In this document: positions 1-64,000 of the stretch, in pieces
Position numbering within the stretch: position 1 is the stretch's first letter
How the letters are laid out: every line of letters starts with the position of its first letter
Source: a bacterium
GTDB taxonomy: Bacteria; 4484-113; JAFGCY01
Length of the DNA: 64,000 nucleotides
Direction: 5' to 3'
Assembly: GCA_020440605.1 (NCBI GenBank)
Contig: JAGRNT010000003.1
Location: 90,801 to 154,800 of the forward strand
Notes under the pieces: model-generated
What the model was told of the DNA's origin: nothing
The model's input: the letters and a program-made list of their open reading frames with translations, nothing else
Databases searched by the model: none
Program-made: the position numbers and the translations under genes

Positions 1-1533
1 ACCGCGCGCCGGGAACGCGGCGACGAGGCCCGCGAGCGTGAGCTGGCGGACCTGGAAGCGAAGCGCAACAGCCAGGAACTTCAGGATCCACCGGCCCAGC
101 CGGAATCCCAGCCGGCAACTCAGCAGCCTGAGGATAGCCGGATTGAGCAGGCGGAGCCGCTGAAGCTTGATCCCGTGCAGCCGGAAGTCCCGGAACAACA
201 GACCGGGGAAGCGGCCAGCCAGGCAGCGGTTCAGACTGAGGCGGGCAGCGAAACGCAGAACCCACCGGTGGAGCATCCCAGCGAGGCAACTCAGCAGCCC
301 GAGAAGAGCGGTGCGGCAGCCGATGAGTCGTTCATCAATGTGAGTCTGCCCGGCAACAGCAGCCCGCCTGCGGATGCGCCGCAGCAGGCTGAAGCCGGGG
401 AGGAAACTGCCAGTCAGGAGCGCAGTGCGGAGGAGATCATGCGTGATGTCCGTGCTGATGACGATGACTGGTCCACCAGCGCTCCTCCTTATCGCGCACC
501 TGACAAGCCGCGCAATGATGCGGAGGGAAAGCCGGCGGAGACTGGCAGCGACGCGGAAGCTGATCTGAAGGGCATCGAGCTGCCGCCGCTGGACATGGCA
601 CGTGCTCCCGGTCGTGATGCGAGCTCCGCATCTGAGTCCCAGGCCGCTGCCAATGGCGCGGAGCTGGAAGAGCCGCAGGCGGATACGCAGGCAGAATCCG
701 GCACGGGGGCTGAGACTCCGGACAGTGGTGATGCAGATGCTGCCTCTGCCCCGGCGGAATCTCAGCAGGAAGCTGCTCAGACGGCAGAGCCAGCCGATGG
801 CAGCCTGTCACTGTTTCCGAGCGGCAAGGACAATCCGCAGGACCGGCCACTGGCCGACAATCCGCCGGATGCCGGCCGGGTGCTGGGGGCTGCTGAGGAG
901 AATCCCGGCGAGCTGAAGCTGCCGGCCTCGCGCACCGCGAATGATGCCAGCGTTGAGTACGATCCCTTCGAGGGCAACCCGGATGTGCAGTCCGTCTATG
1001 ACGACTTCACGGAGCAGCGCTGGCCGGTCGCCGACGGCGATACCTCCAGCTATCGCTACTTCGGCGCGGCCTATGAAATTGACAACACCAAGAGTGACAC
1101 GATGGCCATCAGCTACCAGCAGGGCAGCTTCAGCGATGCTCGCTACGGCGTGGACGTGGAGTACCTCGGTGGGCTGGACTACGTGGGCTATGGCATCGCC
1201 ACACGCTTCAGCGTGAGGAACGGCAGTGTCTCCTATTACGGCATGTTCGTCAGTCAGAGCGGGGAGTACCTGCTGCTGAGGGTGCTGGACGGCCAGGAGA
1301 CCGTGCTGCATGACTGGAGCAGCGCGCCCAATCTGAGCCGCACGCTTTCCAACCGGATCGGGATGGAGCTGATCGGCGGCAGCATCCAGTGCATCATCAA
1401 CGGCGAGGTCGTGGCCACGATCAATGACGACAGCCTGCAAAGCGGCGGCTACGCCCTGCTCTGCGGCCCCGGCACGAGCACGCGCTTTGACAACCTGACG
1501 ATCAAGGGCATCGTCACTGACGGCGGGCAGTAG
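1..1533 (+). CDS. 5'-truncated protein: long acidic/Pro/Ala low-complexity linker plus C-terminal DUF1080/concanavalin-like beta-sandwich
   Basis: Frame is open from base 1 (TARRERGDEARERELADLEAKR...), so the start lies upstream of the window. C-terminal ~170 aa (YGIATRF...YYGMFVS...IQCIINGEVVATIND...TRFDNLTI) resembles DUF1080/LamG-like domains. Confidence 0.6.
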   Translation, partial: TARRERGDEARERELADLEAKRNSQELQDPPAQPESQPATQQPEDSRIEQAEPLKLDPVQPEVPEQQTGEAASQAAVQTEAGSETQNPPVEHPSEATQQPEKSGAAADESFINVSLPGNSSPPADAPQQAEAGEETASQERSAEEIMRDVRADDDDWSTSAPPYRAPDKPRNDAEGKPAETGSDAEADLKGIELPPLDMARAPGRDASSASESQAAANGAELEEPQADTQAESGTGAETPDSGDADAASAPAESQQEAAQTAEPADGSLSLFPSGKDNPQDRPLADNPPDAGRVLGAAEENPGELKLPASRTANDASVEYDPFEGNPDVQSVYDDFTEQRWPVADGDTSSYRYFGAAYEIDNTKSDTMAISYQQGSFSDARYGVDVEYLGGLDYVGYGIATRFSVRNGSVSYYGMFVSQSGEYLLLRVLDGQETVLHDWSSAPNLSRTLSNRIGMELIGGSIQCIINGEVVATINDDSLQSGGYALLCGPGTSTRFDNLTIKGIVTDGGQ

Positions 1534-1536
1534 GGC

Positions 1537-2445
1537 GTGACTGTCCTCAGTGTGATCCTGCTGAGCAAGCAGGAGAAGGTACACGGCACTGACCGCCTCA
1601 TGGAGGCGGCCGGGAACCGGACGGATCTCGAGCTGCTCCACATTGACCCCCACGAGCTGATCCTTGGCAACGGACCGGGTATTCCCGGCATCCGCCATGC
1701 CAAGGATGCACTGCCGGACCCACGCAGCTGCCTGCTGCTGCCCCGCAGTGGCAGCCTGACGGATGAATACAGCCTGTTCTGCCTGGAACAGCTCGAGGCC
1801 TGCGGCTACCGCAGCATCAACCCGGTGGCGGGGATCTGGCAGCTGCGCAGCAAGTTCCGCGCCCAGCAGCTGCTGCAGGAGGCGGGACTGAAGGTACCGG
1901 AAAGCGTGCTGCTGCATTCGCGCAGTGAGCAGCACATCGAGAGCATCGTTGATGAGCTGGGCGGACTGCCGGTTGTGCTCAAGTACCTGCGTGGCAGCCG
2001 CGGCAAAGGCGTGATGAAGATCAGTGACATGGACACGATCAGAAGCATCCTGGCCTCACTCAACATGCTGAAGTTCGACCTGATGCTGCAGCGCTTCCAC
2101 CCGGAGGCTGCGGCGGGATCGATCCGGGTGATCGTGCTCAACGGCGTGGCCCACAGTGCGATGGAGCTGCGCAGCGGCGAGGGACGCAGCCGCTCCAACC
2201 TGCATGAGGGTGGCACTCCGCATCTCAGGGAACTGGACGGGCCGCTGCGCATTGCGGCTGAAAAGGCAGCAGACTGCTTCGGGCTGGGCTTTGCCGGCGT
2301 TGACATCGTGGAGACGGCTCAGGGCCTGCTCGTACTGGAGGTCAACAGCGGGCCGGGCTTCAGGGGCATGGAGGAAGTGCACGGCCCGGTGGTGGCCGAA
2401 TCGATCATCGATGCCTGCCGGGAGCTTGCCCGGAGCTGGGGCTAG
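1537..2445 (+). CDS. RimK-family ATP-grasp (alpha-L-glutamate) ligase
   Basis: Motifs VVLKYLRGSRGKGVMKI, SIRVIVLNG, RSNLHEGG, AGVDIV, LEVNSGPGF. GTG start 3 bp after the upstream stop. Confidence 0.85.
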   Translation: MTVLSVILLSKQEKVHGTDRLMEAAGNRTDLELLHIDPHELILGNGPGIPGIRHAKDALPDPRSCLLLPRSGSLTDEYSLFCLEQLEACGYRSINPVAGIWQLRSKFRAQQLLQEAGLKVPESVLLHSRSEQHIESIVDELGGLPVVLKYLRGSRGKGVMKISDMDTIRSILASLNMLKFDLMLQRFHPEAAAGSIRVIVLNGVAHSAMELRSGEGRSRSNLHEGGTPHLRELDGPLRIAAEKAADCFGLGFAGVDIVETAQGLLVLEVNSGPGFRGMEEVHGPVVAESIIDACRELARSWG

Positions 2446-2822
2446 AAGCCGTCCTGGCTGCGGTCGCGCATCTCGAATTCCAGATTCTCACGGTAGCGGC
2501 GGTACATGTTCTCACGCTCGGCACTGCCCTGCTCAAAGGCCAGGCGGCTGCGCTCCTCGATGTAATCCAGAGCATCCTCATAGCGCTTCTTTTCAATCAG
2601 AAGCTCCACTTCCCTGTCATACACCGCTCCGGCGTGTTCCTCGAGATGGCGTTTCTGGGATTTGGCAATCTCCTCCGCCTGGCGCTTCATGATGTCGCGG
2701 TTGAGGATCTCATTCTCGCGGGCTCGCGCCAGCTCATTGTTCATGTTGACGAGATACGACACGCCCCAGGCCAGCAGGCCTCCCGCTATCAGAAACACCG
2801 GAATCAACAGGAAGATGAACAA
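2442..2822 (-). CDS. Small single-TM membrane protein with helical C-terminal domain (paralog of 2888-3292)
   Basis: Hydrophobic N-terminus, then YDREVELLIEKKRYEDAL...SAERENMYRRY. TTG start is uncertain. Confidence 0.65.
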   Translation of the reverse strand: MFIFLLIPVFLIAGGLLAWGVSYLVNMNNELARARENEILNRDIMKRQAEEIAKSQKRHLEEHAGAVYDREVELLIEKKRYEDALDYIEERSRLAFEQGSAERENMYRRYRENLEFEMRDRSQDGF

Positions 2823-2887
2823 GACAGGACCCCCGGCCGCAGCAAGTGCAACCGTTCCAACATTCTAGCCAATGCAGGGGGGCCAAC

Positions 2888-3292
2888 TCAAGCCCGCAGA
2901 TCCTCAATCACCCGCAGATAACGCTCATACATTTCGCGCTCGGCAGCGCTGGGCAGATTCAGGCCGTCATCCAGCCGGGCCCGGCAGAGGGCCTGGCATT
3001 CATCGAGGCGACGCTGGGCCAGCAGCTCCTCGACCTGCAGGTCGTAGCGTCCGCGGCTGGCCTGATCCGCCGGATCCTCGTGGCGGGCAGCATGGCGTTC
3101 CTCGAAGCGCGGGCGGTAGAACTCCATGTCGATTTCGTTCTTCTGATCTTCCCAGATCTTTAAACCAATCCCGCCAATGCGACCCATGGCCCAGGCCCCG
3201 AGAGGAATCAGGGCCAGCAGAATCACCACTGCAACAATGGCCTGGCCCAGTCCCAGAGCACTTTCCAGTTCAAGAATGCCCGGCAGGATCAT
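2888..3292 (-). CDS. Small single-TM membrane protein (paralog of 2442-2822)
   Basis: TM segment AIVAVVILLALIPLGAWAM, then YDLQVEELLAQRRLDEC...SAAEREMYERY. Confidence 0.65.
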   Translation of the reverse strand: MILPGILELESALGLGQAIVAVVILLALIPLGAWAMGRIGGIGLKIWEDQKNEIDMEFYRPRFEERHAARHEDPADQASRGRYDLQVEELLAQRRLDECQALCRARLDDGLNLPSAAEREMYERYLRVIEDLRA

Positions 3293-3320
3293 CTGCCTGC
3301 ACCCGCATAATCGTCTCGAT

Positions 3321-3548
3321 TCATTTCTGCACAGGTGGATTGTAGAGACCGGCGTCCTGCATGCGCTTCAGCATCCGCGGCATTTCCAGCTCGTGCATCC
3401 TGTCAATCCAGAGCTTGTAGGCCATCCAGCCCAGCCGAATCAGGCACCAGGCCAGCGGGATGGCGAGGATCTCGAGGATGGCAACGGCAGCTCCCATGGG
3501 AAGGAGCTCCGCGAAGGGTGCCTGGCCTGAGGATGCGCCGGGGTTCAT
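3321..3548 (-). CDS. 75-aa single-TM hypothetical protein
   Basis: One hydrophobic helix. TATAAT lies 6 nt upstream of the ATG (3555-3560, minus strand). Confidence 0.55.
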   Translation of the reverse strand: MNPGASSGQAPFAELLPMGAAVAILEILAIPLAWCLIRLGWMAYKLWIDRMHELEMPRMLKRMQDAGLYNPPVQK

Positions 3549-3565
3549 ATCCGGATTATAGCCGC

Positions 3566-4726
3566 TTAGAGATCATCCGGCAGGCGCCGGTTCAGCTCCG
3601 CATAGATCCCCCGCCAGCGCCTGCCGAAACTGCCGCCGGTGATCAGGCGGCGCAGACGCTTCATCAGGTCGAGGTAGAAGGCCAGGTTGTGCCAGGTCAG
3701 CAGCCGGGCCGCGGAATGCTCACCGGTGCGGATCAGATGGTTCAGGTAGCTGCGGCTGTAGCGCCGGCAGACCATGCAGCGGCATTTCGGGTCGAGCGGC
3801 CGGGGGTCATCACGGAAGCGTGAATTCTTGAGCTGCATCCGCCCCTGGCGCGTATAGGCGGAACCATGGCGGGCCATGCGGGTGGGCTGCACGCAGTCGA
3901 ACATGTCAAAGCCCATCGCCACAGCGAAGACGAGGTCGGCGGGGTCGCCGACGCCCATCAGGTAATGCACGCGCTCCTCAGGCAGGCGCTGCCCGCAGAA
4001 TTCCGTCAGACGCAGGAAGTCTTCGCGCGGCTCGCCGACGGCCAGCCCGCCGACGGCCATGGCCTGCACACCGGAATAAGCAACCAACTGGATGCTTTGT
4101 TCGCGCAGATCCTCTTCCAGGCCGCCCTGGGCAATTCCGAAGAGCACCGGCGGCAGGGCTGCCGGCAGGGCCGATCGTTCGACCAGCTCCGGCCAGATCC
4201 GCACCTGCTCCGCCAGCCAGTCGTGGGTGAAGCGCATGTCCTTGATCACGCGCCTGCGCTCCGCCGGCAGGCCGGTGCAGACGTCGATCGGCATTGCGAA
4301 ATCCACGCCGAAGTTGAGCTGGGAGCGCAGGGTGAATTCCGGGCTGAACAGATGCCGGCCGCCATGCAGATGATCCGTGAATTCCACACCATCCGGTTTA
4401 AGCGAGCGGCGCGCCGCCAGTGAGAATGCCTGGTAGCCGCCGCTGTCAGTCAGCACACTGCCCCGCCAGCCGCTCCAGGCCTTGACGCCCCCATGCCGGC
4501 GGATCAGTTCGCTGCCGGGATCAACCACCAGGTGATAGGTGTTCATCAGCACATGCGCATAGCCGATCTTCTCTAGATCCGCCCAGTCAAGGGTCTTCAG
4601 CGAGGCGGAGGTTGCAACAGGCTGGAACAGTGGCGTGGGCAGCCTGTTGCCACTGCGATCCGTCAGCCAGCCGGCCCGGGCCAGCGAACCAGGATCACGC
4701 TGCTCCAGCTCAAAGGGATTGCGCAT
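3566..4726 (-). CDS. tgt: Queuine tRNA-ribosyltransferase (tRNA-guanine transglycosylase)
   Basis: LMNTYHL, LTDSGGYQAFSL, FGIAQGG, AVGGLAVGE, YLMGVG, DMFDCVQPTRMARHG, zinc site CRCMVC...WHN. Confidence 0.95.
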   Translation of the reverse strand: MRNPFELEQRDPGSLARAGWLTDRSGNRLPTPLFQPVATSASLKTLDWADLEKIGYAHVLMNTYHLVVDPGSELIRRHGGVKAWSGWRGSVLTDSGGYQAFSLAARRSLKPDGVEFTDHLHGGRHLFSPEFTLRSQLNFGVDFAMPIDVCTGLPAERRRVIKDMRFTHDWLAEQVRIWPELVERSALPAALPPVLFGIAQGGLEEDLREQSIQLVAYSGVQAMAVGGLAVGEPREDFLRLTEFCGQRLPEERVHYLMGVGDPADLVFAVAMGFDMFDCVQPTRMARHGSAYTRQGRMQLKNSRFRDDPRPLDPKCRCMVCRRYSRSYLNHLIRTGEHSAARLLTWHNLAFYLDLMKRLRRLITGGSFGRRWRGIYAELNRRLPDDL

Positions 4727-4912
4727 CGGGATATGTTAGCGCCGGACAGACCTTTGACGCGTCGTCAAGATACCTAAAGCCTTGCCTTCTCAAGAAGGAT
4801 TCGATTGAATATGGATGCAGGGATTTCGTGTATTTAAGAAGATTATCTGAGCACAGTAGACTCATTTATTCAGAAAATTCATGAAAAAATTGCTGCATAT
4901 CAAACATTTCCG

Positions 4913-4940
4913 TTGACTGCACGGTAGCAACCGGTATAAT
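4913..4940 (+). promoter_or_regulatory. Sigma70/SigA-type promoter of groESL
   Basis: TTGACT (4913-4918), 16-nt spacer, TATAAT (4935-4940), directly upstream of the CIRCE element. Confidence 0.8.
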
Positions 4941-4948
4941 TCCGCAGC

Positions 4949-4975
4949 TTAGCACTCTCCATGCGGGAGTGCCAG
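4949..4975 (+). promoter_or_regulatory. CIRCE element (HrcA operator)
   Basis: TTAGCACTC-N9-GAGTGCCAG versus consensus TTAGCACTC-N9-GAGTGCTAA, upstream of groES. Confidence 0.92.
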
Positions 4976-5090
4976 CAGCGGAAAAACAGGGCTGCCAGAA
5001 GTGCTTTCCGGCAGCAGGGGCAACACCAGCACTATCCTGCTGGTTTTTGCACGTCACAACTAACAGTATTGATACTGGAGGACATAAAGA

Positions 5091-5396
5091 ATGGGAAAGG
5101 CCAGCAGCAAGTTCGCCTACACTCCGGCTCCCGGCCGGCTGATCGTCAAGTCGCTTGAGCAGGCTGAGCGCACCGACAGTGGTCTCTACCTGCCCGAGAC
5201 CGCCAAGGAGCGTCCGCAGCTCGCCGAGGTCGTCGCCTACACCCCCTCCCGCAATGACGAGGGCAAGTCCAATGAGGCGCTGGTCTCCGTCGGCGACACC
5301 ATCTTCCACAGCAAGTACGGCGGCACCGAGGTCAAGATCGACGGCGCCGACTTCCTGATCCTGCGCGAGGATGACGTCCTCGCCGTCAAGAACTAA
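5091..5396 (+). CDS. groES: Co-chaperonin GroES
   Basis: [53 protein letters not shown]; directly upstream of groEL. Confidence 0.96.
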
Positions 5397-5454
5397 GCAC
5401 GAATCATCACCTGCTGCCGGCAGTGCCGGTGGCTCAGCTACATAAGAGGAGTAG

Positions 5455-7133
<1,679 letters not shown>

Positions 7134-7245
7134 TCCGATTCCTCTGCCCGCTCATGCGAGCATTCGCGGGTCTGCAGGACATTGGCCAGCTAAGCTGTCC
7201 AATGCCTGCCCGTGAGAGGAGATTGGAAGATACATTGTCTATTTC

Positions 7246-7278
7246 AGGGAGGACCTCCGGGTCCTCCCTTTTTGTTTT
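7246..7278 (+). terminator. Rho-independent terminator of groESL
   Basis: AGGGAGGACC-TCCG-GGTCCTCCCT followed by TTTTGTTTT. Confidence 0.85.
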
Positions 7279-7390
7279 CTCCGTGCATGTGACGGCACCT
7301 TAGTACAGCCCTTATGAATGGCCCGGAATAATCAGACCCGAAGTCAGTTTCGCAGGGTATAAATTTCCATCAGCCCGGGAGGCGGAAGAC

Positions 7391-7978
7391 ATGGACAAAT
7401 CGATCCTCGACACGATCTTTTCCCAGCTCAGCGATGAGCAGATGCAGCAGCTCGGCCAGCATGCCGGTGTGGACGAAGGCAAGGCCCGCCAGGGCCTGGA
7501 GGCCGTGGTGCCGGTGCTGCTTGGTGCAATGGAGCGCAATGCCTCCGCCGGCAATGGTGCGCAGTCCCTGAAGAATGCACTCGAGAAGGACCACGACGGT
7601 TCGATCCTCGACCAGCTCGGTTCGTACCTCGGTAACCCCGATCAGGGCAAGGGCGGGGCGATCCTCGGGCATGTACTCGGCGAGCGCCGCGGCAAGGTCG
7701 AGGAGCGCCTGGCTTCCCGCACCCAGCTGGAGCAGGGCCCGCTCGGCAAGCTGATGGAACTGGCGGCACCACTCGTGATGGGTGCGCTCGGCAAACAGCA
7801 GAAGCAGCAGGGCGGCTTCAGCCTGGACAATCTGGGTGAGCTGCTCGGCAGACAGCGCGAGGCCAGTGAATCCGGCGGGGGCCTGCTCGGAATGGCCGCC
7901 GACATGCTGGACAGCGATGGCGACGGTGACATCATGGACGACCTCGGCGGCATCGCCGGCAAGCTGTTCGGACGGTAG
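7391..7978 (+). CDS. DUF937 family protein
   Basis: VVPVLLGAMERNA...GAQSLKNALEKDHDGSILDQLG...GGAILGHVLG...LAAPLVMGALGK pattern; tail LDSDGDGDIMDDL. Confidence 0.8.
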   Translation: MDKSILDTIFSQLSDEQMQQLGQHAGVDEGKARQGLEAVVPVLLGAMERNASAGNGAQSLKNALEKDHDGSILDQLGSYLGNPDQGKGGAILGHVLGERRGKVEERLASRTQLEQGPLGKLMELAAPLVMGALGKQQKQQGGFSLDNLGELLGRQREASESGGGLLGMAADMLDSDGDGDIMDDLGGIAGKLFGR

Positions 7979-7995
7979 GAACCGCCGGACAGCGC

Positions 7996-10900
7996 TCAGT
8001 TGGAGGAAAGTACGAACAGGGTGCTGCCACTGAAGGCCAGCAGCCTGCCATCCGCCAGCGGCGGGCCAAACTGCAGATCAGGCAGGAAGGATTCCGGTAC
8101 ATCGGCCCACAGCAGGTTCAGGCCCGGGTCGTAGGCCTTGAGCTGGGCGTTGCCAGAACCGTCCCGGCCCGCTGTATAGATCCGGCTGGCAGCGTCAACA
8201 AAGATGATTTCCTCATTGCCGATCTCAACGAAATCCTCCAGCCCGGAGCTGCCGCTGCGATGCAGCCTGTAGCTGCCGGAGGAGGAATCATAGCCGGTCA
8301 GGAATGCATGATCACCCCAGTCCTGCACCGGTGTTACAGCCCTTGGACTCTTCTGCGGAACCGCAGCACTCTCGAGCAGGCCACCGCTGCTGGTCAGGGT
8401 CAGGAGCTTGCCCGTCAGGAAGGAGTACCAGGCCAGCCTGCCGCTGTCCAGGAACATCGGTGCATCAACCTTGAAGCGGAAATCGTTGCTGCCTGCCGGC
8501 ACAAGCGTCTTCCAGAGCAGCTCGCCCTCCATGCTGAAACCGGACAGATTCCCCTCCTCGCAGTAGAGGTTGCCATCCAGACCTACCGTTGCCAGCACGG
8601 TCAACCCGCCATACTCCCTGAGCTTCTGCCCGGCAGTGGAGAAATTGGCAAGGCAGGTATCAGCCGTCAGGACTGAGCCGTTCGGCGCAAGCGCCAGGTC
8701 GGCATAGCCATGGTTGTCAAGCTGTGCCTGCCAGATTCGCTGGCCGCTGCCGCTCAGCGCATCCAGACGCTTGCCGGGCAGCAGCACGTATACGTTGTCA
8801 TTGTAGCCACAGGCTGCATCTGTCAGCCGCAGCGTGTCGCTGCCGTACTGCCAGCGCAGCGCACCCTGGGGACTGAGACGGCGCAGCCTGCCGCCGGCCA
8901 CGATCAGGATGTCACCAGCCGGTGCCACGAAGGCAGAACTGATCTCCAGCCCGCCGGTATCATGCAGGACCGTCAGCTCCGCCCCGGGACCCGGCCCGTT
9001 GTGGCTGCTGCGCCGGGTGCGCTGCGGGTCATGATAGCGGCTTGGCCAGCATTCCCCGGCCCGCCCCCGGGCGCTCTCACTCCAGTACAGGCCTGGCTGT
9101 CCGTCGTAGATTCCCTTGATGCGGTACTCATAGACTGAATCAGCATCAAAGGGGGGAGAGGCCGGATTTCCATTGCCATGCAGGAAGTAGTCCGTGGTCG
9201 GCAGGTCCGCGATCTGGGTCCAGTCCACCGGGCCGTTCCCCTCGATGCAGCGGTACTGCAGACGGTAGCCGTCCAGGTGCGGAATCGCATTCCAGTAGAC
9301 GGCCACCTGGTTGTTGTAGTAACCGTCCGTGGCCTGCACGTCGTCAATGTCAATCGAGAAGACCTCTATGTCGAGTGAGCAGCTGTCCTCCTGGCCGGCG
9401 AAGTCCTGGACGATCAGGTTCACGGTGTTGACGCCGATGTCAGCCGGACCGAAGGTGTGCTCAATGTAGGGTTCCGCTGTGGTCTGATCACCGAAGCCGT
9501 CGTTATCCCAGTCCCATTTGTAGGCGGCAATGCCGGTTGCGGCGATGCTCTCGGAGGCATCGAAACCCAGCGGGCGCAGCGGTGGGACCGCCGGGGCATC
9601 CGCCCTGAGGATGGCAGAAGGCAGTGGCTCCTCGCCATTCTCCAGGCAGAACAGCTCGCCATGGTCATTGGAGAAGTAGAGCAGGCCATGACGGTCCAGG
9701 GAGATGGACTTGCGCACGGGATGGCCGGCGTTGAATGACCACAACAGCAGCCCGGAGCGATGGAAGGCATAGACCCGCCCATCCGAGGATCCGATGTAGA
9801 TGACGCCGTTGCCACTGACGACCGGGGCCGATTCCACCGGTCCGCCCGTGAGGTAGGACCAGTTGATTGTGCCCTGGGGACTGACGCTGTAGACGCGGCT
9901 GTCCAGGCAGCCGAAGATGATGTCCTGTTCAGCGGTCAGGGCGACTGATACATTGATCGCCGCGGGGAACTGCAGTTCCCAGACCAGGTTGCCAAAGATG
10001 TCCAGGCGGCTGAGTTTGCCGTTGTCACTACCGTAGACGATGGATCCGTCCGGCAGGATCGTCGCAGAGCTGAAGATCCGTCCGCCGGTCTGATGTTTCC
10101 AGACAGGCTTACCCAGGGAATTGAGCTGGATCACGGACCCCTGCAGGGTTGGCACGTAGACTTCCCCGCCTGCTGTCAGGGCCGGACTGGCGCTTATGCC
10201 CTCTCCGGCGTCATATTGCCAGAGCAGATTGCCGAAGTGGTCCAGTTTGTAGACCTGGTGGTCGAGATTGCCGAGGTAGACATTGTCCTCGGCATCGCAG
10301 ATCGGCGGGCTGATGATCTCGCCATTCGTCTGGAACTGCCATTCCAGTGTTCCGAAGCGGTCAAGGCAGTACAGCCTGCTGTCATAGCAGCCGACGAACA
10401 GCTTGCCGTTGTGCGCGAGGCAGGGTGTGCTGTCCAGCCGGCCCTCCGCACTGAATTCCCCGATGATGTTGCCCTCGTCGTCAATCGCGAAGAACTTCGC
10501 GAATTCCGTGCCCACGAACATGTTGCCAATGGAGTCGATGGAGATGGAGGAGGTCAGCCCCCCATCCATCGAGAGCTTCCAGCGCAGCGCCTTGTTGAGC
10601 GGGCCGGGAACTTCGACGCGCTGGCCCTGGCCGATGTCGTAGCCGTAGTGAGGCCACTGCGGCTGGCTGAAGCGGTAACTGGCCGGACCGTCAGCGTCAC
10701 CATCCGTGAAGCGGAACCAGTAGATGTCGTAGTCGTCCGCCGGGACGCTGTACCTGAACAGCAGGCGGGTCCCGCTGATTCCGGCCTCCAGCGGGACAGT
10801 GGCGATCACAACGGCGCCTGGTCCATCGGGCTGCTGGGGATCCGGCGGGAAGTCGTCGAAGGACTCGCTGGCAAACAGACGGGTGCCGAGGATCCTGCGT

Positions 10901-11376
10901 CCGAAGTTCTGCCCGATCGGCGTCACATCCGCGAGGTTGATCACGCCATTGCCATCACCGTCAATCACGGCCTGGATGGAGAGGTAGTCAAACTCGCCCT
11001 CCTCTCCGAAGTGGTTCGCCAGCGGCACGAGATCCGCAGCATTCACTTCGCCGTTCTGGTCATAGTCACCTGCTGCATCGTAGTACCACTGGAATGCGCC
11101 ATCCACATAGTTGAGACCGCGCAGCCGGGCGTCGGAAACCGCCGAGACCGTGCGAGGAGTATCGTCACTGCTGAGAACCCGCTCCAGTTCAGTCTGCAGC
11201 ATGGCCAGCAGTCCGGCATCAGGCAGCTCATCAGCTGCAGGCTGCACGGAGCTGGCAACGACCTGCCCGGGCTGCCCGTCGATGGGCTGCAACCGCGCCA
11301 TCCCCTGCGTTCCTGATGCACAGCCAGCCAGCATGAGCAGCAGTGCGATCACCCCCGGTTTCCAGCCAGCGGACAT
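7996..11376 (-). CDS. Large lipoprotein: dockerin-like EF-hand pair, PQQ/BamB-like propeller, PKD, FN3-like, second PQQ-like propeller
   Basis: Start moved to MSAGWKPGVIALLLMLAGC (lipobox; GGGGAGG SD). DYDQNGEVNAADL / DGDGNGVINLADV, repeated LLWQY/LEWQF...SSP/SSA units, YKWDWDNDG. Confidence 0.85.
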   Translation of the reverse strand: MSAGWKPGVIALLLMLAGCASGTQGMARLQPIDGQPGQVVASSVQPAADELPDAGLLAMLQTELERVLSSDDTPRTVSAVSDARLRGLNYVDGAFQWYYDAAGDYDQNGEVNAADLVPLANHFGEEGEFDYLSIQAVIDGDGNGVINLADVTPIGQNFGRRILGTRLFASESFDDFPPDPQQPDGPGAVVIATVPLEAGISGTRLLFRYSVPADDYDIYWFRFTDGDADGPASYRFSQPQWPHYGYDIGQGQRVEVPGPLNKALRWKLSMDGGLTSSISIDSIGNMFVGTEFAKFFAIDDEGNIIGEFSAEGRLDSTPCLAHNGKLFVGCYDSRLYCLDRFGTLEWQFQTNGEIISPPICDAEDNVYLGNLDHQVYKLDHFGNLLWQYDAGEGISASPALTAGGEVYVPTLQGSVIQLNSLGKPVWKHQTGGRIFSSATILPDGSIVYGSDNGKLSRLDIFGNLVWELQFPAAINVSVALTAEQDIIFGCLDSRVYSVSPQGTINWSYLTGGPVESAPVVSGNGVIYIGSSDGRVYAFHRSGLLLWSFNAGHPVRKSISLDRHGLLYFSNDHGELFCLENGEEPLPSAILRADAPAVPPLRPLGFDASESIAATGIAAYKWDWDNDGFGDQTTAEPYIEHTFGPADIGVNTVNLIVQDFAGQEDSCSLDIEVFSIDIDDVQATDGYYNNQVAVYWNAIPHLDGYRLQYRCIEGNGPVDWTQIADLPTTDYFLHGNGNPASPPFDADSVYEYRIKGIYDGQPGLYWSESARGRAGECWPSRYHDPQRTRRSSHNGPGPGAELTVLHDTGGLEISSAFVAPAGDILIVAGGRLRRLSPQGALRWQYGSDTLRLTDAACGYNDNVYVLLPGKRLDALSGSGQRIWQAQLDNHGYADLALAPNGSVLTADTCLANFSTAGQKLREYGGLTVLATVGLDGNLYCEEGNLSGFSMEGELLWKTLVPAGSNDFRFKVDAPMFLDSGRLAWYSFLTGKLLTLTSSGGLLESAAVPQKSPRAVTPVQDWGDHAFLTGYDSSSGSYRLHRSGSSGLEDFVEIGNEEIIFVDAASRIYTAGRDGSGNAQLKAYDPGLNLLWADVPESFLPDLQFGPPLADGRLLAFSGSTLFVLSSN

Positions 11377-11550
11377 ATGAATTCCTCCCCGAAGCTTCTG
11401 CAGTCCGATGGTAACACCGCAGGCCGCTGCGGGAGGATGACACAAGCCGGGCAGTTCCGGGGAACAGTTCGCCTGGCCCGCTGCCGGTGGCCGGCCATGG
11501 GCCTGCAGACCTGCCAGACCATGGGTCTGGCCTCCTGCAGTTCAGGCCTC

Positions 11551-12024
11551 CTAGAGCGCCGTGCCTTCCTGTTCGCGGCGCTCCCGGAGCTTCGTGCTGG
11601 CAGCGGCAGTCTGCACGGCCTGCACGGCGAACATCTGCTTGAGCGGTGTGTACATGATCGTCACGAAGCTGTCGTCAGATCCGGAGATGTAGCCGCGGAT
11701 GCTGAGGGCCTGGCCGTTCATGGGCGGCAGCGCCCAGTAGCCTTCCGCCTTCAGGGCCTGTTCCATTCCGCTGGCAACACTGTTGAAGTCGTTGTCACTG
11801 TAGAAGGCCACGGTCTCCGAGTAGCTTGTCTCGTCGCCATCGGCCACGGACATGAAGACCTGGCCCATCTTCAGGGCCGGGATCGGCTCGGTCAGCTCCG
11901 CATCGGCGGGCAGCTGCATCCCGGCCACGGGCCAGCCGGCGGGCAGCTTTGCAGCGCTACCGCCGCCGTTGCAGGATGCGAGCAGCAGCGTTGCCAGGAT
12001 CAGGGTGGAAAGCAGGATGCGCAT
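11551..12024 (-). CDS. Lipoprotein of unknown function
   Basis: MRILLSTLILATLLLASC lipobox; TAGAAT 7 nt upstream of the ATG. Confidence 0.75.
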   Translation of the reverse strand: MRILLSTLILATLLLASCNGGGSAAKLPAGWPVAGMQLPADAELTEPIPALKMGQVFMSVADGDETSYSETVAFYSDNDFNSVASGMEQALKAEGYWALPPMNGQALSIRGYISGSDDSFVTIMYTPLKQMFAVQAVQTAAASTKLRERREQEGTAL

Positions 12025-12063
12025 GGGGACTATTCTAGTCCAGGGTCCTGAAAGCAGATTCGC

Positions 12064-13191
12064 TCACTCAGCCGACATCGCTGGAAGCTTCCAGACTCCC
12101 TTCTGGAAGTAGTTGAGGTAGCAGCTTCCGTTTTCCAGCAGGACTCCGTCCATTGCCCATATGGCAGGCTCGGCAACATCCATTGTCAGATTCCTGACAA
12201 GCTCCCCGCTGCGAATGTCATACTGGCGCAGCATTTCCTTGTCAACACACAGCAGCCAGGGATATGTAACCCAGAGAAACGCTCCATCATCACTGACCCT
12301 GGCAAACACTTCCTGCTGTCCACCCATGAAGTTGACGATCCTGCCGTCAGCCCAGCACCAGTTGCGCTGACTCACTGGGTCGTACACATTGCCAAGCACC
12401 CGCTCAGCACCGTCGAGCAGCAGTCCGGATTGATTCGTAGCCCAGTCGTAGGTGACGTTGTCCGCAAAGTAGATGTAGTGTCCACCCGGATCGTGCTTGA
12501 AGTATGGCCAGTTCGGGCCAACGCCACTTTCATGGAAGAACACCGTCGACAGGGTCTGTTCACCATCCCAGAGTGTTACTTCCAGCTCGCTTGTCTGGGC
12601 TATGGAATTCGTGACTCCAAGGACTGAATCCCCAACAAGCAGGTATTCCTTGAATTCTGACAAGGGTCTGGTCGGGCGGGTATTTGTATCTTCACTTTCA
12701 CGATCCATCAGGATCTGGACCTTGTCAAGTTCCGCGTCCAGCAGGATGCTCGTATCGCTGATGAACAGCTGCTGCACACCATTGGCACTTCCAGATTCGC
12801 TTGTTGTTGGCAACCACTTGCTCAGATCAAAATTTCGCTGCGAGCCATCTGTCAGATTCCTGACGGTGATAACTCCACCGTGCTGGAATGCAAGCTCATC
12901 TCCGTGGCTGGTCACATTCCGCACGTCGTCGGCAATCCGCTGAATGTTGTCATCCATGCCAATTTCCTGCAATTGGCCAGCGGCTGAGAGTGAAAAGATC
13001 CGGCCACTGCACTCGAGTACCAGGTACTGTGTTTCCTCCAGGACCAGCCTTGCGGATTGTGTGAACTTCAATGGAGCTGTTGAGGATGTGGCTACCTGCC
13101 CACTCGAATGGCTGGATGACTGGCTGGCACCATCATTGCATGAAGCAGCCACTATCAGAGTGGAGAGCATGAATGCAAGCAGGATGCGCAT
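12064..13191 (-). CDS. Lipoprotein, probable divergent beta-propeller
   Basis: Start moved to MRILLAFMLSTLIVAASC; beta-rich body; TAAGAT 7 nt upstream of the ATG. Confidence 0.75.
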   Translation of the reverse strand: MRILLAFMLSTLIVAASCNDGASQSSSHSSGQVATSSTAPLKFTQSARLVLEETQYLVLECSGRIFSLSAAGQLQEIGMDDNIQRIADDVRNVTSHGDELAFQHGGVITVRNLTDGSQRNFDLSKWLPTTSESGSANGVQQLFISDTSILLDAELDKVQILMDRESEDTNTRPTRPLSEFKEYLLVGDSVLGVTNSIAQTSELEVTLWDGEQTLSTVFFHESGVGPNWPYFKHDPGGHYIYFADNVTYDWATNQSGLLLDGAERVLGNVYDPVSQRNWCWADGRIVNFMGGQQEVFARVSDDGAFLWVTYPWLLCVDKEMLRQYDIRSGELVRNLTMDVAEPAIWAMDGVLLENGSCYLNYFQKGVWKLPAMSAE

Positions 13192-13232
13192 GGGGACTAT
13201 CTTAGATGAGGGGATAGGGATGGGAAGAGGAT

Positions 13233-13318
13233 AGTCAATCACTCACTTAGACAGACAGTCAATGTGAGAAGTCTCGCTGCCATGAAGTTGACTTATTGAC
13301 TTCGTGACTCAGTGACTT
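13233..13318. repeat. Degenerate periodic palindrome (AGTCA units facing TGACT units)
   Basis: Left agtcaatc...agacagac-agtcaatg...aagtc; right ttgactta-ttgacttc-gtgactca-gtgactt; intergenic. Confidence 0.5.
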
Positions 13319-13362
13319 GCCATACGCCTCAGCCTGTGAGGCTTGAGCCGCAGCTCCGCCCG

Positions 13363-13836
13363 CTATTTCCCCGTTGCCACTATGTAGGGCGTGTCGCAGT
13401 GCGGGCAGACAGCCTTCAGCGAGCTGCCGGTATAGAGCTGGCCGCTGAGTTTCATCTCAGCGAGGCGCGTGATCAGCACCCCGTACAGCGCGAACACATC
13501 CCCGACCCGCTTGGCGACCACCGTCGTGCGGGACACCCACTCCGGCATGCCGATGTCGTCGCTGTCAATTTCCAGGATGTAGTACACGCTGTCATCATCG
13601 CTGGGACGCTTGCTGAGGCGCAGGCCGCGGATGCGGTTGAAGGCCACATAGGCATGGCGCCGCGACTGCAGCCCCCCGGCCTTGCTCATCCCGGCCACGA
13701 CCTTGATCAGGCGCATGTCCGTGAGCGTGACGCCCTCACCGTTGCTGGTGTGCACTTCGATGATGATGTTCTCGTCAGGCCTCAGGCAATCATTCACTCC
13801 GGCCCCGAGACCGCCGGGCAGCTGGCTGGCTTGCAT
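13363..13836 (-). CDS. Hypothetical protein, possible bacterial PH-like fold with C-terminal CPHC
   Basis: Start moved to MQASQLPG (TATATT 6 nt upstream). DENIIIEV...VTLTDMRLIKV resembles bPH domains. Confidence 0.6.
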   Translation of the reverse strand: MQASQLPGGLGAGVNDCLRPDENIIIEVHTSNGEGVTLTDMRLIKVVAGMSKAGGLQSRRHAYVAFNRIRGLRLSKRPSDDDSVYYILEIDSDDIGMPEWVSRTTVVAKRVGDVFALYGVLITRLAEMKLSGQLYTGSSLKAVCPHCDTPYIVATGK

Positions 13837-13883
13837 GCTAGGAATATAGCAGCGGGAGGCTGAGAGTTTCGGCAGACCGGAAA

Positions 13884-15566
13884 TCAGTATGTGATCCAGC
13901 TGTCCTGGCCGGCATGAATTGTCCGGTCCAGACCATCTATCTCCACTCCGATCTGCCATTCCAGCACCAGCAAGGCCGGTCCGGCCTCTATTGCATTGCT
14001 GCCTGCTGTGGCAGCTTCACCAAGGGCAGCGAGATAATCCTCGACACTCAGCTCAGCGCGCATGTCATGGATCCGAGCATGGTTACCTTCCGGCAGTCTT
14101 ATGAAGCAGTCCATTGTGTTGCCAATGATGAATGTTCCTTCCTGCTCCACGTAACTGAGCGCCAGGTTCCCGGCTACGCCGTCTCGGGCGGAAAGCTGGA
14201 AATCCGGCTGCGAGCTGATCACGATACCCGGCCAGTCCGCATCCTGCATGTCCTCCAGACGCGGGTCATTGCGATCCACGGAGGAGAGCTCGGTGGCGGG
14301 GTCCGCAATCGTGAACTGCATGTTCGCTGAAAGGAATGCCAGGATGATGTCCTGCCGGTCCTCCACAGGGCCGGAACCCCCATTCGCGTGCAGCTCGCCG
14401 AAATGCCAGCTGCGGCGCCGGGCTGTATCCGGCCTGCTGTCCGCCCAGTCGTACGTGAAGTGCAGCATGTACTGCAACTCGCTCTCCAGGTAGCTGGAGT
14501 TCTCTGCACCGGGATTCAGCACCACACTTGGCAGGCTGAAGGCAGCGGAAGAGCGCATGTCCGGTTCCGCAGGTCGCAGCCTGTATTCCGCACCTGAGAC
14601 CAGCGGCCAGCTGAATTCACTCATGGGCTGGATTTCCTGCCATGCCAGGCGCAGCAGGGACTCATCCAGTTCGACCAGCGCTGCATCTTCAGTAAGCTGG
14701 TATTGGCCATACTGCAAGATGTCGTATTCATTGCCCAGCCTGCCGAGCAGCATTGAGTCCGGTACCGAGGCATCGACAAGCTCGTACCCACCGAAATCAT
14801 TCAGGCGGAACTCAAACAGGTGGTCAGCATCCTTCGTGTAATTCAGTCCTGCAAGCAGCTGCTTGATTCTCAATGAGCTCGCATGTGGACCTGCCGCAGG
14901 CATTTGTGCATCTGCAGCGGAGGGGATGAGGCTTACCAGGATTCGCTGTGGAGTGCCCAGCTCAGCATGGCCGGTGTACCAGTCAGCGTATCGGCTGGCA
15001 AGGCCAGCACTATCGCCGCTGAGTGCAACTGGCCGGTCTGCGGTGTACAGAGTAGTGTTCCAGCCAACTGCTATTGCGGAATCACCGTCCTGCCAGTCTG
15101 GATCATTGATGCTGCCCTGCAGTAGCAACTGCATATTCTGGGCATAGCGGTCGCCATCGTAGTATCTTGCATATGGGTCCTCAATCGCCAGCAGGACAGT
15201 CAGGCTGGCCCCGGCGGCAGTGAACCTGAAGGATGCCGGAACCAAGGTCTGTCGCTCATACAGCACACCTGAAGGGAGTAACTGGCTCCTGCCGCTGATC
15301 GGTGAGCTGCCATGGAACTTACTGTCCTGCAGCAGCAGATAGCGGCCTTCCAACTGCGCGGAAAGCATTTCGATTGCCTGCTCGTTTGAACTGTCCGGAA
15401 CTGCGGCCGCACTGAAATCACCGAGTGCCAATCCCGTGATCTCGCGTTCCTGCACTTCCCCCGCATCGGCAGGCTTGCTGGCGGAGGACCCACATGCTGA
15501 TGCCGTCAGCGCAAACAGGACGGCAGGCAGAAAGTACAGTCGGCATCGATTGGTCAACTGGCGCAT
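13884..15566 (-). CDS. Lipoprotein of unknown function
   Basis: Start moved to MRQLTNRCRLYFLPAVLFALTASAC (GAAGGGGG SD); C-terminus LEWQIGVEIDG...QDSWITY. Confidence 0.75.
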   Translation of the reverse strand: MRQLTNRCRLYFLPAVLFALTASACGSSASKPADAGEVQEREITGLALGDFSAAAVPDSSNEQAIEMLSAQLEGRYLLLQDSKFHGSSPISGRSQLLPSGVLYERQTLVPASFRFTAAGASLTVLLAIEDPYARYYDGDRYAQNMQLLLQGSINDPDWQDGDSAIAVGWNTTLYTADRPVALSGDSAGLASRYADWYTGHAELGTPQRILVSLIPSAADAQMPAAGPHASSLRIKQLLAGLNYTKDADHLFEFRLNDFGGYELVDASVPDSMLLGRLGNEYDILQYGQYQLTEDAALVELDESLLRLAWQEIQPMSEFSWPLVSGAEYRLRPAEPDMRSSAAFSLPSVVLNPGAENSSYLESELQYMLHFTYDWADSRPDTARRRSWHFGELHANGGSGPVEDRQDIILAFLSANMQFTIADPATELSSVDRNDPRLEDMQDADWPGIVISSQPDFQLSARDGVAGNLALSYVEQEGTFIIGNTMDCFIRLPEGNHARIHDMRAELSVEDYLAALGEAATAGSNAIEAGPALLVLEWQIGVEIDGLDRTIHAGQDSWITY

Positions 15567-15736
15567 GAATCCCCCTTCAGCTGAATCATTACATGTTTCC
15601 GGCAAGGATGCACTGTTGCAGCTGCCGGTTTTGCCCCGCCTTCCCTGGACCTGGACTCTATCCTGCATGACGTTCTCTGCCCGCCTTTGTTTGGTTTGAA
15701 TGGGTCCAGCCGCCTGCCCGGTATAATCTGCGCGCC

Positions 15737-17278
15737 ATGGGAACAGATGTACAGCGGCCGAAGGTGGCCCTGATCGGGCGGCCGAATGTCGGCAAGAGCA
15801 CGCTCTTCAACCGCCTGGTCGGACAGAAGCTTGCGATCACGGACGATGTGCCGGGGATCACGCGCGACCGGCTGTACGGCGTCTGCGAGTGGGACGGCTA
15901 CGAGTTCGAGGTGATCGACTGCGGCGGGCTGGGCGAGGAGAGCGAGGATCCGCTGTGGATGGCCGTCGCCGATAACACGCTGCGCGCCATGGACGAGGCC
16001 GACCTGATCATCCTGATGGCGGACGCCCGCACGGGCATGACGCTCTCCGATGACGAGGTGCTGAAGGAGCTGCGCAAGCGCAGCGGCAAGCCGGTGATCG
16101 TGGCCGTCAACAAGGTGGAGCATGAGAACCATGAGATCCTCGCGAGCGAGTTCTGGAAGCTCGGCTACAAGGACCTCGTGACGATCAGCGCCCTTTCGCG
16201 CCGCCGCCTGGGCGAGATGCTGGACCTCGTGGTGGCGAATCTGGACTGGTCGAAGTGGCCCGAGGCCACGCCGCAGTTCATGACCGAGCGCTACGGCGAT
16301 GATGATGAGGAGCAGCAGAAGGAACTGGTGCGCGCCGAGCTGGAGGAGCAGGGCATCGAGCTGGATGAGGAGGACTACCCCTTCGCCTGGGTCTCCCGCA
16401 GCGGGCCGCTGTTCGTGCCCGATGAAAGCTGGCGCGCGGAGCCGGTGCGGCTGGCCTTCGTGGGCCGCCAGAATGTCGGCAAGAGCAGCATCACGAATGC
16501 GCTGCTGGGCCGCCACCGGGCGCTGGTCAGTGATCTGGCCGGGACCACGCGCGATCCGCTCTATGCCGAGTTCGAGTTCAATGGCCAGAAGTATGAACTG
16601 ATGGACACCGCCGGCATGAAGCGCATCACGCGGCTCAAGGAAGATGTCGACTACTACTCGATGATCCGCGCCGAGAAGAGCCTGCGCACGAGCGAGGTCG
16701 GGATCCTCACGCTGGATGCCGAGGTCGGCGTGACCGAGCAGGACAAGCGCGTGGCGCAGAAGATCGCGGACTTCTCACGTGCGATCGTGATCCTCGTCAA
16801 CAAGCGCGACCTGATCCCCGAGGGCAATGAGGCGCTGGAGCTCTACAGCGACTACGTGCGCCGCAACCTGCGCAAGCTGCCCTGGGCCGAGGTGGTCTAC
16901 ACCTGCGCGCTGGAGGGCCAGGCCACGGGCCTGCCGGAGCTGCTGGCCGCGGCGGACCGGGCCCGCGAGAACTTCCACCGCCGGATTGACAACAATGCCC
17001 TGGCGACGGTGCTCGAGGAGACGGTGGCGCTCAACCCGCCGCCGATCGTCAAGAACCGCGAGCTGCTGTTCTTCGACTTCCGCCAGATCGGCAACTGTCC
17101 GCCGGCCTTCCTCGTCGAGCTGAATGACAGGATGCTGATCCGCCAGGCCTACCGGCGTTTCATCGAGAACACGATCCGCAAGAACTTCGACTTCCGCGGC
17201 ACGCATGTGCACATGGTTTACTACCAGAAGCTCAGCAAGCGCGCGCGCCTGGCCCGGGCCAGCAAGAGCCGGCGCTGA
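15737..17278 (+). CDS. der: Ribosome biogenesis GTPase Der (EngA)
   Basis: Two G domains (GRPNVGKS...DCGG...NKVE; GRQNVGKS...DTAG...NKRD) and KH-like tail NPPP...CPPAF...FDFRGT. Confidence 0.97.
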   Translation: MGTDVQRPKVALIGRPNVGKSTLFNRLVGQKLAITDDVPGITRDRLYGVCEWDGYEFEVIDCGGLGEESEDPLWMAVADNTLRAMDEADLIILMADARTGMTLSDDEVLKELRKRSGKPVIVAVNKVEHENHEILASEFWKLGYKDLVTISALSRRRLGEMLDLVVANLDWSKWPEATPQFMTERYGDDDEEQQKELVRAELEEQGIELDEEDYPFAWVSRSGPLFVPDESWRAEPVRLAFVGRQNVGKSSITNALLGRHRALVSDLAGTTRDPLYAEFEFNGQKYELMDTAGMKRITRLKEDVDYYSMIRAEKSLRTSEVGILTLDAEVGVTEQDKRVAQKIADFSRAIVILVNKRDLIPEGNEALELYSDYVRRNLRKLPWAEVVYTCALEGQATGLPELLAAADRARENFHRRIDNNALATVLEETVALNPPPIVKNRELLFFDFRQIGNCPPAFLVELNDRMLIRQAYRRFIENTIRKNFDFRGTHVHMVYYQKLSKRARLARASKSRR

Positions 17279-17325
17279 TGCGGCGGTTTCCCGCAATCTT
17301 CACATAGCAGCGCTAGAATTTCCTG

Positions 17326-18048
17326 ATGCGAACTGCGCTCAAGCAGGCGGTATCCGAAGCGGTCGGCACGGCTGCGCTGGTGTTCGTGGGGCTGGCCTCC
17401 ATCGCGATCTTCCTCGGCGATGAAATTGCCGCGATAAGCGTACTGCCGCATCTGCTCAGGTTGCTGCTCGTACTGCTTGGCTTCGGGGCAGTGATCACAG
17501 CCGTGATCCTCTCGCCGGTCGGCAGCATCAGCGGGGCGCACATCAACCCGGCCGTCAGCCTGGCATTTGCCCTGCGCGGAGACCTGCCATGGAAGAACCT
17601 GCCTCTGGTAATTTCCGGGCAACTCCTCGGGGGCTGGCTCGGGGCGCAGGCGGCGGTGGCAATCTGGCACCGCACTCTTGCCGGGCTGTCCTTCGGTGTG
17701 ACACACCACAATGCGCAGTTCCCGCTGTGGGCCAGCATCATCGTGGAACTGGGCGGCACACTGCTGCTGGTCTGGCTGATATTCTGGCTGCTTGCCACTG
17801 GCAAGCGCCGCGAAGTGATTGCAGTCGCCGTCGGCGGCTACATCTGGCTGTTCGGCTGGGCCACGGCCACGATCAGCGGAGCGAGCTTCAACCCGGCACG
17901 CAGCCTCGGCCCGGCGATCGCCGGGCATGACTATCGCGAGCTGTGGCTGTACATCCTCTTCCCGCTGGCCGGTGCGGCGATTGCGGCCATGTGGTGCAGG
18001 ATCGCGCCGGCGAGCTGCGGCTGCAGGATTCAGGAAGGTTGCCGCTAG
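17326..18048 (+). CDS. MIP family channel (aquaporin/aquaglyceroporin)
   Basis: SGAHINPAVS and SFNPARSLGPA motifs, six TM segments; TAGAAT 6 nt upstream. Confidence 0.93.
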   Translation: MRTALKQAVSEAVGTAALVFVGLASIAIFLGDEIAAISVLPHLLRLLLVLLGFGAVITAVILSPVGSISGAHINPAVSLAFALRGDLPWKNLPLVISGQLLGGWLGAQAAVAIWHRTLAGLSFGVTHHNAQFPLWASIIVELGGTLLLVWLIFWLLATGKRREVIAVAVGGYIWLFGWATATISGASFNPARSLGPAIAGHDYRELWLYILFPLAGAAIAAMWCRIAPASCGCRIQEGCR

Positions 18049-18107
18049 AAAAATGGAAACGGGGACCCGCAGGCCCCCGTTGCAGTCATCAAAGCCCCTG
18101 GCAGCAG

Positions 18108-20615
18108 CTAGTGGTAGATCGTGCCGAAGCGGATGAAGTCATCCTCGAAACTCTTGTAGACAATGACGGGCTGGCCGTCGGCTTCTCCCACATCCAGATC
18201 ATCCAGGCCGATGTCATCAAAGGTCGTGAGCAGGATCTCATCGCCCCAGCTGTTGCCTGAGGCGTCCAGTGCGGGCACGAAGATCAGGCGGTGCTCATCG
18301 AGATGTTCATGGAACACGATGAAAGGCAGGCCGCCGGCGATGCCCATGCGCAGCCTGCCGAAATTAGTGGAGCTGGAGACCAGCTTCGTGGCGATCCACT
18401 GATTCTCCTGCACACCCGGCTGGTACTTGACTCGCAACTCATCCAGGCTGGTGTTCTGGGCCACGAAGCAGGCCAGCAGGCCGGACTGCAGCCTGATTGC
18501 ATCCAGCCGGCTTGCGCTGTTCCAGTCACTGTCACTGCCCTGTATCGCGATGCCCCAGCTGCCGCCGTCGGCATCATTGCCTTCACAGCTTCGCCAGCTG
18601 GAGGGGCTGCCGGTGCTCCTGCTGAAGACCGCCAGTGGGCGCCCCACGGCATCCAGCAGCACGGGATTGCTTCCCGTACCCGCGGTGCTGTCCAATGTCA
18701 CCGTCGCGCCCCAGGCGTTGCCCTGGGTATCCGCTGCCCGGGTGTAATAGACGATGTCTCCCCCGTAGTGCAGAATGGCGGGCCGGCCGTTGATCAGCGT
18801 CAGGTCCAGCTGGTATCCGGAATTCAGGCCGCTGTCAATCTCAACAGCCGTGCTCCAGCTGCTGCCATCAGCGGCGGTAGCCCTGGCATACATCACCCCA
18901 CCGGGAGTGTCATCATAGAAGGCCACGGCGGGATTGCCATCAACGACGGCCAGCGCCACCTCGTAGTTGCAGTTGTCATTGTCGTGGACCTTGACCGGAG
19001 TGCCCCAGCTCTGTCCGCTGCTGTCGCCCGCCAGTGCATAGTATGGCAGCTTGGTATCGCCGTCCACGTAACAGAGGGCAGGCACTCCGTTCACGGTCTC
19101 CAGGGTCAGGCCGGGACAGAATCCGCATTCGGCCAGGGGAATGAACTCAGCTCCGCGGACGGTGATGCTGACAGCCGCGACGGTCTGGGCTCCATTGTCG
19201 TCGGTCACACGGATGCGTGCGGGATAGCGGCCGGCAGCGGAATAGGTCCAGCTCGCCCCGGGATCCGTGCCGCCGTCAAGGTCGTAGGTACCGTCTCCCT
19301 CGAAGTCCCATTCATATTTGGCAATGCTGCCATCAAGGTCGATGCTGTTGCCTGCATCAAAAGTGACAAGCTGGCCGATGGCAACATTACTGCTGGAGGC
19401 ATTGATGCCCGCAAACGGCGGCAGATTGGCAATGCTGACCAGCACGCTCAGTCCGCCGAGTGCGGTATATGTGTTGCCGGAGTCATAGCCCCGCACACGG
19501 GGGCGCAGGATGCCGGCGCTGCCAATCGTCATCGTGTACTCGCCGTCACTGGAACCTGCAAGTTCGAAGATGCCGTCACCGTCCAGATCCAGGTCATACA
19601 GCTCAGCTCCGGAAACCGTGATTGTCAGCTCAGTGCCGAGCGGGACCAGTGTGGAATCCGCACTGACGGAGATCTGCCGCTGTGTGTCGCTCTGGATGTC
19701 GGCGGTGATGCTGCCGCTCGCGAAGGGACCGCGGTTGCCATTGATGTCCACTGCGGCCACGCGGATGTAGTAGAAACCCTGGGGCAGAGTCAGTTGATGA
19801 CGGGTGGTGCCCTCCAGGTAGCCGATGTTCCGGACCCCGACCGCATCCGGAGAGTTGAAGCTGGAGCTTGAATAGTAGACTGCATATCCGGCCAGGTCTC
19901 CATCCGCAACCGGATCCCAGGAGAGGTCGATGCTCCCTCCCGTGATCGAGCCTGCGACACCGCTGACCTCGCCCGGGGGATCGGTGTCACCGGCCGGGCG
20001 CAGGGTGAGAGCCAGGCCCACCAGGTCCAGCCCGGATCCATCATGGGTCAGGACAGCCACCCAGGCGTTGCCGAGACTGCTCAGGTGACTGGAATCCGGA
20101 TCGAGCAGGATCCGCACATGGCTGTCAGTGAAGGGGCCGCTCCAGTCCCAGCGGCCGGTGCTGAAGTTGGCAGCGGCAGCGTAGTACTGATTGCCCGGCT
20201 GCAGGTTGGCATCGACGCTGAGTACACCCGGTTCGCTGCCAGCCAGCGGAAAGCGGTGCAGAGTCCATGCGGATGACCCGGCGCCTGACTGGATGCTTAC
20301 CGCTGCGCCGTCCTTGCCGACTGAGCCTGAACTGTCGAAGTAGTCTCGCCCTGCAAGGAAGTCATCATTGACGGACAGGGCGCTGGCAACGGCATTGCGC
20401 GATGGGATCAGGTAGCCATCGGCGTTCAGGCTCTCACCCGGCTGCAGATTGTCAATGGGAAAGCGCGGTTGATCCAGGTTGCCAGCATCGAGATCGGGCT
20501 TCAGGACCGGGTCTGGCCCCGGCTGCGAGAGGCGGCTGCTTCCGGCCGCTCCACCACACGACATCAATGAGCACAGCAGGCAGAGGCCTGCCAGCGAAAG
20601 CAGAAAGCGATTCAT
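18108..20615 (-). CDS. Lipoprotein: conserved N-terminal beta module, FN3, PKD, BNR-like propeller
   Basis: MNRFLLSLAGLCLLCSLMSC (AGGAG SD); GRWDWSGPF; LSWDPV...LAGYAVYY; YEWDFEGDG; repeated xxGxPA(V/I)xF blades. Confidence 0.85.
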   Translation of the reverse strand: MNRFLLSLAGLCLLCSLMSCGGAAGSSRLSQPGPDPVLKPDLDAGNLDQPRFPIDNLQPGESLNADGYLIPSRNAVASALSVNDDFLAGRDYFDSSGSVGKDGAAVSIQSGAGSSAWTLHRFPLAGSEPGVLSVDANLQPGNQYYAAAANFSTGRWDWSGPFTDSHVRILLDPDSSHLSSLGNAWVAVLTHDGSGLDLVGLALTLRPAGDTDPPGEVSGVAGSITGGSIDLSWDPVADGDLAGYAVYYSSSSFNSPDAVGVRNIGYLEGTTRHQLTLPQGFYYIRVAAVDINGNRGPFASGSITADIQSDTQRQISVSADSTLVPLGTELTITVSGAELYDLDLDGDGIFELAGSSDGEYTMTIGSAGILRPRVRGYDSGNTYTALGGLSVLVSIANLPPFAGINASSSNVAIGQLVTFDAGNSIDLDGSIAKYEWDFEGDGTYDLDGGTDPGASWTYSAAGRYPARIRVTDDNGAQTVAAVSITVRGAEFIPLAECGFCPGLTLETVNGVPALCYVDGDTKLPYYALAGDSSGQSWGTPVKVHDNDNCNYEVALAVVDGNPAVAFYDDTPGGVMYARATAADGSSWSTAVEIDSGLNSGYQLDLTLINGRPAILHYGGDIVYYTRAADTQGNAWGATVTLDSTAGTGSNPVLLDAVGRPLAVFSRSTGSPSSWRSCEGNDADGGSWGIAIQGSDSDWNSASRLDAIRLQSGLLACFVAQNTSLDELRVKYQPGVQENQWIATKLVSSSTNFGRLRMGIAGGLPFIVFHEHLDEHRLIFVPALDASGNSWGDEILLTTFDDIGLDDLDVGEADGQPVIVYKSFEDDFIRFGTIYH

Positions 20616-20726
20616 CCACATCTCCTGAATAACTCGATCAATATGCTGATGCAACTGCAGCGTGCGGCACAGCTGCGCATCTAAACCCTGCCGGGAGGCT
20701 CAGGCCGGACTGCACGGCAGCTGCAT

Positions 20727-23228
20727 CTACTTGTAAACCGTGCCCAGGTTGATGACGTTCTCGCCTTCGGCCTTGTAGGAGAAGATCACACGCTCCCCGG
20801 TGCCGAGCACTGCGAGCTGTTCCACATAGTCCGTACCGTGTTCCAGCAGCACGATCTGCTCACCCCAGTCGAAGCCGTAGACATCGCGGGCTTCCACGTA
20901 GAAGAGGCGCTTGGGAATCGTCGCGAACTCCTCGAAGATGATGAAGGGCAGTCCATTCATCCTGCCTAGTTTCGCGATCCGCGGACGGCCACCCTTGCTG
21001 ACAATCTGCGGCTCTCCCCAGTTGTCACTGGGCTGCTGGTTGCTGAGGTAACTCACGCGTAGCTGGTCGCCGTAGATCGTCTCGCCGCTGTAGCAGGCGA
21101 TGAAGCCCGGACCGGAGGCGATGGTGTCCATCCAGTTGCCGTCATCATTGCCGGAGTCGCCGGCGACAGTCGGAATGCTCCAGGCGATGCCATCCGCATC
21201 GTTGGCCTTTGCACCGTACCAGTTCTGCAGCGGGGCACTCTGCAGGAAGACGGCGGATGGTCCACCCAGGGTGGGCAGCAGCTGGGGGTTGAAGCCGCTG
21301 ACCGGCGAATCGAAGAGCTTGACACCGGGGTTCCAGCTGGTGCCCGTCACATTGCTGCTGCGCAGGTACCAGGTTTCATCACTGCCCGTGCTCTGCATGA
21401 TGATTGCGGGATTGCCGTTGACGATTTCCATGTCCAGCCCGTTGCCCATGTTGATTGCGCCGACCTGGACCGGCGCAGCCCAGGCGCTGCCGTCGCTGCT
21501 GCTGGCACGCATGTAGAGCACGCGGTCCAGCCCGCTGCTGCGGAAGGCCACCGCCGGGTTGCCGGAAACGGTCTGGACGGACAGGGCATTGCTGACGGTG
21601 GACGTGTCGTAGATCTCCGTGGGGTTGGGCCAGCCGTCGCCACGTTCATCGAGGGAGCGCATGAACCACAGGCTCTCGCTGGCGCCGTTGATGAAGAAAA
21701 GCGCGGGTCGACCGGCGACGTCCATCATCTGCAGTCGTGAATTGGCACCGGTCTCCGCCAGCTGGAAGCTGCTGGCACCACGCACCGTCAGTGTGGCGAA
21801 TGCGGATGAGGAATCACCATCCTCGTCGGTGACACGCATCTCGACGTCATAGTAGCCCGGTTCAGTATATGTATGGCTGGCGAAGGGCGTGCTGCCCGTG
21901 TCGTCATCGAAGTTGCCATCGCCGTCGAAGTCCCATTCGAAGAAGTCAATCGTGCCATCCAGGTCCTGGCTGTTGACACCACTCATGCGGATGCTCTGGC
22001 CTGGTGCGATGCTTGTCTGTTCAAGTTCCAGGTCGGCGAAGGGCGGCAGGTTGGCGATCGTCACCAGCACGCTCAGGCCTCCGAGGGCCACGAGCTCACC
22101 ACCCGCATCATGTCCACGCACCCGCGCACGCAGGATCCCTGCGCTGCTGGCCGGCATGAAGTACTGGCTGGCGCTGTCGTCAGTGATCTCGAAGCTGCCG
22201 TCGCCGTCAAAGTCAATGTCGTAGAGATCCGCTCCGGAGACGTTCAGTTCCACCTGCTCCCCGATCTCCGTGAAGCTCGAGCCTGCCGTGATCAGCAGGC
22301 CGCTGCCGGGCTGACCGCTGACAGTGAGCTGCTGCAGTCCACTGAGCGGACCCTCGTTGCCATTGGTATCGAGTGCGCTCACGCCGATGAAGTAACTGCC
22401 GGGCTGCAGTTCAAGCAGATGCCGGGTCGTTCCCTCCAGATATGGCAGCGCACTGACTCCCACGGCGTGGGGGTTGATGAAACCCTGCTGTGACCAGTAG
22501 ATCCGGTAGCCGGCCAGATCACCCTCGGCATTGTCATTCCACTGCAGTTCAGCGGCACCGGATACAGCTGAGGCCGTCAGGCCGCTGACCGCCGCCGGAG
22601 CCTGTTCGTCACCCAGGCTGGCCGGACTGATGGAAACCCCCACCAGTTCGAGGCTGACATCATCGTAGCCGAGCACGGCCGTGAAGCAGTTGCCAAGCCC
22701 GCTGGTATAGTCCGCCGCCGGATCCAGCGGGATGCGCACGTGACTGTCAGTGAACGGGCCGTGCCAGTCCCAGCGCTGAGTGCTGAAGTTTGATACGCCG
22801 ACGTAGTAGCTCGCAGCATTCACTCCGGGAAGCAGGTTCGCATCAGCACTGACAACCCCCGGCTCCTGCCCGGCGAGCACGAAGCGGTGCATTCCCCAGG
22901 CGCTCTCTCCTGGTGTTGCCAACAGGGTCGCGGAGATGTCATTCTTGTCCGAGATTCCAGCGCCCTCTTCCAGTTCCGCTCCTGCGAGGAATTCATCACT
23001 GATGCCAAGTGCACTGGCGACTGCATTGCGCTCAGCCGCAACAAGGCCTGCGCCGTCAAGTGTTTCACCAGGCAGCAGCCTGTCCACTGGAAAGGCGGGC
23101 GGTCCTGACGGTCCGCTTATTGCATCATTGGCTGCTGGTGGATTGACGGCAGTGGTGGTCTGTCCGCCACCGCAGGACATTCCAAGCATTGCCAGGCAGA
23201 GAATGGGTGGAAACAGCAGTCTGCGCAT
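20727..23228 (-). CDS. Lipoprotein, tandem paralog of 18108-20615
   Basis: Same architecture over the full length: RNAVASALG, RWDWHGPFTDSHVRI, LAGYRIY, FEWDFDGDG, GNPAVAF/GNPAII blades. Confidence 0.87.
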   Translation of the reverse strand: MRRLLFPPILCLAMLGMSCGGGQTTTAVNPPAANDAISGPSGPPAFPVDRLLPGETLDGAGLVAAERNAVASALGISDEFLAGAELEEGAGISDKNDISATLLATPGESAWGMHRFVLAGQEPGVVSADANLLPGVNAASYYVGVSNFSTQRWDWHGPFTDSHVRIPLDPAADYTSGLGNCFTAVLGYDDVSLELVGVSISPASLGDEQAPAAVSGLTASAVSGAAELQWNDNAEGDLAGYRIYWSQQGFINPHAVGVSALPYLEGTTRHLLELQPGSYFIGVSALDTNGNEGPLSGLQQLTVSGQPGSGLLITAGSSFTEIGEQVELNVSGADLYDIDFDGDGSFEITDDSASQYFMPASSAGILRARVRGHDAGGELVALGGLSVLVTIANLPPFADLELEQTSIAPGQSIRMSGVNSQDLDGTIDFFEWDFDGDGNFDDDTGSTPFASHTYTEPGYYDVEMRVTDEDGDSSSAFATLTVRGASSFQLAETGANSRLQMMDVAGRPALFFINGASESLWFMRSLDERGDGWPNPTEIYDTSTVSNALSVQTVSGNPAVAFRSSGLDRVLYMRASSSDGSAWAAPVQVGAINMGNGLDMEIVNGNPAIIMQSTGSDETWYLRSSNVTGTSWNPGVKLFDSPVSGFNPQLLPTLGGPSAVFLQSAPLQNWYGAKANDADGIAWSIPTVAGDSGNDDGNWMDTIASGPGFIACYSGETIYGDQLRVSYLSNQQPSDNWGEPQIVSKGGRPRIAKLGRMNGLPFIIFEEFATIPKRLFYVEARDVYGFDWGEQIVLLEHGTDYVEQLAVLGTGERVIFSYKAEGENVINLGTVYK

Positions 23229-23347
23229 GGTCTGGTCCGAACTATGAGAATGGCCAATTCTATTTCACGGCTTGGGCCCGAGTAAAGTCGCAATGCGCCC
23301 TGCATCAGGATCTGCGTGGTTCTGAGCAGATCGGTCCAGCTCCCTCA

Positions 23348-23797
23348 TCAGTTGGCAGAATCGCTGAGCGTGACCGGCAGCTGGCTGATCCAGTCGCGGA
23401 TTTCATCACGGACCCGGCGGTAGATGGCGAGGATCTGCTCCTCGTCATCCATGCCGGAGGCCAGGCTTGGCGGGTCGTCAAATCCCTGGTGGATGATCCG
23501 GCCGGCGGCCGGCCAGTGCGGGCAGGTTTCGTGGGCATGTCCGCAGACGGTGACAACGTAGTCGAAGGCAGGCAGCTCTCCACCCTGCTGCTCCCGGATT
23601 CCGGGAATGCTGCGGCTGGGCTGGCCGGAAATGTCCATCCCGAGTTCCGACATCACCTTGACGGCGCGGGGATTCAGGCCATGGGCCTCCAGTCCCGCGC
23701 TTTCGCTGTGCCAGTCCGGGTGCAGGCTGCGCATGAAGCCCAGTGCCATCTGGCTGCGGCAGGAGTTGCCGGTGCAGAGAAACAGGATGCTTGGCAT
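23348..23797 (-). CDS. arsC: Arsenate reductase, LMW-PTPase/thioredoxin-coupled type
   Basis: [38 protein letters not shown]. Confidence 0.9.
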
Positions 23798-23837
23798 GTC
23801 GGGATGAGTCTAGTGCCTCAGCGTGAAGATTGCGTGA

Positions 23838-24152
23838 TCATTTGGGACGGACATTGCCCTTGAACCAGTGCAGCCAGTTGCCGACGGTATTGCTGAGCAA
23901 CTCCCGCTCCAGGCAGTAGATGCGCTGGCGGCCATCGCGGCGCACGCTCACGAGCCCGCTTTCCTCCAGCTGGCGCAGGTGGCGGCTGGTGGTCGGCCAG
24001 GCGCAGCTGAAGCGCTCGGCAATATCACCGGCGCTCATCTCCCCTCCGCGGAAATGCAGCACCAGCAGGACCTGGCGGCGCAGGGGGTGGGCCAGGGCTG
24101 CCATTACACGATCGAGCTGATCCAGGCCATCCGTGGCGGAGATTTCACTCAC
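23838..24152 (-). CDS. ArsR/SmtB family transcriptional regulator
   Basis: ALAHPLRRQVL...MSAGDIAERF...TTSRHLRQLEESGLVSVRRDGRQRIY. Confidence 0.9.
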   Translation of the reverse strand: MSEISATDGLDQLDRVMAALAHPLRRQVLLVLHFRGGEMSAGDIAERFSCAWPTTSRHLRQLEESGLVSVRRDGRQRIYCLERELLSNTVGNWLHWFKGNVRPK

Positions 24153-24484
24153 AGCGCCAGGTCATTTACATGGATGAAGTCCATCGGGGGCTTCGTGCCA
24201 CGCATCTCCACGAGCGCCCCCATCGGCTCCCAGATCGCCATCACTTCCTGCAGTTCATGCGCCCGGCGGGAGGCATCCTCGGACAGCCACTCAAAGACCT
24301 CGATGAACACGCGGCCGCCGCCCTTCTCATCTCCCTTGAACAACTGCGTGGGACGTGCGGTGACCAGTCCCAGCTCATTGAGCGTGGGCCAGTGCCGGGC
24401 CAGCAGTTCCTCAAACTGCGCATCGGCACCTTCCTTCACCCTGAAGGTGCAGACAACAACGATTCCGGTTCCTGCTGCAGACAT
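24149..24484 (-). CDS. ABM-like dimeric alpha/beta-barrel protein
   Basis: VVCTFRVKEGADAQFEELL...FIEVFEW; AAGGAG SD; ATGA overlap with the ArsR gene. Confidence 0.7.
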   Translation of the reverse strand: MSAAGTGIVVVCTFRVKEGADAQFEELLARHWPTLNELGLVTARPTQLFKGDEKGGGRVFIEVFEWLSEDASRRAHELQEVMAIWEPMGALVEMRGTKPPMDFIHVNDLAL

Positions 24485-24503
24485 GCTTGCTCCTTAGCGG
24501 ATA

Positions 24504-24535
24504 TGCTAATTAATTATTAGCACATTTGCTAATTA
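24504..24535. promoter_or_regulatory. Probable ArsR-family operator (three half-sites)
   Basis: TGCTAAT-TAATT-ATTAGCA-CATT-TGCTAATTA directly upstream of the ABM-arsR operon. Confidence 0.65.
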
Positions 24536-24683
24536 CATTCAAGCTGGATAGGCCATAACATCCGGTTACAGAGTTCCAAGCATGCAGCACAAGTGTTCAC
24601 CAGCTGGAGCAGTCTGACTGGTATCTATGATTATCATCGGAACCGGTACCATTGCCGGCGGGGTACCTGCGTAAAATACAGGT

Positions 24684-25337
24684 ATGTTCCTGACGATGCG
24701 GGGTTACCGCCAGATCCCCAGGGTTTCGCTGGGAATATTGCTAAGCCTAGCTGCGCTGCTGCTGGGAGGCTGCGGATCCGGGGGGCCGAGAAGCCTGTAC
24801 ATCGGAGATGTGGTGCTCAGTGGCAGCGCCATCATTCCCGATCCCGACACTGCTGCCAGCCATCCGGAGCTCGTTGAGCTGCTGAACCGGGTATCCGCGC
24901 AGCGCAATTTCCATCTCGGCAGTGTGGACTTCGTGGAGGGCCAGTTTGAGCCCGACTATTCCGCGATGCAGCTGCAGGATGGCTGGACCTTCAGCCAGGT
25001 GCGCAAGGGCGGCCAGGCCTGGCGTCCCACGGCTCATGGCACAGAACCCGAGAAGCTGACCGGGGAAGGCAGCATGTATGTCTCGGGTCCCTACATGAAG
25101 CTCACCCACGTCATCGAGAGTGATGACCCGGATCTCTTCAACCTGATCCTGCGCGGCCAGTTCAACCGGCTGGAGGCCCAGGAGCACCTGGATGAGATCA
25201 ACCCGCGCAAGGTCAAGAATGCACCGCTGCAGAGCGACACATTCCTTGCGAGTTTCATTCTCACCGGCGCAGTGGATGGCAAGCCCTTCACCCTGGAGTT
25301 TGTACAGTCAATGCGCGCGGAGTTCGGCAAGTACTGA
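24684..25337 (+). CDS. Lipoprotein of unknown function
   Basis: LSLAALLLGGC lipobox; TAAAAT 6 nt upstream of the ATG. Confidence 0.75.
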   Translation: MFLTMRGYRQIPRVSLGILLSLAALLLGGCGSGGPRSLYIGDVVLSGSAIIPDPDTAASHPELVELLNRVSAQRNFHLGSVDFVEGQFEPDYSAMQLQDGWTFSQVRKGGQAWRPTAHGTEPEKLTGEGSMYVSGPYMKLTHVIESDDPDLFNLILRGQFNRLEAQEHLDEINPRKVKNAPLQSDTFLASFILTGAVDGKPFTLEFVQSMRAEFGKY

Positions 25338-25407
25338 TCTGAGTTTACAAAGTTACACAGCCGGAATGGAATAGAGCCATTTCCGGCTGGTTACAGTAAT
25401 ATGGAAT

Positions 25408-26628
25408 ATGGGGGAAAGTCTCATGCTTTCAAGAGAAGAGCTGCGGACAGCGATGTGCTGCCTGACAATGATTTCCACGCTGCTTCTGCAGGCCTGCGGC
25501 CCGCAGCAGATCGGTCCTGGTGAACAACCGTCAACGCAGGTTCTGCGACTTGATACTGCCCGGGTTTCATCCGCGGAAGGAATTGAACTGGCCGATGCCC
25601 AGGCCCGGGTGCAGGCGCTGCTCTCGGACGCCAGCATCCCGATTGACTATGGCTTCGCCGACAACCATCGCAGCATTGATCCCCAGCTGCTGCTGCTGCA
25701 GGGACTGCCGGTCGGGAATGGCACCGTGAACTCCGATCTGGCACCACGCTTCTCTGCTGCAGATGCGCAGCGTATCCGGATCTCTGTCCCGTTCCTCAGT
25801 GAAGCTGCCTATGAGAATGGGGCGGGACGGGATGCCCTGCTGCTTGCCAATGGCGAGTTCAGCCGCAGCGACTGGCAGGCCGGGGCGGAGCATATCTTCG
25901 TTCCGACAATCTCCGGCATGGCGCGCGAGGGCAGCTTCGAGATTGCCTGGACCGTCACGGGCTACCGCGATGGCCAGCAATGGACCGCCCAGGCGACGCA
26001 GCAGGCATACCGCAGCTCACATGGAACCTGGTATGAGGATCAGAGTGGGCTGCTCCCGCACAGCAGCTGGCAGTTCGGCGAGGCGGAGATTGAATCTGAT
26101 GACAGCCCACGTGCTGAAATCGGTGAAACTGTGCAGCATTTGCTTCAGGGCATGCGCCAGTACCGGTTTGACAATCGTCTTCCGGCTGAGATGCGCGGAC
26201 CACTTGAGCAGCTCGGACTGCTGAATAAAGTGGACAGGCTGCAACCACTGCTGGAAATCGGCATTGCGCCCGGGGATGAGGACCTGCAGCAGCAGGTCTA
26301 TTACAGCTCGCAGCACCCGACGCCATTCCTGGGCGGAGGACCGGTCCAGCTGCACTATACTGACACCGGCTCCACGCTGCGGCTGGAGAACATCCTGCCC
26401 CTGCAACTGGTGCTGGCTGACAACAGCATTGCCTATATCAGCAGTATCAGTGCGGATCTGTCCAGGGAAGAGGTGGAATCCGCCCTTGCCAATCCTGAAC
26501 TGTCAGCAAGCGAAACCCTAACGGACAGCGATGCCAGCCTGCCGCTGCTCTGGCAACTTGAGGGCAGCCACGGGGACCGGCCTTTCAGCATGACGATCAG
26601 TCAGTCAAGCTGGATCAGCCTGTACTGA
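25408..26628 (+). CDS. Lipoprotein of unknown function, probably two repeated domains
   Basis: TLLLQAC lipobox; internal AWTVTGYRDG and terminal LWQLEGSHGD...QSSWISLY. Start codon uncertain. Confidence 0.7.
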   Translation: MGESLMLSREELRTAMCCLTMISTLLLQACGPQQIGPGEQPSTQVLRLDTARVSSAEGIELADAQARVQALLSDASIPIDYGFADNHRSIDPQLLLLQGLPVGNGTVNSDLAPRFSAADAQRIRISVPFLSEAAYENGAGRDALLLANGEFSRSDWQAGAEHIFVPTISGMAREGSFEIAWTVTGYRDGQQWTAQATQQAYRSSHGTWYEDQSGLLPHSSWQFGEAEIESDDSPRAEIGETVQHLLQGMRQYRFDNRLPAEMRGPLEQLGLLNKVDRLQPLLEIGIAPGDEDLQQQVYYSSQHPTPFLGGGPVQLHYTDTGSTLRLENILPLQLVLADNSIAYISSISADLSREEVESALANPELSASETLTDSDASLPLLWQLEGSHGDRPFSMTISQSSWISLY

Positions 26629-26736
26629 GCAGGACTGACTGAGTTTCGGTTCCAGTTGTAAATGATATGATTTGCTGTCGAATCGGCCGACAGTCCGAAT
26701 CCCGCCGTAACTGGAATCACTCAAGAGGTGCGCGCC

Positions 26737-29700
26737 ATGAAGCGCTGGCTTTCCCTGTTCATGATCTTGGCAGTCACCTGCCAGCTTGCTGGCTGCTCCG
26801 GTGGTCAGCACAGCGAGCTGCCGGTAGCGGTGCCGGACCTGCAGCAGCAGGCGGCAGGTTTTCCCGCTGGTCTGCCTGAGGACAGGCTGCAGCCATGGGA
26901 ACAGCTTGATGATAATGGCAATGTGATTGCCGTCGCAAGATCCAGCAGTGCCATCAACCGGGACAGTGAGCTCATCGCGGGTGTGGAACGCTTCAGCTCC
27001 TCGGGTAATGTTAGTGACAACGGAGAGGCCAGCCGCATCATCAGCGCCAGCGGCAGTTCTGCGCATGCCCTGTACCGTATCCCACTGGCAGGCGGACAGC
27101 CAGGTGCAGTCAGTGTTGATGCGAACCTGATTGCCGGCAAGGGGTATTTCATCGGTATCGCCGATTATGCGAGTGGACGCTGGCAGTGGCATGGCCCCTT
27201 CACTGACAACCACATCAGGCTCAGCACTGCAGCTTCCGGCCCGCTGGCCAGCCCGCTTGGCAACCTCTTCGTTTCCGTACTGGTACATGATGGAGCTGCA
27301 CTGGACTGCGTCGGTATCGGCTGGAATCCGATGGATCCGCTGGACGTCTCAGCTCCTGCCACTCCGCAGAATGCGGCACTCACGGCACTCGCCGGCGGCA
27401 TCAGGCTGAGCTTTGAGACAGTGCCGGACCCGCAGCTGGCCGGTTACGGAATCTACTACAGCAGGAATTCCTTCATCAACGGCAATGCCGCCGGTGTCAG
27501 GCAGCTTGGATACCTCGAAGGCAGTACCGAACACTTCCTGCCCGCTGCTCCGGGAGAGGAGCTGTACGTGAGGGTCAGTGCCATCGACTTCTCCGGCAAT
27601 CAATCGGCACTCAGTCAGATAGTCAGCGCGACTGCTCTGGAAGGCGGGGTCCCGGACCTGACGGTTACCCTGGACAAACCCAGTGCCATGCTGCAGGAGT
27701 CAGTCAACCTGCAGGCGACTGGAGCGGACAGCTACGACTTCGATCTGGACGGCGATGGCAGCTTTGAGATCCTTGGCAGCAGCAGCGGCAGCATCGCAGT
27801 GGCAACGGACAGGCTGGGAATCATCAGGCCGGCAGTGCGTGGGCATGGCGTGGATGCCAGTGCGGTGGCCCTTGGCAGCGTCAGCCTGCTGATCAGTGGT
27901 AACAACCGGCCCGTGGCAGAGGCAATGGCCAGCCCGGCGACGGGCACTGCCCCGCTGGATGTGACATTCAGCGGCACCGCCAGCACGGACTTCGATGGCA
28001 CGATAGTCGGCGGTGGCTGGGACTTCGATGGTGATGGTACCTATGACGTCTGGGACGACACTGACATAGTGCATGTCACTTCCGCAAACCACACCTATGC
28101 CGCGCCTGGCCTCTACAACGCCCGGCTCAGGGTTGTGGATGATGGCGGGGCCTGGGACGTTGACACCCTCGCGATCCTCGTCAGCTCGCCGGCGGATCCG
28201 GACAACATAGCTCCTACGGCCGACCTGCAGGCCGATCTGAGCAGTGGCGATGCCCCTCTGAGTGTCAGCTTCAATGCCTCCGGCAGCAGTGATCCGGACG
28301 GAAGCATTGTGGAGTACGCCTGGGACTGGGACGGCGACGGTCTCTATGACGCCATCGGCGAGGCTGGCAGTGCGATGCACGTATATGCCGGGCCGGGCAT
28401 ATTCAATGCGACCCTGCGGGTCGAGGACAACCATGGTGCGCGGGACACGGCGAGCATTGAGATCAATGTCAACGTGGCAGGCAATGAACTGCCCAGTGCC
28501 TCCCTGTCCGTTGACAATGAACTGCCTCAGGCGGGGAACATGGTCCGTCTTGACGCATCAGCCTCACTGGATCCTGACGGCAGTATTGCCAGGTATGAGT
28601 GGGACTTCGACGGTGATGGCAACTGGGACGCGAACGGCAGCAGTCCTTCCGCCACGCACACTTTCCTGGCCCGGGCATCCTACAGGGTCCGGCTCCGGGT
28701 GACGGACGACATGGGCGCACAGGCCGAGACAGGGAAAGTGATCAAGGTCTCGCTCGGTCCCTGGTCGCTGCCTGGCTATGACACGATGAACAACCGGCAG
28801 AGTCCCAATCTCGGGGCGCAGACATCGGCCATCAGGTGGTCATACTTGACTCCGAATGTTGTCAGTGGTGAACTGGCGGTGACTCCCGAGGGTACGATCT
28901 ACGCCGGATGCTGGAACGGCAAGCTGTACGCCCTGAATCATGATGGATTCCTTCAGTGGACATACACGAGCGCAGAGGCGATAACTGCGGGAATTGCCCT
29001 TGGGTCGGACGGAACGCTGTACTTCGGCAGTGATGACAACTTCCTGCACGCGGTCCTGCCTGACGGCAGGCGGAAGTGGAGGTTTGCCACGGGGGACGAT
29101 GTCAGGAGTTCACCGACAATCGCGGCGGACGGGACCGTGCTGTTCGGAAGTCTTGACAACAAGTTCTACGCTGTCAATCCGGATGGCACCCTGAAGTGGA
29201 GCTTCACCGCCGGCAACGACATCCTCGGACCCGCTGCCGCAATTGATCCTGACGGCTTGATCTACTTCTGCAGTGACGGGGGCAGCCTGTATGTGCTTGA
29301 TCCGGATGGCAGCCTGGCATGGCAGTACGATCCTCCTTCCGGAGTCAGAGGTGCGCCGGCTATCGACGGCAATGGAATCGTCTATGTCGCCAATGCTGGC
29401 AACCTGCGCGCACTCAATCCCGGGGGCTCGGAACACTGGACATATCAATTGCCATCCGGCGGGTCATACAGCCCATCGATTGCCGCGGATGGAACCATCA
29501 TCTTCGGTTCGAGCTCAGGGATTGTCTATGCGCTGCACCCGGATGGCACCATGAAGTGGCAGTTTCCCATGCTCCAGAGCGCAAGCTCGACACCCGTCAT
29601 CGGTTCAGATGGAACCGTCTACATCGGATCGGCTGACCAGAACATGTATGCGATTGACCAGGATGGTTCCCTCAAATGGAAAATCACCGGTGGTTTTGCA

Positions 29701-29787
29701 TTTCCGGCCGGTGCTGCGGTGATCGGAGCTGATGGCGTCACGTATTTCGGACAGCATGAACATGAGATCTTCGCTGTCGGAAACTGA
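26737..29787 (+). CDS. Large lipoprotein: conserved N module, FN3, three PKD domains, PQQ/BamB-like propeller
   Basis: MKRWLSLF...QLAGC with GAGGTG SD; GRWQWHGPFTD; three WDFDGDG/WDWDGDG PKD motifs; repeated DGTLKW...SSP...DGT+Y units. Confidence 0.88.
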   Translation: MKRWLSLFMILAVTCQLAGCSGGQHSELPVAVPDLQQQAAGFPAGLPEDRLQPWEQLDDNGNVIAVARSSSAINRDSELIAGVERFSSSGNVSDNGEASRIISASGSSAHALYRIPLAGGQPGAVSVDANLIAGKGYFIGIADYASGRWQWHGPFTDNHIRLSTAASGPLASPLGNLFVSVLVHDGAALDCVGIGWNPMDPLDVSAPATPQNAALTALAGGIRLSFETVPDPQLAGYGIYYSRNSFINGNAAGVRQLGYLEGSTEHFLPAAPGEELYVRVSAIDFSGNQSALSQIVSATALEGGVPDLTVTLDKPSAMLQESVNLQATGADSYDFDLDGDGSFEILGSSSGSIAVATDRLGIIRPAVRGHGVDASAVALGSVSLLISGNNRPVAEAMASPATGTAPLDVTFSGTASTDFDGTIVGGGWDFDGDGTYDVWDDTDIVHVTSANHTYAAPGLYNARLRVVDDGGAWDVDTLAILVSSPADPDNIAPTADLQADLSSGDAPLSVSFNASGSSDPDGSIVEYAWDWDGDGLYDAIGEAGSAMHVYAGPGIFNATLRVEDNHGARDTASIEINVNVAGNELPSASLSVDNELPQAGNMVRLDASASLDPDGSIARYEWDFDGDGNWDANGSSPSATHTFLARASYRVRLRVTDDMGAQAETGKVIKVSLGPWSLPGYDTMNNRQSPNLGAQTSAIRWSYLTPNVVSGELAVTPEGTIYAGCWNGKLYALNHDGFLQWTYTSAEAITAGIALGSDGTLYFGSDDNFLHAVLPDGRRKWRFATGDDVRSSPTIAADGTVLFGSLDNKFYAVNPDGTLKWSFTAGNDILGPAAAIDPDGLIYFCSDGGSLYVLDPDGSLAWQYDPPSGVRGAPAIDGNGIVYVANAGNLRALNPGGSEHWTYQLPSGGSYSPSIAADGTIIFGSSSGIVYALHPDGTMKWQFPMLQSASSTPVIGSDGTVYIGSADQNMYAIDQDGSLKWKITGGFAFPAGAAVIGADGVTYFGQHEHEIFAVGN

Positions 29788-29792
29788 TGGAT

Positions 29793-29931
29793 CTAGACCC
29801 GCTCCCGCTTGATTCCGGCAACATGCGTGAAGGCCGCCTCGAGGTCGCGCAGGATGTCATTCGTCTCCTCGAGTCCGCAACTCAGGCGGATTCCGCCAGG
29901 CTCCACGCCGCCTTCGGCCTGCATCTCCGGG
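29793..29931 (-). pseudogene. Displaced duplicate of the last 45 codons and stop of the methionine gamma-lyase gene
   Basis: Gap-free alignment to 32714-32852 (offset 2921). 29817-29931 has 3 mismatches in 115 bp. Translates PEMQAEGG...DLEAAFTHVAGIKRERV*. Confidence 0.9.
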
Positions 29932-30002
29932 AAGATCCACTACTCGATCAATTTGATAGTCGATTGCTCTGGCAATGGACTCGCTGTTTTGCTAGGATAA
30001 TC

Positions 30003-30095
30003 CTGAAGGCTCAGCGGAGACTTACTTCCAATCGGTAAATCAGTTTCCGCGATTTCCTTCAGCTGGACTGACCGGGTTCCACCCGGTCGGTCCGG
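30003..30095 (+). ncRNA. Putative structured RNA upstream of the RING/ROT/TerD gene
   Basis: CTGAAGG(30003-09) pairs with CCTTCAG(30056-62); GCGGAGAC(30014-21) pairs with GTTTCCGC(30043-50); 12-bp hairpin 30065-30093; extended -10 TGcTAGGAT at 29990-29998. Confidence 0.5.
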
Positions 30096-30109
30096 AACCA
30101 GGACCAGAC

Positions 30110-32707
30110 ATGAAACGGGACAGCATCGCGGCGTTACTACTGAGAACCAGACAGCTCATCTACCCCGAGGCTGGAGGAACCAGTGGGCATCCGGAGCTCG
30201 TGGATGCGCTGGAGCTGAATCTCAGTACCCTGGGCTATGCCTTGCATACCCGGCTGCGCTCGAGGATCTCCACCCTTGACCGGCAATCCCTTGCGGCCCT
30301 GCATGATTTCATGATGTCCGAGTTGCGCAGCAGGAGTGGGGCGGATGTGCAGCACAAGGTACTGTTCCGCAGATTCCCGCAGGGTGTTCCAACGAACATG
30401 CTGGCCGCCTTATGGAAGCGCCTGCTGTTCCACTTCATCGAAAATCCCTGCCAGCAATGTCCCTTCTGTGGATCTGCCGGAACCACGCATGTCCTGAACC
30501 CCTGCCGGCATGTGGTTTGCAGCGTCTGCTTCGATGGCGGGAACTACGGCGCCTGTCCTGTCTGCGAGACGCATGTTGACATGAACTCACCGTTCTTTCT
30601 GGCAGTGCCAGCCGATCTGCGTGACCTGCCGGAGGAGCAGGTCGCCTTCAAGCTGATCCAGCTGGGCACTGACATTGACGACGATGCAAGAATGCTGTTC
30701 TCCCAGTTTTGTTCAAGGCGGACACCGCTGTCGGAATCCGACCGGCTGGATCTCAGGACTCTGACGGCATATTTCGGGGAAGACTGTCCTGCGTTGCTGC
30801 CTGATGAATTCCCCCTGCGCGAGAACATGGCGATCGTTGTCGGCACCCTCCTGCGGATGCTGGACAGTGAGGACGCAAGATCGAAGTTGACAGCCTGCAT
30901 GCGTAGCGCAACTGATGTACTGCGGGTGATTGCCGTATATTCCGGCGCTGATGCGAGTCTTGAACGGACGACCGTAACGCGTCAGGCAGTTCCCGGAAAC
31001 TCCGCAGGCAGACAGCAAGGCCTGCTTCAGAAGCTGCTCTCCACCGCCCGGACAACGCCTCCCCGTGCGCTCAACATGCGCATTGCCCGTTTCGAAGTGG
31101 CTGGCCTGCCGAGAAAACTGCGAAGGCTGTTCCTGGCAAGGCTCGAGTCCATGGACCCTGAGTCAATCCGGGAGGACATGCTCCGCCACCGCAGCTACTG
31201 GGTCTGGCTGGGGGAATTCCTGCATCCCGGCGAGTATGCCGGACGATACCCGCAGACATACGAAGCCTTCCGGTTGGTGCGCAAGCGTGACAGCACAGGT
31301 GCGGTGGTTGCGCGGCACCGCAGCTTCAGGAGCAGGCTGGAATCCGCTTTTGATCACAGTTCAGCGCGGGGAGCGCTGGAGATCCTGAAACGCCGTCCAG
31401 GGGAGTTTGCCAGGCATTATGCCAGGCTGCTGGCACTGTGTGGTGACGACGGAGAGCAGCTGGCGGTTGCCATCGGGGAATTCAGAGCAGCGCTGCCGGA
31501 AATGGCAACGCCTGTGCTGCTGACCCTGCTGGGATACCTGCCTGTCAGGCTTCGCACGGATGTTCCCCGCCTGTTCCATCCCAAGGCGAACCTCAGTGTG
31601 GCATTTTTCCAGCCAGAACATCGCGCCGCCCTGCCTGCGGAATCCGTGCGGCAGTCCGTTGAGGCAATTCGGCTGGAACTCCTGGGTCGACTCGGGCACA
31701 GCTCCACACACGATACTGTCCTGATTGACGACGCCATGACTGACATCATCATGCCGACAAGCGAACGCAGTCACAGTTCGTCAGGCATCAACCTGCCCCG
31801 CGGTTCAAGCCTGCAGCTAGATTCCGGCAGGTGGCTGCGCCTGTTCCTGCACTGGTGCGAGCCACAGGCTACTCCCGAGCGCCGTCAGACGCGCACGGAC
31901 CTGGACCTGTCCGTTGGCTTCTACAACGAATATTGGTCTCCGGTGGGGGTCTGCTCCTATTACAACCTCAGTCTGGGATTGCACAATGGCCTGCCGCTTG
32001 CCCGCAGCAGCGGTGATCTGCAGTCCGCGAACTGGCCGGATGGATCAACGGAATTCGTGGATGTGGACCTGGAGAATGCCAGGCAATGTGGCTGGCGCTA
32101 TGCCGTGATGGTCATCAACAGTTATGCTGGCCTGCCGTTCACCGAGCTTGAGCGGGCATTTGCCGGGTTCATGCTCCGGAATGACGAATTCGGCAGCCAC
32201 TTTGATCCGCGGACTGTTGTCAGCAGATTCAGTCTGGATGGCTCCAATGGAATGTTCATGCCCCTCCTGCTTGATCTGACCAGGATGCGCATGCTCTGGA
32301 TGGATACATATTCCAGGGGACAGTTAGCCTTCAACAATGTGGCGAACTCCAACAAGGCAATCACGGCGATCTGCCCGGCATTCCAGGAGTATTACGGCAG
32401 CGGTCTGCGCTGCAGTGTGCGGGATCTGATGCTGATTCGGGCTGCAGCTGCCCGGCGCGTCATTCTGCGGGGCAGCTCGATCAGAGTCATTGACCGGCAT
32501 GCGGGGGAGGCACCGGCAGAATTCCTGCAGCGGTTGATCGCTGAGGAAGGAGCAAGGACAGTGGCTGAGCTCGAACCGGAACTGCAGGGCAATATCCTGG
32601 CAACACTGCTGCACGGGGACCTGGAGCTGCCTGCAGGCAGCAGCAGCTATAGCCTGTACCCGGGAAGCCTGGCGGCCAATGTTTCCCTGGCGGACCTGAT
32701 CAGCTGA
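30110..32707 (+). CDS. MXAN_6230/SCO0854-like protein: prokaryotic RING finger, ROT/TROVE-like helical repeats, TerD-like domain
   Basis: CPFC...LNPCRHVVCSVC...CPVC RING; SATDVLRVIA; EDMLRHRSYWVWLGEFLHPGEY; RPGEFAR; LFLHWCEP...TDLDLSV...SGDLQSA...EFVDVDL...MVINSYAG. Confidence 0.85.
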   Translation: MKRDSIAALLLRTRQLIYPEAGGTSGHPELVDALELNLSTLGYALHTRLRSRISTLDRQSLAALHDFMMSELRSRSGADVQHKVLFRRFPQGVPTNMLAALWKRLLFHFIENPCQQCPFCGSAGTTHVLNPCRHVVCSVCFDGGNYGACPVCETHVDMNSPFFLAVPADLRDLPEEQVAFKLIQLGTDIDDDARMLFSQFCSRRTPLSESDRLDLRTLTAYFGEDCPALLPDEFPLRENMAIVVGTLLRMLDSEDARSKLTACMRSATDVLRVIAVYSGADASLERTTVTRQAVPGNSAGRQQGLLQKLLSTARTTPPRALNMRIARFEVAGLPRKLRRLFLARLESMDPESIREDMLRHRSYWVWLGEFLHPGEYAGRYPQTYEAFRLVRKRDSTGAVVARHRSFRSRLESAFDHSSARGALEILKRRPGEFARHYARLLALCGDDGEQLAVAIGEFRAALPEMATPVLLTLLGYLPVRLRTDVPRLFHPKANLSVAFFQPEHRAALPAESVRQSVEAIRLELLGRLGHSSTHDTVLIDDAMTDIIMPTSERSHSSSGINLPRGSSLQLDSGRWLRLFLHWCEPQATPERRQTRTDLDLSVGFYNEYWSPVGVCSYYNLSLGLHNGLPLARSSGDLQSANWPDGSTEFVDVDLENARQCGWRYAVMVINSYAGLPFTELERAFAGFMLRNDEFGSHFDPRTVVSRFSLDGSNGMFMPLLLDLTRMRMLWMDTYSRGQLAFNNVANSNKAITAICPAFQEYYGSGLRCSVRDLMLIRAAAARRVILRGSSIRVIDRHAGEAPAEFLQRLIAEEGARTVAELEPELQGNILATLLHGDLELPAGSSSYSLYPGSLAANVSLADLIS

Positions 32708-32713
32708 ATGGAC

Positions 32714-34126
32714 TCAGACCGTCTCGCGGCGCAGGCTGGCAACATGCGCGAAGGCCGCCTCGAGGTCGCGCAGGATGTCATTCGTCTCCTCGAGTCCGCA
32801 GCTCAGGCGGATCCCGCCAGGCTCCACGCCGCCTTCGGCCTGCATCTCCGGGTCCAGCGCGCTGTGTGTCATTGACGAGGGGTTCTCGATCAGGGTCTTG
32901 ACCTGTCCGAGCGAGACCGCCAGCGTGATCACGTAGCTGTTGTCAGCGACGAAGTCGATGAAGGCCTCGGCGTTCGCATTGCTGCCCGGCTCCTCCTTCA
33001 GCGTGAAGTAGAGCAGGCTGCCGGGCATGAAGGCCCCGTCGAAGTTCGTCATCTGGCGGCGCGCGACCTCGTGGTCAGGGTTGTCAGCCAGGCCCGGGTA
33101 GCGCACGCGGGAAACCAGCGGGTGCCCGCTGAGATACTCCGCCACTTTCTGCGCGTTGTACTGCATCTGGCGCATGCGCACCGGCAGGGTCGGCAGGCCG
33201 TAGACCAGCGGCGGCCAGGCGGCCTTGGGGCTGAGGCTGCCGCCGAAGTCCTTGCGGTAGAGCTTGTAGATGGGCTCCAGTTCAAGCGGGCAGATCACCA
33301 TCCCGCCCATGTCGGTGCCGAAGCCGCCGATGCCCTTGGTCAGGGAATGCACGACGACGTCGATGCCGTGCTCGCGCGGACGCTGGCAGACGGGTGTGGA
33401 GAAGGTGTTGTCACAGATCGAGTAGATGCGCTCCTCGGGGGGCCGGCGGCGGTTGACACTGTCCAGCACGTCGCTCAGGCGGCGCAGGTCGATGATCTCG
33501 AGCGTGGGGTTGACCGGGGTCTCGAGGTAGACCACGCGGGTCTCGGGGCGGATCGCGGCGGCCAGCTCATCCGGGTTGTCAGCGTCGATGAAGGTCACGT
33601 TGATCCCGAGCCGCGGATACCAGTTCTTCAGCAGCGAGGCAGTGCAGCCATAGAGACACTTGTGCGCAATCACATGCTGGCCGGTGGTGACAAGCGAGGT
33701 GATCGCGGCTGAGATCGCCGCCATTCCGGTGGAGAAGCTGATGCCGACCGCGGCACGCTCGGCCTCGGCCAGGCGGTCCTCCAGCATCGAACTCGTGGGC
33801 TCCTGCAGGCGGTCGTAGATCAGGATCTCCTGCTCCACCTCCTCCGTCGTGCCGAACTGGCAGAAGCCCTGGGCCCCGCGCTGGCCGCTGTCGAGGCGGT
33901 AGGTGGCGGAAGCGCTCATCGGCGGGACGACGTGGTGGCTGTAGTCCCAGTGCGGGCTGACCATTTCTCCGTGGATGAAGCGCGAGCGCTGGGCATAGCC
34001 GTGGCTGAAGCCCAGGTCATGCAGCGGTCCAGGCCGCGAGGGGGCATGGCCGCCGTTGCCGGCACTGCCGGCGGGAGGCATGTGGCTGTCGTCGGAACCG
34101 GACATCCCGGTGTCATCCTTGCTCAT
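32714..34126 (-). CDS. megL: Methionine gamma-lyase (PLP-dependent trans-sulfuration family)
   Basis: VVPPMSASATY, STGMAAI, LYGCT (Tyr-Gly-Cys typical of MGL), LETPVNPT, DNTFSTP, HSLTKGIGG (PLP Lys), SLG, IRLSCGLE. Start placed at MSKDDTG, uncertain. Confidence 0.82.
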   Translation of the reverse strand: MSKDDTGMSGSDDSHMPPAGSAGNGGHAPSRPGPLHDLGFSHGYAQRSRFIHGEMVSPHWDYSHHVVPPMSASATYRLDSGQRGAQGFCQFGTTEEVEQEILIYDRLQEPTSSMLEDRLAEAERAAVGISFSTGMAAISAAITSLVTTGQHVIAHKCLYGCTASLLKNWYPRLGINVTFIDADNPDELAAAIRPETRVVYLETPVNPTLEIIDLRRLSDVLDSVNRRRPPEERIYSICDNTFSTPVCQRPREHGIDVVVHSLTKGIGGFGTDMGGMVICPLELEPIYKLYRKDFGGSLSPKAAWPPLVYGLPTLPVRMRQMQYNAQKVAEYLSGHPLVSRVRYPGLADNPDHEVARRQMTNFDGAFMPGSLLYFTLKEEPGSNANAEAFIDFVADNSYVITLAVSLGQVKTLIENPSSMTHSALDPEMQAEGGVEPGGIRLSCGLEETNDILRDLEAAFAHVASLRRETV

Positions 34127-34289
34127 GGGGAACCCCGATATGAGATTGCGCGTCGTTAGCAGTGTAGCAGAATGAGGGAACGGTGGGCAGGAAGCATGCG
34201 TGATGCCACCCATCTTCCTCTGTATGAGAGAGCAGTGCTATCCTTGCATTCTGAAGAAATGATTCGCATCAAGGCGGAGCTGGCTGGAT

Positions 34290-34703
34290 ATGACTGACTG
34301 GGAAATGAAACATCTGCTGGACATCGGTACTCACTGTGAAATCTGTGCCATTCGCTTCAGTGATGACATTGTCACAATGGAGCTTATTGGGCCAAGATAT
34401 GGAGAAGAATGTCCTTTCACGATCAAGCTCATGGGAGTCAGCAAAGCTGATTTTCGCCAGGAAGTATTCATGTGCATGGGCGGAGATCCGGAGATAGCGG
34501 ATTCACGGCTGGTTAGGAATGGAGAAAAGTGGCTTTGGGAAGTATTGCTAGATGATTCCACTCTTGGTGCCAGGGTGGAATTCACTTCGTACTGGACAGA
34601 CAGGAACTGGCCGATTGGCATCAATCAGTCCATGGGCTATGACCCCGACTCAGGCACTGTTGCAAAAGCTGAGTTTCCCCGGAGGGGCTGCCTGGGTTTC
34701 TGA
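34290..34703 (+). CDS. Hypothetical protein, lower GC than neighbours
   Basis: 137-aa ORF between two minus-strand genes; no recognised motif. Confidence 0.55.
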   Translation: MTDWEMKHLLDIGTHCEICAIRFSDDIVTMELIGPRYGEECPFTIKLMGVSKADFRQEVFMCMGGDPEIADSRLVRNGEKWLWEVLLDDSTLGARVEFTSYWTDRNWPIGINQSMGYDPDSGTVAKAEFPRRGCLGF

Positions 34704-34755
34704 ATTCCCCTCGGGCTGGAATTCGGAACTTGATTGCGCGCCAATAGCATGGTTG

Positions 34756-35751
34756 TCATTCACCATCTATCAGATACTCATTCCCCACCCAGGCCCGCAG
34801 TTCATCGCGCATGCTGCCGCGGATCCGCTCCAGCAGGTCCTTGCCATGTTCAAGGAAATGCTCCTTGTCATCCTCGTTGACATACTCGGGCAGGAAATCC
34901 GGCTTCAGCAGGCGCTGGCCGCGTTCCAGCAGGATCCGTGAGCCGCTGGCCGGGGCCGGCGGCGTCAGCAGATAGGCCTGGAATTCATTGATCATCAGGG
35001 TCTCGAAGGCCGGGTCGTAATTGAGGCTGGCCAGCAGCGTGGAGAACGCCCGCCGCTCATCAGCGCTCAGCTGCTGTTGCCAGAATTCGCGGCAGCGCTG
35101 TTCATACTCCGGCTCGGTGAAGAAGATCCCATGCAGCATCTCGTGATAGAGCGCACCGCGTTCATAGCTGCGGTCAGTGCGGCCCTGCATCCCGTGGCGG
35201 GATTCACGCAGGGCCAGGCGCGAGGCAAAGGAAATCACGGCCTGCTCCCCTGTGGCATGGTACAGCTCATGCTGATGGAAACCCAGGCCCGGATCGCAGT
35301 AACACAGGGTATAGTCCAGCAGTCCAAGCTCAAGCAGACCATTGAACAGCTCCAGCTCCTCCGGATACCATTCCTGGCCGCTCTTCTGCAACTCCGAGAA
35401 GAAGCGGGCCATGTCCTGTGTGTCGTAGTCATGCGCGCCGAACAGGCCTTCGAGCGTCACACCCTGATCGCTGAACCAGGCTTCAAGTTCCACCTGTGAC
35501 ATGATCCGTCCGCGCGACTCAGCCATCTCCTGGAAGAGTGCCATGCGCGAAAGCGCACGGCTCTGGTAGAGGTAGCTGTCAAAGTGGATCACATAGACAT
35601 CCGGATGCTGCTCCCAGCGGTAGAGCGTGAAGGAATCTCGCGGGGCTTCGGAGCCGAGGATCTCAGCGAAGTCCGCCATGGGCACCGCCTGTGCCGGTCC
35701 GGCTGCCAGCAGCAGGCAGAGACTCAGAAAGATTATGGCAGCGAGGCGCAT
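34756..35751 (-). CDS. Secreted protein, possible zincin-like HExxH
   Basis: Signal peptide ending AQA; ALYHEMLHGIFF...INEFQAY; TGcTATGCT 6 nt upstream of the ATG. Confidence 0.7.
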   Translation of the reverse strand: MRLAAIIFLSLCLLLAAGPAQAVPMADFAEILGSEAPRDSFTLYRWEQHPDVYVIHFDSYLYQSRALSRMALFQEMAESRGRIMSQVELEAWFSDQGVTLEGLFGAHDYDTQDMARFFSELQKSGQEWYPEELELFNGLLELGLLDYTLCYCDPGLGFHQHELYHATGEQAVISFASRLALRESRHGMQGRTDRSYERGALYHEMLHGIFFTEPEYEQRCREFWQQQLSADERRAFSTLLASLNYDPAFETLMINEFQAYLLTPPAPASGSRILLERGQRLLKPDFLPEYVNEDDKEHFLEHGKDLLERIRGSMRDELRAWVGNEYLIDGE

Positions 35752-35773
35752 GGGATAAGCATAGCAATGAGAG

Positions 35774-35946
35774 GAGTGTGGTTAGTTGTTAGTTCTTAGT
35801 TGTTAGTCGTGATTCTGCAGTATCGAAGAAGTCGCGAAGGGTAGATTCGCAGGCCTCGCATGCGGAGATGCTATGTCTTGACGCTGAATAACTTTGCGGT
35901 GGATCTTCTGACTTACTAAGCACTAACAACTAAGTACAAACTACTC
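35774..35946. repeat. REP-like long imperfect palindrome with 7-nt periodic arms
   Basis: Left GTTAGTTGTTAGTTCTTAGTTGTTAGTC (35781-35808); right GACTTACTAAGCACTAACAACTAAG (from 35910); about 100-nt spacer. Confidence 0.75.
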
Positions 35947-37212
35947 AAATACCCTCAGTATCTCGCCCATCGAGTAGATGCTGCCGCAGATCACCAGCGG
36001 CGCTTCCGCAGTGGCGGACAGCAGGGCGTGCTCCACGGATTCGATCCACTGCGTGCGGTTGTCAGGCGGATCCAGCTCGGTGATGTGGCCCACCTCATAC
36101 TCCTGCGGCACCTGTGACAGTTCGAAACCCTCCGGCAGTGACAGGGGAATGCCGAGCTGCTCGGCGGCATCCGCAATCCTGCCAACGGGACAGGGTCGCA
36201 GCACGGGGATCTCAACGGGAGTCAGGCGGGAGATCACCGGCCTGAGGATCCCGAGCATCTCCAGCGGCTCACGCGTGTTCTGGCAGGAGAAGATGAATGG
36301 CAGTGGACCGCCGTAGTCGGCCGCGATGCGTTTTGCCAGCATGGAGAGGGCATCGGCATTGTGCGCGCTGTCCAGCAGCACATGTTGCCCCCGGAGCAGG
36401 CGGCGCTCCAGCCGTCCGGGATGTCGCAGCGTGCGCGCAGCCTCGAACAGCTCCTCCTCGTCCATTCCGAACCCGAGCGGCTCCAGCTCGCGGTTGACAG
36501 CCAGCAGCAGCGCCGGCAGCAGGCTGCCCGCTTCCTGCTCCGCCGGCAAGGCGATGTAGCGGGCCTCCTCGGCATGCGCATGCATCCTGACAACCGACTC
36601 GTAGCGGTTGTAGGCTTCCTCGTTGCCAACCAGGCAGGGGCCGAGGATCAGGGGCCGCCCGCTGCGGGCGATGCCGGCCTTGTCAGCGGCGATCAGTTCC
36701 ACGGTATTTCCTAGGATCTGCTGGTGGTCCAGCCCGACATGGGTCAGCACGGAGATCTGCGGATCGAGCAGGTTGCAGGCATCATGCGTGCCACCCAGCC
36801 CGACCTCCCAGATGGCAATCTCGCAGCCTTCGCGCTCGAACAGCATCGCACCGAGCAGTACATTGGCCTCGAAGAAGCTGATCTCCTCGCCGCTCTGCTC
36901 AATCAGGTCACAGGCGCGGTTGGCAGCCCAGCTGAACTGCTCCCCGTTGATGTCGCTGTCATCGATGCGCCAGCGCTCACGGATGCTCACCAGATGCGGT
37001 TTGACGAAGGCGGCGGTCCTCCAGCGCGTTGACAGCGCGCGGCTCAGGGCGCAGACCAGACTGCCCTTGCCGTTGGTGCCGCCCACAAGTACCACCGGGC
37101 AGCTGCGCTCAGGGTTGCCGGCGAGGGCCAGCACGCGCTCCAGCCTGTCACGGCCGAAGACCATCCGCCCGGGTCCGAGTGCGTAGAGCCTGCGCAATGC
37201 CTGTTCAAACAC
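35941..37212 (-). CDS. folC: Folylpolyglutamate synthase/dihydrofolate synthase
   Basis: GGTNGKGS, PHLVSIRER, SFFE, EVGLGG..DACN, VGLDHQQILG, DKAGI, PGRLE, DSAHN, GSIY. GTG start chosen because TGcTATCGT lies 7 nt upstream. Confidence 0.9.
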   Translation of the reverse strand: MFEQALRRLYALGPGRMVFGRDRLERVLALAGNPERSCPVVLVGGTNGKGSLVCALSRALSTRWRTAAFVKPHLVSIRERWRIDDSDINGEQFSWAANRACDLIEQSGEEISFFEANVLLGAMLFEREGCEIAIWEVGLGGTHDACNLLDPQISVLTHVGLDHQQILGNTVELIAADKAGIARSGRPLILGPCLVGNEEAYNRYESVVRMHAHAEEARYIALPAEQEAGSLLPALLLAVNRELEPLGFGMDEEELFEAARTLRHPGRLERRLLRGQHVLLDSAHNADALSMLAKRIAADYGGPLPFIFSCQNTREPLEMLGILRPVISRLTPVEIPVLRPCPVGRIADAAEQLGIPLSLPEGFELSQVPQEYEVGHITELDPPDNRTQWIESVEHALLSATAEAPLVICGSIYSMGEILRVFE

Positions 37213-37237
37213 GGCGCTGACGATAGCATCCGCCGGC

Positions 37238-39448
37238 CTACTCCTGTGGGATGTTGCCGCGCACGGCGTAGACCTTCTTCGTGATGCGGTCGGCAACCAT
37301 GAACACCGGGCGGTCATCGAGGATCTTCAGGTCGCATCTTTCGTAGGCATCGATCTCGCCGATCTTCATCAGCTGTGTCTCCCAGACGCCGCCGCTGCGC
37401 AGCACTGAGCAGTACCAGTCGCGGGTGCTGCCGCCCATGTAGACACAGACCACGCTGTCACGGAAGGGCTCCATGCGCACATTGCGTCCGGCGGGATAGT
37501 CATCCTGGTCGCGGATCACATTTGTGTCCCAGTACTCGCCGCTGCCTTCCTCAAGGAAGTAGATGTTCTGTTCGCCGCCATGGTATCCGGGTGCCACCCA
37601 GTGATCAGCCATGCGCTCCAGGTCGGTGTAGATCCCGAGCGTCACGCCCTCCGGATTGTCAGTCACACGTGTGAATCCATCCAGCTCGGACCAGAGGTAG
37701 AGCTGACGGTCGGTGAAATCAAAGCAGGACGCGTACAGGTCACCATCCAGGACCTCGAGGTCGAACTCGATCGGCAAACCGAAGGGCACGGCACGGATCG
37801 TCTGCTTGTTCCAGGGCTTGGCACTGCCGAAGGCCCGGGAATAGGTGCAGTACTGGCCAAGATAGAAGTCCAGCCCGCTGGCCACATATCCGTTGTCCGA
37901 AATTGCCACACTGCCGTACAGACCGGCGGAAGGGGCATCGAACTGTCCGCTGGCTGTTCCCTCATCAATCAGCTCAACCGTCCATCCAACGCCGGGAGCG
38001 CCGATGGCGGCCCAGTAGTCATTGTGATGGCGGGTCACGGATGCGATCAGGTAGGTACCGTTGCTGTAGTCGATGTCCAGCACTCCCGTGAATCCCCCGG
38101 CGGAGATCCACTCGCCGATATAGCTGTTGTAGTATTCAATGCTGTGGTCAAGTGCCGTGCTCTCAACGGTCCAGGGCTGGGCCTCGCCGCCGTTGATGGC
38201 AACGTGCACCACGTTATCATTGAGGTAGGAGCAGCAGATCTTGCCATCGGCAATGACTGCGGACACCGGCTCCGTACCGTCCCCGATCTCCTCCACGTCA
38301 AACCATTCCCACTGGTCGCCGGTCAGGCAGGGCAGGGCTTCGGTCATGCGTCCCAGTGCGCCGCTCTGGCGTGCTGCCATGCGGATGTAGTAGAGCCGCC
38401 CGGGATTGAGTCCGGCATACTTGTAGCTGCGGGCTCCGCCCTGGGCAATGATCTTCTCCTCGGTCGGTGCCTCGAGATTGAAATCCCGGCCATTGGCGAG
38501 GAACACGGACCAGCCCTGGGGGTTGGCCTGGCTCCAGTCCCAGGCGAATTCGATGAAGTCGTCACCGGCATCCAGCAGGCGCAGGTTCTGCGGTGCCGGC
38601 AGGTCAGCTGCCGGAACGAAGACACTGGCGGTGTTGCTGTAGGCACTTTCAATGGCGGCGACGGCGGTGACCCGGTAGAAGTACATCTCACCGCTGATCA
38701 GCCAGTCATCAGCATATGCCGCCTCAGTGAGCAGATCCTCATTCAGCTTGATCGGATTGGTGAACTTGGGGTCATAGGCACGGTAGAGGTTGTAGCCTGC
38801 GGCGCCCGCCACCCCCAGCCAGCTCAGGTTGACCAGTCCAGGTTCAGCGTTGGCAGCCAGTCCGGCCGGAGCTTCCAGATCCGTGGCGCCGCGGCGGCCG
38901 ATGGTCAGGGAGTAGACCTTCGATTTGCCCTCGCCGGTGCGCAGGACGAGCACATAGCAGTTGCCGGTCGGTGAAACGTAGTTGCCGCCTTCCGGGAACT
39001 CAAAGCCGTAGTCATCCCGGCCGGACTGCGAGAAGACCCAGCGATCCAGGTTGAAGTCCGCCACTGCGAGCCAGACCTGGCAGGCGGTGGCATCCTCGGT
39101 CCAGAAGGAGCAGAAGGCATTGCCAGGCAGGACCTGGCCGAAGCCAGCAAGGGCGTAGATGCCCCAGGCATTGTCGGGCCCGTTGATTTCCAGCGTGCTG
39201 CCGATTTCCTCGGCATTGTCACTCTTCTCGGACCAATCGCGGCCCTGCAGGGTCACGGTATCGTCACTCACGCTGCGCTCTGCCGCCAGCTGCTCGTCCG
39301 GGAATGCCGGCAGGCCCGCGGAGAATTCAGGCAACTGAATGGAAGGTGATGCGCTGTCAGCCGGCAGGAGCTGATCCGCATTCCTGCCTCCGCCGCATGA
39401 AGCAATTACCAGCAGCACGAATGCTGCAACAGCCAGCAGTCTCGCCAT
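37238..39448 (-). CDS. Lipoprotein: N module, two FN3, propeller-like C-terminus
   Basis: LLVIASC lipobox; LAVADFNLDRWVF; LSWLGVAGAAGYNLY; YYIRMAA. Confidence 0.85.
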   Translation of the reverse strand: MARLLAVAAFVLLVIASCGGGRNADQLLPADSASPSIQLPEFSAGLPAFPDEQLAAERSVSDDTVTLQGRDWSEKSDNAEEIGSTLEINGPDNAWGIYALAGFGQVLPGNAFCSFWTEDATACQVWLAVADFNLDRWVFSQSGRDDYGFEFPEGGNYVSPTGNCYVLVLRTGEGKSKVYSLTIGRRGATDLEAPAGLAANAEPGLVNLSWLGVAGAAGYNLYRAYDPKFTNPIKLNEDLLTEAAYADDWLISGEMYFYRVTAVAAIESAYSNTASVFVPAADLPAPQNLRLLDAGDDFIEFAWDWSQANPQGWSVFLANGRDFNLEAPTEEKIIAQGGARSYKYAGLNPGRLYYIRMAARQSGALGRMTEALPCLTGDQWEWFDVEEIGDGTEPVSAVIADGKICCSYLNDNVVHVAINGGEAQPWTVESTALDHSIEYYNSYIGEWISAGGFTGVLDIDYSNGTYLIASVTRHHNDYWAAIGAPGVGWTVELIDEGTASGQFDAPSAGLYGSVAISDNGYVASGLDFYLGQYCTYSRAFGSAKPWNKQTIRAVPFGLPIEFDLEVLDGDLYASCFDFTDRQLYLWSELDGFTRVTDNPEGVTLGIYTDLERMADHWVAPGYHGGEQNIYFLEEGSGEYWDTNVIRDQDDYPAGRNVRMEPFRDSVVCVYMGGSTRDWYCSVLRSGGVWETQLMKIGEIDAYERCDLKILDDRPVFMVADRITKKVYAVRGNIPQE

Positions 39449-39545
39449 ACTAACCCCCAGATTAGCCGGTTGCGGATGACGGCCCGTAGCCTCCGCTCTC
39501 AGAGATTATCCACAATTTCCGTGCCAGGGTGCAATGCCCCGTGGA

Positions 39546-41741
39546 CTACAGGTCTCCGAAGGCGGGAATGCCGCCGGTCACGCAGATCATCTTGCCCTTG
39601 TTGGGCGAGGCATTGGAGAGTTCCGTCACCAGGAAGTATGGCACATCATTGACAACGACCAGTTCAGCGCTGGTTGCCGGCTGTGTGACGGGCATCAGCA
39701 TCGGCTGGACAAACCACTCCGTTCCGTCATACACAGCCGCAGTCCAGAAATTGTCATTGTCGAGAAACACGGAGATCAGTCCGGTGCGGAAGGGTTCGAG
39801 ACGGGCGTTGCGGCCATAGCCCGATGAGGTGCCCGGCACAACTGCAATGTCCTCGGAATCCCAGCTGGCGCCATTCTGGCGCAGCAGGTAGAGGTCGTCG
39901 TTGGTTGCGTCATAACTGACGCTGACCCAGCCACCGGCGGTCATCACAAGGTCCGTTGCCACTCCGTTGTTTGCTCCTTGATTGTCAGAAATCTGCACGA
40001 TGTCATACGGTGCAGGACCCTTGCCGAACAGCAGTTCATGGATCTCATAGTCGAAGTAGAGAAACTCCAGGTTGTTGCCATTTGCTTCCATCTCCAGGCC
40101 GATCGGGAAGTCCTTCGTGAGGGGGCGGACGTCATCCCTGGTCCAGCTGCCGCCGGCGATCGGCCGCCTGTGCACATAGGACATTCCCGCATACCAGTCC
40201 TTGTGGATGATTGCCATGGTGTCATCCGTGACGGCACAGTCGCAATGGTGCCCGGCCGTGGGCACGTCAAACTGGCCGGGTGCAGTGCCATCAGCGACGA
40301 ACTCCGCTGTCCAGTTTCCAGGCGCTCCGCTGCTCGCATACAGGTCCAGGCCTGAACTCTCATAGGCACTGATGAGGAAAGTGCCGTTGCGCTCCGCGAT
40401 GTCCAGGAAGTTCTGGAAATTCCCGCTCCCGGAATCCAGTCCGCAGGATCCGCTTGTCCAGTTGTCCGCGGTCCCCTGGGCGAAAACCACACTGCCGCTG
40501 TCAAACCAGACGGCACTAACCGTATTGCCCGTGGCGATCCCGCGCACGGGTTCCCCTCCATCGGCGATCGGGTGGATCTGCGTCCAGTCCCAATAGTTGC
40601 CGGTGACCGCCGGCAGGTCGTCCGTCATGCGTCCCCGCGAGCTGTTGATGCTGGCACCGACAACTCTGTAGTAATACAGGGTGCCGGTCTCAAGGCCCGT
40701 GAAGCTCGCCGTGCGGTGTCCGGGGGAGCTGCGGTACTTCATGAAGATCACGGGATCCAGGTTGAAGTCCTTCTGCGCCTTGACATACACGTACCAGCCA
40801 TTGGCGGGTTCGGGACCATAGGTTTCCGTATCCCAGTCCCAGCCCACGGTAAGACTGTCCGGAGTGGATTCCACGATCCGCGGATTCTGCGGTTCAGGCA
40901 TGTCGATTGTCGGAGCGAACAGATCAATGTAATCACTGGGCGCTGATTCCGTCGTACCCAGCGCAGTCACGAAGTAGTAATAAATCACGCCCCGGATCAC
41001 CGGCTTGTAATCAAACTCCGCAGTGGGCACGGGTTCAGTATTCAACTGTATCGGGCTGCTGAGGTCGGGGTAGCGGGACAGGAAGACGTTGTAACCCGTC
41101 GCACCCGGTACTGGATCCCAGAGCAGACCTGTATTCTCGGGAGTCAGTTCGTCATAGCGCAGATTCTCGGGCGCGGTAACGCTGATGTCGCCGATGCGGT
41201 TGAAGGTCAGCTTCTGGACATCAATGGTTGCCGGCCCGGTGCGCAGCAGGGCGATATGCACGTTCCCCGAGGGTGAAACATAATGCGTGTGATTCGCGGG
41301 GGTGAAGGTGTAGCTGAAATCCTGTGTCGTGCTGAACCATTCCCAGCGGCCCTGCTCATAATTGGCCATGCCGATATAGAGAATGGTGCCGGCTCCGGTG
41401 AGGATGTTGTAGTCAACCTTAATTGAGCCCAGATCGACCTGGTTGAAGCTGCTCATGCTGTAGATCGCCCAGGGCGCGCTGCCATCATTGAGCTTGCAGA
41501 TCGTCGCCACCGCATGGGCACCGCCACCCGCGGAATCAAAGTCACTGCCCAGCACTTCCACTGAGTCGTCACTGGCGCTGCGCTGCGCCTGATCCTGTGG
41601 CGGCCAGAGCGGGAAGTCCGTGGAAGCAGGCAGCAGGGTGGAATCAGCCTCCAGGCCCGGTGCGTCCGTGGAACCACAACCTGCCAGTATCAGGATCAGC
41701 ATCAGCGGCAGCAAACGGTGCAGAGTCAGCGGATTCTTCAT
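39546..41741 (-). CDS. Lipoprotein, tandem paralog of 37238-39448
   Basis: LILAGC; RSASDDSV; ANYEQGRWEWF; YVSPSGN; LWDPVPGATGYNVF; GRMTDDLP versus GRMTEALP. Confidence 0.85.
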   Translation of the reverse strand: MKNPLTLHRLLPLMLILILAGCGSTDAPGLEADSTLLPASTDFPLWPPQDQAQRSASDDSVEVLGSDFDSAGGGAHAVATICKLNDGSAPWAIYSMSSFNQVDLGSIKVDYNILTGAGTILYIGMANYEQGRWEWFSTTQDFSYTFTPANHTHYVSPSGNVHIALLRTGPATIDVQKLTFNRIGDISVTAPENLRYDELTPENTGLLWDPVPGATGYNVFLSRYPDLSSPIQLNTEPVPTAEFDYKPVIRGVIYYYFVTALGTTESAPSDYIDLFAPTIDMPEPQNPRIVESTPDSLTVGWDWDTETYGPEPANGWYVYVKAQKDFNLDPVIFMKYRSSPGHRTASFTGLETGTLYYYRVVGASINSSRGRMTDDLPAVTGNYWDWTQIHPIADGGEPVRGIATGNTVSAVWFDSGSVVFAQGTADNWTSGSCGLDSGSGNFQNFLDIAERNGTFLISAYESSGLDLYASSGAPGNWTAEFVADGTAPGQFDVPTAGHHCDCAVTDDTMAIIHKDWYAGMSYVHRRPIAGGSWTRDDVRPLTKDFPIGLEMEANGNNLEFLYFDYEIHELLFGKGPAPYDIVQISDNQGANNGVATDLVMTAGGWVSVSYDATNDDLYLLRQNGASWDSEDIAVVPGTSSGYGRNARLEPFRTGLISVFLDNDNFWTAAVYDGTEWFVQPMLMPVTQPATSAELVVVNDVPYFLVTELSNASPNKGKMICVTGGIPAFGDL

Positions 41742-41785
41742 CGGGTTTCCTCATGTATCAATCGTGTTATAATCATCGTCCCCAT

Positions 41786-41859
41786 TGGGGAATCGTCTAA
41801 CGGTAGGACGCCTGACTCTGGATCAGGTAGTCTAGGTTCGAATCCTAGTTCCCCAGCCA
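41786..41859 (+). tRNA. tRNA-Gln (anticodon CTG)
   Basis: TGGGGAA...TTCCCCA-G-CCA acceptor, anticodon arm CCTGA-CTCTGGA-TCAGG, GGTTCGAATCC T-arm; TGtTATAAT at 41765-41773. Confidence 0.97.
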
Positions 41860-42022
41860 TTCCAAAGCCATTGCCCCGTGCCGGCGACTCTTCAGCTGGC
41901 CCGCTGAATACAATGGTATTAAACCATAAATTGCCTTTGCTGGCCTGACAACATCGCCGTTCCGCATAAGTTCAGCTTTTGCAGCTCTCCATCATTTTCC
42001 AGAAAGATGCTATAACGATGTT

Positions 42023-42640
42023 ATGGATTCAGTTTTCCGAACAGGATCACGCAATACGGAACGCCGCCGGCTGGTGCTGGAGAGTGCTGTGCTGATGATC
42101 GAGGAAACCGGATTCCAGGGACTGTCACTCCGTAAGCTGGCGTTGAAGCTTGACTCCACAACACAGCTGATCTACACCCTGTTCGGAGGAAAACTGGGTC
42201 TCTTTGAGGAATTGTACCGGGATGGTTACCGGATCATGACCGAGATGTTCCAGGCGGCACCGAAATCCCAGAACACACTTATGTATCTGAGCACGCTGTG
42301 CTGGAAATACCGCGAATTCGCACTCAACTACCCGGTGCACTTTGCCTTGATGTTCAGCCGTCCCGTGCCTGAGTTCCAGCCGCCGGATGTGGGACTGCTG
42401 CGGCAGCAGGAGCCAATGAGAATCATGCTGGAGGTCGTGCGCCTGGCTCAGCGCGGAGGAATGTTCCAGGGGATCACCGCGGAACATGCAGTGGAGCAGC
42501 TGCTGATCACCGTACATGGGGCTGTCAAGCTGGAACTGGGAGGATTCTACGGTGATCAGGCGGAAGCCAGTGAGAGCTTCGGCAGAGCCCTGCGAATCGT
42601 AGCCAACGGCATGCACGCTTCCGGTGGCAGACGCAGCTGA
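42023..42640 (+). CDS. TetR/AcrR family regulator with WHG-type C-terminal domain
   Basis: GFQGLSLRKLALKLDSTTQLIYTLFGGK; YREFALNYPVHFALMF; VHGAVKLE. Confidence 0.9.
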   Translation: MDSVFRTGSRNTERRRLVLESAVLMIEETGFQGLSLRKLALKLDSTTQLIYTLFGGKLGLFEELYRDGYRIMTEMFQAAPKSQNTLMYLSTLCWKYREFALNYPVHFALMFSRPVPEFQPPDVGLLRQQEPMRIMLEVVRLAQRGGMFQGITAEHAVEQLLITVHGAVKLELGGFYGDQAEASESFGRALRIVANGMHASGGRRS

Positions 42641-42867
42641 GGAAATTGTCCCCTAACTGTTTCTCCGGATCGTCAGGCAACTGTCTACCGACAAATCAGG
42701 CCACCTCGCCTACAATCTTCCTCAGCGGGATTGGCCTGAGCACAGCTGCCTGATTGCTTGCAATGATTCGATCTGCATTCTTATGGGCCGTACTCCAAGG
42801 GCGGGAGTCTGTCAGGAGCTATCAGGCCATCCCTGCGTTTTTTTGTACTGCGGGATAAAATAAGTCT

Positions 42868-45800
42868 GTGATGACAAACAACCCGCTCCGCATCGTTCCT
42901 GCCCTGCTTGTCTCTCTTTCCCTGCTGTACAGCTCATGTGGCAGCACGGGCAAGCTGGATACCCAGACCCAGGCCCTGGAGCTGCGGCGTATTCCCACGG
43001 TCCTGGATGCGGATGGTCCCAGCGGGGAGCTGAACCTGCAGCAGCGCCGCAATGCGGACGGGCTCGAGCTGGACTTGATTGTCAGCAATGCCAAGGAGCT
43101 GCGCAGCCTGGCTGTGGAAATCAGCTATGACCCGCTGCTCTGGCAACTTTCCTCCGCTGAGCAGACAGGTCTGCTTGGCAATCCGGACCAGTTGATCGAG
43201 CACAGCATTGAAGTGCGACCGGGTCTGCTGGCGCATGGCCAGGTACTGCTGCGGCCCGGAACTCGCAGTGGCTTTTCCGGCAGTGGCCGCATCGCGCGTT
43301 TCCAGCTTGTCGCGCGGACCGGCCAGCTGGAGCGCAGCATCTCACGCATCAACGAGGACGTACAGGCCGTTGAGTGGGATGAAGGCAGCTGGAGCCTGAG
43401 CTGGAACTATGCCAACACCGGAGACTATGATCAGAACAGCGAAGTCAACATTGCGGACCTGACGCCGATCGGCATCCACTTCGGGGAAATCGTGACGGAT
43501 CCGCTCTCGTCCCAGGCCATCATTGACGGCGATGGCAACACGGAGATCAACATTGCCGACATCACTCCGATCGGCATCAACTACGGCAGCAGTATCGCCG
43601 GTTACCGCATCTGGGAACTGGCGGCTCCGCCGGACTGGGCCGGCGTGGTGGACACGCCGGTGCTGGCTGAAGTGACCATTGCGGAAGCAACGGGCCTGCC
43701 GGCTCAGGATCTGCTGCAGTTCAGCTACAGCTATGCGGCGGACCCCGGCTATCGCTGGCTGCGCCTTGCACCGTTCAATGCTGAGGAAACCGGGACGCCG
43801 ACGGACTACATCTTCACCTATCCGTCCATCCAGCCCTCTCTGGCTCTGGCCGATCCCGGTTCACTGTCCGGCAGCGGCACCGAAGCCGACCCCTACCGTC
43901 CCAGCCTGCCCGCCAGCATATCCCTGAGCCTGCTGCTGCCTGATGAGAGTGATGTCAGCAGCGATCCGCTGACGGAATATTCCGTCAGCGGTGCTCCGGG
44001 CGCGACGATCAGTGGCAACATGCTGGAGCTCGATGCGACCGCCGTTGGCAGTTACCAGCTGACAGCCAGCCATGACGGGGTGCCATCGCGACCCTATGCG
44101 CTCTACTTCCATGTCAATGAACCACCCCTGGCCCTGCTCAGTGCCGATCCCGCCAGCGGTCATGTGCCGTTCAATGCCCTGCTGGATGCCGGAGCCAGCA
44201 CTGATCCTGATGGAGAGATCGTGCTGGTCGAATGGGACTTCGAGAATGACGGTATCTTCGACCGGGAAACGGGAACAGCACTCACCACCCTGCATCGCTA
44301 TGATGAAGTCGGGGACCATGAAGCAGTCGTGCGTCTCACCGATGACAGCGGAGCCGTGAGTCTGAGCGCAGCGCTCACGATCACGGTTGAACCGCCGAAC
44401 CAGGCACCGCTGGCTCTCTTTTCCGCTGATCCGGGCAGTGGCAACACACCTCTGCCGGTCAGCTTTGATGCCTCCGCCAGCAATGATCCGGATGGCAGCA
44501 TCGTCAGCTACGACTGGGACTTTGACAATGATGGCAACTTTGAACTGAGTGGTACGACCGCAACGCTTGCCGAGTTCACATATACGGTCCCCGGAGACTA
44601 TGAAGTTCTGCTGCGGGTCAGGGATGACGATGGTGCCGTGTCATTCTCCGCGGTCCAGCACATCAATGTCGGTGGCAACTACCCGCCCCTGCCGGTGCTG
44701 CGCGCCACCCCCAGTGCCGGGCCATCACCGCTGCTCGTCGAGCTGGATGCCGCTGATTCCACGGACCCCGACGGCAGCATCGTGCTGGTTGAGTGGGATT
44801 TCGGCGGTGATGGGGAGTATGACCTGAGTGGTCCACAGCTGACTGTCAGCAATGTCTACACCGGCGACGGAGTGTTTCACCCCGTTATCCGTCTGACTGA
44901 CAACAATGGCGGAGTTGCCGTCAGTGAACCTGCCACAATCACGGTTGGCGTGGACGCCGGGAGTCCGCCCGTCGCCATTCTGAGCGGCAGTCCACTCAGC
45001 GGAGCGCCGCCTCTTGCGGTCAGTCTTGACGGCAGTGGCAGCACGGATCCCGACGGCGATATCGTACTGATGGAGTTCGACTTCGAGAATGACGGAATCT
45101 GGGACGCAAGCAGTACCGAAGGATTCACGGTTCAGCATGAGTACACCGCCGAGGGGAACTATGCAGCAGTGCTGAGGGTGACGGACAGCTACGGGTTCAG
45201 GGATATCAGTGAGCCGGTACTGATCTCGGTCAGCAGCGGACTGCCGCCGGATGCATTCTTCACCGCAGCCAGCTACAGCGGTACAGCACCCTTTGATGTG
45301 GTTGCAAGCGCAGCCGGCAGCTCCGATCCCGATGGGCCGATCGCCCTCTACGAATGGGATCCGGATGATGACGGTGTCTTCGAGTATTCCAGCACCGAAC
45401 CCACTGCGCAGTTCAGCCTGATCAGCAGCGGCCAGTACACGATCAACCTGCGCGTATCCGATGCTGATGGCATGACGGATACCTACTCCCGTGATTTCAC
45501 GGTGAGTCCCGCCACGCTGGGCTGGCAGGACTGGAACACCGGGATCGTCAATCCCCAGAATGCAATCCTGCGCACGGTTGGTGGCCGGGCCTCGGTTGCC
45601 TGGCAGTCGAGCAGCAGCACCGTCTACTTCAAGCGCAGCGCAGATGCCGACGGTCACAACTGGCCTGTGACCGGCATGCTCGTGGACTCGGACCTGAACG
45701 GGTATCCGGACGGCAGCATGCGCCTGCTGGACTTCTCGGTCAGTGGCGGCGTACCGCTGCTGCTGAGTCTGAAGGGCACCGCGTCCCAGGCGGACCATGA

Positions 45801-46602
45801 CATGTTCGTGCTCCGCGGCCTGAACTCAGATGGTTCGGATTTCGCCCTGCCGCAGAAGATCGTTTCCGGCCCGGTCTTCCGCGTGGATCGTGACAACCGC
45901 GGCCTGCCGATGCTGGCTGACTACAGCGGCCTGCCCGGCGTAAGCTATGGTTCGGATCAGAGTGCCGGCTGGCACCACATCCGGGCCCTGGACAGCACGG
46001 GAAGCAACTGGCAGGCCAATCCTGCCGCGATTACCGGTTCGCAGGCGACGGATCTGCCCTTCAGCACCCAGTTGCAGGACCCGGCGGGCGGTGCCCTGCT
46101 CTTCTATCACGACGGGGATTGGATCGTCTCGCAGAGGGATCCGGATGGCAACGGCCAGGACTGGAACGGCGCTGTGGATCTGATTGCCGAGGCGAACGTG
46201 GTGAGGCTGCAGTCGCTCAATACATCCGACAGCGTGCTGCTTGTCTACACGGTGCTTTCCGCACCGGGACAGTACAGCGTCCTGGCGAGCCATGCCCGTG
46301 CTCCACTGTTCTCCGACTGGACTGCTCCCGTGGAAATCGTGCAGGTCAGCAGCCTGCAGGCTGATGCCCAGCTGCTGCTGGACAATGGCAAACCGGTGCT
46401 GCTGCTGACCGGAAATCCCGGAACGGAGGGTGGTGTGCACTATCTGCGCAGTCATGATGCCAGGGGCAGCGCGTGGAGCCCCACCCTGCGGATCAGCAGC
46501 CAGAGCGGAGGAGAACTGCGTGGCGCGACGATCATCAATGGCCGCCTGGCAGCCATCCACCTGCGCAGCAGCGGCAACCTGCGTCTGCTGAGCCGGGAAT
46601 GA
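42868..46602 (+). CDS. Large lipoprotein: cohesin-like, dockerin-like, Ig-like, five PKD domains, propeller
   Basis: LLYSSC; LAVEISYDP...SGSGRIARFQL (cohesin-like); DYDQNSEVNIADL / DGDGNTEINIADI; five WDF(E/D/G)xDG-type PKD motifs. Confidence 0.85.
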   Translation: MMTNNPLRIVPALLVSLSLLYSSCGSTGKLDTQTQALELRRIPTVLDADGPSGELNLQQRRNADGLELDLIVSNAKELRSLAVEISYDPLLWQLSSAEQTGLLGNPDQLIEHSIEVRPGLLAHGQVLLRPGTRSGFSGSGRIARFQLVARTGQLERSISRINEDVQAVEWDEGSWSLSWNYANTGDYDQNSEVNIADLTPIGIHFGEIVTDPLSSQAIIDGDGNTEINIADITPIGINYGSSIAGYRIWELAAPPDWAGVVDTPVLAEVTIAEATGLPAQDLLQFSYSYAADPGYRWLRLAPFNAEETGTPTDYIFTYPSIQPSLALADPGSLSGSGTEADPYRPSLPASISLSLLLPDESDVSSDPLTEYSVSGAPGATISGNMLELDATAVGSYQLTASHDGVPSRPYALYFHVNEPPLALLSADPASGHVPFNALLDAGASTDPDGEIVLVEWDFENDGIFDRETGTALTTLHRYDEVGDHEAVVRLTDDSGAVSLSAALTITVEPPNQAPLALFSADPGSGNTPLPVSFDASASNDPDGSIVSYDWDFDNDGNFELSGTTATLAEFTYTVPGDYEVLLRVRDDDGAVSFSAVQHINVGGNYPPLPVLRATPSAGPSPLLVELDAADSTDPDGSIVLVEWDFGGDGEYDLSGPQLTVSNVYTGDGVFHPVIRLTDNNGGVAVSEPATITVGVDAGSPPVAILSGSPLSGAPPLAVSLDGSGSTDPDGDIVLMEFDFENDGIWDASSTEGFTVQHEYTAEGNYAAVLRVTDSYGFRDISEPVLISVSSGLPPDAFFTAASYSGTAPFDVVASAAGSSDPDGPIALYEWDPDDDGVFEYSSTEPTAQFSLISSGQYTINLRVSDADGMTDTYSRDFTVSPATLGWQDWNTGIVNPQNAILRTVGGRASVAWQSSSSTVYFKRSADADGHNWPVTGMLVDSDLNGYPDGSMRLLDFSVSGGVPLLLSLKGTASQADHDMFVLRGLNSDGSDFALPQKIVSGPVFRVDRDNRGLPMLADYSGLPGVSYGSDQSAGWHHIRALDSTGSNWQANPAAITGSQATDLPFSTQLQDPAGGALLFYHDGDWIVSQRDPDGNGQDWNGAVDLIAEANVVRLQSLNTSDSVLLVYTVLSAPGQYSVLASHARAPLFSDWTAPVEIVQVSSLQADAQLLLDNGKPVLLLTGNPGTEGGVHYLRSHDARGSAWSPTLRISSQSGGELRGATIINGRLAAIHLRSSGNLRLLSRE

Positions 46603-46776
46603 TACCGGGGATCAAACCAGCTCAGTGAAGATGAAATGAGTAATGGCGGACCTTAGCCAGGCGGATTGTGTGTATGAATTATGTTGGCGAATTGAGGATA
46701 AAATCGCTCAGCACGCATGCGAAAAAGATGTCACATTAAATTTCCAATTATTTTTTCTTGAATATTTATTCAAAAT

Positions 46777-46821
46777 TTGAATTTTTGCTCAAAGCACCCT
46801 AGAATCTGTGCAGGAGCAAAA
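46777..46821 (+). promoter_or_regulatory. Promoter and inverted repeat of the peptide cassette
   Basis: TTGAAT(46777)-N17-TAGAAT(46800); TTTTGCTC(46783-90)-N23-GAGCAAAA(46814-21), in an AT-rich stretch. Confidence 0.55.
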
Positions 46822-46902
46822 TCTTGCGCTCCCCTCGTGATTCATCCCCAGCAACCCACCTTTGCGCGGATGAACACGCACATAGATCGGAGGAATCGAC
46901 AA

Positions 46903-47232
46903 ATGAAACTGTTCAACACCATGATTGCGGCACTTCTTCTCATTGCGCTCAGCGCCTGCTCAAGCGGTTCTCCACTGCTGGATGACGCTGACAGCCGTTC
47001 CGCCAGTGGTACGGGCCTGGTCCAGGTGTGGGACGCCAACGCGGCGGAATTCAACTTTGACCCCGCCGACTACGGCAAGACGCTCGGTGAGCTCTACAAG
47101 GGCAACGACTTCGAGGCGGACATGGACCGCATGGAGGCAGTCGTCGCACAGGCCTTCCTCATGCCTCTCAACCAGGTGCAGGGTGAATCCACGATGGGCT
47201 TCGTGCACTTTGACGACGAAGTCGTCGACTGA
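46903..47232 (+). CDS. 109-aa lipoprotein A (cassette unit 1)
   Basis: GGAGG SD; MKLFN...ALSAC; ends GESTMGFVHFDDEVVD. Confidence 0.85.
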   Translation: MKLFNTMIAALLLIALSACSSGSPLLDDADSRSASGTGLVQVWDANAAEFNFDPADYGKTLGELYKGNDFEADMDRMEAVVAQAFLMPLNQVQGESTMGFVHFDDEVVD

Positions 47233-47291
47233 GCCCAGCCATCGATATCAGCCGCCACTGGCGGATCCAACAAATTCAGGAGATAACGGAA

Positions 47292-47423
47292 ATGAGCAAC
47301 AACAACTTCGAGATCGACAACCAGACCATCAGCCTCCCGGCCGGTGCCCACGGTGTGCTGAGCACCTGCCTGACCGACAGCAGCCCGGACTATGTCTGGT
47401 TTGACTGCGAGAACGAACTCTAG
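47292..47423 (+). CDS. 43-aa peptide, copy 1 (absent from the ORF track)
   Basis: AGGAG SD; MSNNNFEIDNQTISLPAGAHGVLSTCLTDSSPDYVWFDCENEL*. Confidence 0.85.
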   Translation: MSNNNFEIDNQTISLPAGAHGVLSTCLTDSSPDYVWFDCENEL

Positions 47424-47481
47424 GATTCCGCCGACAGCGGAAACCCTCATCACCATCATCAGAATTCACAGGAGAATCAAA

Positions 47482-47811
47482 ATGCAGAAGATCAACATCA
47501 TCATCGCCGCCTTCGTCCTCGCCATCCTCGCTTCCTGCTCCGGCCAGACCGGCAGTGAACTGATGCCCGAGCGCAACACTGCGGAAGTCAACTCCATCAT
47601 CGATGTCTGGAATGCCTACGCTCCTCAGTACAACTTCGGCCCGGCCTACTCCCAGGAAACCCTCGGCCAGATCTACTTCGGCAACGACTTCGAGAGCGAC
47701 ATGAACAGCATGGAGCAGATCCTGGCTGATTTCTACGGCAAGTCCGCTGACGACGTGAACGGCGAGTCCACCATGGGCTTCGTGCACTTTGATGACGAGG
47801 TTGTCGACTGA
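47482..47811 (+). CDS. 109-aa lipoprotein B (cassette unit 2)
   Basis: AGGAG SD; MQKIN...ILASC; same GESTMGFVHFDDEVVD end. Confidence 0.85.
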   Translation: MQKINIIIAAFVLAILASCSGQTGSELMPERNTAEVNSIIDVWNAYAPQYNFGPAYSQETLGQIYFGNDFESDMNSMEQILADFYGKSADDVNGESTMGFVHFDDEVVD

Positions 47812-47871
47812 TCGACGACCAGCTGACGTCCTGCTATCACAGCCCGAGTGGCACAAGAAGGAGAATCAACA

Positions 47872-48003
47872 ATGAGCAACAACAACTTCGAGATCGACAA
47901 CCAGACCATCAGCCTTCCCGCCGGTGCCCACGGCGTCCTGAGCACCTGCCTGACGGACAGCAGCCCGGACTATGTCTGGTTCGACTGCGAGAACGAACTC
48001 TAG
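47872..48003 (+). CDS. 43-aa peptide, copy 2
   Basis: AAGGAG SD; protein identical to copy 1 with 6 synonymous substitutions. Confidence 0.85.
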   Translation: MSNNNFEIDNQTISLPAGAHGVLSTCLTDSSPDYVWFDCENEL

Positions 48004-48256
48004 GAAAGGGTCCTGTCCTATCGGACCCTGCGGCAGCCAGGCCAGATGCTGCTTAGCTGCCGCGTTGGGCGGATGCGTTCCTGCAGGCACATGCCTCGGC
48101 AAAGTGCCATGGACATCACATTTAAGCCCGCAGTGTGGACCAGGGACGCAGTAATTCCTGGGATATATCGGGCGGAAAGAAACCCGGGCATGTTAAAGCA
48201 AGCATCTACCAGCGGCAATGTCATTGCTGAAACCGGGGAAAATGGGAGAGTAGGAA

Positions 48257-49075
48257 TCAGGCCGTGGCCGAGCCCAGGTTGTTCCCGCCGCCAAAGCGCG
48301 GATTGCGGAAATGACGTTTCAGCACATCCATCAGACCCATGCCGTTGTCCTCGATGATCTGCTTCTCGCGCAGGCTGAAGACGGTTTCAACGTCATCATC
48401 CACGATGCCCATTTCCACCGCAGGAGACCAGATGTCCTTGCGGATGTACTTGATGTGGTCCTCGAACTCGGCGTTATCCATCACCCACAGCAGATCTTCA
48501 CGGTTGAAGAGCCCCTGCACGATGCGCATCAGGGCATAGGCCCGCACCCAGTTCCAGTTGGCGTGCAGACCACGGGCATTGTTGATGGCGAAATCGTAAC
48601 TCTTGATCAGGTACTGCTCGTTGCGCTGCTTGTAGGCCCAGCTCGTGATCTTGTTCCAGAGCTCAGAAGTCTGCATGTCCAGGGGGATGAGGCTCAGCAG
48701 GCGGTCCATTGTCGTCTGTTCCAGTGCCAGGAAGCCCAGGCGGTCCATGGTGATCCGGAGCTGCAGATAGAGGCGGCGGCGCAGCAGCTCCGCGCTTTCG
48801 AAACCGCTCTCCTTCTCGAGGCGCTGCAGAATCGGCGGCAGCTGGTTGATGGCCCAGCCGTCCTCGCGCAGCACCATCCGGACCTGGTACTCGAGGTAGG
48901 TCAGCTGGTAGAAGAAACGGCTGTTCTGCTCCTCATCGAAACCTCCGTCCGCATGAGCGGCCCAGGCTTCGCGGAGACGCTGTTCCATCAGATCAGCATT
49001 GCGCGAATAGAGAGCGTGCACGATCGGCTCGCAATACTCTATGAACCATGTTTCCTTGGATAGGTCTAAAGTCAT
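48257..49075 (-). CDS. All-helical hypothetical protein (TPR-like appearance)
   Basis: 272 aa, amphipathic helices, no signal peptide, native codon usage. Confidence 0.7.
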   Translation of the reverse strand: MTLDLSKETWFIEYCEPIVHALYSRNADLMEQRLREAWAAHADGGFDEEQNSRFFYQLTYLEYQVRMVLREDGWAINQLPPILQRLEKESGFESAELLRRRLYLQLRITMDRLGFLALEQTTMDRLLSLIPLDMQTSELWNKITSWAYKQRNEQYLIKSYDFAINNARGLHANWNWVRAYALMRIVQGLFNREDLLWVMDNAEFEDHIKYIRKDIWSPAVEMGIVDDDVETVFSLREKQIIEDNGMGLMDVLKRHFRNPRFGGGNNLGSATA

Positions 49076-49420
49076 CTTGCTGACAGTCTTTCCAGTGATT
49101 GCCGACTTGTCCCGGTGCCCCTTGCTCCCGGACTCCGCCGCTTCAGGTCTTTATCCTGAAGATAGACTAAATATATCATTGGTTGCCGCAATATTGCTTA
49201 TTAGGCTTGATCACGGTCAATGAGATTATTACCGCGATTTCTTCGAATTGCCAATATTGATGAGACAAAATTCCACGCAGTCTTCCTCCTGATCCTGGAG
49301 GGCATTGCCTGCCGGTGCATATCCTTGACTTTTGCTTGATATTCCCAGTGTAATCCAGTCAACAATCTTCATGCGATTCGGATATAATTGCGCTGCATTC
49401 AACTGCGGAGGAAGAACATA

Positions 49421-49780
49421 ATGAAAGTGTGGATCATGGTATTGCTTCTGCTGCTGTCGCTTTGCACAGCGGCTGCCGCCAGCCCCTTTGACGGTATGAG
49501 CGTTGAACAGATCCGTGCGCATGAGGACTTCACCCCCGATACGCAGAGCATGTCCTGGGCCACCAACAGTGGTGATCCGGATGCGCCGCATATCTACTGG
49601 TGGATCGGCTACATCCCCGACGGCGACAAGCGTATCTACTTCACCAGTTACGGTGAGGCTCTGACCTGTGTCCAGTGGCAGGAGACCGGCGAATGGGTGC
49701 CGATGTGGGTTCGCGAAGCGCTGGACAAGCTCGTGGCTGAGGAGATCATCGTCCTGAAGCCCGGCAAGTCTGAGAAGTAG
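49421..49780 (+). CDS. Small secreted protein
   Basis: GGAGG SD; MKVWIMVLLLLLSLCTAAAA signal; TATAAT at 49383-49388. Confidence 0.75.
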   Translation: MKVWIMVLLLLLSLCTAAAASPFDGMSVEQIRAHEDFTPDTQSMSWATNSGDPDAPHIYWWIGYIPDGDKRIYFTSYGEALTCVQWQETGEWVPMWVREALDKLVAEEIIVLKPGKSEK

Positions 49781-49835
49781 GCGAGCTGAGGGATCCGGCA
49801 GGCGGCTTCCTGCGGGGAAGCCCAGGGGAGGAAGC

Positions 49836-50753
49836 ATGCGGGCAGGAAATGGAATGGGATTCATGCTGGCGATTGTGCTGGGCACGATCATGCTGGCATC
49901 CTGCAATGACAACGGGAGCCGGGAGGCGGAAACTGCGGAAGCGGTGAACCCTCCCGGTTCTGCCGTTTCTGAGATGGAAGCCGGAACCTCACAGGATTCC
50001 GCGGCGCTGCAGGCTTCCGGGGATGCGGTGGATGACACGCTTGATGACGCCGCTGCCACCCCTTCTGAGGATTCAGGCAAGGACATTCTCGAGCGACACT
50101 GGCAGCAGTCCCTGCTCAACTTCACCGATCCCCTGTCCATGAACATGGAGCTGAAGCGGGCGGAATTCAATCCTGCTGATGGCGCCAACATGTCCCTCTT
50201 GCATTTCGAAGCCAGCTGCCAGCTGGGACGCAGCGACTGGATCTACAAGGATCTGGTGATGGACGATCTCAAGTCCACTCAGAGTGCGACGCTTGAGCTT
50301 GACATCTGCAGCATCGAGCTGATGCCGCTCCTGCGCAATCCGGTGGTGCAGGGCCGGACCTCTACCGGAGGAACCCGCCTGCGCATGGATGGCGGCCTGC
50401 GTTTCATCGTGCGCGATCCTGAAGGCGTGGAGATGGGCAGCTTCGTCGTGGGAGACGAGGGGATGATGGAGGATTCCGAAAAGGGTGAGGCGTATTCCTG
50501 GAGGATCTCCGATACGGATGACGCGATGATGCCGACAGAATACGTCTTCTTCCGCACACCGAAGCCGGGTGAACCGATCCACTATCTGTTCGGCGTGAGT
50601 TACCGCCATGGCAGCATGGCGCGCCAGGTGGTGAACGATCCGCTTGGCAACGAAATCACCTACAAGTTCCCGAATGGCAGCGTCCAGGTCCTGCCTCCGA
50701 ATCCGCCCAAGCGTGAAAAGAAGCCGGCGGATGGCGAAGTCCGCCGCGAGTAG
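49836..50753 (+). CDS. Lipoprotein, paralog of 61405-62445
   Basis: IMLASCND; PLSMNM...DGANMSLLHFE...LDICSIELMPLL...RDPEGVEMGSF. Confidence 0.75.
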   Translation: MRAGNGMGFMLAIVLGTIMLASCNDNGSREAETAEAVNPPGSAVSEMEAGTSQDSAALQASGDAVDDTLDDAAATPSEDSGKDILERHWQQSLLNFTDPLSMNMELKRAEFNPADGANMSLLHFEASCQLGRSDWIYKDLVMDDLKSTQSATLELDICSIELMPLLRNPVVQGRTSTGGTRLRMDGGLRFIVRDPEGVEMGSFVVGDEGMMEDSEKGEAYSWRISDTDDAMMPTEYVFFRTPKPGEPIHYLFGVSYRHGSMARQVVNDPLGNEITYKFPNGSVQVLPPNPPKREKKPADGEVRRE

Positions 50754-50776
50754 GCGCTGCGCTGTAGAATCAGGGC

Positions 50777-52522
50777 ATGCTTCACAGACTGATCATCAGC
50801 ACAATCCTGTGCTGCCTTCTGCCGGCGGTGGTGTTTGCCAACGGCTACGACACCTACAGTGCGCCGATTGCCTGGAGCCCGGACAGCAGCGAGCTGTGCG
50901 TGATCCAGGGCTGCGGCTGGCCGCAGCCGCAGATCGCCAGCCAGGCCAGTGTGCAGATCTACGATGAATACGGCCGCATCCAGTACGACCTTGGCAGCTG
51001 GGATGCGGGCTCACCCAGCTACAGTCCGGACGGGAAGTATCTTGCTGTGATTGCCAACGGCCAGGCCCAGCTCTTCATCCGGGATGGTTATGAAGCGCTG
51101 GATCCGGTGGATCTGGAAGGCAGTGGTCTGGACCTGGCATTCGTGGGCCGCCCCGATGAGTACGAACTGGCCTACAGTGTCGGGCCGCGCTTCTACGGTG
51201 CCAGTCTGGTGATCCAGCAGCCGGAGGGTGGCAACGAGACGGAGCTGCCGAAGCCGCTGCCGGGTGACAGTGCGATCAGCCTCAGGCAGTGCAGTGCCGA
51301 CTGGCGCATGGCCTTCCTGCTGCAGAGCACGGATCCCGGCGCTCCGGCCTATGAGAGGGTGTACGGTTTTGACGACGACGGCACGCCCCATCAGCTCACC
51401 CGGCCCCAGCTCAGGCCGGATGACTACCACGAAAGCAACATCTGCTTCATGCCCGATGGCAGCCTGCTGTTCCAGCGTGGCGGCTGGGGCGACTGGCACA
51501 TCTTCCGGCTTGATCCTTCCACGGATCGCGAGACCCTGCTCGTCCCGGATGCGCAGCAGCCCAGTGTCAGCGGGGATGGCCGCCTGATTGCCTTCACGCG
51601 GCGCAGCTATGCTGACAAGCAGAAGGTGGAATATGACTGGGAGATCCCGCCGGGGGTCTGGGTCCGCGATCTGGCAACGGACCAGGAATGGCGCATCAGT
51701 GACAACGAGAATGAGGCTGAGCACCCGGTGCTATCGCCTGATGGGCGCAGGCTGGCCTGGCTGCAGAACATGGAAGGCGAGCCGCGGCTGATGGTTCGCA
51801 GCGTGATCGGTTTCACCGGTGTGCTCGGGCATCCAGACAGCCCGTCGCATGATGAAGGCGCGGAGGAATATGTCCCGCAGATGGATGAGCCGCTGATCGA
51901 AGGCGCCTATGACGATGAACTGGGCGAAATTGACAGCACGGCTGAACCGCTCTCCCCTAAGGCCATGGAGATCAGCTACGTGAAGTTCGAGTGCACGAAT
52001 GGCGACATCATCTTCGCCGTGCACCACGAGTGGAACCCACTGGCGGCGGAACGCTTCCTGACTCTTGTCAACAGTGGCTACTACGATGGCGCGCCCTGGT
52101 TCCGCGTGATCGACGGCTTCGTGGCCCAGTGCGGGATCAGTGCTGATCCGCGCCTGAACAGGGAGTGGGATGAGGCGACCTTCCCGGATGAGGAGGTGCT
52201 GGTTGGCAACACGCGCGGGATGGTGGCCTTCGGCAAGACCGGTGATCCGGACTCGCGCACCACGCACATCTACATCAACTATGGTGACAACTCGCGCCTC
52301 GATGAGAAGGGCTTCAGCGCCTTTGCCGAGGTCTGGCAGGGCATGGATGTGGCCGACGGACTGTTCCGCTGCGAGTACAACGACCAGGAAGGCCTGGCCG
52401 CCGAAGGTGGGCTGGCACTGTTCAGGGAGATGTTCCCCGAGGCGGACTACATCCGCATGGCGACGGTGCTCGGCGGGGATCCGCCGGCATGGCATCCTGA
52501 GGGAGATGCCGCCGAGGAGTAG
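50777..52522 (+). CDS. Secreted TolB/PD40-like propeller fused to a cyclophilin-type peptidyl-prolyl isomerase
   Basis: IAWSPDS, PSYSPDGK, PSVSGDGR, PVLSPDGR; then WFRVIDGFVAQCG...NTRGMVAFG...DSRTTHIYINYGDNSRLD...FAEVWQGMDV. TAGAAT 6 nt upstream. Confidence 0.88.
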   Translation: MLHRLIISTILCCLLPAVVFANGYDTYSAPIAWSPDSSELCVIQGCGWPQPQIASQASVQIYDEYGRIQYDLGSWDAGSPSYSPDGKYLAVIANGQAQLFIRDGYEALDPVDLEGSGLDLAFVGRPDEYELAYSVGPRFYGASLVIQQPEGGNETELPKPLPGDSAISLRQCSADWRMAFLLQSTDPGAPAYERVYGFDDDGTPHQLTRPQLRPDDYHESNICFMPDGSLLFQRGGWGDWHIFRLDPSTDRETLLVPDAQQPSVSGDGRLIAFTRRSYADKQKVEYDWEIPPGVWVRDLATDQEWRISDNENEAEHPVLSPDGRRLAWLQNMEGEPRLMVRSVIGFTGVLGHPDSPSHDEGAEEYVPQMDEPLIEGAYDDELGEIDSTAEPLSPKAMEISYVKFECTNGDIIFAVHHEWNPLAAERFLTLVNSGYYDGAPWFRVIDGFVAQCGISADPRLNREWDEATFPDEEVLVGNTRGMVAFGKTGDPDSRTTHIYINYGDNSRLDEKGFSAFAEVWQGMDVADGLFRCEYNDQEGLAAEGGLALFREMFPEADYIRMATVLGGDPPAWHPEGDAAEE

Positions 52523-52660
52523 AAATTGAGGTTTATCCATAACAGATGTTATGTGTAATTCCCAAAAAATCACCCTGAGCAGGGATCCTGCCTGCTTGCC
52601 GCCTGAACAGCACTCATTGTATAATTTCCGACACCTATTTAGGAATCAGCGGAGCATCTG

Positions 52661-53353
52661 ATGAGGCAAGTGATCTTTGCCGCGTTGATCGCGGCGGCAC
52701 TGACGGTATTTGCAGGGGGCAATTCCACGGCCTGGGCGGCCTGTGGTTGCAAGGACAAGTGCGGGTGCTCCCAGAAGGCTGACTGCGGCTGCAAGGACAA
52801 ATGCGGCTGTGAGAAACCCAAGTGCAACAAGTGCGAAAGCAAATGCGGTTGCGAAAAGCCCAAGTGCAACAAGTGTGAGAGCAAGTGCGGCTGCGAGAAG
52901 CCGAAGTGTGGCTGCTCCAAGCCCAGCTGCGGTTGTGAGAAGCCGAAGTGCGGATGCTCCAACGGCTGCGACTGCTGCGTGGAGAAGGTCCCGCAGAATC
53001 ACCACCCCTATGAGTGCATGTTCCGTGGCAGCAGCATGGTCTGCGATACCGGCTGCTGCGGTGGCCCGGTCTGCGTACCGCAGTGCCAGGTCTGCACCAC
53101 CACCTGCACCAAGCATGAATGCAGCGACGGCTGCGGCTGCACCCAGGTGAGCTGGGAAAGCCACACCACCTGCAGCGCTCCGGTGCGCCCGCGCACCATC
53201 CCCTGGTGGTTCAACATCGAAGCCGGCAGCGGCAACATCTACCTCGAGGGTGATGAGAAGTGGGAAGGTTCCACCGAAGAGGCTGGTGATGAGATGGCCA
53301 GCGCCGAGGTGAAGACGGAAAAGACTGAAAGCACTGAGTCCAGCGAAGCTTAA
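52661..53353 (+). CDS. Secreted Cys-rich metallothionein-like protein 1
   Basis: Signal peptide, KCGCEKP/KCNKCES repeats, further Cys-rich domain, acidic tail; TATAAT at 52620-52625 and GGAG SD. Confidence 0.8.
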   Translation: MRQVIFAALIAAALTVFAGGNSTAWAACGCKDKCGCSQKADCGCKDKCGCEKPKCNKCESKCGCEKPKCNKCESKCGCEKPKCGCSKPSCGCEKPKCGCSNGCDCCVEKVPQNHHPYECMFRGSSMVCDTGCCGGPVCVPQCQVCTTTCTKHECSDGCGCTQVSWESHTTCSAPVRPRTIPWWFNIEAGSGNIYLEGDEKWEGSTEEAGDEMASAEVKTEKTESTESSEA

Positions 53354-53431
53354 GCCTGGCACGCCGGAACTCGAAATAGTACTCAGGCAGAAACCAAACA
53401 TACAGACGGAGAAATCCGGGAGGGTTAGAAG

Positions 53432-53953
53432 ATGAAGAAGTACGTGATCAGCAGCTTCCTGGCAGTGATGGCGGTGTTCGCCCTGCTGGGTTCTGCTTCC
53501 GCCGCCACCATCGGCAATTCGGTCAATGAGGCCGTCGCTGCCGTCAACATGCAGATCGACACCATCAGTGTCGAGGTCGCCCACTGCGGCAAGTGCGGCA
53601 TGGGTGAAGCCCATGCCGAGAAGCCGATGACCGCGCATGCTGACAACTGCGGCTGTGGCTGCAAGAGCAAGTGCGGCTGCAGCAAGCCGAAGTGTGGTTG
53701 CTCCAAGCCCAAGTGCGGCTGTGAGAAGCCGAAGTGCGGTTGCTCCAAGCCCAAGTGCGGCTGCGAAAAGCCGAAGTGTGGCTGCTCCAAGCCCAAGTGC
53801 GGCTGCGAGAAGCCGAAGTGTGGTTGTGAGAAGAAGTGCGGCTGCAAGGACCCCTGCGAGTGCTGCCCGAAGAAGGTGGAGAACTACCCCGATGCCAACC
53901 GTGGTGCCGAGGGTGAGTGGGCCCGTGATGGCCTGAGCCGCCAGCGCGCCTGA
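53432..53953 (+). CDS. Secreted Cys-rich metallothionein-like protein 2
   Basis: Signal ending ASA; seven KPKCGC[SE] heptads flanked by KSKCGCS and KKCGCKD; GGGAGG SD. Confidence 0.82.
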   Translation: MKKYVISSFLAVMAVFALLGSASAATIGNSVNEAVAAVNMQIDTISVEVAHCGKCGMGEAHAEKPMTAHADNCGCGCKSKCGCSKPKCGCSKPKCGCEKPKCGCSKPKCGCEKPKCGCSKPKCGCEKPKCGCEKKCGCKDPCECCPKKVENYPDANRGAEGEWARDGLSRQRA

Positions 53954-53984
53954 TCCGCGCATCTGGTTGCTGATGAAGTAACTG

Positions 53985-54019
53985 AAGGCGGCTGGGGATT
54001 CCCCGGCCGCCTTTTACTT
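53985..54019 (+). terminator. Rho-independent terminator after the Cys-rich pair
   Basis: AAGGCGGCTGGGG-ATT-CCCCGGCCGCCTT followed by TTACTT. Confidence 0.75.
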
Positions 54020-54121
54020 ATCCGGCGGCCGCAGGGTGGCGGCTGACCGGACAGTTATCTCAGGGAACGCTTGCCTGCAGGGATCTGCAGGGTGAGAACG
54101 GATTGATGGCAGGGAGCCGGG

Positions 54122-54526
54122 ATGATGAGGCTTACAGAAATCGAGAGCATTCCAAGCAGTCATGTGGACAGGCTTGAGCAGGTCGGAGTGGAGACCGTGG
54201 AAGGTCTGATGGCGCATTGCCGTACGCAGCATGGCCGCACGGAACTCAGCCGCGTGAGCGGCATCAGTGAGAACCTGCTGCTGGGCTGGGCCCAGCGTGC
54301 GGAGTTGGCGGCCGTCGAAGGACTTTCCGAGGAATTCGCCGACCTGTTCGAGACCGCCGGTCTGGGCGGCCTGCAGGAACTGGCGGAATATGATGTTGCG
54401 GAACTGCTGGAGTTGCTGGAACGTACGAATGACGGCAGCCAGATCGTGCTGGAACTGCCGCTCCCGGACCAGGTGGCGGACTGGATCAGCCAGGCGCGGA
54501 TCCTGCCCAGACAGCTCGAATATTGA
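54122..54526 (+). CDS. DUF4332 domain protein
   Basis: LEQVGVETVEGL...GRTELSRVSGISENLLLGWAQRAEL..VEGL..EFADLFETAG...LP..DQVADWISQA. Confidence 0.8.
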   Translation: MMRLTEIESIPSSHVDRLEQVGVETVEGLMAHCRTQHGRTELSRVSGISENLLLGWAQRAELAAVEGLSEEFADLFETAGLGGLQELAEYDVAELLELLERTNDGSQIVLELPLPDQVADWISQARILPRQLEY

Positions 54527-54556
54527 CCTTCTTCGCCGGCAGGCTAGAATCTAGGC

Positions 54557-55312
54557 ATGGCACCTGGATGGGGAGGAACAGGCGGGGGACGCGCGCCGGT
54601 CAGCATGGAGCAGCCCAGGCGGCGTGGTACGGAGCGCTGCCCCAAGTGCCGGGTGAACATGGAAGTGCATCTCACCTACCACCGCTGTCCGACCTGCGGC
54701 CGCGAGCAGCGCAAGGCCACCAGCATCCGGCGCGATCGCATGGCCCTGGATGAACAGCAGATGCCGCCCTTCATTCAGCGCCTGCGTGAATCAATGCTGG
54801 CCCCCTCCCGTGTATCGGCCACACCCAGCTCGCGGGAATTCATGGATCTGGAGCCCAGCGGGCAGCTCGCCGTGGAGCGCTTCCTGCTCTGGTGCCTGCT
54901 CGGAGCCACGGTCTGGCTGATCCTGCTGCCGACACTGCTCCAGGCTGAACCGCAGCCCCTGGCCTATACCTGGGGCAGCCCGCTTCTCTTTCTATGGCTG
55001 CCGGCACTGATCAGCCTGGCAGCCATGGGAGCCGTGCTCCATAACAGCACTGGTTATCGCCGGGGAATGTTCTGGGCCTGTGCCGGAGCCGCACTACTCT
55101 GCCTGCTGATTGCCATCTTCGCTCAGCGCAGCTTTGCGACTGAACTCTACGCTGTCTATCCGCATCTGCAGCGTATCGTGCTGATCGGGCGGCGCGGCTA
55201 CAACCTGCTCACGGCACCGGGGGCGGATGTCTGGCTCTGGCTCAATGGCTGCTTCTGGGCGCTCTGCGCCTGGCATATCCGCCATGAGGAACGCCAGCTC
55301 GGTCGGCTCTGA
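54557..55312 (+). CDS. Membrane protein with N-terminal zinc ribbon
   Basis: CPKC...CPTC, then about four TM helices; TAGAAT 6 nt upstream. Confidence 0.75.
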   Translation: MAPGWGGTGGGRAPVSMEQPRRRGTERCPKCRVNMEVHLTYHRCPTCGREQRKATSIRRDRMALDEQQMPPFIQRLRESMLAPSRVSATPSSREFMDLEPSGQLAVERFLLWCLLGATVWLILLPTLLQAEPQPLAYTWGSPLLFLWLPALISLAAMGAVLHNSTGYRRGMFWACAGAALLCLLIAIFAQRSFATELYAVYPHLQRIVLIGRRGYNLLTAPGADVWLWLNGCFWALCAWHIRHEERQLGRL

Positions 55313-55318
55313 GCGCAG

Positions 55319-56296
55319 CTATTCCGGCTTCATGTACTGGTCATCCAGCAGGTAGTGCAGGAAGGCCTTCAGTGCATCACGGAACACGAGCTTCGAATCG
55401 CCCAGCAGCACCTGCAGGTCGGGGCTAGGCTCGCGGATCATTTCCAGCAGGATGTGCGCCGTCAGCAGCTCGCGCTGGCGCAGCTGGTGCTGCAGCTCCT
55501 GGGCCCGGTCCAGCAGCTGCAGGCAGGTATCACTCATGCCCTGCTGGCTGACGGATTCCGTTGGCAATTCCTGCAGCAGCTCCTGCAGGGAGGCCAGTGT
55601 GCCTTCGCTGTCATAACCCAGTTCAGTGAGGATCCTGTAGGCACTGCAGTTCAGCATCCGCAGCATTCCGTAGAACAGGTGCAGGGGTTCGATGTGCGCG
55701 CTGCCGGAGTTGAAGCAGATGTAGGCCGCGCGGGCGAAGATCTTCTGGCAATAGGCTGACATCACCAGATCCGAGATGCGCAGGTGGGCAGTCAGGCCGC
55801 GGCTGCTTCCGGACTTCGCTGAACTGCTCAGCTTCGACCCATCCCGGCTGGGCCGTTCTCCCCTGAGGAACATCGAGTACATTTCGCGTATCTTTTTGTG
55901 GTCGATGTTGTGCTCCTCGAACAGATCGCGGAGGAACTGGCTACGCTCCTGCGAGAGAGCGATCAACAGATGCGATGTGCCGATTTCATCATGGTGCAGG
56001 CGCTTGACTTCCTTGAAGGCCAGGTCCAGCAGGGCCAGGGTGCGGGTGGAGAATGATGCGCTGCCCTTGTAGTCCTGGGAATGCTCATAGAGATGGGCTT
56101 CCAGACTGTAGGTCAGTTTGGGCAGGTTGACATTCAGCTCATGCATGACCTGCACTGCCGTACTGGATCTCAGGTTGACTATGGAGTAGAAGATGTGTTC
56201 GGGCTGGAGATACTGATTGTTGAACTGGGCACAGATCTCCGAAGCCCTGAAGATTGCCTTCTTCGCACTGAAACTGAAGAAATTGTAGAAGTCCAT
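55319..56296 (-). CDS. Stand-alone protein with two tandem Clp N-terminal domains, no AAA module
   Basis: FSAKKAI...LQPEHIFYSI; FSTRT...IGTSHLLIAL; second unit IEPLHLFYGML...LLTAHILLEM; GGGAGG SD before MDFYN. Confidence 0.8.
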   Translation of the reverse strand: MDFYNFFSFSAKKAIFRASEICAQFNNQYLQPEHIFYSIVNLRSSTAVQVMHELNVNLPKLTYSLEAHLYEHSQDYKGSASFSTRTLALLDLAFKEVKRLHHDEIGTSHLLIALSQERSQFLRDLFEEHNIDHKKIREMYSMFLRGERPSRDGSKLSSSAKSGSSRGLTAHLRISDLVMSAYCQKIFARAAYICFNSGSAHIEPLHLFYGMLRMLNCSAYRILTELGYDSEGTLASLQELLQELPTESVSQQGMSDTCLQLLDRAQELQHQLRQRELLTAHILLEMIREPSPDLQVLLGDSKLVFRDALKAFLHYLLDDQYMKPE

Positions 56297-56358
56297 GCCT
56301 GCCTCCCGCTGCAATTCCATTCTACTGCGCGTACATCCTGCGGATAAGATACTGGCCC

Positions 56359-57276
56359 ATGAACCCCGGCTATGCCTTCCTGCTGGCGCGTGTGATCGGC
56401 ATGGGCCTCGAGCGCCCGCTGGTCAAGCGGCTCGGCGTGGAGCGGGACAGCGTTGCCAGCGTGGTGCTCTATGTCGGGGCGGGCGAGCTGATGTTCCTCG
56501 CCGTGCTTGCCTGGCAATACATGCAGGACCCGGCGCTGGCTGCCAACCTGCAAAGTTGGCTGCCCCTGGCGATCATCCCCGGGCTGCTGAATGCCGCCTG
56601 CTTCTACTCCTTCATCGCCGCGATGCGCGTGGGCGAGGTCAGTCTGCTCACCCCGCTGTTCGCATCCTGCTTCGTGCTGATGTATGCGATTGATGTTGTT
56701 GCTGGTTTTGCGGCACTGGCGCTGCTTCCGCTGGCTGGTGTGCTGCTTGTCACTCTGGGCGTGGCCTTCCTCAGTCCCGCGCAGGCCGAGGCCGGGCGCC
56801 GTATATCGGTCTGGCAACGCTATGACCCGCGCTGGCTGCTGGCCCAGCCCGGTGCCGTGCTGATGCTTGTGAATGCGACGGCCTTTGCACTCGTGCGCTT
56901 CTTTGACAAGAGCATGGCTCCTGAGGCCCATCCCGTGCTGTACGCGTTGATTGTCAACCTGCCAACGGTGCTGATCGGACTTGTACTGCTGGCTGTCGGC
57001 AGTCTGCGCGGCAGGGCATCGTCAATGGCTGCCCTGAGGGCACTGGCCCGCGAACGCTGGCGCATCCTGTTGTGGCTGACGATCTTCGGCCAGGGGGCCT
57101 TCCTGATGCTCCTGTATTCCCTCGACTACTTCCCGCCCAGCGTGATCGAACCCGTCACCCAGCTCGGGGTGTTCATTGCCATAGCACTTGGCGGCCTGTG
57201 GTTCGGTGAACAGACCAGCGCGCGCTGGCTGCCCGCTGCCATGGTGGTGGCTGGCGCTGGATTGCTGCTTGTTTGA
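56359..57276 (+). CDS. EamA/DMT superfamily transporter
   Basis: About 10 TM helices in two repeats (GEVSLLTPL; PSVIEPV...GGLWFGE). Confidence 0.85.
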   Translation: MNPGYAFLLARVIGMGLERPLVKRLGVERDSVASVVLYVGAGELMFLAVLAWQYMQDPALAANLQSWLPLAIIPGLLNAACFYSFIAAMRVGEVSLLTPLFASCFVLMYAIDVVAGFAALALLPLAGVLLVTLGVAFLSPAQAEAGRRISVWQRYDPRWLLAQPGAVLMLVNATAFALVRFFDKSMAPEAHPVLYALIVNLPTVLIGLVLLAVGSLRGRASSMAALRALARERWRILLWLTIFGQGAFLMLLYSLDYFPPSVIEPVTQLGVFIAIALGGLWFGEQTSARWLPAAMVVAGAGLLLV

Positions 57277-57294
57277 GAGGACGAAGAAAAATTG

Positions 57295-57618
57295 TTCACC
57301 ACAAAGAGCACGAAGCACACGAAGATTTCAGATCGATCACAAAGCAATCTTTGAGAGCCTGAAACTGCTCTGTGGACTTGGAGAGCTTGGTGGTGATGTA
57401 AATTTTCAACCACAAAGGGCACGAAGCACACGAAGATATCAGGTCGATCACAAAGCAATCTTTGAGAGCCTGAAACTGCTTTGTGAACTTGGAAAACTTG
57501 GTGGTGATGAAGATTCCAACCACAAAGGGCACGAAGCACACGAAGATATAAGGTCGATCACAAAGCAATCTTTGAGAGCCTGAAAATGCTTCGTGATCTT
57601 GGTGTTCTTTGTGGTGAA
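57295..57618. repeat. REPIN/MITE-like element of three ~110-bp tandem palindromic units
   Basis: Units start at 57298, 57409 and 57519 (ACCACAAAG.GCACGAAGCACACGAAG...). Ends TTCACCACAAAG / CTTTGTGGTGAA form a perfect 12-bp terminal IR. Confidence 0.9.
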
Positions 57619-57634
57619 TTTCCTTTGGGGTTTC

Positions 57635-58990
57635 CTAGACCAGCCTGAACACCTTGCGCTTGCCGACTTTCAGCACGACTCCGGGTTTGTGCTCATACGT
57701 TGCCATCTTGTCCGTCACGGCTTCGTCGTCAAGTTTCACGGCCCCGCTCTCCATCAAGCGCTGGGCTTCCTTCTTCGACGGGGCTGCATCAAGGTGCACG
57801 ATCAGGTCGGCGAGCTTTGCCTCGGCATGCATCTCTGCCGGGATAGCCACTTCCGGGATGTCCTCCTCGGCGAAGCTCTTCTCCTGCACCGTGCGCTGGA
57901 AGTGCGCCGCAGCCTCGGCGGCAGCATCCTCACCGTTGTACATCGCCGTGATCCGCGTTGCCACCCACTTCTTGACTTCCATCGGCTCGCTGTCAATCCG
58001 TGATTTCCACTCGTCCTTCAGTTCCTTCGGACCCTCGAGTGCGATGTCGATGTAGTGCGCGATCATTTCGTCCGTGATGCGCATCACCTTGCCGAACATG
58101 TCCTCCGGCTTCTCCAGCACGTCAATCGTGTTGCCCCAGCTCTTGGACATCTTACGCCCGTCGGTACCCATCAGCAGGGGGAAAGTCATCATCACATGCG
58201 GGCCCTTCACCGCCGTGCCGGTCTGGGGCTGCTCCGCCGCCAGCGGATGCGGCTGGCCGGCGAGGAAGTCCCCGCTCTCCGGATGGTGCCGCTCAGCGAA
58301 GTACTTCTGCAGGATGCGTCCGGCCAGCAGGTTGAAGTGCTGGTCGTAACCGCCGACCTGCACATCGCAGTTCAGCGCGAAGGCGTCGTAGCCCTGCATC
58401 AGCGAATAGAAGCATTCGTGCAGGCGCACCCCGGCGCCGCTGTCGAGCCGGTCGCGGAAGTCCTGGCGCGCGATGATCTGGCTCAGGGGGAACTGCGCGG
58501 CGATCTCCGTCGTTTCGGCGAAGCTTAGGCGCCCGAGCCATTCGCCGTTGAAGCGGATCTCCGTCCTGTCCGGGTCCAGCAGGCGGTGGGCCTGGCCTGT
58601 GTAGAACTTCGCCATTTCCATCACGTCATCATGCGTCAGGCGCTTGCGCTCGCTGCTCTGGCCGGTGGGGTCGCCGATCATCGCGGTGTAGTCGCCGATC
58701 AGGAAGATCACCTGATGCCCGAGCGTCTGGAAACGGCGCAGCTTGACCACTGGAACCATATGGCCGATATGCAGGCTGGTGCGCGTCGGGTCCGCACCGA
58801 TATAGATGCGCAGCGGCTCGCCGGTCTTGGCGCTGCGCTCCAGCTTCTTCTTCATCTCGCTGCGCATCTGCGCCCGGATCCCCGTTTCGCCGCCCTCCTG
58901 GCCAGGCTTCAGCGAGGCCTCGTCCGCGAAGTAGCTGCCCTCGAAGAGGAAGTCCAGCTGCTGCTCAATTGTCATGTCTGATGTATCCAT
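57635..58990 (-). CDS. tyrS: Tyrosine--tRNA ligase
   Basis: YIGADPTRTSLHIGH, IGDYTAMIGDPTG, YSLMQGYD, VGGYDQHFN, GRKMSKS, C-terminal S4 domain (LKVGKRK). Start is MDTSD or MTIEQ. Confidence 0.96.
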   Translation of the reverse strand: MDTSDMTIEQQLDFLFEGSYFADEASLKPGQEGGETGIRAQMRSEMKKKLERSAKTGEPLRIYIGADPTRTSLHIGHMVPVVKLRRFQTLGHQVIFLIGDYTAMIGDPTGQSSERKRLTHDDVMEMAKFYTGQAHRLLDPDRTEIRFNGEWLGRLSFAETTEIAAQFPLSQIIARQDFRDRLDSGAGVRLHECFYSLMQGYDAFALNCDVQVGGYDQHFNLLAGRILQKYFAERHHPESGDFLAGQPHPLAAEQPQTGTAVKGPHVMMTFPLLMGTDGRKMSKSWGNTIDVLEKPEDMFGKVMRITDEMIAHYIDIALEGPKELKDEWKSRIDSEPMEVKKWVATRITAMYNGEDAAAEAAAHFQRTVQEKSFAEEDIPEVAIPAEMHAEAKLADLIVHLDAAPSKKEAQRLMESGAVKLDDEAVTDKMATYEHKPGVVLKVGKRKVFRLV

Positions 58991-59105
58991 GTTCCTGTCC
59001 GGGATGCCGGCAGCATCCGTGCCGGATATGATACCGCCGGGCCGCAGGCTGCAGGCGCTCCGCTGCCTGACCATATAATGGCTGCATCCAGACGTTCGGA
59101 GATCC

Positions 59106-59636
59106 ATGGACATGCACATCAGCTTGATCGTCCTCCTGGGCCTGGCCCTGCTGCTGCTCGGGGGTTGCCCGCAGCAGAACAGCTCCGATGCACAGGCAGG
59201 AACCACCGCCACTGCATCCGCCGATCCCCACAGCGCAGCCGCACCGCATTCCGAGGCCGGCCAGGCGGATGCGGACAGTGCCGATGAAGGCATCGTCAAT
59301 CCCAATGCCCAGGGCGAGGCCGGCGAAGCTGCGAAGCAGCGGGTCCGTGATATGGTCAAGGCCCTGCAGGATGGTGACCGGGCTGCCTTCCTGGCCTGCT
59401 TCCTGCCTGAGTCCCGCGAGCTTGAGGAGATGACTGCGATGTTTGACGAGTGGCAGGGCAGTGGCAATACCATCGAGATCACCGGTCTGGAGGTCAGCGC
59501 TGCGGACGACAGGCATGCTCTGGTGGACTACGAATTCCGGATCTCAGAGGGTGGTGCCGAACCCGAAACCGAGGACGGGGCCATGGAACTGATGAAGGAC
59601 GAGCAGGGGAACTGGCTGATCAACGACCTCGGCTGA
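59106..59636 (+). CDS. Lipoprotein with NTF2-like/DUF4878-type domain
   Basis: LLLGGC lipobox; MVKALQDGDRAAFLACF...ALVDYEF...MELMKDEQGNWLI. Confidence 0.7.
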   Translation: MDMHISLIVLLGLALLLLGGCPQQNSSDAQAGTTATASADPHSAAAPHSEAGQADADSADEGIVNPNAQGEAGEAAKQRVRDMVKALQDGDRAAFLACFLPESRELEEMTAMFDEWQGSGNTIEITGLEVSAADDRHALVDYEFRISEGGAEPETEDGAMELMKDEQGNWLINDLG

Positions 59637-59681
59637 GCGGGAGCTCGCGCCGCGGTGCACTGGCAAGCGGAGACTTGAGTT

Positions 59682-61340
59682 ATGGACTGGAACCTGTGGC
59701 GACTGGCATGGCTGCCGGCCTGCATGCTGCTGCTCGCGGGCTGCAGCGGAAATCCCGGGAATGCTGATACTGCTGCTGGAGCGGGGATGGCCGCCGCAAT
59801 CGAGGAGCAGTGGCTGGCCCAGCTACCGCCCCTGCCGCAGCCGCGCAGCTCCAGTGGCAGTTCGCTCAGCGAGCGGGTCGGCAGCAACTACCTGATGAAG
59901 AGCAGCAATGCGATCGAGGATGGCAACTTCCTTGACCTGCTCAGCGGCGGCACCAGCCCGGCCTGGGCCTACTGGCAATACAAGCCCGGGGCCAGGGTGG
60001 TCACCAAGCTGGAAATCGTCGCCAACATTGACGCCGGCAATGAATACTGGGTCGCCGTGGCTGATTACGGCAGCGGCCGCTGGCAGTTCCGCGGCCCCTT
60101 CACGAGCTCCGCCGTGCTCAGGGCCGACGACTTCAACCTGCATTCCCCTGACGGGGACTTCTATGCCATGGCACTGACGGCAGGCGGCAGGAAGGCGCGC
60201 ATCGCCGCTGTGAATGTGACGACCGAGGACAACTGGCAGTGCATCACCCTGCGCTCGGATCTGTCGGTGAATACCCAGCCGCTGGTGGAGGTGGTGGACG
60301 GCAGGCCGGTGCTGCTGTGGTATGACAACGGCACTGATGCCTACCGCATCCTGCGCAGCAGCACATCCTACGGCGAGGACCCCGCGGACTGGGAGGAGGA
60401 GATCTTCCTGTTCACGGGAGATGAATTCCTGCGATTCACGGACTCGGCAGTCATCAATGGCAAGCTCGCAATCAGTTTCAGCGACGGCAACAAGCACGAC
60501 CTGAACTACTTCCGCGAAGGCATGACTGACTACATTGCACTCAGCGGGGACCTCAATCCATCAGGCGGGCGCAACTGCCTGCTGGAGGTGGAAGGCCATG
60601 CTGCCATCGCCTACCGCGACGGCACCGGCGGTGACAACAGCCAGGGAGCGCTTCTGTACATGCGCAGCGCCACTCCGAACGGCCAGCTGGTCGAGGACTG
60701 GGATGAGCGGGTCATCGTCTACGGCGGCAACTCCGGCTTTGACAAGCCGGACATGCAGATTGTCAACGGCCATCCGGCAATCGCGGCCTTTGACTATGCC
60801 TTTGAGAACGTGATGTACTGCTGGACCCCTGACAGCGACGGCATGACCGGGGAGAACTGGAAGAACCGGACCCTCTACACCAGCAATGACAACCCGGAGT
60901 TCATTAACCTGCGCGTACTGGACCAGTATCCGGCAATCGCCTTCCAGGATTCCAAGAACGGTGAGGAACTCTGGTTCATACAGGCAGCGGTGGCTGACCC
61001 GGGTGAGGAGCTCAATGACTGGAACAGCCCCTTCGTGATTGACACGACCGGCAATGTCGGCCAGGGCACGAGCCTGACCAACGTGGAGGGGCGGCCCTTC
61101 ATCTCATATCTGGAGGATGGCAGCGGCACCGAGCTGCGCTACGCCATTGCCAATACGCTGAACGGCATCCAGGGCAGCTGGCAGAAGGGACTGATTGAGG
61201 ACGAACACGTGCAGAGCTCCACGCTCCACACAAGTTCTCTCTCGATCGATGGACGCATCATCGTCTGCTACGTGGATTACAACGGCAGCGATATCCGCAA
61301 TATCCGCTGGTGCTGGCGCGAGGCCGGATCTCTCGAATAG
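59682..61340 (+). CDS. Lipoprotein: N module fused directly to a BNR-like propeller
   Basis: LLLAGC; VAVADYGSGRWQFRGPF; blades VDGRPVL, VEGHAAIAY, VNGHPAIAAF, VEGRPFISY as in 18108/20727. Confidence 0.82.
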   Translation: MDWNLWRLAWLPACMLLLAGCSGNPGNADTAAGAGMAAAIEEQWLAQLPPLPQPRSSSGSSLSERVGSNYLMKSSNAIEDGNFLDLLSGGTSPAWAYWQYKPGARVVTKLEIVANIDAGNEYWVAVADYGSGRWQFRGPFTSSAVLRADDFNLHSPDGDFYAMALTAGGRKARIAAVNVTTEDNWQCITLRSDLSVNTQPLVEVVDGRPVLLWYDNGTDAYRILRSSTSYGEDPADWEEEIFLFTGDEFLRFTDSAVINGKLAISFSDGNKHDLNYFREGMTDYIALSGDLNPSGGRNCLLEVEGHAAIAYRDGTGGDNSQGALLYMRSATPNGQLVEDWDERVIVYGGNSGFDKPDMQIVNGHPAIAAFDYAFENVMYCWTPDSDGMTGENWKNRTLYTSNDNPEFINLRVLDQYPAIAFQDSKNGEELWFIQAAVADPGEELNDWNSPFVIDTTGNVGQGTSLTNVEGRPFISYLEDGSGTELRYAIANTLNGIQGSWQKGLIEDEHVQSSTLHTSSLSIDGRIIVCYVDYNGSDIRNIRWCWREAGSLE

Positions 61341-61404
61341 ATTCCGGTTTGACACAGGCCTGCCGCAGGGGCATAATCAGCCTGAAGTGTAAAGGTGGGA
61401 CACC

Positions 61405-62445
61405 ATGAGGAATGCAATACTGTGCCTGGTGGCAGCTCTGCTTGTGCTGCTTGCCTCCTGCAATGAAGTCAGACGCGACAGCCGGACGGCGCAATCGTCG
61501 CAGAGTTCACAGCCTGTCGCCGCCGCAGCCACGGATGCGCCTGCTCCAGTGGGGGAAATTGCCAGCGTGGCCGATGCAGCGGATGATCAGCCGGAACACC
61601 TCGGTTACTGCGTGGAATACTGCGCGATCTGCGGTGAGCACCGCGGTGAGAACAGCCAGCCACCGCGGGATGAGCCGCTGCGCATCAACTTCAACTTCAT
61701 GGCGGTGCACTACAACGCCGCCGAGGATGCCGACATGTCGAAGCTGGACTTCGAACTGGTCGGCCTCTGGCGCAACCGCGAACGGATGAAGACCCACCTG
61801 AGCATGGACCACCGCGGGCAGGACATCTTCCCGCTGGTGGACGTGGGACTCTGCCGGATGCAGGTTGAGCCCCTGCTCTCGGAAGTGGTGGAAACCGCCA
61901 TCCGCAATCGCAGTGGCAACGACTACAAGACCTACGGTGCCTACCAGGTGACGGTGACGGACCCCGAAGGGGTGCTGGTCGGCGAATTCCCGCTGGATGG
62001 CAACGGGGATGCCGGAGAGGCGCAGTGGCAGAACACGAAGGACAGTGTCTACCACGTCGGCAAGGCCTACAAGCGAGACAGTGATGAATGGCGCTATGAC
62101 ATCCGCCGCATGGCGGAGTTCCGCGAGCAGGAGTATGCAGCGCCGGTGCTGTTCGGGCTGGTCTTCCACAATGAGGGCAAGCTCAGTCATTCAGATGTGG
62201 CACCGGATCATGGTGAGCACGAGTACGTCTTCCCGGCCGCAGGCGTTGACATCTACACCCCGGAGGCGATCAGGGCAGCCGGCAAGGCGGCACTTGAGCG
62301 TGAGAAAGCCGAGCGTGACGTGAAGCTCACTTCCGGGCGGGATGTGCCGGCGCTCATGCCGAGCTTCATTGCCAGGGCCGGCCGTGGTGGCAGCGGGGGC
62401 TACAGCCCGCCTGTATATGGCGGTGGCTGCGGCGGCGGCGGTTGA
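61405..62445 (+). CDS. Lipoprotein with Gly-rich tail, paralog of 49836-50753
   Basis: LLASCNE; PLRINF...DADMSKLDFE...VGLCRMQVEPLL...TDPEGVLVGEF; tail GGGSGGYSPPVYGGGCGGGG. Confidence 0.75.
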   Translation: MRNAILCLVAALLVLLASCNEVRRDSRTAQSSQSSQPVAAAATDAPAPVGEIASVADAADDQPEHLGYCVEYCAICGEHRGENSQPPRDEPLRINFNFMAVHYNAAEDADMSKLDFELVGLWRNRERMKTHLSMDHRGQDIFPLVDVGLCRMQVEPLLSEVVETAIRNRSGNDYKTYGAYQVTVTDPEGVLVGEFPLDGNGDAGEAQWQNTKDSVYHVGKAYKRDSDEWRYDIRRMAEFREQEYAAPVLFGLVFHNEGKLSHSDVAPDHGEHEYVFPAAGVDIYTPEAIRAAGKAALEREKAERDVKLTSGRDVPALMPSFIARAGRGGSGGYSPPVYGGGCGGGG

Positions 62446-62523
62446 TAGGTCCAGCCGCTCCCGTGTGGAGCTGACACCAGGACATCCACGGCCATCGGTC
62501 AGATCGGTTCCGGCTGAACCCGC

Positions 62524-63138
62524 CTAGAAGCCGTTCATACTCTCATTGAATCCGATCGCGAATCCGATGATGAAATTCAGCACGAAGATCACGATGCCCC
62601 AGGTGTTCCAGGCGTCCATGGTGCTGACGAACTGCTGTACATCATTGAAGCGCCGGCCCTGCCAGGCCAGCTTCTTGCCGCTGAAACCGATGATCAGGAC
62701 ATAGATCAGGCTGGCGAAGGGAATGAAGCCGCAGATCAGGCCGAGAACTCCAAGTGCGACCTGTCCATTGGCAAAGGCGAACAGCCCGAAGGGGACGCAT
62801 CCCCCGGCATTGAAGCCCTCAGCCTCCGCCGGAGCGACTGCCGAAGTGCCGGAACCGCTGTCATTGCCACCGAGGGCATGATGCTGATGGCTCTGCTGGC
62901 GATAGAACTCCTGGGCCGCATGCGGATCCATGTTCTGGGCGCTGACCGGTTCATCCGGAGGGCGTTGCGGATTCGGCGGCGGGGCGGCATAGCCGGGTCG
63001 CTGGCCGCTCTGCTCGGTCCAGGATGTGTACCTGGGGCCGGAATCGGCCGGAGCGCTGCTGTTGCCCAGCGGGCGCATGCAGCTTGAACACGTACTGCGG
63101 CCAGGTCCGTTGCTGGCTCCACAGGCAGGACACTTCAT
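62524..63138 (-). CDS. Zinc ribbon, Pro/Gln linker and membrane domain protein
   Basis: MKCPACG...CSSC; GFNAGGCVPFGLFAFANG...LAWQGRRF...MDAWNTWG; GAGGAG SD. Confidence 0.8.
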   Translation of the reverse strand: MKCPACGASNGPGRSTCSSCMRPLGNSSAPADSGPRYTSWTEQSGQRPGYAAPPPNPQRPPDEPVSAQNMDPHAAQEFYRQQSHQHHALGGNDSGSGTSAVAPAEAEGFNAGGCVPFGLFAFANGQVALGVLGLICGFIPFASLIYVLIIGFSGKKLAWQGRRFNDVQQFVSTMDAWNTWGIVIFVLNFIIGFAIGFNESMNGF

Positions 63139-63199
63139 TTCAGTGCTCCTCACCAGATTGATTGATCCGTCCCCCGCATCCGCCGGCGGAATCAGCCGC

Positions 63200-63802
63200 T
63201 TAGAAACTGCCCCCGTTCATTTCAGCAGACATCGCCGCGAAGGTGACAAAGAATACAAACACGAAATACAGCACCATGCCCACGACCTGCACCGCGAGCA
63301 GGATCTTGCCCCAGGTATTCCAGGCATTCATGGTGTCAACGTACTCCTGGCGGCTCGTGAAGCGCCGTGATTGCCAGGCGATTTCATTGCCCTTGATCAG
63401 CACATAGATCGCGGCCGGCCAGAAAAGCAGGCTGAGGACCCCCCACATCACGTTGCCATTCACGAAGGCGAAGATCCCGTAGGGGATGCAGCCTCCGAAA
63501 TTCATGTTTGCTGCTTCAGGCGGCAAGGGATACCCCGCGCCCATGCCGCTGGAATTCTGGTTCGCATCATAGCCGCCGTAGCTCGGAGGATAGGAGGGCT
63601 GGCCCTGGGGCGGAGCCTGATGCGGCGGCGGCGTGGGAGCCTGCTGCGGGGGTGGGGCGGGAGGGGCCTGGCCCGGCGGCGGGGCACGGAATCCCTCCGG
63701 TGCGTCCATGGGCTGCTGCGGGGCTTCCGCCAGCAGCTTGCCACAGCTCACGCAGAACTGTCCGTGGTCGTCATTCTGTGCGCCGCAGTGTCCGCAGTAC
63801 AT
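63200..63802 (-). CDS. Zinc ribbon, Pro-rich linker and membrane domain protein (tandem paralog)
   Basis: MYCGHCG...FCVSCG; MNFGGCIPYGIFAFVNG...IAWQSRRF...MNAWNTWG; GGAGG SD. Confidence 0.82.
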   Translation of the reverse strand: MYCGHCGAQNDDHGQFCVSCGKLLAEAPQQPMDAPEGFRAPPPGQAPPAPPPQQAPTPPPHQAPPQGQPSYPPSYGGYDANQNSSGMGAGYPLPPEAANMNFGGCIPYGIFAFVNGNVMWGVLSLLFWPAAIYVLIKGNEIAWQSRRFTSRQEYVDTMNAWNTWGKILLAVQVVGMVLYFVFVFFVTFAAMSAEMNGGSF

Positions 63803-63865
63803 CCTGTTCCTCCCGGAAATGGCCTGCTTTCAGTATAGCAAGTACGTTGTGCGGCCCCGCCGGGA

Positions 63866-64000
63866 TCAGCGGTAGCTGTTGTGCTCGATGAAGAAGCCGT
63901 TGCCCTCGGGATCGCTGCAGTCCACCACCTGCACGCCGGGAGCCGGGCTGCGTACCTCGCTGCATTCCACACCACGGGAGATCAGCTCGCTTCGCGCAGC
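63866..64000 (-). CDS. 3' end of a probable VOC/glyoxalase family protein
   Basis: ...VQVVDCSDPEGNGFFIEHNSYR*; the DPEGN motif is typical of VOC C-termini. Runs off the window. Confidence 0.5.
   Translation of the reverse strand, partial: AARSELISRGVECSEVRSPAPGVQVVDCSDPEGNGFFIEHNSYR

What the first reader, a model, noticed from the sequence alone, without database searches (positions are those of the whole stretch)
7996..61340. Shared R-[ST]-x-S motif after the lipoprotein tether: possible maturation or export site
Seen just before the first shared module in otherwise different lipoproteins: TP-RTVS-AV (7996), VA-RSSS-AI (26737), AE-RSVS-DD (37238), AQ-RSAS-DD (39546), LE-RSIS-RI (42868, after the cohesin), QP-RSSS-GS (59682), DS-RSAS-GT (46903). 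Variants: RNAVAS (18108, 20727) and RNTA (47482). It is often preceded by a Pro-rich xPxFPxxxL stretch. Known analogy: Bacteroidetes type V pilins are lipoprotein precursors cleaved after Arg/Lys before assembly. Inference: a lineage-wide processing or surface-sorting signal.
Basis: partly seen in the sequence, partly recalled or inferred. Interest (0 to 1): 0.62.

Follow-up and report, generated by a model that had tools for sequence, protein, structure and literature searches.

The report
Junction motifs of two lipoprotein families
The shared Arg-x-x-Ser string is real and under selection, but it is the signature of two huge lipoprotein families in an uncultured wastewater bacterium (candidate phylum UBP7), sitting where the flexible lipid tether meets the first folded module, and it is not a general lipoprotein sorting signal; whether it is ever cut remains untested.

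Summary
Genome-wide, R[ST]xS is enriched just after the lipobox: 65 observed against 29 expected (z=7), peaking 20-60 residues after the Cys.

The enrichment comes from two paralogous families:
- **Class A:** 131 lipoproteins, six in the window. Each starts with lipobox, a ~38-aa Pro/Gln/Gly/Ala tether, [LWF]PxLPxD, a basic-x-small-Ser island, then an undescribed CBM6/36-like jelly-roll.
- **Class B/C:** about 70 lipoproteins, two in the window. R-x-x-[SA]-x-[AP]-P lies in a coil between a helix or cohesin-like domain and a hairpin plus dockerin.

The other ~260 candidate lipoproteins show no clear excess. The [ST] at +1 is not conserved. The Arg is the third most informative of 170 class A columns: R 223, H 25, K 17 of 281. 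Class A has over 1,800 clusters at 50% identity. Among the 30 relatives searched it occurs only in this class, and every genome of the window's own family has at least 64 copies, most over 100.

The type V pilin analogy fails on fold, on FimA, and on a co-occurring Arg-protease.

My best reading is an uncleaved N-terminal cap or strap of each module (about 0.45). A recognition peptide or cleavage site is not excluded. This is a family signature of an undescribed domain, of moderate interest.

The parts
38873..39397 (-). Class A N-module of lipoprotein 37238-39448: lipobox Cys, tether, LPAFP (39299-39313), RSVS (39266-39277), jelly-roll domain
   Evidence: The AF2 model gives pLDDT 84.9. RSVS is residues 41-44 of the mature protein, in coil, and strand 1 starts at residue 47. 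Orthologues keep R and S: RSIS, RQVS, RSLS, RQAS.
41175..41678 (-). Class A N-module of lipoprotein 39546-41741: FPLWP (41601-41615), RSAS (41571-41582)
59742..60245 (+). Class A N-module of lipoprotein 59682-61340: LPPLP (59823-59837), RSSS (59844-59855)
   Evidence: The whole protein has no Pfam hit.
26794..27348 (+). Class A N-module of lipoprotein 26737-29787. It belongs to the subfamily with a 'LQPWExLDxxG' insert between PxLPxD and the Arg. RSSS is at 26938-26949.
   Evidence: It is the best own-genome match to the profile.
22602..23174 (-). Class A N-module of lipoprotein 20727-23228. It carries the variant RNAVAS (23013-23030), with one extra residue between Arg and Ser.
19980..20558 (-). 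Class A N-module of lipoprotein 18108-20615: QPRFP (20457-20471), variant RNAVAS (20382-20399)
10852..11277 (-). Class B module of lipoprotein 7996-11376: amphipathic helix, coil holding RTVS (11143-11154), beta-hairpin, duplicated-F-hand dockerin
   Evidence: The AF2 model shows a helix at 21-36, a coil at 37-50 (the 41-50 block has pLDDT 64), a hairpin at 51-67, then the dockerin. Foldseek to the type II dockerin 2y3n_B gives TMt 0.80.
43213..43638 (+). Class C module of lipoprotein 42868-46602: end of a cohesin-like domain, RSIS (43333-43344), hairpin, dockerin
   Evidence: The cohesin assignment is weak (Pfam E=0.27).
46996..47007 (+). RSAS in the small lipoprotein 46903-47232, 13 residues after the Cys. 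Not class A or B.
   Evidence: Its paralogue has RNTA at the aligned place.
47572..47583 (+). RNTA in the small lipoprotein 47482-47808, paralogue of 46903-47232

Best explanation
The R-[ST]-x-S strings are the Ser-rich versions of two separate junction motifs, each specific to a family and inherited by descent.

**Class A.** The motif is [LWF]-P-x-[LF]-P-x-D, then 0-20 residues, then [R>H,K]-x-[A/S/T]-[S>A]-[A/G/S]-[I/L/V]. It closes a Pro/Gln/Gly/Ala-rich, acidic tether of about 38 residues. In nearly all copies it runs without indels into beta-strand 1 of an undescribed CBM6/36-like jelly-roll. That jelly-roll is the obligatory first domain of 131 lipoproteins in this genome.

**Class B/C.** The motif is R-x-x-[S/A]-x-[A/P]-P. 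It lies in the coil between an amphipathic helix (or a cohesin-like domain) and the beta-hairpin that precedes a dockerin, in about 70 further lipoproteins.

**Shown.**
- The motifs are real and conserved.
- They are confined to these two families.
- They lie at the module's N-terminal edge.

**Inferred (most likely role).** The motif is an uncleaved N-terminal cap or strap. The basic side chain and the run of small residues would pin the start of the first strand to the body of the module. This would set where the flexible lipid tether ends, as part of a generic membrane-proximal 'pedestal' module that carries very different passenger domains.
For: **Confinement to two families.**
- The class split of the enrichment points to classes A and B/C.
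- The PxLP...RxxS composite was found in 21 class A proteins and never outside class A.
- None of the 7 other lipoprotein paralog clusters has a conserved R..[SA] column.
- The class B/C extension R..[SA].[AP]P is seen 27 times against 1.1 expected and is absent from class A.

**Descent.**
- The six window copies align with the motif in one register.
- All 131 own copies carry a lipobox and the domain directly after the tether.

**Coupling to the fold.**
- Columns 36-45 (the Arg to strand 1) almost never contain inserts; 20 of 281 sequences have one, after column 40. Length variation lies before column 36 (165 of 281) and after column 45 (116 of 281).
- In the AF2 model the Arg lies 6 residues before strand 1. 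The preceding 20 residues have pLDDT 70-78, against about 60 for the early tether.

**Tolerated substitutions.** These fit charge and packing rather than chemistry.
- Arg is replaced by His (25) and Lys (17).
- Ser is replaced by Ala (50 of 281).
- Flanking positions are A/S/T/G.
- A whole genus of relatives uses K-x-x-S.

**Generic role of the module.**
- The passengers are PKD, FN3, PQQ beta-propellers, or domains without any Pfam match.
- The domain always starts at about residue 20 in 150 foreign representatives.
Against: - The Arg is more conserved than nearly every core residue: third of 170 columns.
- It nevertheless lies in predicted coil. Confidence there is only moderate in class A and low in class B (block pLDDT 64). 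High conservation in a flexible segment is the usual mark of a short linear motif read by another protein.
- Two unrelated modules share basic-x-small-[S/A] at the same topological place.
- Covariation gave no partner column.
Confidence: 0.45

Rival explanations
1. Recognition peptide. The exposed PxLPxD...R-x-x-S segment (and R-x-x-S-x-AP in the dockerin class) is a short linear motif. It would be bound by a lineage-specific envelope component. That component could be the machinery that carries these lipoproteins to or across the outer membrane, or a docking partner that holds them in place. The jelly-roll would serve as the rest of the handle.
For: - The Arg and the two prolines are highly conserved in a predicted coil.
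- The R..S island is flanked by length-variable segments.
- The module is strictly coupled to lipobox plus tether in more than 1,800 clusters and is never found internally.
- About half of the lipoproteome carries one of the two motifs.
- The minimal form P-x-L-P-x-D-R resembles polyproline ligands ending in Arg (the resemblance is from my own knowledge).
- An Omp85 is present, so the cell is diderm.
Against: - No candidate receptor was identified.
- The A and B/C motifs differ outside R..S.
- The other ~260 candidate lipoproteins lack the motif, so it cannot be the general route.
- Presence of the Arg, the Ser and PxxP is statistically independent, with no co-loss.
Confidence: 0.25
2. Maturation site. 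The proteins use the lipoprotein route for export. A protease that needs a basic residue then cuts them at the motif. This frees the module and its passenger from the lipid anchor, as in type V pilins. The freed protein would stay on the surface through dockerin-cohesin pairing or the jelly-roll.
For: - A basic residue lies 24-86 aa (median 39) after the Cys, in an exposed coil.
- It is the first Arg after the Cys in 86 of 192 copies, in a tether poor in R/K (2.6%).
- R and K interchange between genera.
- The same place is used in three architectures, including between a cohesin-like domain and a dockerin.
- The precedent is Mfa1/FimA: signal peptidase II, lipidation, surface transport, then Rgp cleavage at Arg49 just before beta-strands (PMC5954841).
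- A lipoprotein with a C11 (clostripain-type) domain is encoded 4.5 kb beyond the window end (C54:159304-162240).
Against: - No pilin fold and no FimA family, with a working control.
- No strand is predicted before the Arg that could act as a removable A1 strand.
- His replaces Arg in 9% of copies and Ala replaces Ser in 18%.
- C11 was not detected in two same-genus genomes, one of them closed, that carry over 100 family copies. It is present in two class-level genomes with none.
- The C25 search found nothing, but its control was silent.
- There is no direct evidence of any cleavage.
Confidence: 0.2
3. Modification site. The conserved Ser is the acceptor of an O-linked glycan or a phosphate, and the Arg is part of the sequon.
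For: - Ser lies in a small-residue, Ala/Pro-rich context, as with general O-glycosylation of lipoproteins in some Gram-negatives (my own knowledge, not tested).
- The class B/C context is R-x-x-S-x-A-P.
Against: - The Arg is far better conserved than the Ser (3.86 vs 1.87 bits).
- Ala replaces Ser in 50 of 281 class A copies, and often in class B.
- No transferase was sought or found.
Confidence: 0.05
4. Chance or composition. The strings arise from Ser/Arg-rich linkers and have no meaning.
For: This is plausible only for the two small lipoproteins at 46903 and 47482 (n=2), and for some of the 22 hits in unrelated lipoproteins.
Against: - Shuffles that keep each region's composition give z=7-10.
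- The column is conserved in 281 sequences, most below 50% identical.
Confidence: 0.03

Closest known systems
Type V pilin precursors (FimA, Mfa1) of Bacteroidota
   Same: - Made as lipoproteins.
- A basic residue a few dozen residues after the lipidated Cys.
- Beta-strands begin right after that residue (PMC5954841).
   Different: - The fold here is a CBM-like jelly-roll, not a pilin.
- There is no FimA family in the genome.
- No N-terminal strand is predicted before the Arg.
- The C-termini are diverse passenger domains, not donor strands.
- No co-occurring Arg-protease was found.
- Cleavage is unproven.
Lipoprotein export signal (LES) of Bacteroidota (Lauber et al. 2016, PMC5080379)
   Same: A short N-terminal motif in the tether of lipoproteins thought to be surface-exposed, found in a lineage with very many lipoproteins.
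   Different: - LES is K-(D/E)2 or Q-A-(D/E)2 directly after the Cys, and it is domain-independent.
- Here positions +2 to +4 are Gly/Ser.
- The motif lies about 39 residues downstream and is bound to two module families.
BACON-type N-terminal beta-sandwich domains of Bacteroidota surface lipoproteins (own knowledge, not tested here)
   Same: - A small beta-sandwich placed first after the lipid tether in many otherwise different surface proteins.
- Thought to act as a spacer or pedestal.
   Different: - No sequence relation: there is no Pfam hit at all.
- The fold class is CBM6/36-like.
- The domain is strictly N-terminal and always lipobox-linked.
- It has its own PxLP/Arg junction and occurs in 131 copies per genome.
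CBM6 / CBM36 / CBM86 / CBM35 carbohydrate-binding modules
   Same: The jelly-roll fold of the class A domain matches at Foldseek E of about 3e-5 and TM 0.54-0.66 on the target.
   Different: - Sequence identity is about 12%.
- There is no Pfam, NCBIfam or PDB sequence match.
- Sugar binding is untested.
- The position is fixed at the lipoprotein N-terminus.
X-module-dockerin (type II) units of cellulosomal scaffoldins
   Same: - The class B/C unit is a dockerin preceded by an extra structured element.
- The dockerin part superposes on 2y3n_B, 5m0y_B and 2b59_B.
   Different: - The preceding element is only a helix plus a hairpin, not an Ig-like X module.
- The unit sits near the N-terminus of lipoproteins in a diderm.
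- The R-x-x-S-x-AP coil has no described counterpart.

Membership tests
Type V pilin precursor (FimA/Mfa) | Lipoprotein signal peptide with lipobox Cys | tested here: met
   Lipoboxes in all ten window genes and in all 131 class A genes
Type V pilin precursor (FimA/Mfa) | Pilin fold or FimA/Mfa family membership | tested here: not met
   PF06321 is absent from the genome, with a positive control in B. thetaiotaomicron. The AF2 model matches CBM jelly-rolls.
Type V pilin precursor (FimA/Mfa) | N-terminal beta-strand before the Arg that covers the groove and is removed | tested here: not met
   Residues before the Arg are predicted coil with one 3-residue helix, and no strand. This is a prediction only.
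Type V pilin precursor (FimA/Mfa) | Arg-specific processing protease present and co-distributed | tested here: inconclusive
   The C25 search found no hit, but its control was silent. C11 is present in the own genome but was not detected in same-genus genomes G001 (closed) and G003, each with over 100 family copies. It is present in G019 and G022, which have none.
Type V pilin precursor (FimA/Mfa) | Cleavage after the Arg in vivo | not testable with these tools
   Needs N-terminomics
Bacteroidota lipoprotein export signal (LES) | Acidic K-(D/E)2 or Q-A-(D/E)2 directly after the Cys | tested here: not met
   Positions +2 to +4 are G/S/A in classes A and B (G 0.44-0.66). LES definition from PMC5080379.
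Undescribed UBP7_A lipoprotein N-domain (class A) | Lipobox, tether, PxLPxD, basic-x-small-S and jelly-roll with AWAxY and ADYxSGRW, always at the N-terminus | tested here: met
   Six window genes match. There are 131 in the genome. The profile finds 2,524 clusters at 50% identity, all starting at about residue 20.
CBM6/CBM35/CBM36 clan | Beta-jelly-roll fold | tested here: met
   Foldseek E from 3e-5, TMt 0.54-0.66
CBM6/CBM35/CBM36 clan | Sequence-family membership and sugar or calcium-binding residues | tested here: not met
   No Pfam or NCBIfam hit on the domain. No PDB sequence relative. Ligand residues were not examined.
Dockerin | Duplicated calcium-binding F-hand (D-x-D-x-N-G-x-V-x-x-x-D, twice) and family match | tested here: met
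   - Two repeats are visible in 7996 and 42868.
- Pfam Dockerin_1 scores 24.4 bits, above the 22.9 cut-off, in a paralogue. The window copy scores 16.8, below it.
- Foldseek to 2y3n_B gives TMt 0.80, rmsd 1.6.
Cohesin (N-terminal domain of 42868-46602) | Match to the cohesin family | tested here: inconclusive
   PF00963 is the only hit, at E=0.27 and 11.9 bits against a 24.1 cut-off

The most novel reading that the evidence does not exclude
Export by the lipoprotein route, followed by cutting at a basic-x-small-Ser site, may be a general maturation scheme for about half of the lipoproteome of candidate phylum UBP7_A. Some 200 proteins per cell would be lipidated and moved outward on a ~38-residue tether, then released at the conserved Arg. 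They would then be re-held on the surface by dockerin-cohesin pairs or by the jelly-roll. This would extend the type V pilin logic from pili to a whole surface proteome, using an unidentified protease.
Probability: 0.13. Interest if true: 0.8.

Novelty: new variant of a known kind. Interest (0 to 1): 0.42.

Why it matters
Roughly 12-15% of this genome's genes are candidate lipoproteins. About half of those begin with one of two modules whose junction with the lipid tether is among their best-conserved features.

The class A module is an undescribed domain: no Pfam, NCBIfam or PDB relative, yet over 1,800 clusters at 50% identity. It appears only in this class among the relatives searched. Every genome of the window's own family has at least 64 copies, most over 100.

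How bacteria outside Proteobacteria, Spirochaetes and Bacteroidota sort and display surface lipoproteins is an open question. A strictly N-terminal, lipobox-coupled module with an invariant-like Arg gives a concrete handle for experiments. If the site turns out to be cut or bound, it would define a new sorting or maturation signal. If it is only a structural cap, the result is a clean signature for annotating this family.

Tried and rejected
- **First motif finder.** The vectorised version found the domain motifs (WYYVAVADYDSGRW, AWAIYRF, GDYDQNGEV) as the strongest signals, not R..S. This showed that homology dominates the N-terminal regions.
- **Alignment search of genome contigs.** A single protein was used instead and gave the UBP7/UBP7_A labels.
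- **Covariation.** Mutual information with APC over 281 sequences found no domain partner for columns 26, 28, 29, 36 or 39. This is uninformative because those columns barely vary.
- **Co-loss test.** Presence of the Arg, the Ser and PxxP is independent.
- **Internal or non-lipoprotein copies.** I looked for such copies of the domain to separate 'fold' from 'tether' roles. None exist. The four apparent exceptions have lipoboxes that my regex missed, and the second hit in 26737-29787 falls in the beta-propeller.
- **General-signal idea.** Rejected: the other lipoproteins show no clear excess and no conserved column.
- **Single motif shared by A and B/C.** Rejected: their extensions differ.
- **C25 search.** Uninformative because the control was silent.
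- **LolA.** The Pfam family was not found, but the genome is 87% complete and the family is divergent.
- **Literature.** Searches for UBP7, and for lipoprotein + dockerin + cohesin + Planctomycetes, returned nothing relevant.
- **Model coordinates.** The tools do not return them, so contacts of the Arg could not be read.


Full report
**1. The observation**

All ten quoted strings are in the sequence, in genes that begin with a lipoprotein signal peptide and lipobox Cys. The coordinates in the finding are gene boundaries. The motifs themselves are listed under the report's parts. The Pro-rich element in front is also there: LPAFP, FPLWP, LPPLP and QPRFP.

**2. Is it more than chance?**

The window is C54:90801-154800 of a 4.0-Mb, 120-contig assembly. 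No gene caller was available, so I built a codon-bias ORF selection. It gave 3,010 genes covering 91% of the sequence.

I then screened for lipoboxes and found 358-442 candidates depending on stringency. That is 12-15% of genes, and some are false positives.

- R[ST].S occurs 65 times in mature residues 1-120, against 28.9 +/- 5.1 in within-region shuffles (z=7.05).
- Density peaks at 20-60 residues after the Cys (2.4-2.5 per 1000 aa), against about 0.5 further in.
- Non-lipoproteins show no excess (z=1.4).

The motif is real.

**3. What carries it: class A**

The six window genes 18108, 20727, 26737, 37238, 39546 and 59682 align over their first ~190 residues, with the string in one register.

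An unbiased EM search of all lipoprotein N-termini found as its strongest signal 'WYYVAVADYDSGRW' in about 30% of them. An iterated HMM search found 131 genes with this domain. All of them have a lipobox, a tether and then the domain.

The AF2 model of the 37238 N-module has mean pLDDT 84.9. It shows:
- 45 residues of coil, with block pLDDT 59, 62, 70, 73 and 78;
- then a ten-strand beta-sandwich.

RSVS is residues 41-44 and strand 1 starts at residue 47. Foldseek places the domain with CBM6, CBM36, CBM86 and CBM35 jelly-rolls (E from 3e-5, about 12% identity). Pfam, NCBIfam and PDB sequence searches give nothing for it.

A profile search of 1.84 billion representatives finds 2,524 clusters at E<=1e-3 and 1,824 at E<=1e-10. 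The match always starts at about residue 20, so that profile position 1 is the lipobox Cys.

Among relatives:
- the sister family in the order has 1-17;
- other families of the class have 0-8;
- genomes outside the class have none.

Named relatives are MAGs labelled UBP7 / UBP7_A / 'Planctomycetales bacterium' from activated sludge.

**4. The true class A motif**

I aligned 281 sequences: 131 own plus 150 foreign representatives, the latter below 50% identical to each other.

| Column | Main residues (of 281) | Information |
|---|---|---|
| 26 | P 236 | 2.97 bits |
| 28 | L 210 | 2.39 bits |
| 29 | P 242 | 3.10 bits |
| 31 | D 131 | 1.23 bits |
| 36 | R 223, H 25, K 17 | 3.86 bits |
| 37 | variable (S 68, G 37; others lower) | 0.36 bits |
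| 38 | A 114, S 48; T, P and G also seen | 0.87 bits |
| 39 | S 200, A 50 | 1.87 bits |
| 40 | A/G/S | 0.48 bits |
| 41 | I/L/V | 1.08 bits |
| 48 | G 242 | 2.30 bits |

- Column 36 is the third most informative of 170, after the Cys and the Trp of GRW.
- R[ST].S in full is present in only 33 of 131 own copies and 17 of 150 foreign copies.
- R..[SA] is present in 96 of 131 own copies and 105 of 150 foreign copies.
- Orthologues of 37238 read RSIS, RQVS, RSLS and RQAS.
- Order- and class-level relatives keep R-x-x-S, or K-x-x-S in one genus (PPK[GA][TSA]S).
- Length variation lies before column 36 (165 of 281 sequences) and after column 45 (116 of 281). Columns 36-45 are almost insert-free; 20 sequences have an insert after column 40.
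- The tether from Cys to Arg has a median of 38 residues (IQR 32-47). It is P/Q/G/A-rich and acidic. The Arg is the first Arg after the Cys in 86 of 192 copies.

**5. Class B/C**

Seventy-two lipoproteins have a dockerin-type repeat within 260 residues of the Cys. When they are aligned on the dockerin, 'R..S..P' is a majority column block whether the upstream element is an amphipathic helix (L..EL.RLGKDP, class B, window gene 7996) or a cohesin-like domain (class C, window gene 42868).

- The extended pattern R..[SA].[AP]P occurs 27 times against 1.1 expected (z=24). It is not shared by class A.
- Foreign homologues keep it: RSAA, RSASTPP, RTASVPP, RVVATPP and RLTAAAP.
- The AF2 model has mean pLDDT 87.2. 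It shows a helix at 21-36 (block pLDDT 98 and 90), a coil at 37-50 containing RTVS (block 64), a hairpin at 51-67, then the dockerin.
- The dockerin part superposes on type II dockerins (2y3n_B, TMt 0.80).
- Pfam Dockerin_1 is over its cut-off in one paralogue. Cohesin is only a weak hint (E=0.27).

**6. Not a general signal**

Split by class, R[ST].S gives:

| Group | Observed | Expected | z |
|---|---|---|---|
| Class A | 31 | 6.0 | 10.6 |
| Class B/C | 16 | 7.6 | 3.2 |
| Other 260 candidates | 22 | 14.0 | 2.2 |
| Other 260, R.[AST]S | 29 | 24.8 | 0.8 |

- None of seven other lipoprotein paralog clusters has a conserved R..[SA] column.
- The PxLP...RxxS composite never occurs outside class A.
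- The two small lipoproteins at 46903 and 47482 are each other's paralogues. They keep an aligned Arg (RSAS and RNTA) 12-13 residues after the Cys. With two sequences this may be chance.
- Positions +2 to +4 after the Cys are Gly/Ser, not the acidic LES of Bacteroidota (PMC5080379).

**7. Tests of the type V pilin analogy**

Type V pilins are made as lipoproteins, moved to the surface and cut by Arg-gingipains. In Mfa1 the cut is at Arg49, just before beta-strands (PMC5954841).

Here:
- the fold is not a pilin;
- PF06321 is absent, with a positive control;
- no strand precedes the Arg;
- the C-termini are PKD, FN3 and PQQ-propeller passengers.

The C25 search was silent, but so was its control.

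A C11 (clostripain-type) domain is found in a 976-aa lipoprotein just beyond the window (C54:159304-162240). C11 was not detected in two same-genus genomes, G001 (closed) and G003, each with over 100 family copies. It is present in G019 and G022, which have none. It is therefore not a consistent partner.

An Omp85 is present, so the cell is a diderm. LolA was not detected.

**8. Mechanism**

*Shown:*
- There are two family-specific junction motifs under purifying selection.
- They lie at the end of the tether, or of the first element, and at the N-edge of the next module.
- They are inherited with the module.

*Inferred:*
- For class A, the insert-free run from the Arg into strand 1 and the tolerance of H, K and A fit a structural cap or strap.
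- So do the small flanking residues and the moderately confident model of the preceding 20 residues.
- I rate this reading at 0.45.

*Against it:*
- The Arg is extremely conserved in a coil.
- Model confidence at the motif is low in class B.
- Basic-x-small-[S/A] recurs at the same topological place in unrelated modules.

These points keep a recognition peptide (0.25) and a cleavage site (0.20) alive. A modification sequon (0.05) is unlikely, because the Arg is better conserved than the Ser and Ala often replaces the Ser. Chance (0.03) is excluded for classes A and B/C.

**9. Novelty and verdict**

The string is a family signature rather than a new signal, and its published form (R-[ST]-x-S) is not the consensus. 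The family behind it is undescribed, very large and lineage-restricted. An earlier scan note (e1-1162907) had already pointed at its N-terminal domain. What this report adds:
- the bipartite PxLPxD / basic-x-small-Ser junction, with its column statistics;
- the separate R-x-x-S-x-AP junction of the dockerin class;
- the domain's distribution among relatives;
- the failure of the pilin analogy.

I score interest as moderate. The decisive experiment is N-terminomics without trypsin.

Noticed in passing
whole genome (G000); window genes 7996, 11554, 12067, 13887, 18108, 20727, 24675, 26737, 37238, 39546, 42868, 46762, 47374, 49758, 59679, 61393: A very large share of genes carries a lipobox: 358-442 of about 3,010 ORFs by my crude caller. 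Many of them are 600-1,300 aa long. Positions +2 to +4 after the Cys are mostly Gly or Ser (C-G-G-G).
   Followed up: partly
G000-G023: Copy number of the class A domain jumps from 0-17 per genome in sister families (1.5-2.8 Mb genomes) to at least 64, and mostly over 100, in the window's own family (2.8-4.1 Mb). This is a lineage-specific expansion making up over 4% of genes.
   Followed up: partly
window 26737-29787, 18108-20615, 20727-23228; many relatives (L106-L132): A subfamily has a conserved insert, 'W/F-P-x-x-L-P-x-D-x-x-Q-P-W-E-x-L/V-D-x-x-G', between the PxLP element and the Arg. It dominates in the distant relatives. Columns of this insert covary with domain column 127.
   Followed up: no
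window 42868-46602 and about 25 other genes, e.g. C54:178838, 193314, 195052, 197184, 251942, 253991, 257031: These lipoproteins carry a cohesin-like domain and a dockerin in the same chain, separated only by the R-x-x-S coil and a hairpin. If the pair is compatible, they could self-dock or chain head-to-tail.
   Followed up: no
C54:159304-162240 (4.5 kb past the window end): A 976-aa lipoprotein with a split match to Peptidase_C11 (clostripain family). It was not detected in two same-genus genomes.
   Followed up: partly
window 46903-47232 and 47482-47808: Two small paralogous lipoproteins end in the same ESTMGFVHFDDEVVD tail. This is already the subject of another first-stage note (e1-5237149).
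   Followed up: no
window 1537-2445, 5461-7113, 15737-17278, 50777-52522: Ordinary neighbours: a RimK-type ATP-grasp, GroEL, the Der/EngA GTPase, and a PD40-cyclophilin fusion. None is linked to the motif.
   Followed up: yes

What the first reader, a model, noticed from the sequence alone, without database searches (positions are those of the whole stretch)
29990..30109. Candidate Y-RNA-like ncRNA heading the RING/ROT-TROVE-like/TerD gene
Seen: extended -10 TGcTAGGAT, then a nested helix (7-bp outer stem, CUCA/GAUUU internal loop, 8-bp inner stem, loop starting UUACUUC), then a 12-bp hairpin without a U-tract 16 nt before the ATG. Known: the Prok-RING_4 architecture (RING, ROT/TROVE-like repeats, TerD) has been proposed to act in RNA processing, and true TROVE/Ro60 proteins bind Y RNAs encoded beside their genes. 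Inference: this RNA is the ligand of the downstream protein or a cis-regulatory leader, and travels with it on the insertion.
Basis: partly seen in the sequence, partly recalled or inferred. Interest (0 to 1): 0.72.

Follow-up and report, generated by a model that had tools for sequence, protein, structure and literature searches.

The report
Partner RNA of RING-TerD protein gene
The folded RNA in front of this RING/TerD gene is real: it belongs to a strongly conserved RNA family absent from Rfam that sits beside this protein family in every bacterium examined and in three large viral contigs, so it is most likely the protein's own RNA partner, much as Y RNAs partner Ro60.

Summary
Window 30003-30063 (+) folds as described, followed by a 15-bp hairpin (30063-95), an AGGA ribosome-binding site and the ATG at 30110 (MFE z = -5.4).

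The same 61-position motif (GGCU.AG, a covarying 9-bp stem, a CUUCCUUCU loop start, then UUUCC) lies beside the MXAN_6230/SCO0854 RING gene in 74 of 74 homolog loci with enough flank, always on the gene strand. In 95 distinct copies, 94.7% of pair positions are paired and 12 of 16 pairs show compensatory changes.

- **Specificity:** 20 whole genomes hold it only at that gene. In 151 Myxococcota genomes, strong hits occur in exactly the 3 genomes with a full family member.
- **Not catalogued:** Rfam 15 has no match.
- **Not a plain 5' leader:** two Obscuribacterales MAGs carry 7 and 14 tandem copies downstream of the gene. Large viral contigs carry tandem copies before or after RING-less homologs. 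One relative has a YrlA-like tRNA mimic inserted in the loop.
- **Mobility:** a same-genus genome shows the empty site, so promoter, RNA and gene arrived together on a 2.8-kb insertion.

Best reading: a dedicated partner RNA, functionally Y-RNA-like but not a Y RNA homolog.

The parts
29817..29931 (-). Left copy of the 115-bp direct repeat. It is the displaced native 3' end of the Cys/Met PLP-enzyme gene; the orphan reading frame runs on to its stop near 29793.
   Evidence: about 97% identical to 32738-32852; contiguous with the gene body in same-genus genome G003.
29932..32737 (+). Inserted 2.8-kb module: promoter, RNA motif, hairpin 2 and the RING gene. It also supplies a replacement end (SLRRETV*) for the PLP gene.
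   Evidence: absent from G003 (locus L127), which joins window 29931 directly to 32738-type sequence; the RING gene is absent from 4 same-genus and 5 same-family genomes.
29990..29998 (+). Extended -10 promoter element TGcTAGGAT. The predicted transcription start is near 30004-30006, at the foot of the outer stem.
   Evidence: Sequence. Homologs have a TTGAC-like -35 and a TAnnnT -10 ending 4-9 nt before the motif. The strict consensus scan did not call a promoter here.
30003..30063 (+). The conserved RNA motif ('handle'). Outer stem 30003-09/30056-62; internal loop CUCA / GAUUU; inner stem 30014-22/30042-50; 19-nt G-poor loop starting UACUUCC.
   Evidence: Covariance model R1 scores it 62.9 bits, E 4e-14. 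Fold. Covariation across 65 and 95 distinct copies.
30063..30095 (+). Hairpin 2: 15 bp with a UCC loop and no U-tract, abutting the motif. Probably marks the 3' boundary of the RNA, as a processing or attenuation site.
   Evidence: -28 kcal/mol. 40 of 71 homologs have a strong hairpin at this position, 12 of 40 with a U-tract. 19 of 40 share a CGGA/UCCG helix core; the window has UGGA/UCCG.
30100..30103 (+). Shine-Dalgarno-like AGGA, 6 nt before the ATG.
   Evidence: Sequence.
30110..32707 (+). Gene for an 865-aa MXAN_6230/SCO0854-family protein: N-terminal helices, C3HC4 RING, Arg-rich helical domain, TerD-type beta-sandwich, C-terminal alpha/beta domain.
   Evidence: NCBIfam NF041916 at 781 bits against a cut-off of 600. 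Pfam Prok-RING_4. AF2 model with pLDDT 89.9. Foldseek finds TerD structures 2qng and 2qz7.
32738..32852 (-). Right copy of the 115-bp direct repeat, lying inside the intact PLP-enzyme gene (32714-34213).

Best explanation
Window 30003-30063 encodes a member of a conserved structured RNA family that Rfam does not hold. I propose it is the dedicated RNA partner of the RING / helical / TerD protein family.

**Shown**
- The RNA has two coaxial helices. The outer one has the core GAAGG/CCUUC. The inner one is 9 bp and covaries freely.
- The helices are separated by a conserved internal loop (CU.A / G.UUU).
- They are closed by a G-poor loop that always starts (C)UUCCUUCU.
- In this window the RNA follows its own extended -10 promoter. 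It abuts a 15-bp hairpin, and the RING gene follows.
- The whole unit entered this genome as one 2.8-kb insertion.

**Inferred**
- The RNA begins at or next to the transcription start.
- The conserved 'handle' (GGCU.AG, UUCCUUCU, UUUCC) is the binding site of the encoded protein. The RNA, either as part of the mRNA or cut or terminated at hairpin 2, forms a ribonucleoprotein with it.
- The variable loop is a slot for accessory modules. It is empty here. A relative has a YrlA-like tRNA mimic there.
- Functionally this parallels Ro60 with its adjacent Y RNA. Because the RNA heads the protein's own mRNA here, binding would also give feedback on expression.
For: 1. **Real fold.** z = -5.37.
2. **Family-wide conservation.** The 120 nt upstream of 75 homolog genes have a mean fold z of -2.5, and the same motif is visible in them.
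3. **Covariation.**
   - With 65 distinct copies, 94.6% of cells are paired and the inner stem is 98.8% paired.
   - 10 of 16 pairs show compensatory changes.
   - The covariation score is 0.426 against 0.163 shuffled (0 of 500 shuffles reach it) and at most 0.166 when partners are slid.
   - With 95 copies, 12 of 16 pairs are compensatory and the score is 0.595 against 0.164.
   - G-U pairs are common, for example 32 G-U against 24 G-C at one pair.
   - All 96 hits lie on the gene's strand. Together these point to structure in RNA, not DNA.
4. **Co-occurrence.**
   - 74 of 79 loci have the motif. The other 5 are cut at or near the gene's 5' end. For one of them the motif sits at the end of another contig of the same genome.
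   - 20 whole genomes of 5-16 Mb have it only at the RING locus.
   - In 151 Myxococcota genomes, strong RNA hits occur in G065, G130 and G191. These are exactly the three genomes with a full NF041916 member, and the RNA lies 35-51 nt upstream on the same strand.
5. **Position independence.**
   - 7 and 14 tandem copies start about 20 nt after the stop codon in loci L072 and L074.
   - 2-3 tandem copies lie upstream in L085, L086 and L061.
   - Viral contigs of 242-461 kb carry tandem copies downstream (L144) or upstream (L137) of RING-less homologs (E 1e-47 and 9e-52).
6. **A partner, not a neighbourhood effect.** No protein-coding neighbour is conserved.
7. **Promoter placement.** -35 and -10 boxes end just before the motif in most lineages.
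8. **Y-RNA-like module.** A relative's copy holds an 81-nt loop insertion with a tRNA T-arm. It matches Rfam YrlA at 24.4 bits, E 0.004.
9. **Protein features.** 15 of about 81 invariant columns are Arg, mostly in the helical domain.
10. **Mobility as a unit.**
Against: - No direct evidence of transcription, processing or protein binding.
- In 31 of 71 loci the motif ends only 5-30 nt from the start codon, usually with no Shine-Dalgarno sequence. In these it is certainly part of the 5' UTR and could act purely in cis.
- The protein shows no detectable RNA-binding domain by sequence. Pfam finds only the RING. The profile comparison with TROVE is negative. Foldseek against the PDB finds only TerD.
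- Four of five sub-threshold relatives examined in Myxococcota showed no motif in the 650-800 nt fetched, and neither did a distant 733-aa relative in G032.
- The window copy departs from the consensus loop at two positions: UUACUUCC instead of UUCCUUCU.
Confidence: 0.62

Rival explanations
1. A purely cis-acting 5' leader, either a riboswitch or an attenuator. The motif would sense a metabolite, an ion or a general factor. It would control the RING gene through the downstream terminator-like hairpin or by occluding the start region. The encoded protein would not bind it.
For: - It lies at the 5' end of the transcript in most loci.
- Two kinds of 'expression platform' follow it, as with riboswitches. 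40 of 71 loci have a strong hairpin, 12 of 40 with a U-tract. 31 of 71 have the start codon 5-30 nt from the 3' arm.
- The conserved unpaired nucleotides could form a ligand pocket.
Against: - Arrays of 7-14 copies lie downstream of the gene in L072 and L074, and copies lie downstream of the phage homolog in L144. These cannot regulate from a 3' position.
- The motif is found with no other gene family in 20 whole genomes or in the 151 Myxococcota genomes. Riboswitch classes normally serve several gene families.
- The variable loop accepts an 81-nt tRNA-like insertion.
- No overlap between the 3' arm and an anti-terminator is evident.
Confidence: 0.12
2. An RNA antitoxin or inhibitor in a two-part conflict module, like a type III toxin-antitoxin system. 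The RNA would be made in excess by termination or processing at hairpin 2 and would hold the RING/TerD protein inactive. Loss of the RNA during phage infection or stress would release the protein.
For: - The layout promoter - RNA (1-3 copies) - terminator/hairpin - protein gene matches type III systems (established knowledge of ToxIN).
- The module is self-contained, patchily distributed and horizontally moved.
- Phages carry homologs with their own RNAs.
- TerD domains occur in Ter stress and phage-resistance systems (PMC7824862).
Against: - Most loci have a single copy, not a repeat array.
- No nuclease or other toxin domain is recognisable, and there is no PADLOC hit.
- 31 of 71 loci have no hairpin between the RNA and the gene.
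- The tRNA-mimic insertion fits an RNA-handling particle better.
Confidence: 0.15
3. A chance hairpin, a transcription terminator of the neighbouring gene, or a dispersed repeat element with no specific function.
For: GC-rich intergenic DNA often folds well, and hairpin 2 alone looks terminator-like.
Against: - z = -5.4.
- Single copy in its own genome.
- 62.9 bits to a model built from other phyla.
- Covariation and exclusive gene association.
- It lies inside the inserted module, not at the end of a native gene.
Confidence: 0.01

Closest known systems
Ro60 (Rsr, TROVE) with Y RNAs, especially bacterial YrlA (Rfam RF02553)
   Same: - A small structured RNA is encoded next to the gene of a large helical-repeat protein. 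It is often present in several copies, in bacteria and phages.
- The RNA has a closing double helix with a conserved internal loop, plus a pyrimidine-rich, G-poor loop.
- In a relative, the loop carries a YrlA-like tRNA mimic.
   Different: - No Rfam Y RNA family matches the handle.
- The conserved handle sequence (GGCU.AG ... CUUCCUUCU ... UUUCC) differs from the Ro-binding helix.
- The protein has RING and TerD domains, and no vWA domain was detected.
- The protein is not detectably TROVE by Pfam or hhalign.
- True TROVE genes sit elsewhere in 7 of 21 of the same genomes.
- The window copy has no tRNA-like module.
Type III toxin-antitoxin systems (ToxIN-like)
   Same: The order promoter, structured RNA, terminator-like hairpin, protein gene. 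Tandem RNA copies in some loci. A mobile, self-contained two-part module.
   Different: Usually one RNA copy. The RNA may lie downstream of the gene. The protein is 865 aa with RING and TerD domains, has no recognisable endoribonuclease fold, and gives no PADLOC match.
Autoregulatory mRNA leaders bound by their own gene product (ribosomal-protein leaders)
   Same: A conserved structured 5' leader specific to one gene family. It ends next to the start codon in 31 of 71 loci.
   Different: Tandem arrays, 3' locations, phage copies on either side of the gene, and a loop that accepts large insertions.
Riboswitches with terminator or RBS expression platforms
   Same: Conserved unpaired nucleotides framed by covarying helices. 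The downstream context is either terminator-like or RBS-proximal.
   Different: Restricted to one protein family, not restricted to 5' UTRs, with no identifiable switching helix.

Membership tests
Conserved 'GGCU / CUUCCUUCU handle' RNA family defined here (model R1) | Two nested helices (16 pairs) with the conserved internal loop and loop start | tested here: met
   The window copy scores 62.9 bits, E 4e-14, with the full model matched at positions 1-61. All 16 pairs can form. The loop reads UUACUUCC against the consensus UUCCUUCU. The A variant also occurs in L072 and L074.
Conserved 'GGCU / CUUCCUUCU handle' RNA family defined here (model R1) | Lies beside a RING/helical/TerD family gene, on the same strand | tested here: met
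   The motif ends 46 nt upstream of the NF041916 gene at 30110.
Y RNA / YrlA (Rfam) | Match to an Rfam Y RNA covariance model | tested here: not met
   No Y RNA family appears at E<=10 in window 28500-31500, in L021 or in L072. Only the loop insertion of a relative (L164) matches YrlA, below threshold at 24.4 bits against a gathering score of 69.
Y RNA / YrlA (Rfam) | Partner protein is Ro60 (TROVE + vWA) | tested here: inconclusive
   Pfam TROVE gives no hit at E<=10. A six-frame TROVE search hits other loci only. hhalign gives probability 0.2%. Foldseek against the PDB shows no Ro60 in the top 50. Foldseek against BFVD hits a phage 'TROVE domain-containing protein' at E 5.9e-4, prob 1.0, TM 0.35.
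Y RNA / YrlA (Rfam) | tRNA-like module | tested here: not met
   ARAGORN finds nothing in window 28000-34500. The window loop is only 19 nt.
Riboswitch / cis-regulatory 5' leader | Always in the 5' UTR of the regulated gene | tested here: not met
   Arrays lie downstream of the gene in L072 and L074, and copies lie downstream in phage locus L144.
Riboswitch / cis-regulatory 5' leader | Ligand-dependent alternative pairing with an expression platform | not testable with these tools
   No mutually exclusive helix was evident by inspection. In-line probing or reporter assays are needed.
Type III toxin-antitoxin | Tandem RNA repeats before an endoribonuclease toxin gene | tested here: not met
   The window and most loci have a single copy. 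The protein has no nuclease or PADLOC match.
Intrinsic terminator (hairpin 2 of the window) | GC-rich stem followed by a U-tract | tested here: not met
   The stem is followed by AACCAGGAC, with 0 T in 8. The terminator scan finds none.
MXAN_6230/SCO0854 RING domain protein (NCBIfam NF041916), for the downstream gene | Score above the curated equivalog cut-off over the full length | tested here: met
   780.8 bits against a cut-off of 600, residues 7-857. The RING Cys/His ligands are invariant in 120 homologs and present here.

The most novel reading that the evidence does not exclude
The handle RNA and the RING/helical/TerD protein form a second class of Y-RNA-type ribonucleoprotein, independent of Ro60 and shared by bacteria of many phyla and by jumbo phages. 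The conserved handle would dock the protein. The variable loop would present interchangeable modules, from nothing (as here) to a tRNA mimic. The RING domain (in the bacterial form) and the TerD domain would couple RNA recognition to a signalling or modification step in RNA surveillance or phage-host conflict.
Probability: 0.3. Interest if true: 0.9.

Novelty: new variant of a known kind. Interest (0 to 1): 0.78.

Why it matters
The MXAN_6230/SCO0854 RING/TerD proteins are widespread and have no known function. A structured RNA that co-occurs with them in every locus examined gives the first concrete handle on what they do. It is the only conserved neighbour, it moves with the gene in horizontal transfer, and it also sits beside homologs on large viral contigs.

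If the protein binds this RNA, that would add a new ribonucleoprotein class beside Ro60/Y RNA. It would give Rfam a new family with clear covariation. It would also link a prokaryotic RING finger and a TerD domain to RNA biology.

The module is only 2.8 kb and self-contained, so it can be moved into a laboratory strain and tested directly.

Tried and rejected
- **Rfam 15:** nothing relevant in the window, in 17 homolog loci at gathering thresholds, or in permissive mode on a consensus-like copy and on an array.
- **Dispersed repeat in the own genome:** rejected. There is one copy only.
- **Literature:** searches for Prok-RING, MXAN_6230, SCO0854, TROVE with TerD, and Y RNA with TerD found no description of this RNA. 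The Burroughs & Aravind RNA-repair paper was not held.
- **TROVE homology of the protein:** negative by Pfam, by a PDB profile search, by Foldseek against the PDB and by hhalign. Only a marginal BFVD hit exists.
- **Defence-system models:** PADLOC gives no hit.
- **Conserved protein neighbours:** none.
- **Second hit in Nannocystis punicea (L120, 38 bits):** on inspection it is a GC-rich hairpin without the conserved loop, between unrelated genes. Treated as a false positive.
- **Distant 733-aa relative in G032:** no motif. Four sub-threshold Myxococcota relatives also showed none in the fetched flanks.
- **Pseudoknot between the loop CCUUC and the 5' arm GAAGG:** topologically possible but untestable, because the loop never varies. 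Not adopted.
- **Split or sequestered Shine-Dalgarno role for the 5' arm:** the spacing is too long. Not adopted.

Full report
**1. The observation**

- An extended -10 (TGcTAGGAT, 29990-98).
- A nested helix. The outer stem is 30003-09 with 30056-62. The internal loop is CUCA/GAUUU. The inner stem is 30014-22 with 30042-50. The 19-nt loop is UACUUCCAAUCGGUAAAUC.
- A second hairpin, 30063-77 with 30081-95. It has 15 bp rather than 12, and no U-tract.
- AGGA at 30100-03 and the ATG at 30110.

RNAfold gives -54.6 kcal/mol, z = -5.37, and none of 200 dinucleotide shuffles folds as well. The element is single-copy in its genome.

**2. The gene and the insertion**
- The downstream ORF (30110-32707, 865 aa) is a full-length MXAN_6230/SCO0854 RING protein. 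It scores 781 bits on NCBIfam NF041916 against a cut-off of 600 and matches Pfam Prok-RING_4.
- An AF2 model built on 120 homologs is confident (pLDDT 89.9). Foldseek against the PDB recognises only the TerD sandwich (2qng, 2qz7).
- The gene is absent from 60 related genomes, including 4 of the same genus.
- Same-genus genome G003 shows the empty site. Window 27800-29931 and 32738-34193 are contiguous there and share one copy of a 115-bp segment that is duplicated in the window.
- So 29932-32737 is a 2.8-kb insertion. It carries the promoter, RNA, hairpin, RING gene and a replacement end for the PLP-enzyme gene.
- The insert's base composition does not stand out.

**3. Conservation of the RNA**

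I fetched 79 homolog loci (39-46% protein identity) from Myxococcota, Oxalobacteraceae, Acidobacteriota, Planctomycetota, Verrucomicrobiota, Hyphomicrobiaceae and Obscuribacterales.
- The 120 nt before the start codons are unusually structured. Mean z is -2.5, and 51 of 75 fall below -2.
- They visibly share one motif: (G)GAAGG CU.AG, a 9-bp stem, CUUCCUUCU, a variable G-poor stretch, AG, the returning stem, G.UUU, CCUUC.
- On 65 distinct copies, 94.6% of cells pair and the inner stem is 98.8% paired. 10 of 16 pairs show compensatory changes. The covariation score is 0.426 against 0.163 for shuffles (0 of 500 reach it) and at most 0.166 for slid partners.
- The collecting pattern constrained only part of the outer stem. 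The inner stem was unconstrained.
- Covariance model R1 finds 96 hits in the window and these loci, all on the gene strand. 74 of the 79 homolog loci are hit.
- The five loci without a hit are cut at or near the gene's 5' end. For one of them the motif lies at the end of another contig of the same genome.
- With array and phage copies added (95 distinct), 12 of 16 pairs are compensatory and the score is 0.595 against 0.164.
- Frequent G-U pairs and the strict strand bias indicate an RNA structure.

**4. Specificity**
- In 20 whole genomes that carry the gene (5-16 Mb), R1 hits only the RING locus. The one stray hit is a false positive on inspection.
- I also searched 151 evenly drawn Myxococcota genomes with the RNA alone, then with the protein family alone.
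  - Strong RNA hits fall in exactly the three genomes that have a full family member, 35-51 nt upstream on the same strand.
  - One weak hit precedes a sub-threshold 759-aa relative.
- No protein-coding neighbour is conserved.

**5. Anatomy around the motif**
- sigma-70-type -35 and -10 boxes end 4-9 nt before the motif in most lineages. The motif is therefore the 5' end of the transcript.
- Two contexts follow the motif.
  - In 31 of 71 loci the start codon is 5-30 nt away, across a CU-rich spacer that mostly lacks a Shine-Dalgarno sequence.
  - In 40 of 71 loci a strong hairpin abuts the motif. 12 of 40 have a clear U-tract and 5 a weak one. A Shine-Dalgarno sequence usually follows.
- The window belongs to the second class, without a U-tract.
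- About half of these hairpins share a CGGA/UCCG core. The window has UGGA/UCCG.

**6. Why it is more than a 5' leader**
- Two Obscuribacterales loci have no copy upstream. Instead they carry 7 (L072) and 14 (L074) tandem copies starting about 20 nt after the stop codon, with covarying outer stems.
- L085, L086 and L061 have 2-3 tandem copies upstream.
- A pattern scan of viral contigs followed by R1 finds tandem copies on contigs of 242-461 kb. They lie next to RING-less homologs of the protein (773 and 723 aa, 22-25% identity over about 770 residues, E 1e-47 and 9e-52). The copies are downstream in L144 and upstream in L137.
- Foldseek against BFVD also finds full-length phage homologs (E 8e-31 to 8e-22).
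- In G161, the first of two upstream copies has an 81-nt insertion in the variable loop. It contains a tRNA T-arm (GCAGGUUCGAUUCCUGC) and matches Rfam YrlA (Y RNA-like) at 24.4 bits, E 0.004, below the gathering score.
- A conserved docking handle with an exchangeable module is the plan of bacterial Y RNAs.

**7. What it is not**
- **Not a known RNA family.** Rfam 15 has nothing for the handle.
- **Not shown to pair with a TROVE protein.**
  - Pfam finds only the RING.
  - The TROVE model hits other genes in 7 of 21 of these genomes, never the RING gene.
  - hhalign against those TROVE proteins gives probability 0.2%.
  - The one positive sign is a Foldseek match to a phage protein annotated as TROVE (E 5.9e-4, TM 0.35).
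  - I therefore treat 'TROVE-like' as unproven.
- **No match to known defence systems.** PADLOC gives no hit.

**8. Mechanism**

*Shown:*
- a conserved, covarying RNA;
- its position right after a promoter;
- exclusive pairing with this protein family, whatever the position;
- joint horizontal transfer.

*Inferred:*
- The protein binds the conserved handle and forms a ribonucleoprotein.
- In the window, the RNA heads the protein's own mRNA. Hairpin 2 most likely marks where the RNA is separated or attenuated. Binding would then also feed back on expression.

The many invariant arginines in the helical domain fit RNA binding but do not prove it. My confidence in the partner-RNA reading is about 0.6. 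A type III TA-like inhibitor role (0.15) is a special case of it. A pure cis-regulator stands at about 0.12.

**9. Novelty and limits**
- I found no published description in the held library, and Rfam lacks the family.
- Earlier notes of this same scan report the same 'UUCCUUCUA hairpin' with helical/TerD proteins in other genomes. I re-derived its main claims independently, but those notes are not independent evidence.

Noticed in passing
window 29790-29931 and 32714-32852: The insertion has no integrase. It is bounded by a 115-bp direct repeat of the PLP-enzyme gene's 3' end. The two copies differ only in the last codons (AGIKRERV* in the orphan, native copy; ASLRRETV* in the attached copy). 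This looks like one homologous crossover plus one illegitimate join (homology-facilitated illegitimate recombination), not site-specific integration.
   Followed up: partly
window 34194-34757: A second difference from same-genus genome G003. About 560 bp present in the window, including ORF 34290-34703 (137 aa), are absent from G003.
   Followed up: no
window 30063-30095; hairpins after the motif in L014, L029, L031, L033, L038, L042, L063, L073, L088 and others: The hairpin that follows the motif varies in sequence, but in 19 of 40 distinct cases its stem contains a CGGA/UCCG core (UGGA/UCCG in the window). This holds in both AT-richer Oxalobacteraceae and GC-rich Myxococcota. It may be a second recognition or processing element rather than a plain terminator. 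No background control was run.
   Followed up: partly
L015, L036, L039, L053, L058, L062 (Duganella group); L070, L071, L045, L013 and others: In the 'short' class the start codon lies 5-25 nt after the motif, across a CU-rich spacer with no Shine-Dalgarno sequence (26 of 31). How these genes are translated is unexplained. The only SD-like sequence is the paired 5' arm (GGAGG/GAAGG) of the outer stem.
   Followed up: no
L052:383-2959 and 2974-5565: Massilia rubra has an 858-aa ORF directly in front of its RING-family homolog, possibly a second copy of the gene (not checked). A single motif lies upstream of the 858-aa ORF (268-327).
   Followed up: no
L074:3197-4867: The 14-copy array in one Obscuribacterales MAG has a higher-order period of 497 nt. 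For example, copies start at 3647, 4144 and 4641, and at 3917 and 4414. This points to recent tandem amplification of a block of about five copies.
   Followed up: no
L023:2838-2970: Between the motif and the RING gene of a Nannocystaceae MAG lies a run of about 8 tandem CCCGTAGA octamers.
   Followed up: no
The genome search control genomes: The NF041916 protein model gives a sub-threshold hit in Deinococcus radiodurans, the classic Ro60/Y RNA organism. I could not see which gene it hits.
   Followed up: no

Follow-up and report, generated by a model that had tools for sequence, protein, structure and literature searches.

Two tandem genes from an uncultured activated-sludge bacterium, here called A and B, encode proteins dominated by heptad repeats rich in cysteine and lysine and preceded by apparent export leaders, and they raise the question of what such repeats might do outside the cytoplasm. 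A first-pass annotation had described the pair as secreted metallothionein-like proteins. Whether this description is appropriate depends on which strand is translated, whether the products are exported, how the repeats and the flanking modules vary among relatives, and whether metal binding, crosslinking or redox chemistry best accounts for the cysteines. All positions refer to the window, by which we mean the whole stretch of DNA analysed (64,000 nucleotides of contig JAGRNT010000003.1, positions 90,801 to 154,800 of the forward strand).

Coding strand and transcription of the gene pair

The open reading frames were found with exactly the coordinates and strand given for them by the first-pass annotation, and the following features were identified from the promoter to the terminator.

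52596-52625, + strand: promoter-like site, TTGCCG (-35) and TATAAT (-10) with an 18-nt spacer, 10/12 matches
52626-52660, + strand: conserved 5' leader with the ribosome-binding site GGAG (52651-52654), compared in 5 orthologous loci
52661-53353, + strand: gene A, open reading frame of 230 aa
53354-53431, + strand: A-B spacer of 78 nt with the ribosome-binding site GGGAGGG (53418-53424), no terminator
53432-53953, + strand: gene B, open reading frame of 173 aa
53987-54015, + strand: intrinsic terminator, stem GGCGGCUGGGG / CCCCGGCCGCC followed by UUUU, -43.1 kcal/mol, z -5.75

Translation of the opposite strand, on which there is a stop-free frame of 438 aa (52646-53962), was the main alternative to this gene model. 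Gene A differs from its same-genus ortholog L014 at 18 positions, 16 of which are third codon positions, and the sense frames of both genes have accumulated mostly synonymous changes (15 synonymous and two replacement codon changes in gene A, 16 and four in gene B), whereas the antisense frame would have undergone three synonymous and 14 replacement changes. This pattern rules out the antisense frame as a coding frame and indicates that A and B are real + strand genes and that their frame is under purifying selection.

Regarding transcription, alignment of five orthologous upstream regions revealed an invariant -10 box, an invariant 5' leader including the GGAG, and a -35 box that is mostly kept; the leader stretch TTTCCGAYACCTATTAGGAAYCAGCGGAGCA is nearly invariant although the A proteins of these orthologs are only ~70-80% identical. 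No hairpin or stable fold was detected in the 78-nt spacer between A and B (fold z -0.97), and the terminator after B has an 11-bp GC stem preceding the UUUU which none of 200 shuffled sequences equalled in folding. The shared promoter and terminator suggested at first pass are thus consistent with the comparative data, and the single conserved promoter, the hairpin-free spacer and the single strong terminator indicate that A and B form one operon. The promoter does not have the 19-20-nt spacer of MerR-type promoters, and with its perfect and conserved -10 box it looks strong and constitutive; the operon is probably strongly expressed.

Export leaders, repeat arrays and conserved modules

Within the two predicted proteins, the leaders, repeat arrays and conserved modules are encoded as follows.

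52661-52738, + strand: Sec signal peptide of A, residues 1-26, cleavage after AWA, leader conserved in 22 family members
52739-52978, + strand: Cys/Lys repeat array of A, residues 27-106, ~9 heptads closing with CDCC, 31% Cys and 22.5% Lys
52979-53251, + strand: conserved Cys-rich C-terminal domain of A, ~90 residues, HHPYE...CDTGCC...CxxCxTxC...CGC...RPRTIPWWFN..G.GNIYLE
53252-53353, + strand: acidic Glu/Ser/Thr-rich tail of A and stop codon, from ortholog comparison
53432-53503, + strand: Sec signal peptide of B, residues 1-24, cleavage after ASA, from manual reading, kept in orthologs
53504-53644, + strand: conserved N-terminal module of B (..AVAAVNMQIDTISVEVAHCGKCG; ..AVNMQIDTISVEVAHCGKCG) and a His/Met-containing linker, from ortholog comparison
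53645-53863, + strand: Cys/Lys repeat array of B, residues 72-144, nine heptads arranged as a 42-bp super-repeat, 31.5% Cys and 26% Lys
53864-53953, + strand: conserved C-terminal tail of B, CPKKVENYPDANRGAEGEWARDGLSRQRA, and stop codon, from ortholog comparison

The signal peptides were called by manual reading of the n-, h- and c-regions. In the leaders of A and B, the n-region contains K/R and the hydrophobic core is 15-17 residues long; an AxA site comes next, cleavage being predicted after MRQVIFAALIAAALTVFAGGNSTAWA and MKKYVISSFLAVMAVFALLGSASA, each followed by A. The same manual reading found the features of Sec/SPase I substrates (basic n-region, hydrophobic h-region, AxA) in A, B and all orthologs. 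Twin arginines are absent from the leaders of A and B (MRQVIF.., MKKYVI..), and no lipobox is consistently present across the A orthologs (AWA followed by D, AYA followed by GD). A lipoprotein reading of the gene A product (AWA-AC) was ruled out, since orthologs have D or GD ahead of the first Cys. The classical leaders assigned to both proteins are kept in all orthologs by manual reading, and these conserved predicted Sec leaders support the proposal of the first-pass annotation that both products leave the cytoplasm.

The array heptads of A and B conform to KPKCG[CK]x and extend over 80 residues in A and 73 residues in B, with net charges of +8 and +13, and neither aromatic residues nor His are present within the arrays. 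Mature A and mature B would have 204 aa and 149 aa (15-21 kDa). Tandem Repeats Finder detected periods of 21/42 bp at 52798-52957 and 53668-53845, and the nine heptads of each gene differ mainly at third codon positions, mostly synonymously; the periods and the codon comparison agree with the initial description of a 21-bp DNA repeat varied at third positions. The closing motif C[DE]CC-x-[EK]KV, also described initially, is present at the end of both arrays as CDCCVEKV in A and CECCPKKV in B.

Outside the arrays, the C-terminal domain of A has the invariant residues P116, Y117, R176, P177 and PWWF 181-184, and the tail that follows it varies in length, being acidic in most orthologs and proline-rich in three divergent members. 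Two of the cysteines of this domain, Cys25 and Cys68, tend to vanish together (phi 0.60), but many single, unpaired Cys losses are also tolerated, so that the co-occurrence is a weak pairing signal which does not decide function. The tail of B is still recognisable in distant genera (CCPK..E[YF]PN....G.....G.SR..A.). The His/Met linker, which adjoins the B array (for example HAAKADMKMDHG), is present in most B proteins of genus 1 and absent from some, and resembles periplasmic Cu-binding motifs.

Family and structure searches revealed no recognisable relative of these proteins. Searches of Pfam (E <= 0.1), NCBIfam (E <= 1) and PDB chains (E <= 10) gave no match for A or B, and PHROGs, like the Pfam, NCBIfam and PDB sequence searches, was empty for A, B and the paralogs; the sole PDB profile match, to a RING domain at E 0.15, was set aside. 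The AF2 model of full-length A had a pLDDT of 43.5 and that of the A domain alone a pLDDT of 63, one long beta-hairpin being the sole confident part, and with no helices past the leader the prediction is non-helical or disordered. Foldseek against the PDB returned nothing at E < 0.5, the weaker matches being hairpins of pore-forming toxins. Since the Pfam, NCBIfam and PDB searches were empty, A and B are not members of a named metallothionein family, and on the same searches they fall outside every named Csp or chlamydial Omc family. The term metallothionein-like therefore holds for the composition of the arrays (31% Cys, no aromatics or His) and does not hold for family membership.

Distribution, neighbourhood and variation of the A-B pair

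Word-indexed searches of 5.8 billion proteins gave matches that were all recorded as 'hypothetical protein' from metagenome-assembled genomes. A profile of the A domain matched 18 proteins in 1.8 billion representatives, 12 of them from the family and six of them large repeat proteins; two of these six were scanned, and both carry HYR_4C repeats and match via one short motif. HYR_4C (PF23237), a domain of large Bacteroidota surface proteins, shares the motif I-x-W-x-[FY]-N-(D)-G-x-G-N with the A domain, but its cysteine pattern differs. By hhalign, the A domain and HYR_4C (~73 residues, four Cys) were aligned over no more than 20 columns, with a probability of 49%; Pfam makes no HYR_4C call in A, an hmmscan of the domain having found nothing, and the A-domain profile matches to HYR_4C proteins arise from many tandem repeats adding up. 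The likeness to HYR_4C appears to be confined to the motif, and homology was not retained as a reading.

The A domain was detected once per genome in all ten genomes of the host's own family, which represent four genera, and in none of the remaining 14 genomes of phylum 4484-113 (24 species genomes in all). Similarly, nine loci were found when 185,579 species genomes were scanned, and they include the complete 4.11-Mb genome CP060262.1. All nine are in this lineage, the GTDB candidate phylum 4484-113, whose known habitats are activated sludge and bioreactors. The nine loci are deposited under the names 'UBP7', 'Planctomycetales bacterium' or 'bacterium'. On these counts, the A-B proteins are an undescribed family confined to one bacterial family and essentially absent outside it, and no paper containing the heptad strings was found in the published literature. 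Whatever its function, the pair would represent a conserved, lineage-defining module of an almost unstudied candidate phylum. A phage-like contig with the same heptads was ruled out as related, as its GC content (44% vs 62%) and the lack of any match to the genome point to convergence.

B adjoins A wherever the DNA beside A is readable. The readable loci represent three genera out of four; in the remaining genus the locus is short and limited by its contig, and yielded no flank. Since B is found beside A across genera and the remaining neighbours differ, the conserved unit indicated by the comparison is the A-B pair. In genus 1 and its close relatives, the products encoded near A-B include an exported fusion of a cyclophilin with a beta-propeller (cyclophilin/PD40, upstream), a DUF4332 protein and a Zn-ribbon membrane protein, and in another genus a transglutaminase-core protein is encoded upstream. 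The cyclophilin fusion, the DUF4332 protein and the Zn-ribbon membrane protein were rejected as conserved partners, being syntenic in close relatives only, and same-sized neighbours in a distant genus showed no homology to them. Neither a metal-sensing regulator nor a metal transporter or other metal gene was detected within the window.

The expectation of the first-pass annotation that repeat number varies among homologs was confirmed, also between near-identical strains. The B proteins of relatives have 173, 172, 171, 168, 159 or 155 aa, and the 172-aa and 159-aa forms, whose neighbouring A proteins are identical, are one super-repeat of 13 residues apart. The repeat flavour shifts jointly in A and B by genus, from KPKCGC[ES] in the host genus to CNSCKPKCGSC in a second genus and CKPKC[DE]PC in a third. 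The Cys spacing is CxC in the host genus, whereas sister genera have CxxC or CxxxC, and all flavours retain the KPKC core, with two Cys in every ~7 residues. The host genome has at least two further paralogs, a third type (C22) and a fourth, of which C28 is a fragment at a contig end; the fourth type (P0028) has the N-terminal module of B. The same genome encodes an outer-membrane barrel (DUF3187) whose N-terminal segment is acidic and rich in CGC.

Physiological setting and possible functions

Profile searches, the controls of which gave the expected matches, did not detect DsbB (PF02600), VKOR (PF07884) or DsbA (PF01323) in any of the ten family genomes, including a one-contig genome of 4.1 Mb, and Thioredoxin_4 (PF13462) was not detected in the window's own genome, the sole genome searched for it. 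The haem-copper oxidase (COX1) is encoded in all ten genomes and, on gene content, organisms of the family respire oxygen. Genes of peptidoglycan synthesis (PBPs, Mur ligases) are also present in all ten, which rules out that A and B replace a missing peptidoglycan wall. Among 343 predicted exported proteins, 294 contain Cys and 46% of these have an even number, in a census of cysteine parity that is crude and had no positive control. Together, the lack of detected Dsb or VKOR proteins and of a preference for even Cys numbers argues for an envelope with no reliance on enzyme-made or structural disulfides. Undetected Dsb homologs would not exclude an oxidase of another kind; Helicobacter uses atypical Dsb enzymes (PMC4597128).

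The first-pass annotation put forward metal binding, biomineralisation and disulfide-crosslinked polymers as alternatives, between which the present evidence draws no clean line. We tentatively favour the reading that A and B may be extracytoplasmic thiolate metal-binding proteins, a periplasmic or envelope counterpart of the metallothioneins. The bicistronic operon would give rise to two paralogous Sec-exported proteins whose working parts would be the KPKC-based heptads with two closely spaced Cys each. The arrays would remain largely reduced outside the cytoplasm and, as polyvalent thiolate ligands, would bind soft metal ions (Cu(I), Zn(II) or Cd(II)), with a binding capacity that scales with repeat number, and the non-repeat modules (the WWFN domain of A, the N-terminal module and tail of B) would position the arrays or dock them. 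That the cysteines are reduced, that metal is bound, which metal this is and in which compartment is what we infer here rather than observe. The proposed metal binding is supported by the fit of the arrays to the composition of metallothioneins (31% Cys in CxC, 23-26% Lys, no aromatics or His), by the lack of a known disulfide-forming pathway among the ten genomes searched and of an even-Cys bias among exported proteins (46% of 294), and by a Cys spacing that is flexible between genera while Cys density and KPKC are kept, as expected of ligand clusters. The His/Met linker of most genus-1 B proteins, the polymorphism of repeat number between near-identical strains (172 vs 159 aa) and the purifying selection on the + frame point in the same direction. 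Against metal binding stand the lack of a metal gene nearby, with the A-B pair alone conserved across genera, the constitutive-looking promoter, oxygen respiration, under which exported thiols could oxidise spontaneously, and the lack of a sequence or fold match to any metallothionein. The existence of four paralogs, each with its own conserved non-repeat domains, and the co-changing flavours suggest a common structure and not a simple sponge.

Metallothioneins, including SmtA/BmtA, MymT and PmtA, resemble the A and B arrays in having ~30% Cys in CxC/CxxC, many Lys, no aromatics or His, and variable modular repeats, and long modular forms exist in the Cd/Cu-MTs of Tetrahymena and the repeat-expanded Cu-thioneins of fungi. 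They are, however, classically smaller than 10 kDa and cytosolic, whereas A and B are larger (204 and 149 aa when mature) and have Sec leaders; high Cys content in CxC/CxxC/CC together with a lack of aromatics and His was found for the arrays only and not for the whole proteins, and A and B differ further in their extra conserved non-repeat domains, the lack of a family match and the lack of an adjacent metal-sensing regulator. To our knowledge, no Sec-exported metallothionein-like protein with variable repeat number has been described from a bacterium. PmtA was found on the surface of Pseudomonas aeruginosa though it has no signal peptide (PMC11237414), unlike A and B with their Sec leaders. 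The first-pass annotation placed the characterised bacterial metallothioneins (SmtA, MymT) in the cytoplasm; as a statement on all bacterial Cys-rich metal stores this has to be qualified for Csp1, which is exported via Tat and uses cysteine thiolates to store a large number of Cu(I) ions (PMC7558416). As an exported bacterial Cys-thiolate store, Csp1 of methanotrophs resembles the role proposed for A and B, but it is a pre-folded four-helix bundle translocated by Tat, whereas A and B have Sec leaders, tandem heptads, a predicted non-helical or disordered structure and no Pfam match; neither the twin-arginine signal nor the Cys-lined four-helix bundle of Csp1-type proteins was found in them. 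If the arrays bind metal, A and B would be natural metallothionein-like proteins that reach the outside of the cytoplasm via Sec, with a capacity set by strain-variable repeat number. They would bear on the envelope buffering of Cu, Zn or Cd and be of practical interest, as their hosts inhabit activated sludge where metals are sequestered.

The main alternative to metal binding, which we consider somewhat less likely, is that the arrays oxidise after export, spontaneously or via an unknown oxidase, and that A, B and the paralogs, perhaps with outer-membrane proteins, become disulfide-crosslinked into a tough envelope or matrix layer. Known counterparts of such a layer would be the chlamydial cysteine-rich outer-membrane complex, the crosslinkers of spore coats and, in skin, the keratin-associated and SPRR proteins. 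Such a layer would agree with at least four paralogs that combine the same repeats with different conserved docking-like modules, and with the co-change of repeat flavour in A and B in each genus, which is expected of partners pairing in register; the joint loss of Cys25 and Cys68 in the A domain (phi 0.60) is also in its favour, but the many unpaired single Cys losses in that domain are not. The strong, conserved, constitutive-looking promoter, the lack of a metal regulator near A-B and the status of gene A as a single-copy core gene in all ten family genomes, with B beside it where readable, suit a structural protein as well, as do the CGC-rich segment of the DUF3187 barrel, the upstream cyclophilin-beta-propeller fusion of genus 1 and its close relatives and the transglutaminase-core protein of another genus, although neighbouring genes are not conserved across genera. 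DsbA, DsbB and VKOR were, however, undetected in all ten genomes, the exported proteome has no even-cysteine bias, and the peptidoglycan genes make a replacement sacculus unneeded. Among known crosslinked proteins, those of vertebrate epidermis (SPRR, late cornified envelope and keratin-associated proteins) both crosslink and quench ROS and evolve rapidly in repeat number, and the sister-genus form CKPKCEPC resembles the short Pro/Lys/Cys/Glu-rich tandem repeats of the SPRR type; these eukaryotic proteins reside in the cytosol and are joined by transglutaminase when the cell dies, and the likeness is one of convergent composition and not of homology. In the chlamydial complex of OmcA and OmcB with MOMP, as in the case of A and B, adjacent genes in a bacterium of the wider PVC-like radiation encode Cys-rich proteins for export; the chlamydial proteins are part of the envelope, and their function depends on thiol/disulfide state. 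OmcA is, however, a lipoprotein whereas A and B have no consistent lipobox, the Cys density of A and B is about twice that of OmcA/OmcB and lies in simple repeats, there is no homology, and the Pfam scan gave no Chlam_OMP3 or Chlam_OMP6 match for A or B. Chlamydiae encode DsbA/DsbB-type enzymes (PMC5193440), whereas none are detectable in the A-B lineage. Should A and B prove to be crosslinkers or redox modules, they would illustrate how very Cys-rich exports are managed by an aerobic diderm that has no known disulfide-forming enzyme.

A role of the CGC/CxxC dithiols, with thiol pKa lowered by Lys, as an extracytoplasmic thiol-disulfide buffer, a ROS or Cu(II) sink or a PDI-like isomerase for a Dsb-less envelope appears unlikely, even though the chemistry of such peptides is known: the bare Cys-Gly-Cys peptide has an E0' of -0.167 V, near that of PDI, and catalyses disulfide formation and isomerisation, and short CXC peptides rescue pdi1-deleted yeast (bioRxiv 10.64898/2026.01.27.701630). 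Lys flanks the arrays throughout, and the lineage is aerobic (COX1 in 10/10) yet without detectable DsbA, DsbB or VKOR. Nevertheless, given the lack of an even-Cys bias, few client proteins seem to need disulfides, no recycling reductase or oxidase is encoded nearby, sister genera have CxxxC/CxxC and not CGC, and at least nine tandem sites per protein exceed catalytic need. The bolder proposal that the poly-CGC/CxxC arrays themselves are the thiol-disulfide machinery of the envelope, a natural 'peptide PDI' or redox buffer of tandem minimal CxC sites replacing extracytoplasmic thioredoxin-fold enzymes, we consider improbable. That A and B are secreted peptides of a cationic, Cys-rich, antimicrobial or toxin-like kind, comparable to defensins or bacteriocins, is hardly credible. 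The arrays are cationic (+8, +13) and Cys-rich and follow export leaders, but genes for immunity, processing or dedicated export were not found, the products are large (15-21 kDa when mature) with acidic tails, and A is a single-copy core gene at a site conserved within the genus, unlike accessory bacteriocin loci.

Regarding the arrays at the DNA level, the longest exact matches between them are 29-30 bp, an identity that, judged by its length, suffices for occasional recombination and assembly breaks. One protein (P0005) combines the N-terminus of A with a B tail from a different species and is possibly an artefact of chimeric assembly.

Coding frame and upstream region of the A-B operon

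Regarding the operon encoding the paired exported Cys/Lys-heptad proteins A and B, one overlapping and two upstream features were recorded:

Window 52646-53962, minus strand: stop-free antisense open reading frame of 438 aa, covering both A and B
Window 50777-52522, plus strand: exported PD40/Tricorn-like beta-propeller fused to a cyclophilin-type prolyl isomerase, directly upstream of A
Window 52538-52553: perfect inverted repeat CATAAC-AGAT-GTTATG in an AT-rich region

The antisense frame was rejected as a gene, since its codon changes comprise 3 synonymous versus 14 replacement changes, and it is regarded as arising incidentally from the sense frame, which is rich in GC and in repeats. The cyclophilin/PD40 fusion is syntenic with A only in genus 1 (the genus of the window) and close relatives, and may be a folding helper for the proline-containing repeats or may be unrelated to them. 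The inverted repeat, which precedes the -35 box of the A-B promoter by about 45 bp and is partly kept in some orthologous loci (AACAGATGTT), could be an operator or an UP-like element.

Further proteins with Cys/Lys arrays

Additional array genes were located on other contigs of the same genome (C22, C28) and at loci elsewhere (L007, L028):

C22:98528-99328, plus strand: Cys/Lys-array gene of a third paralog type, C
L007:8001-8774: ortholog of paralog type C
C28:99908-100213, minus strand: fragment of a fourth Cys/Lys-array gene, at the contig end
L028:10001-10651: heptad-bearing protein on a phage-like contig of 44% GC

In paralog C a Sec leader precedes about ten perfect CGCEKPK heptads, which are followed by a conserved module in the middle of the protein (YGDGLAFSL...CCPSEKFCLIDNCTECY) and then by another CGC array that closes with GKCGSH. 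Paralog C has no Pfam match, and its adjoining genes gave no functional hint. The C28 fragment resembles the C-terminus of the database protein P0028, in which a module like the conserved N-terminal module of B is followed by an array closing with CGCGKCG. Contig C28 breaks at the same place as the array of this gene, which suggests that Cys/Lys repeats break up short-read assemblies. P0005, a database protein of 126 aa from a 3.8-kb metagenome contig, joins in frame the leader and array of A, identical to those of the window, to a B tail (..SRQKA) from a different species; it is either a recombinant without the conserved Cys-rich C-terminal domain of A and the N-terminal module of B, or an assembly collapse across repeats.

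The L028 protein begins with CNCKPKCRCEEPKCGCEKPKCGCGKP, carries the same heptads as the A and B arrays and has no signal peptide. Its gene sits in the structural-gene region of the contig, which also has genes for an LPD38 giant protein, DHFR and HNH. That this is a phage of the window's host is disfavoured by the GC content and the absence of any match between the contig and the window's genome, and both point to convergence as the origin of its heptads.

Disulfide formation and a candidate outer-membrane partner

DsbA, DsbB and VKOR were not detected in searches of all ten genomes of the window's family within phylum 4484-113 (the window's genome and nine others), and a haem-copper oxidase was present in every one (10/10); this would make the family a lineage of aerobic diderms that has no known pathway for forming disulfides.

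C24:38885-40210 (same genome), minus strand: DUF3187 outer-membrane beta-barrel protein

This barrel has an acidic Cys-rich segment at its N-terminus (ACGCSDCGCETQSSCGCDSCSDCGC) and might pair with the basic CGC arrays at the outer membrane, via disulfide or metal bridging.
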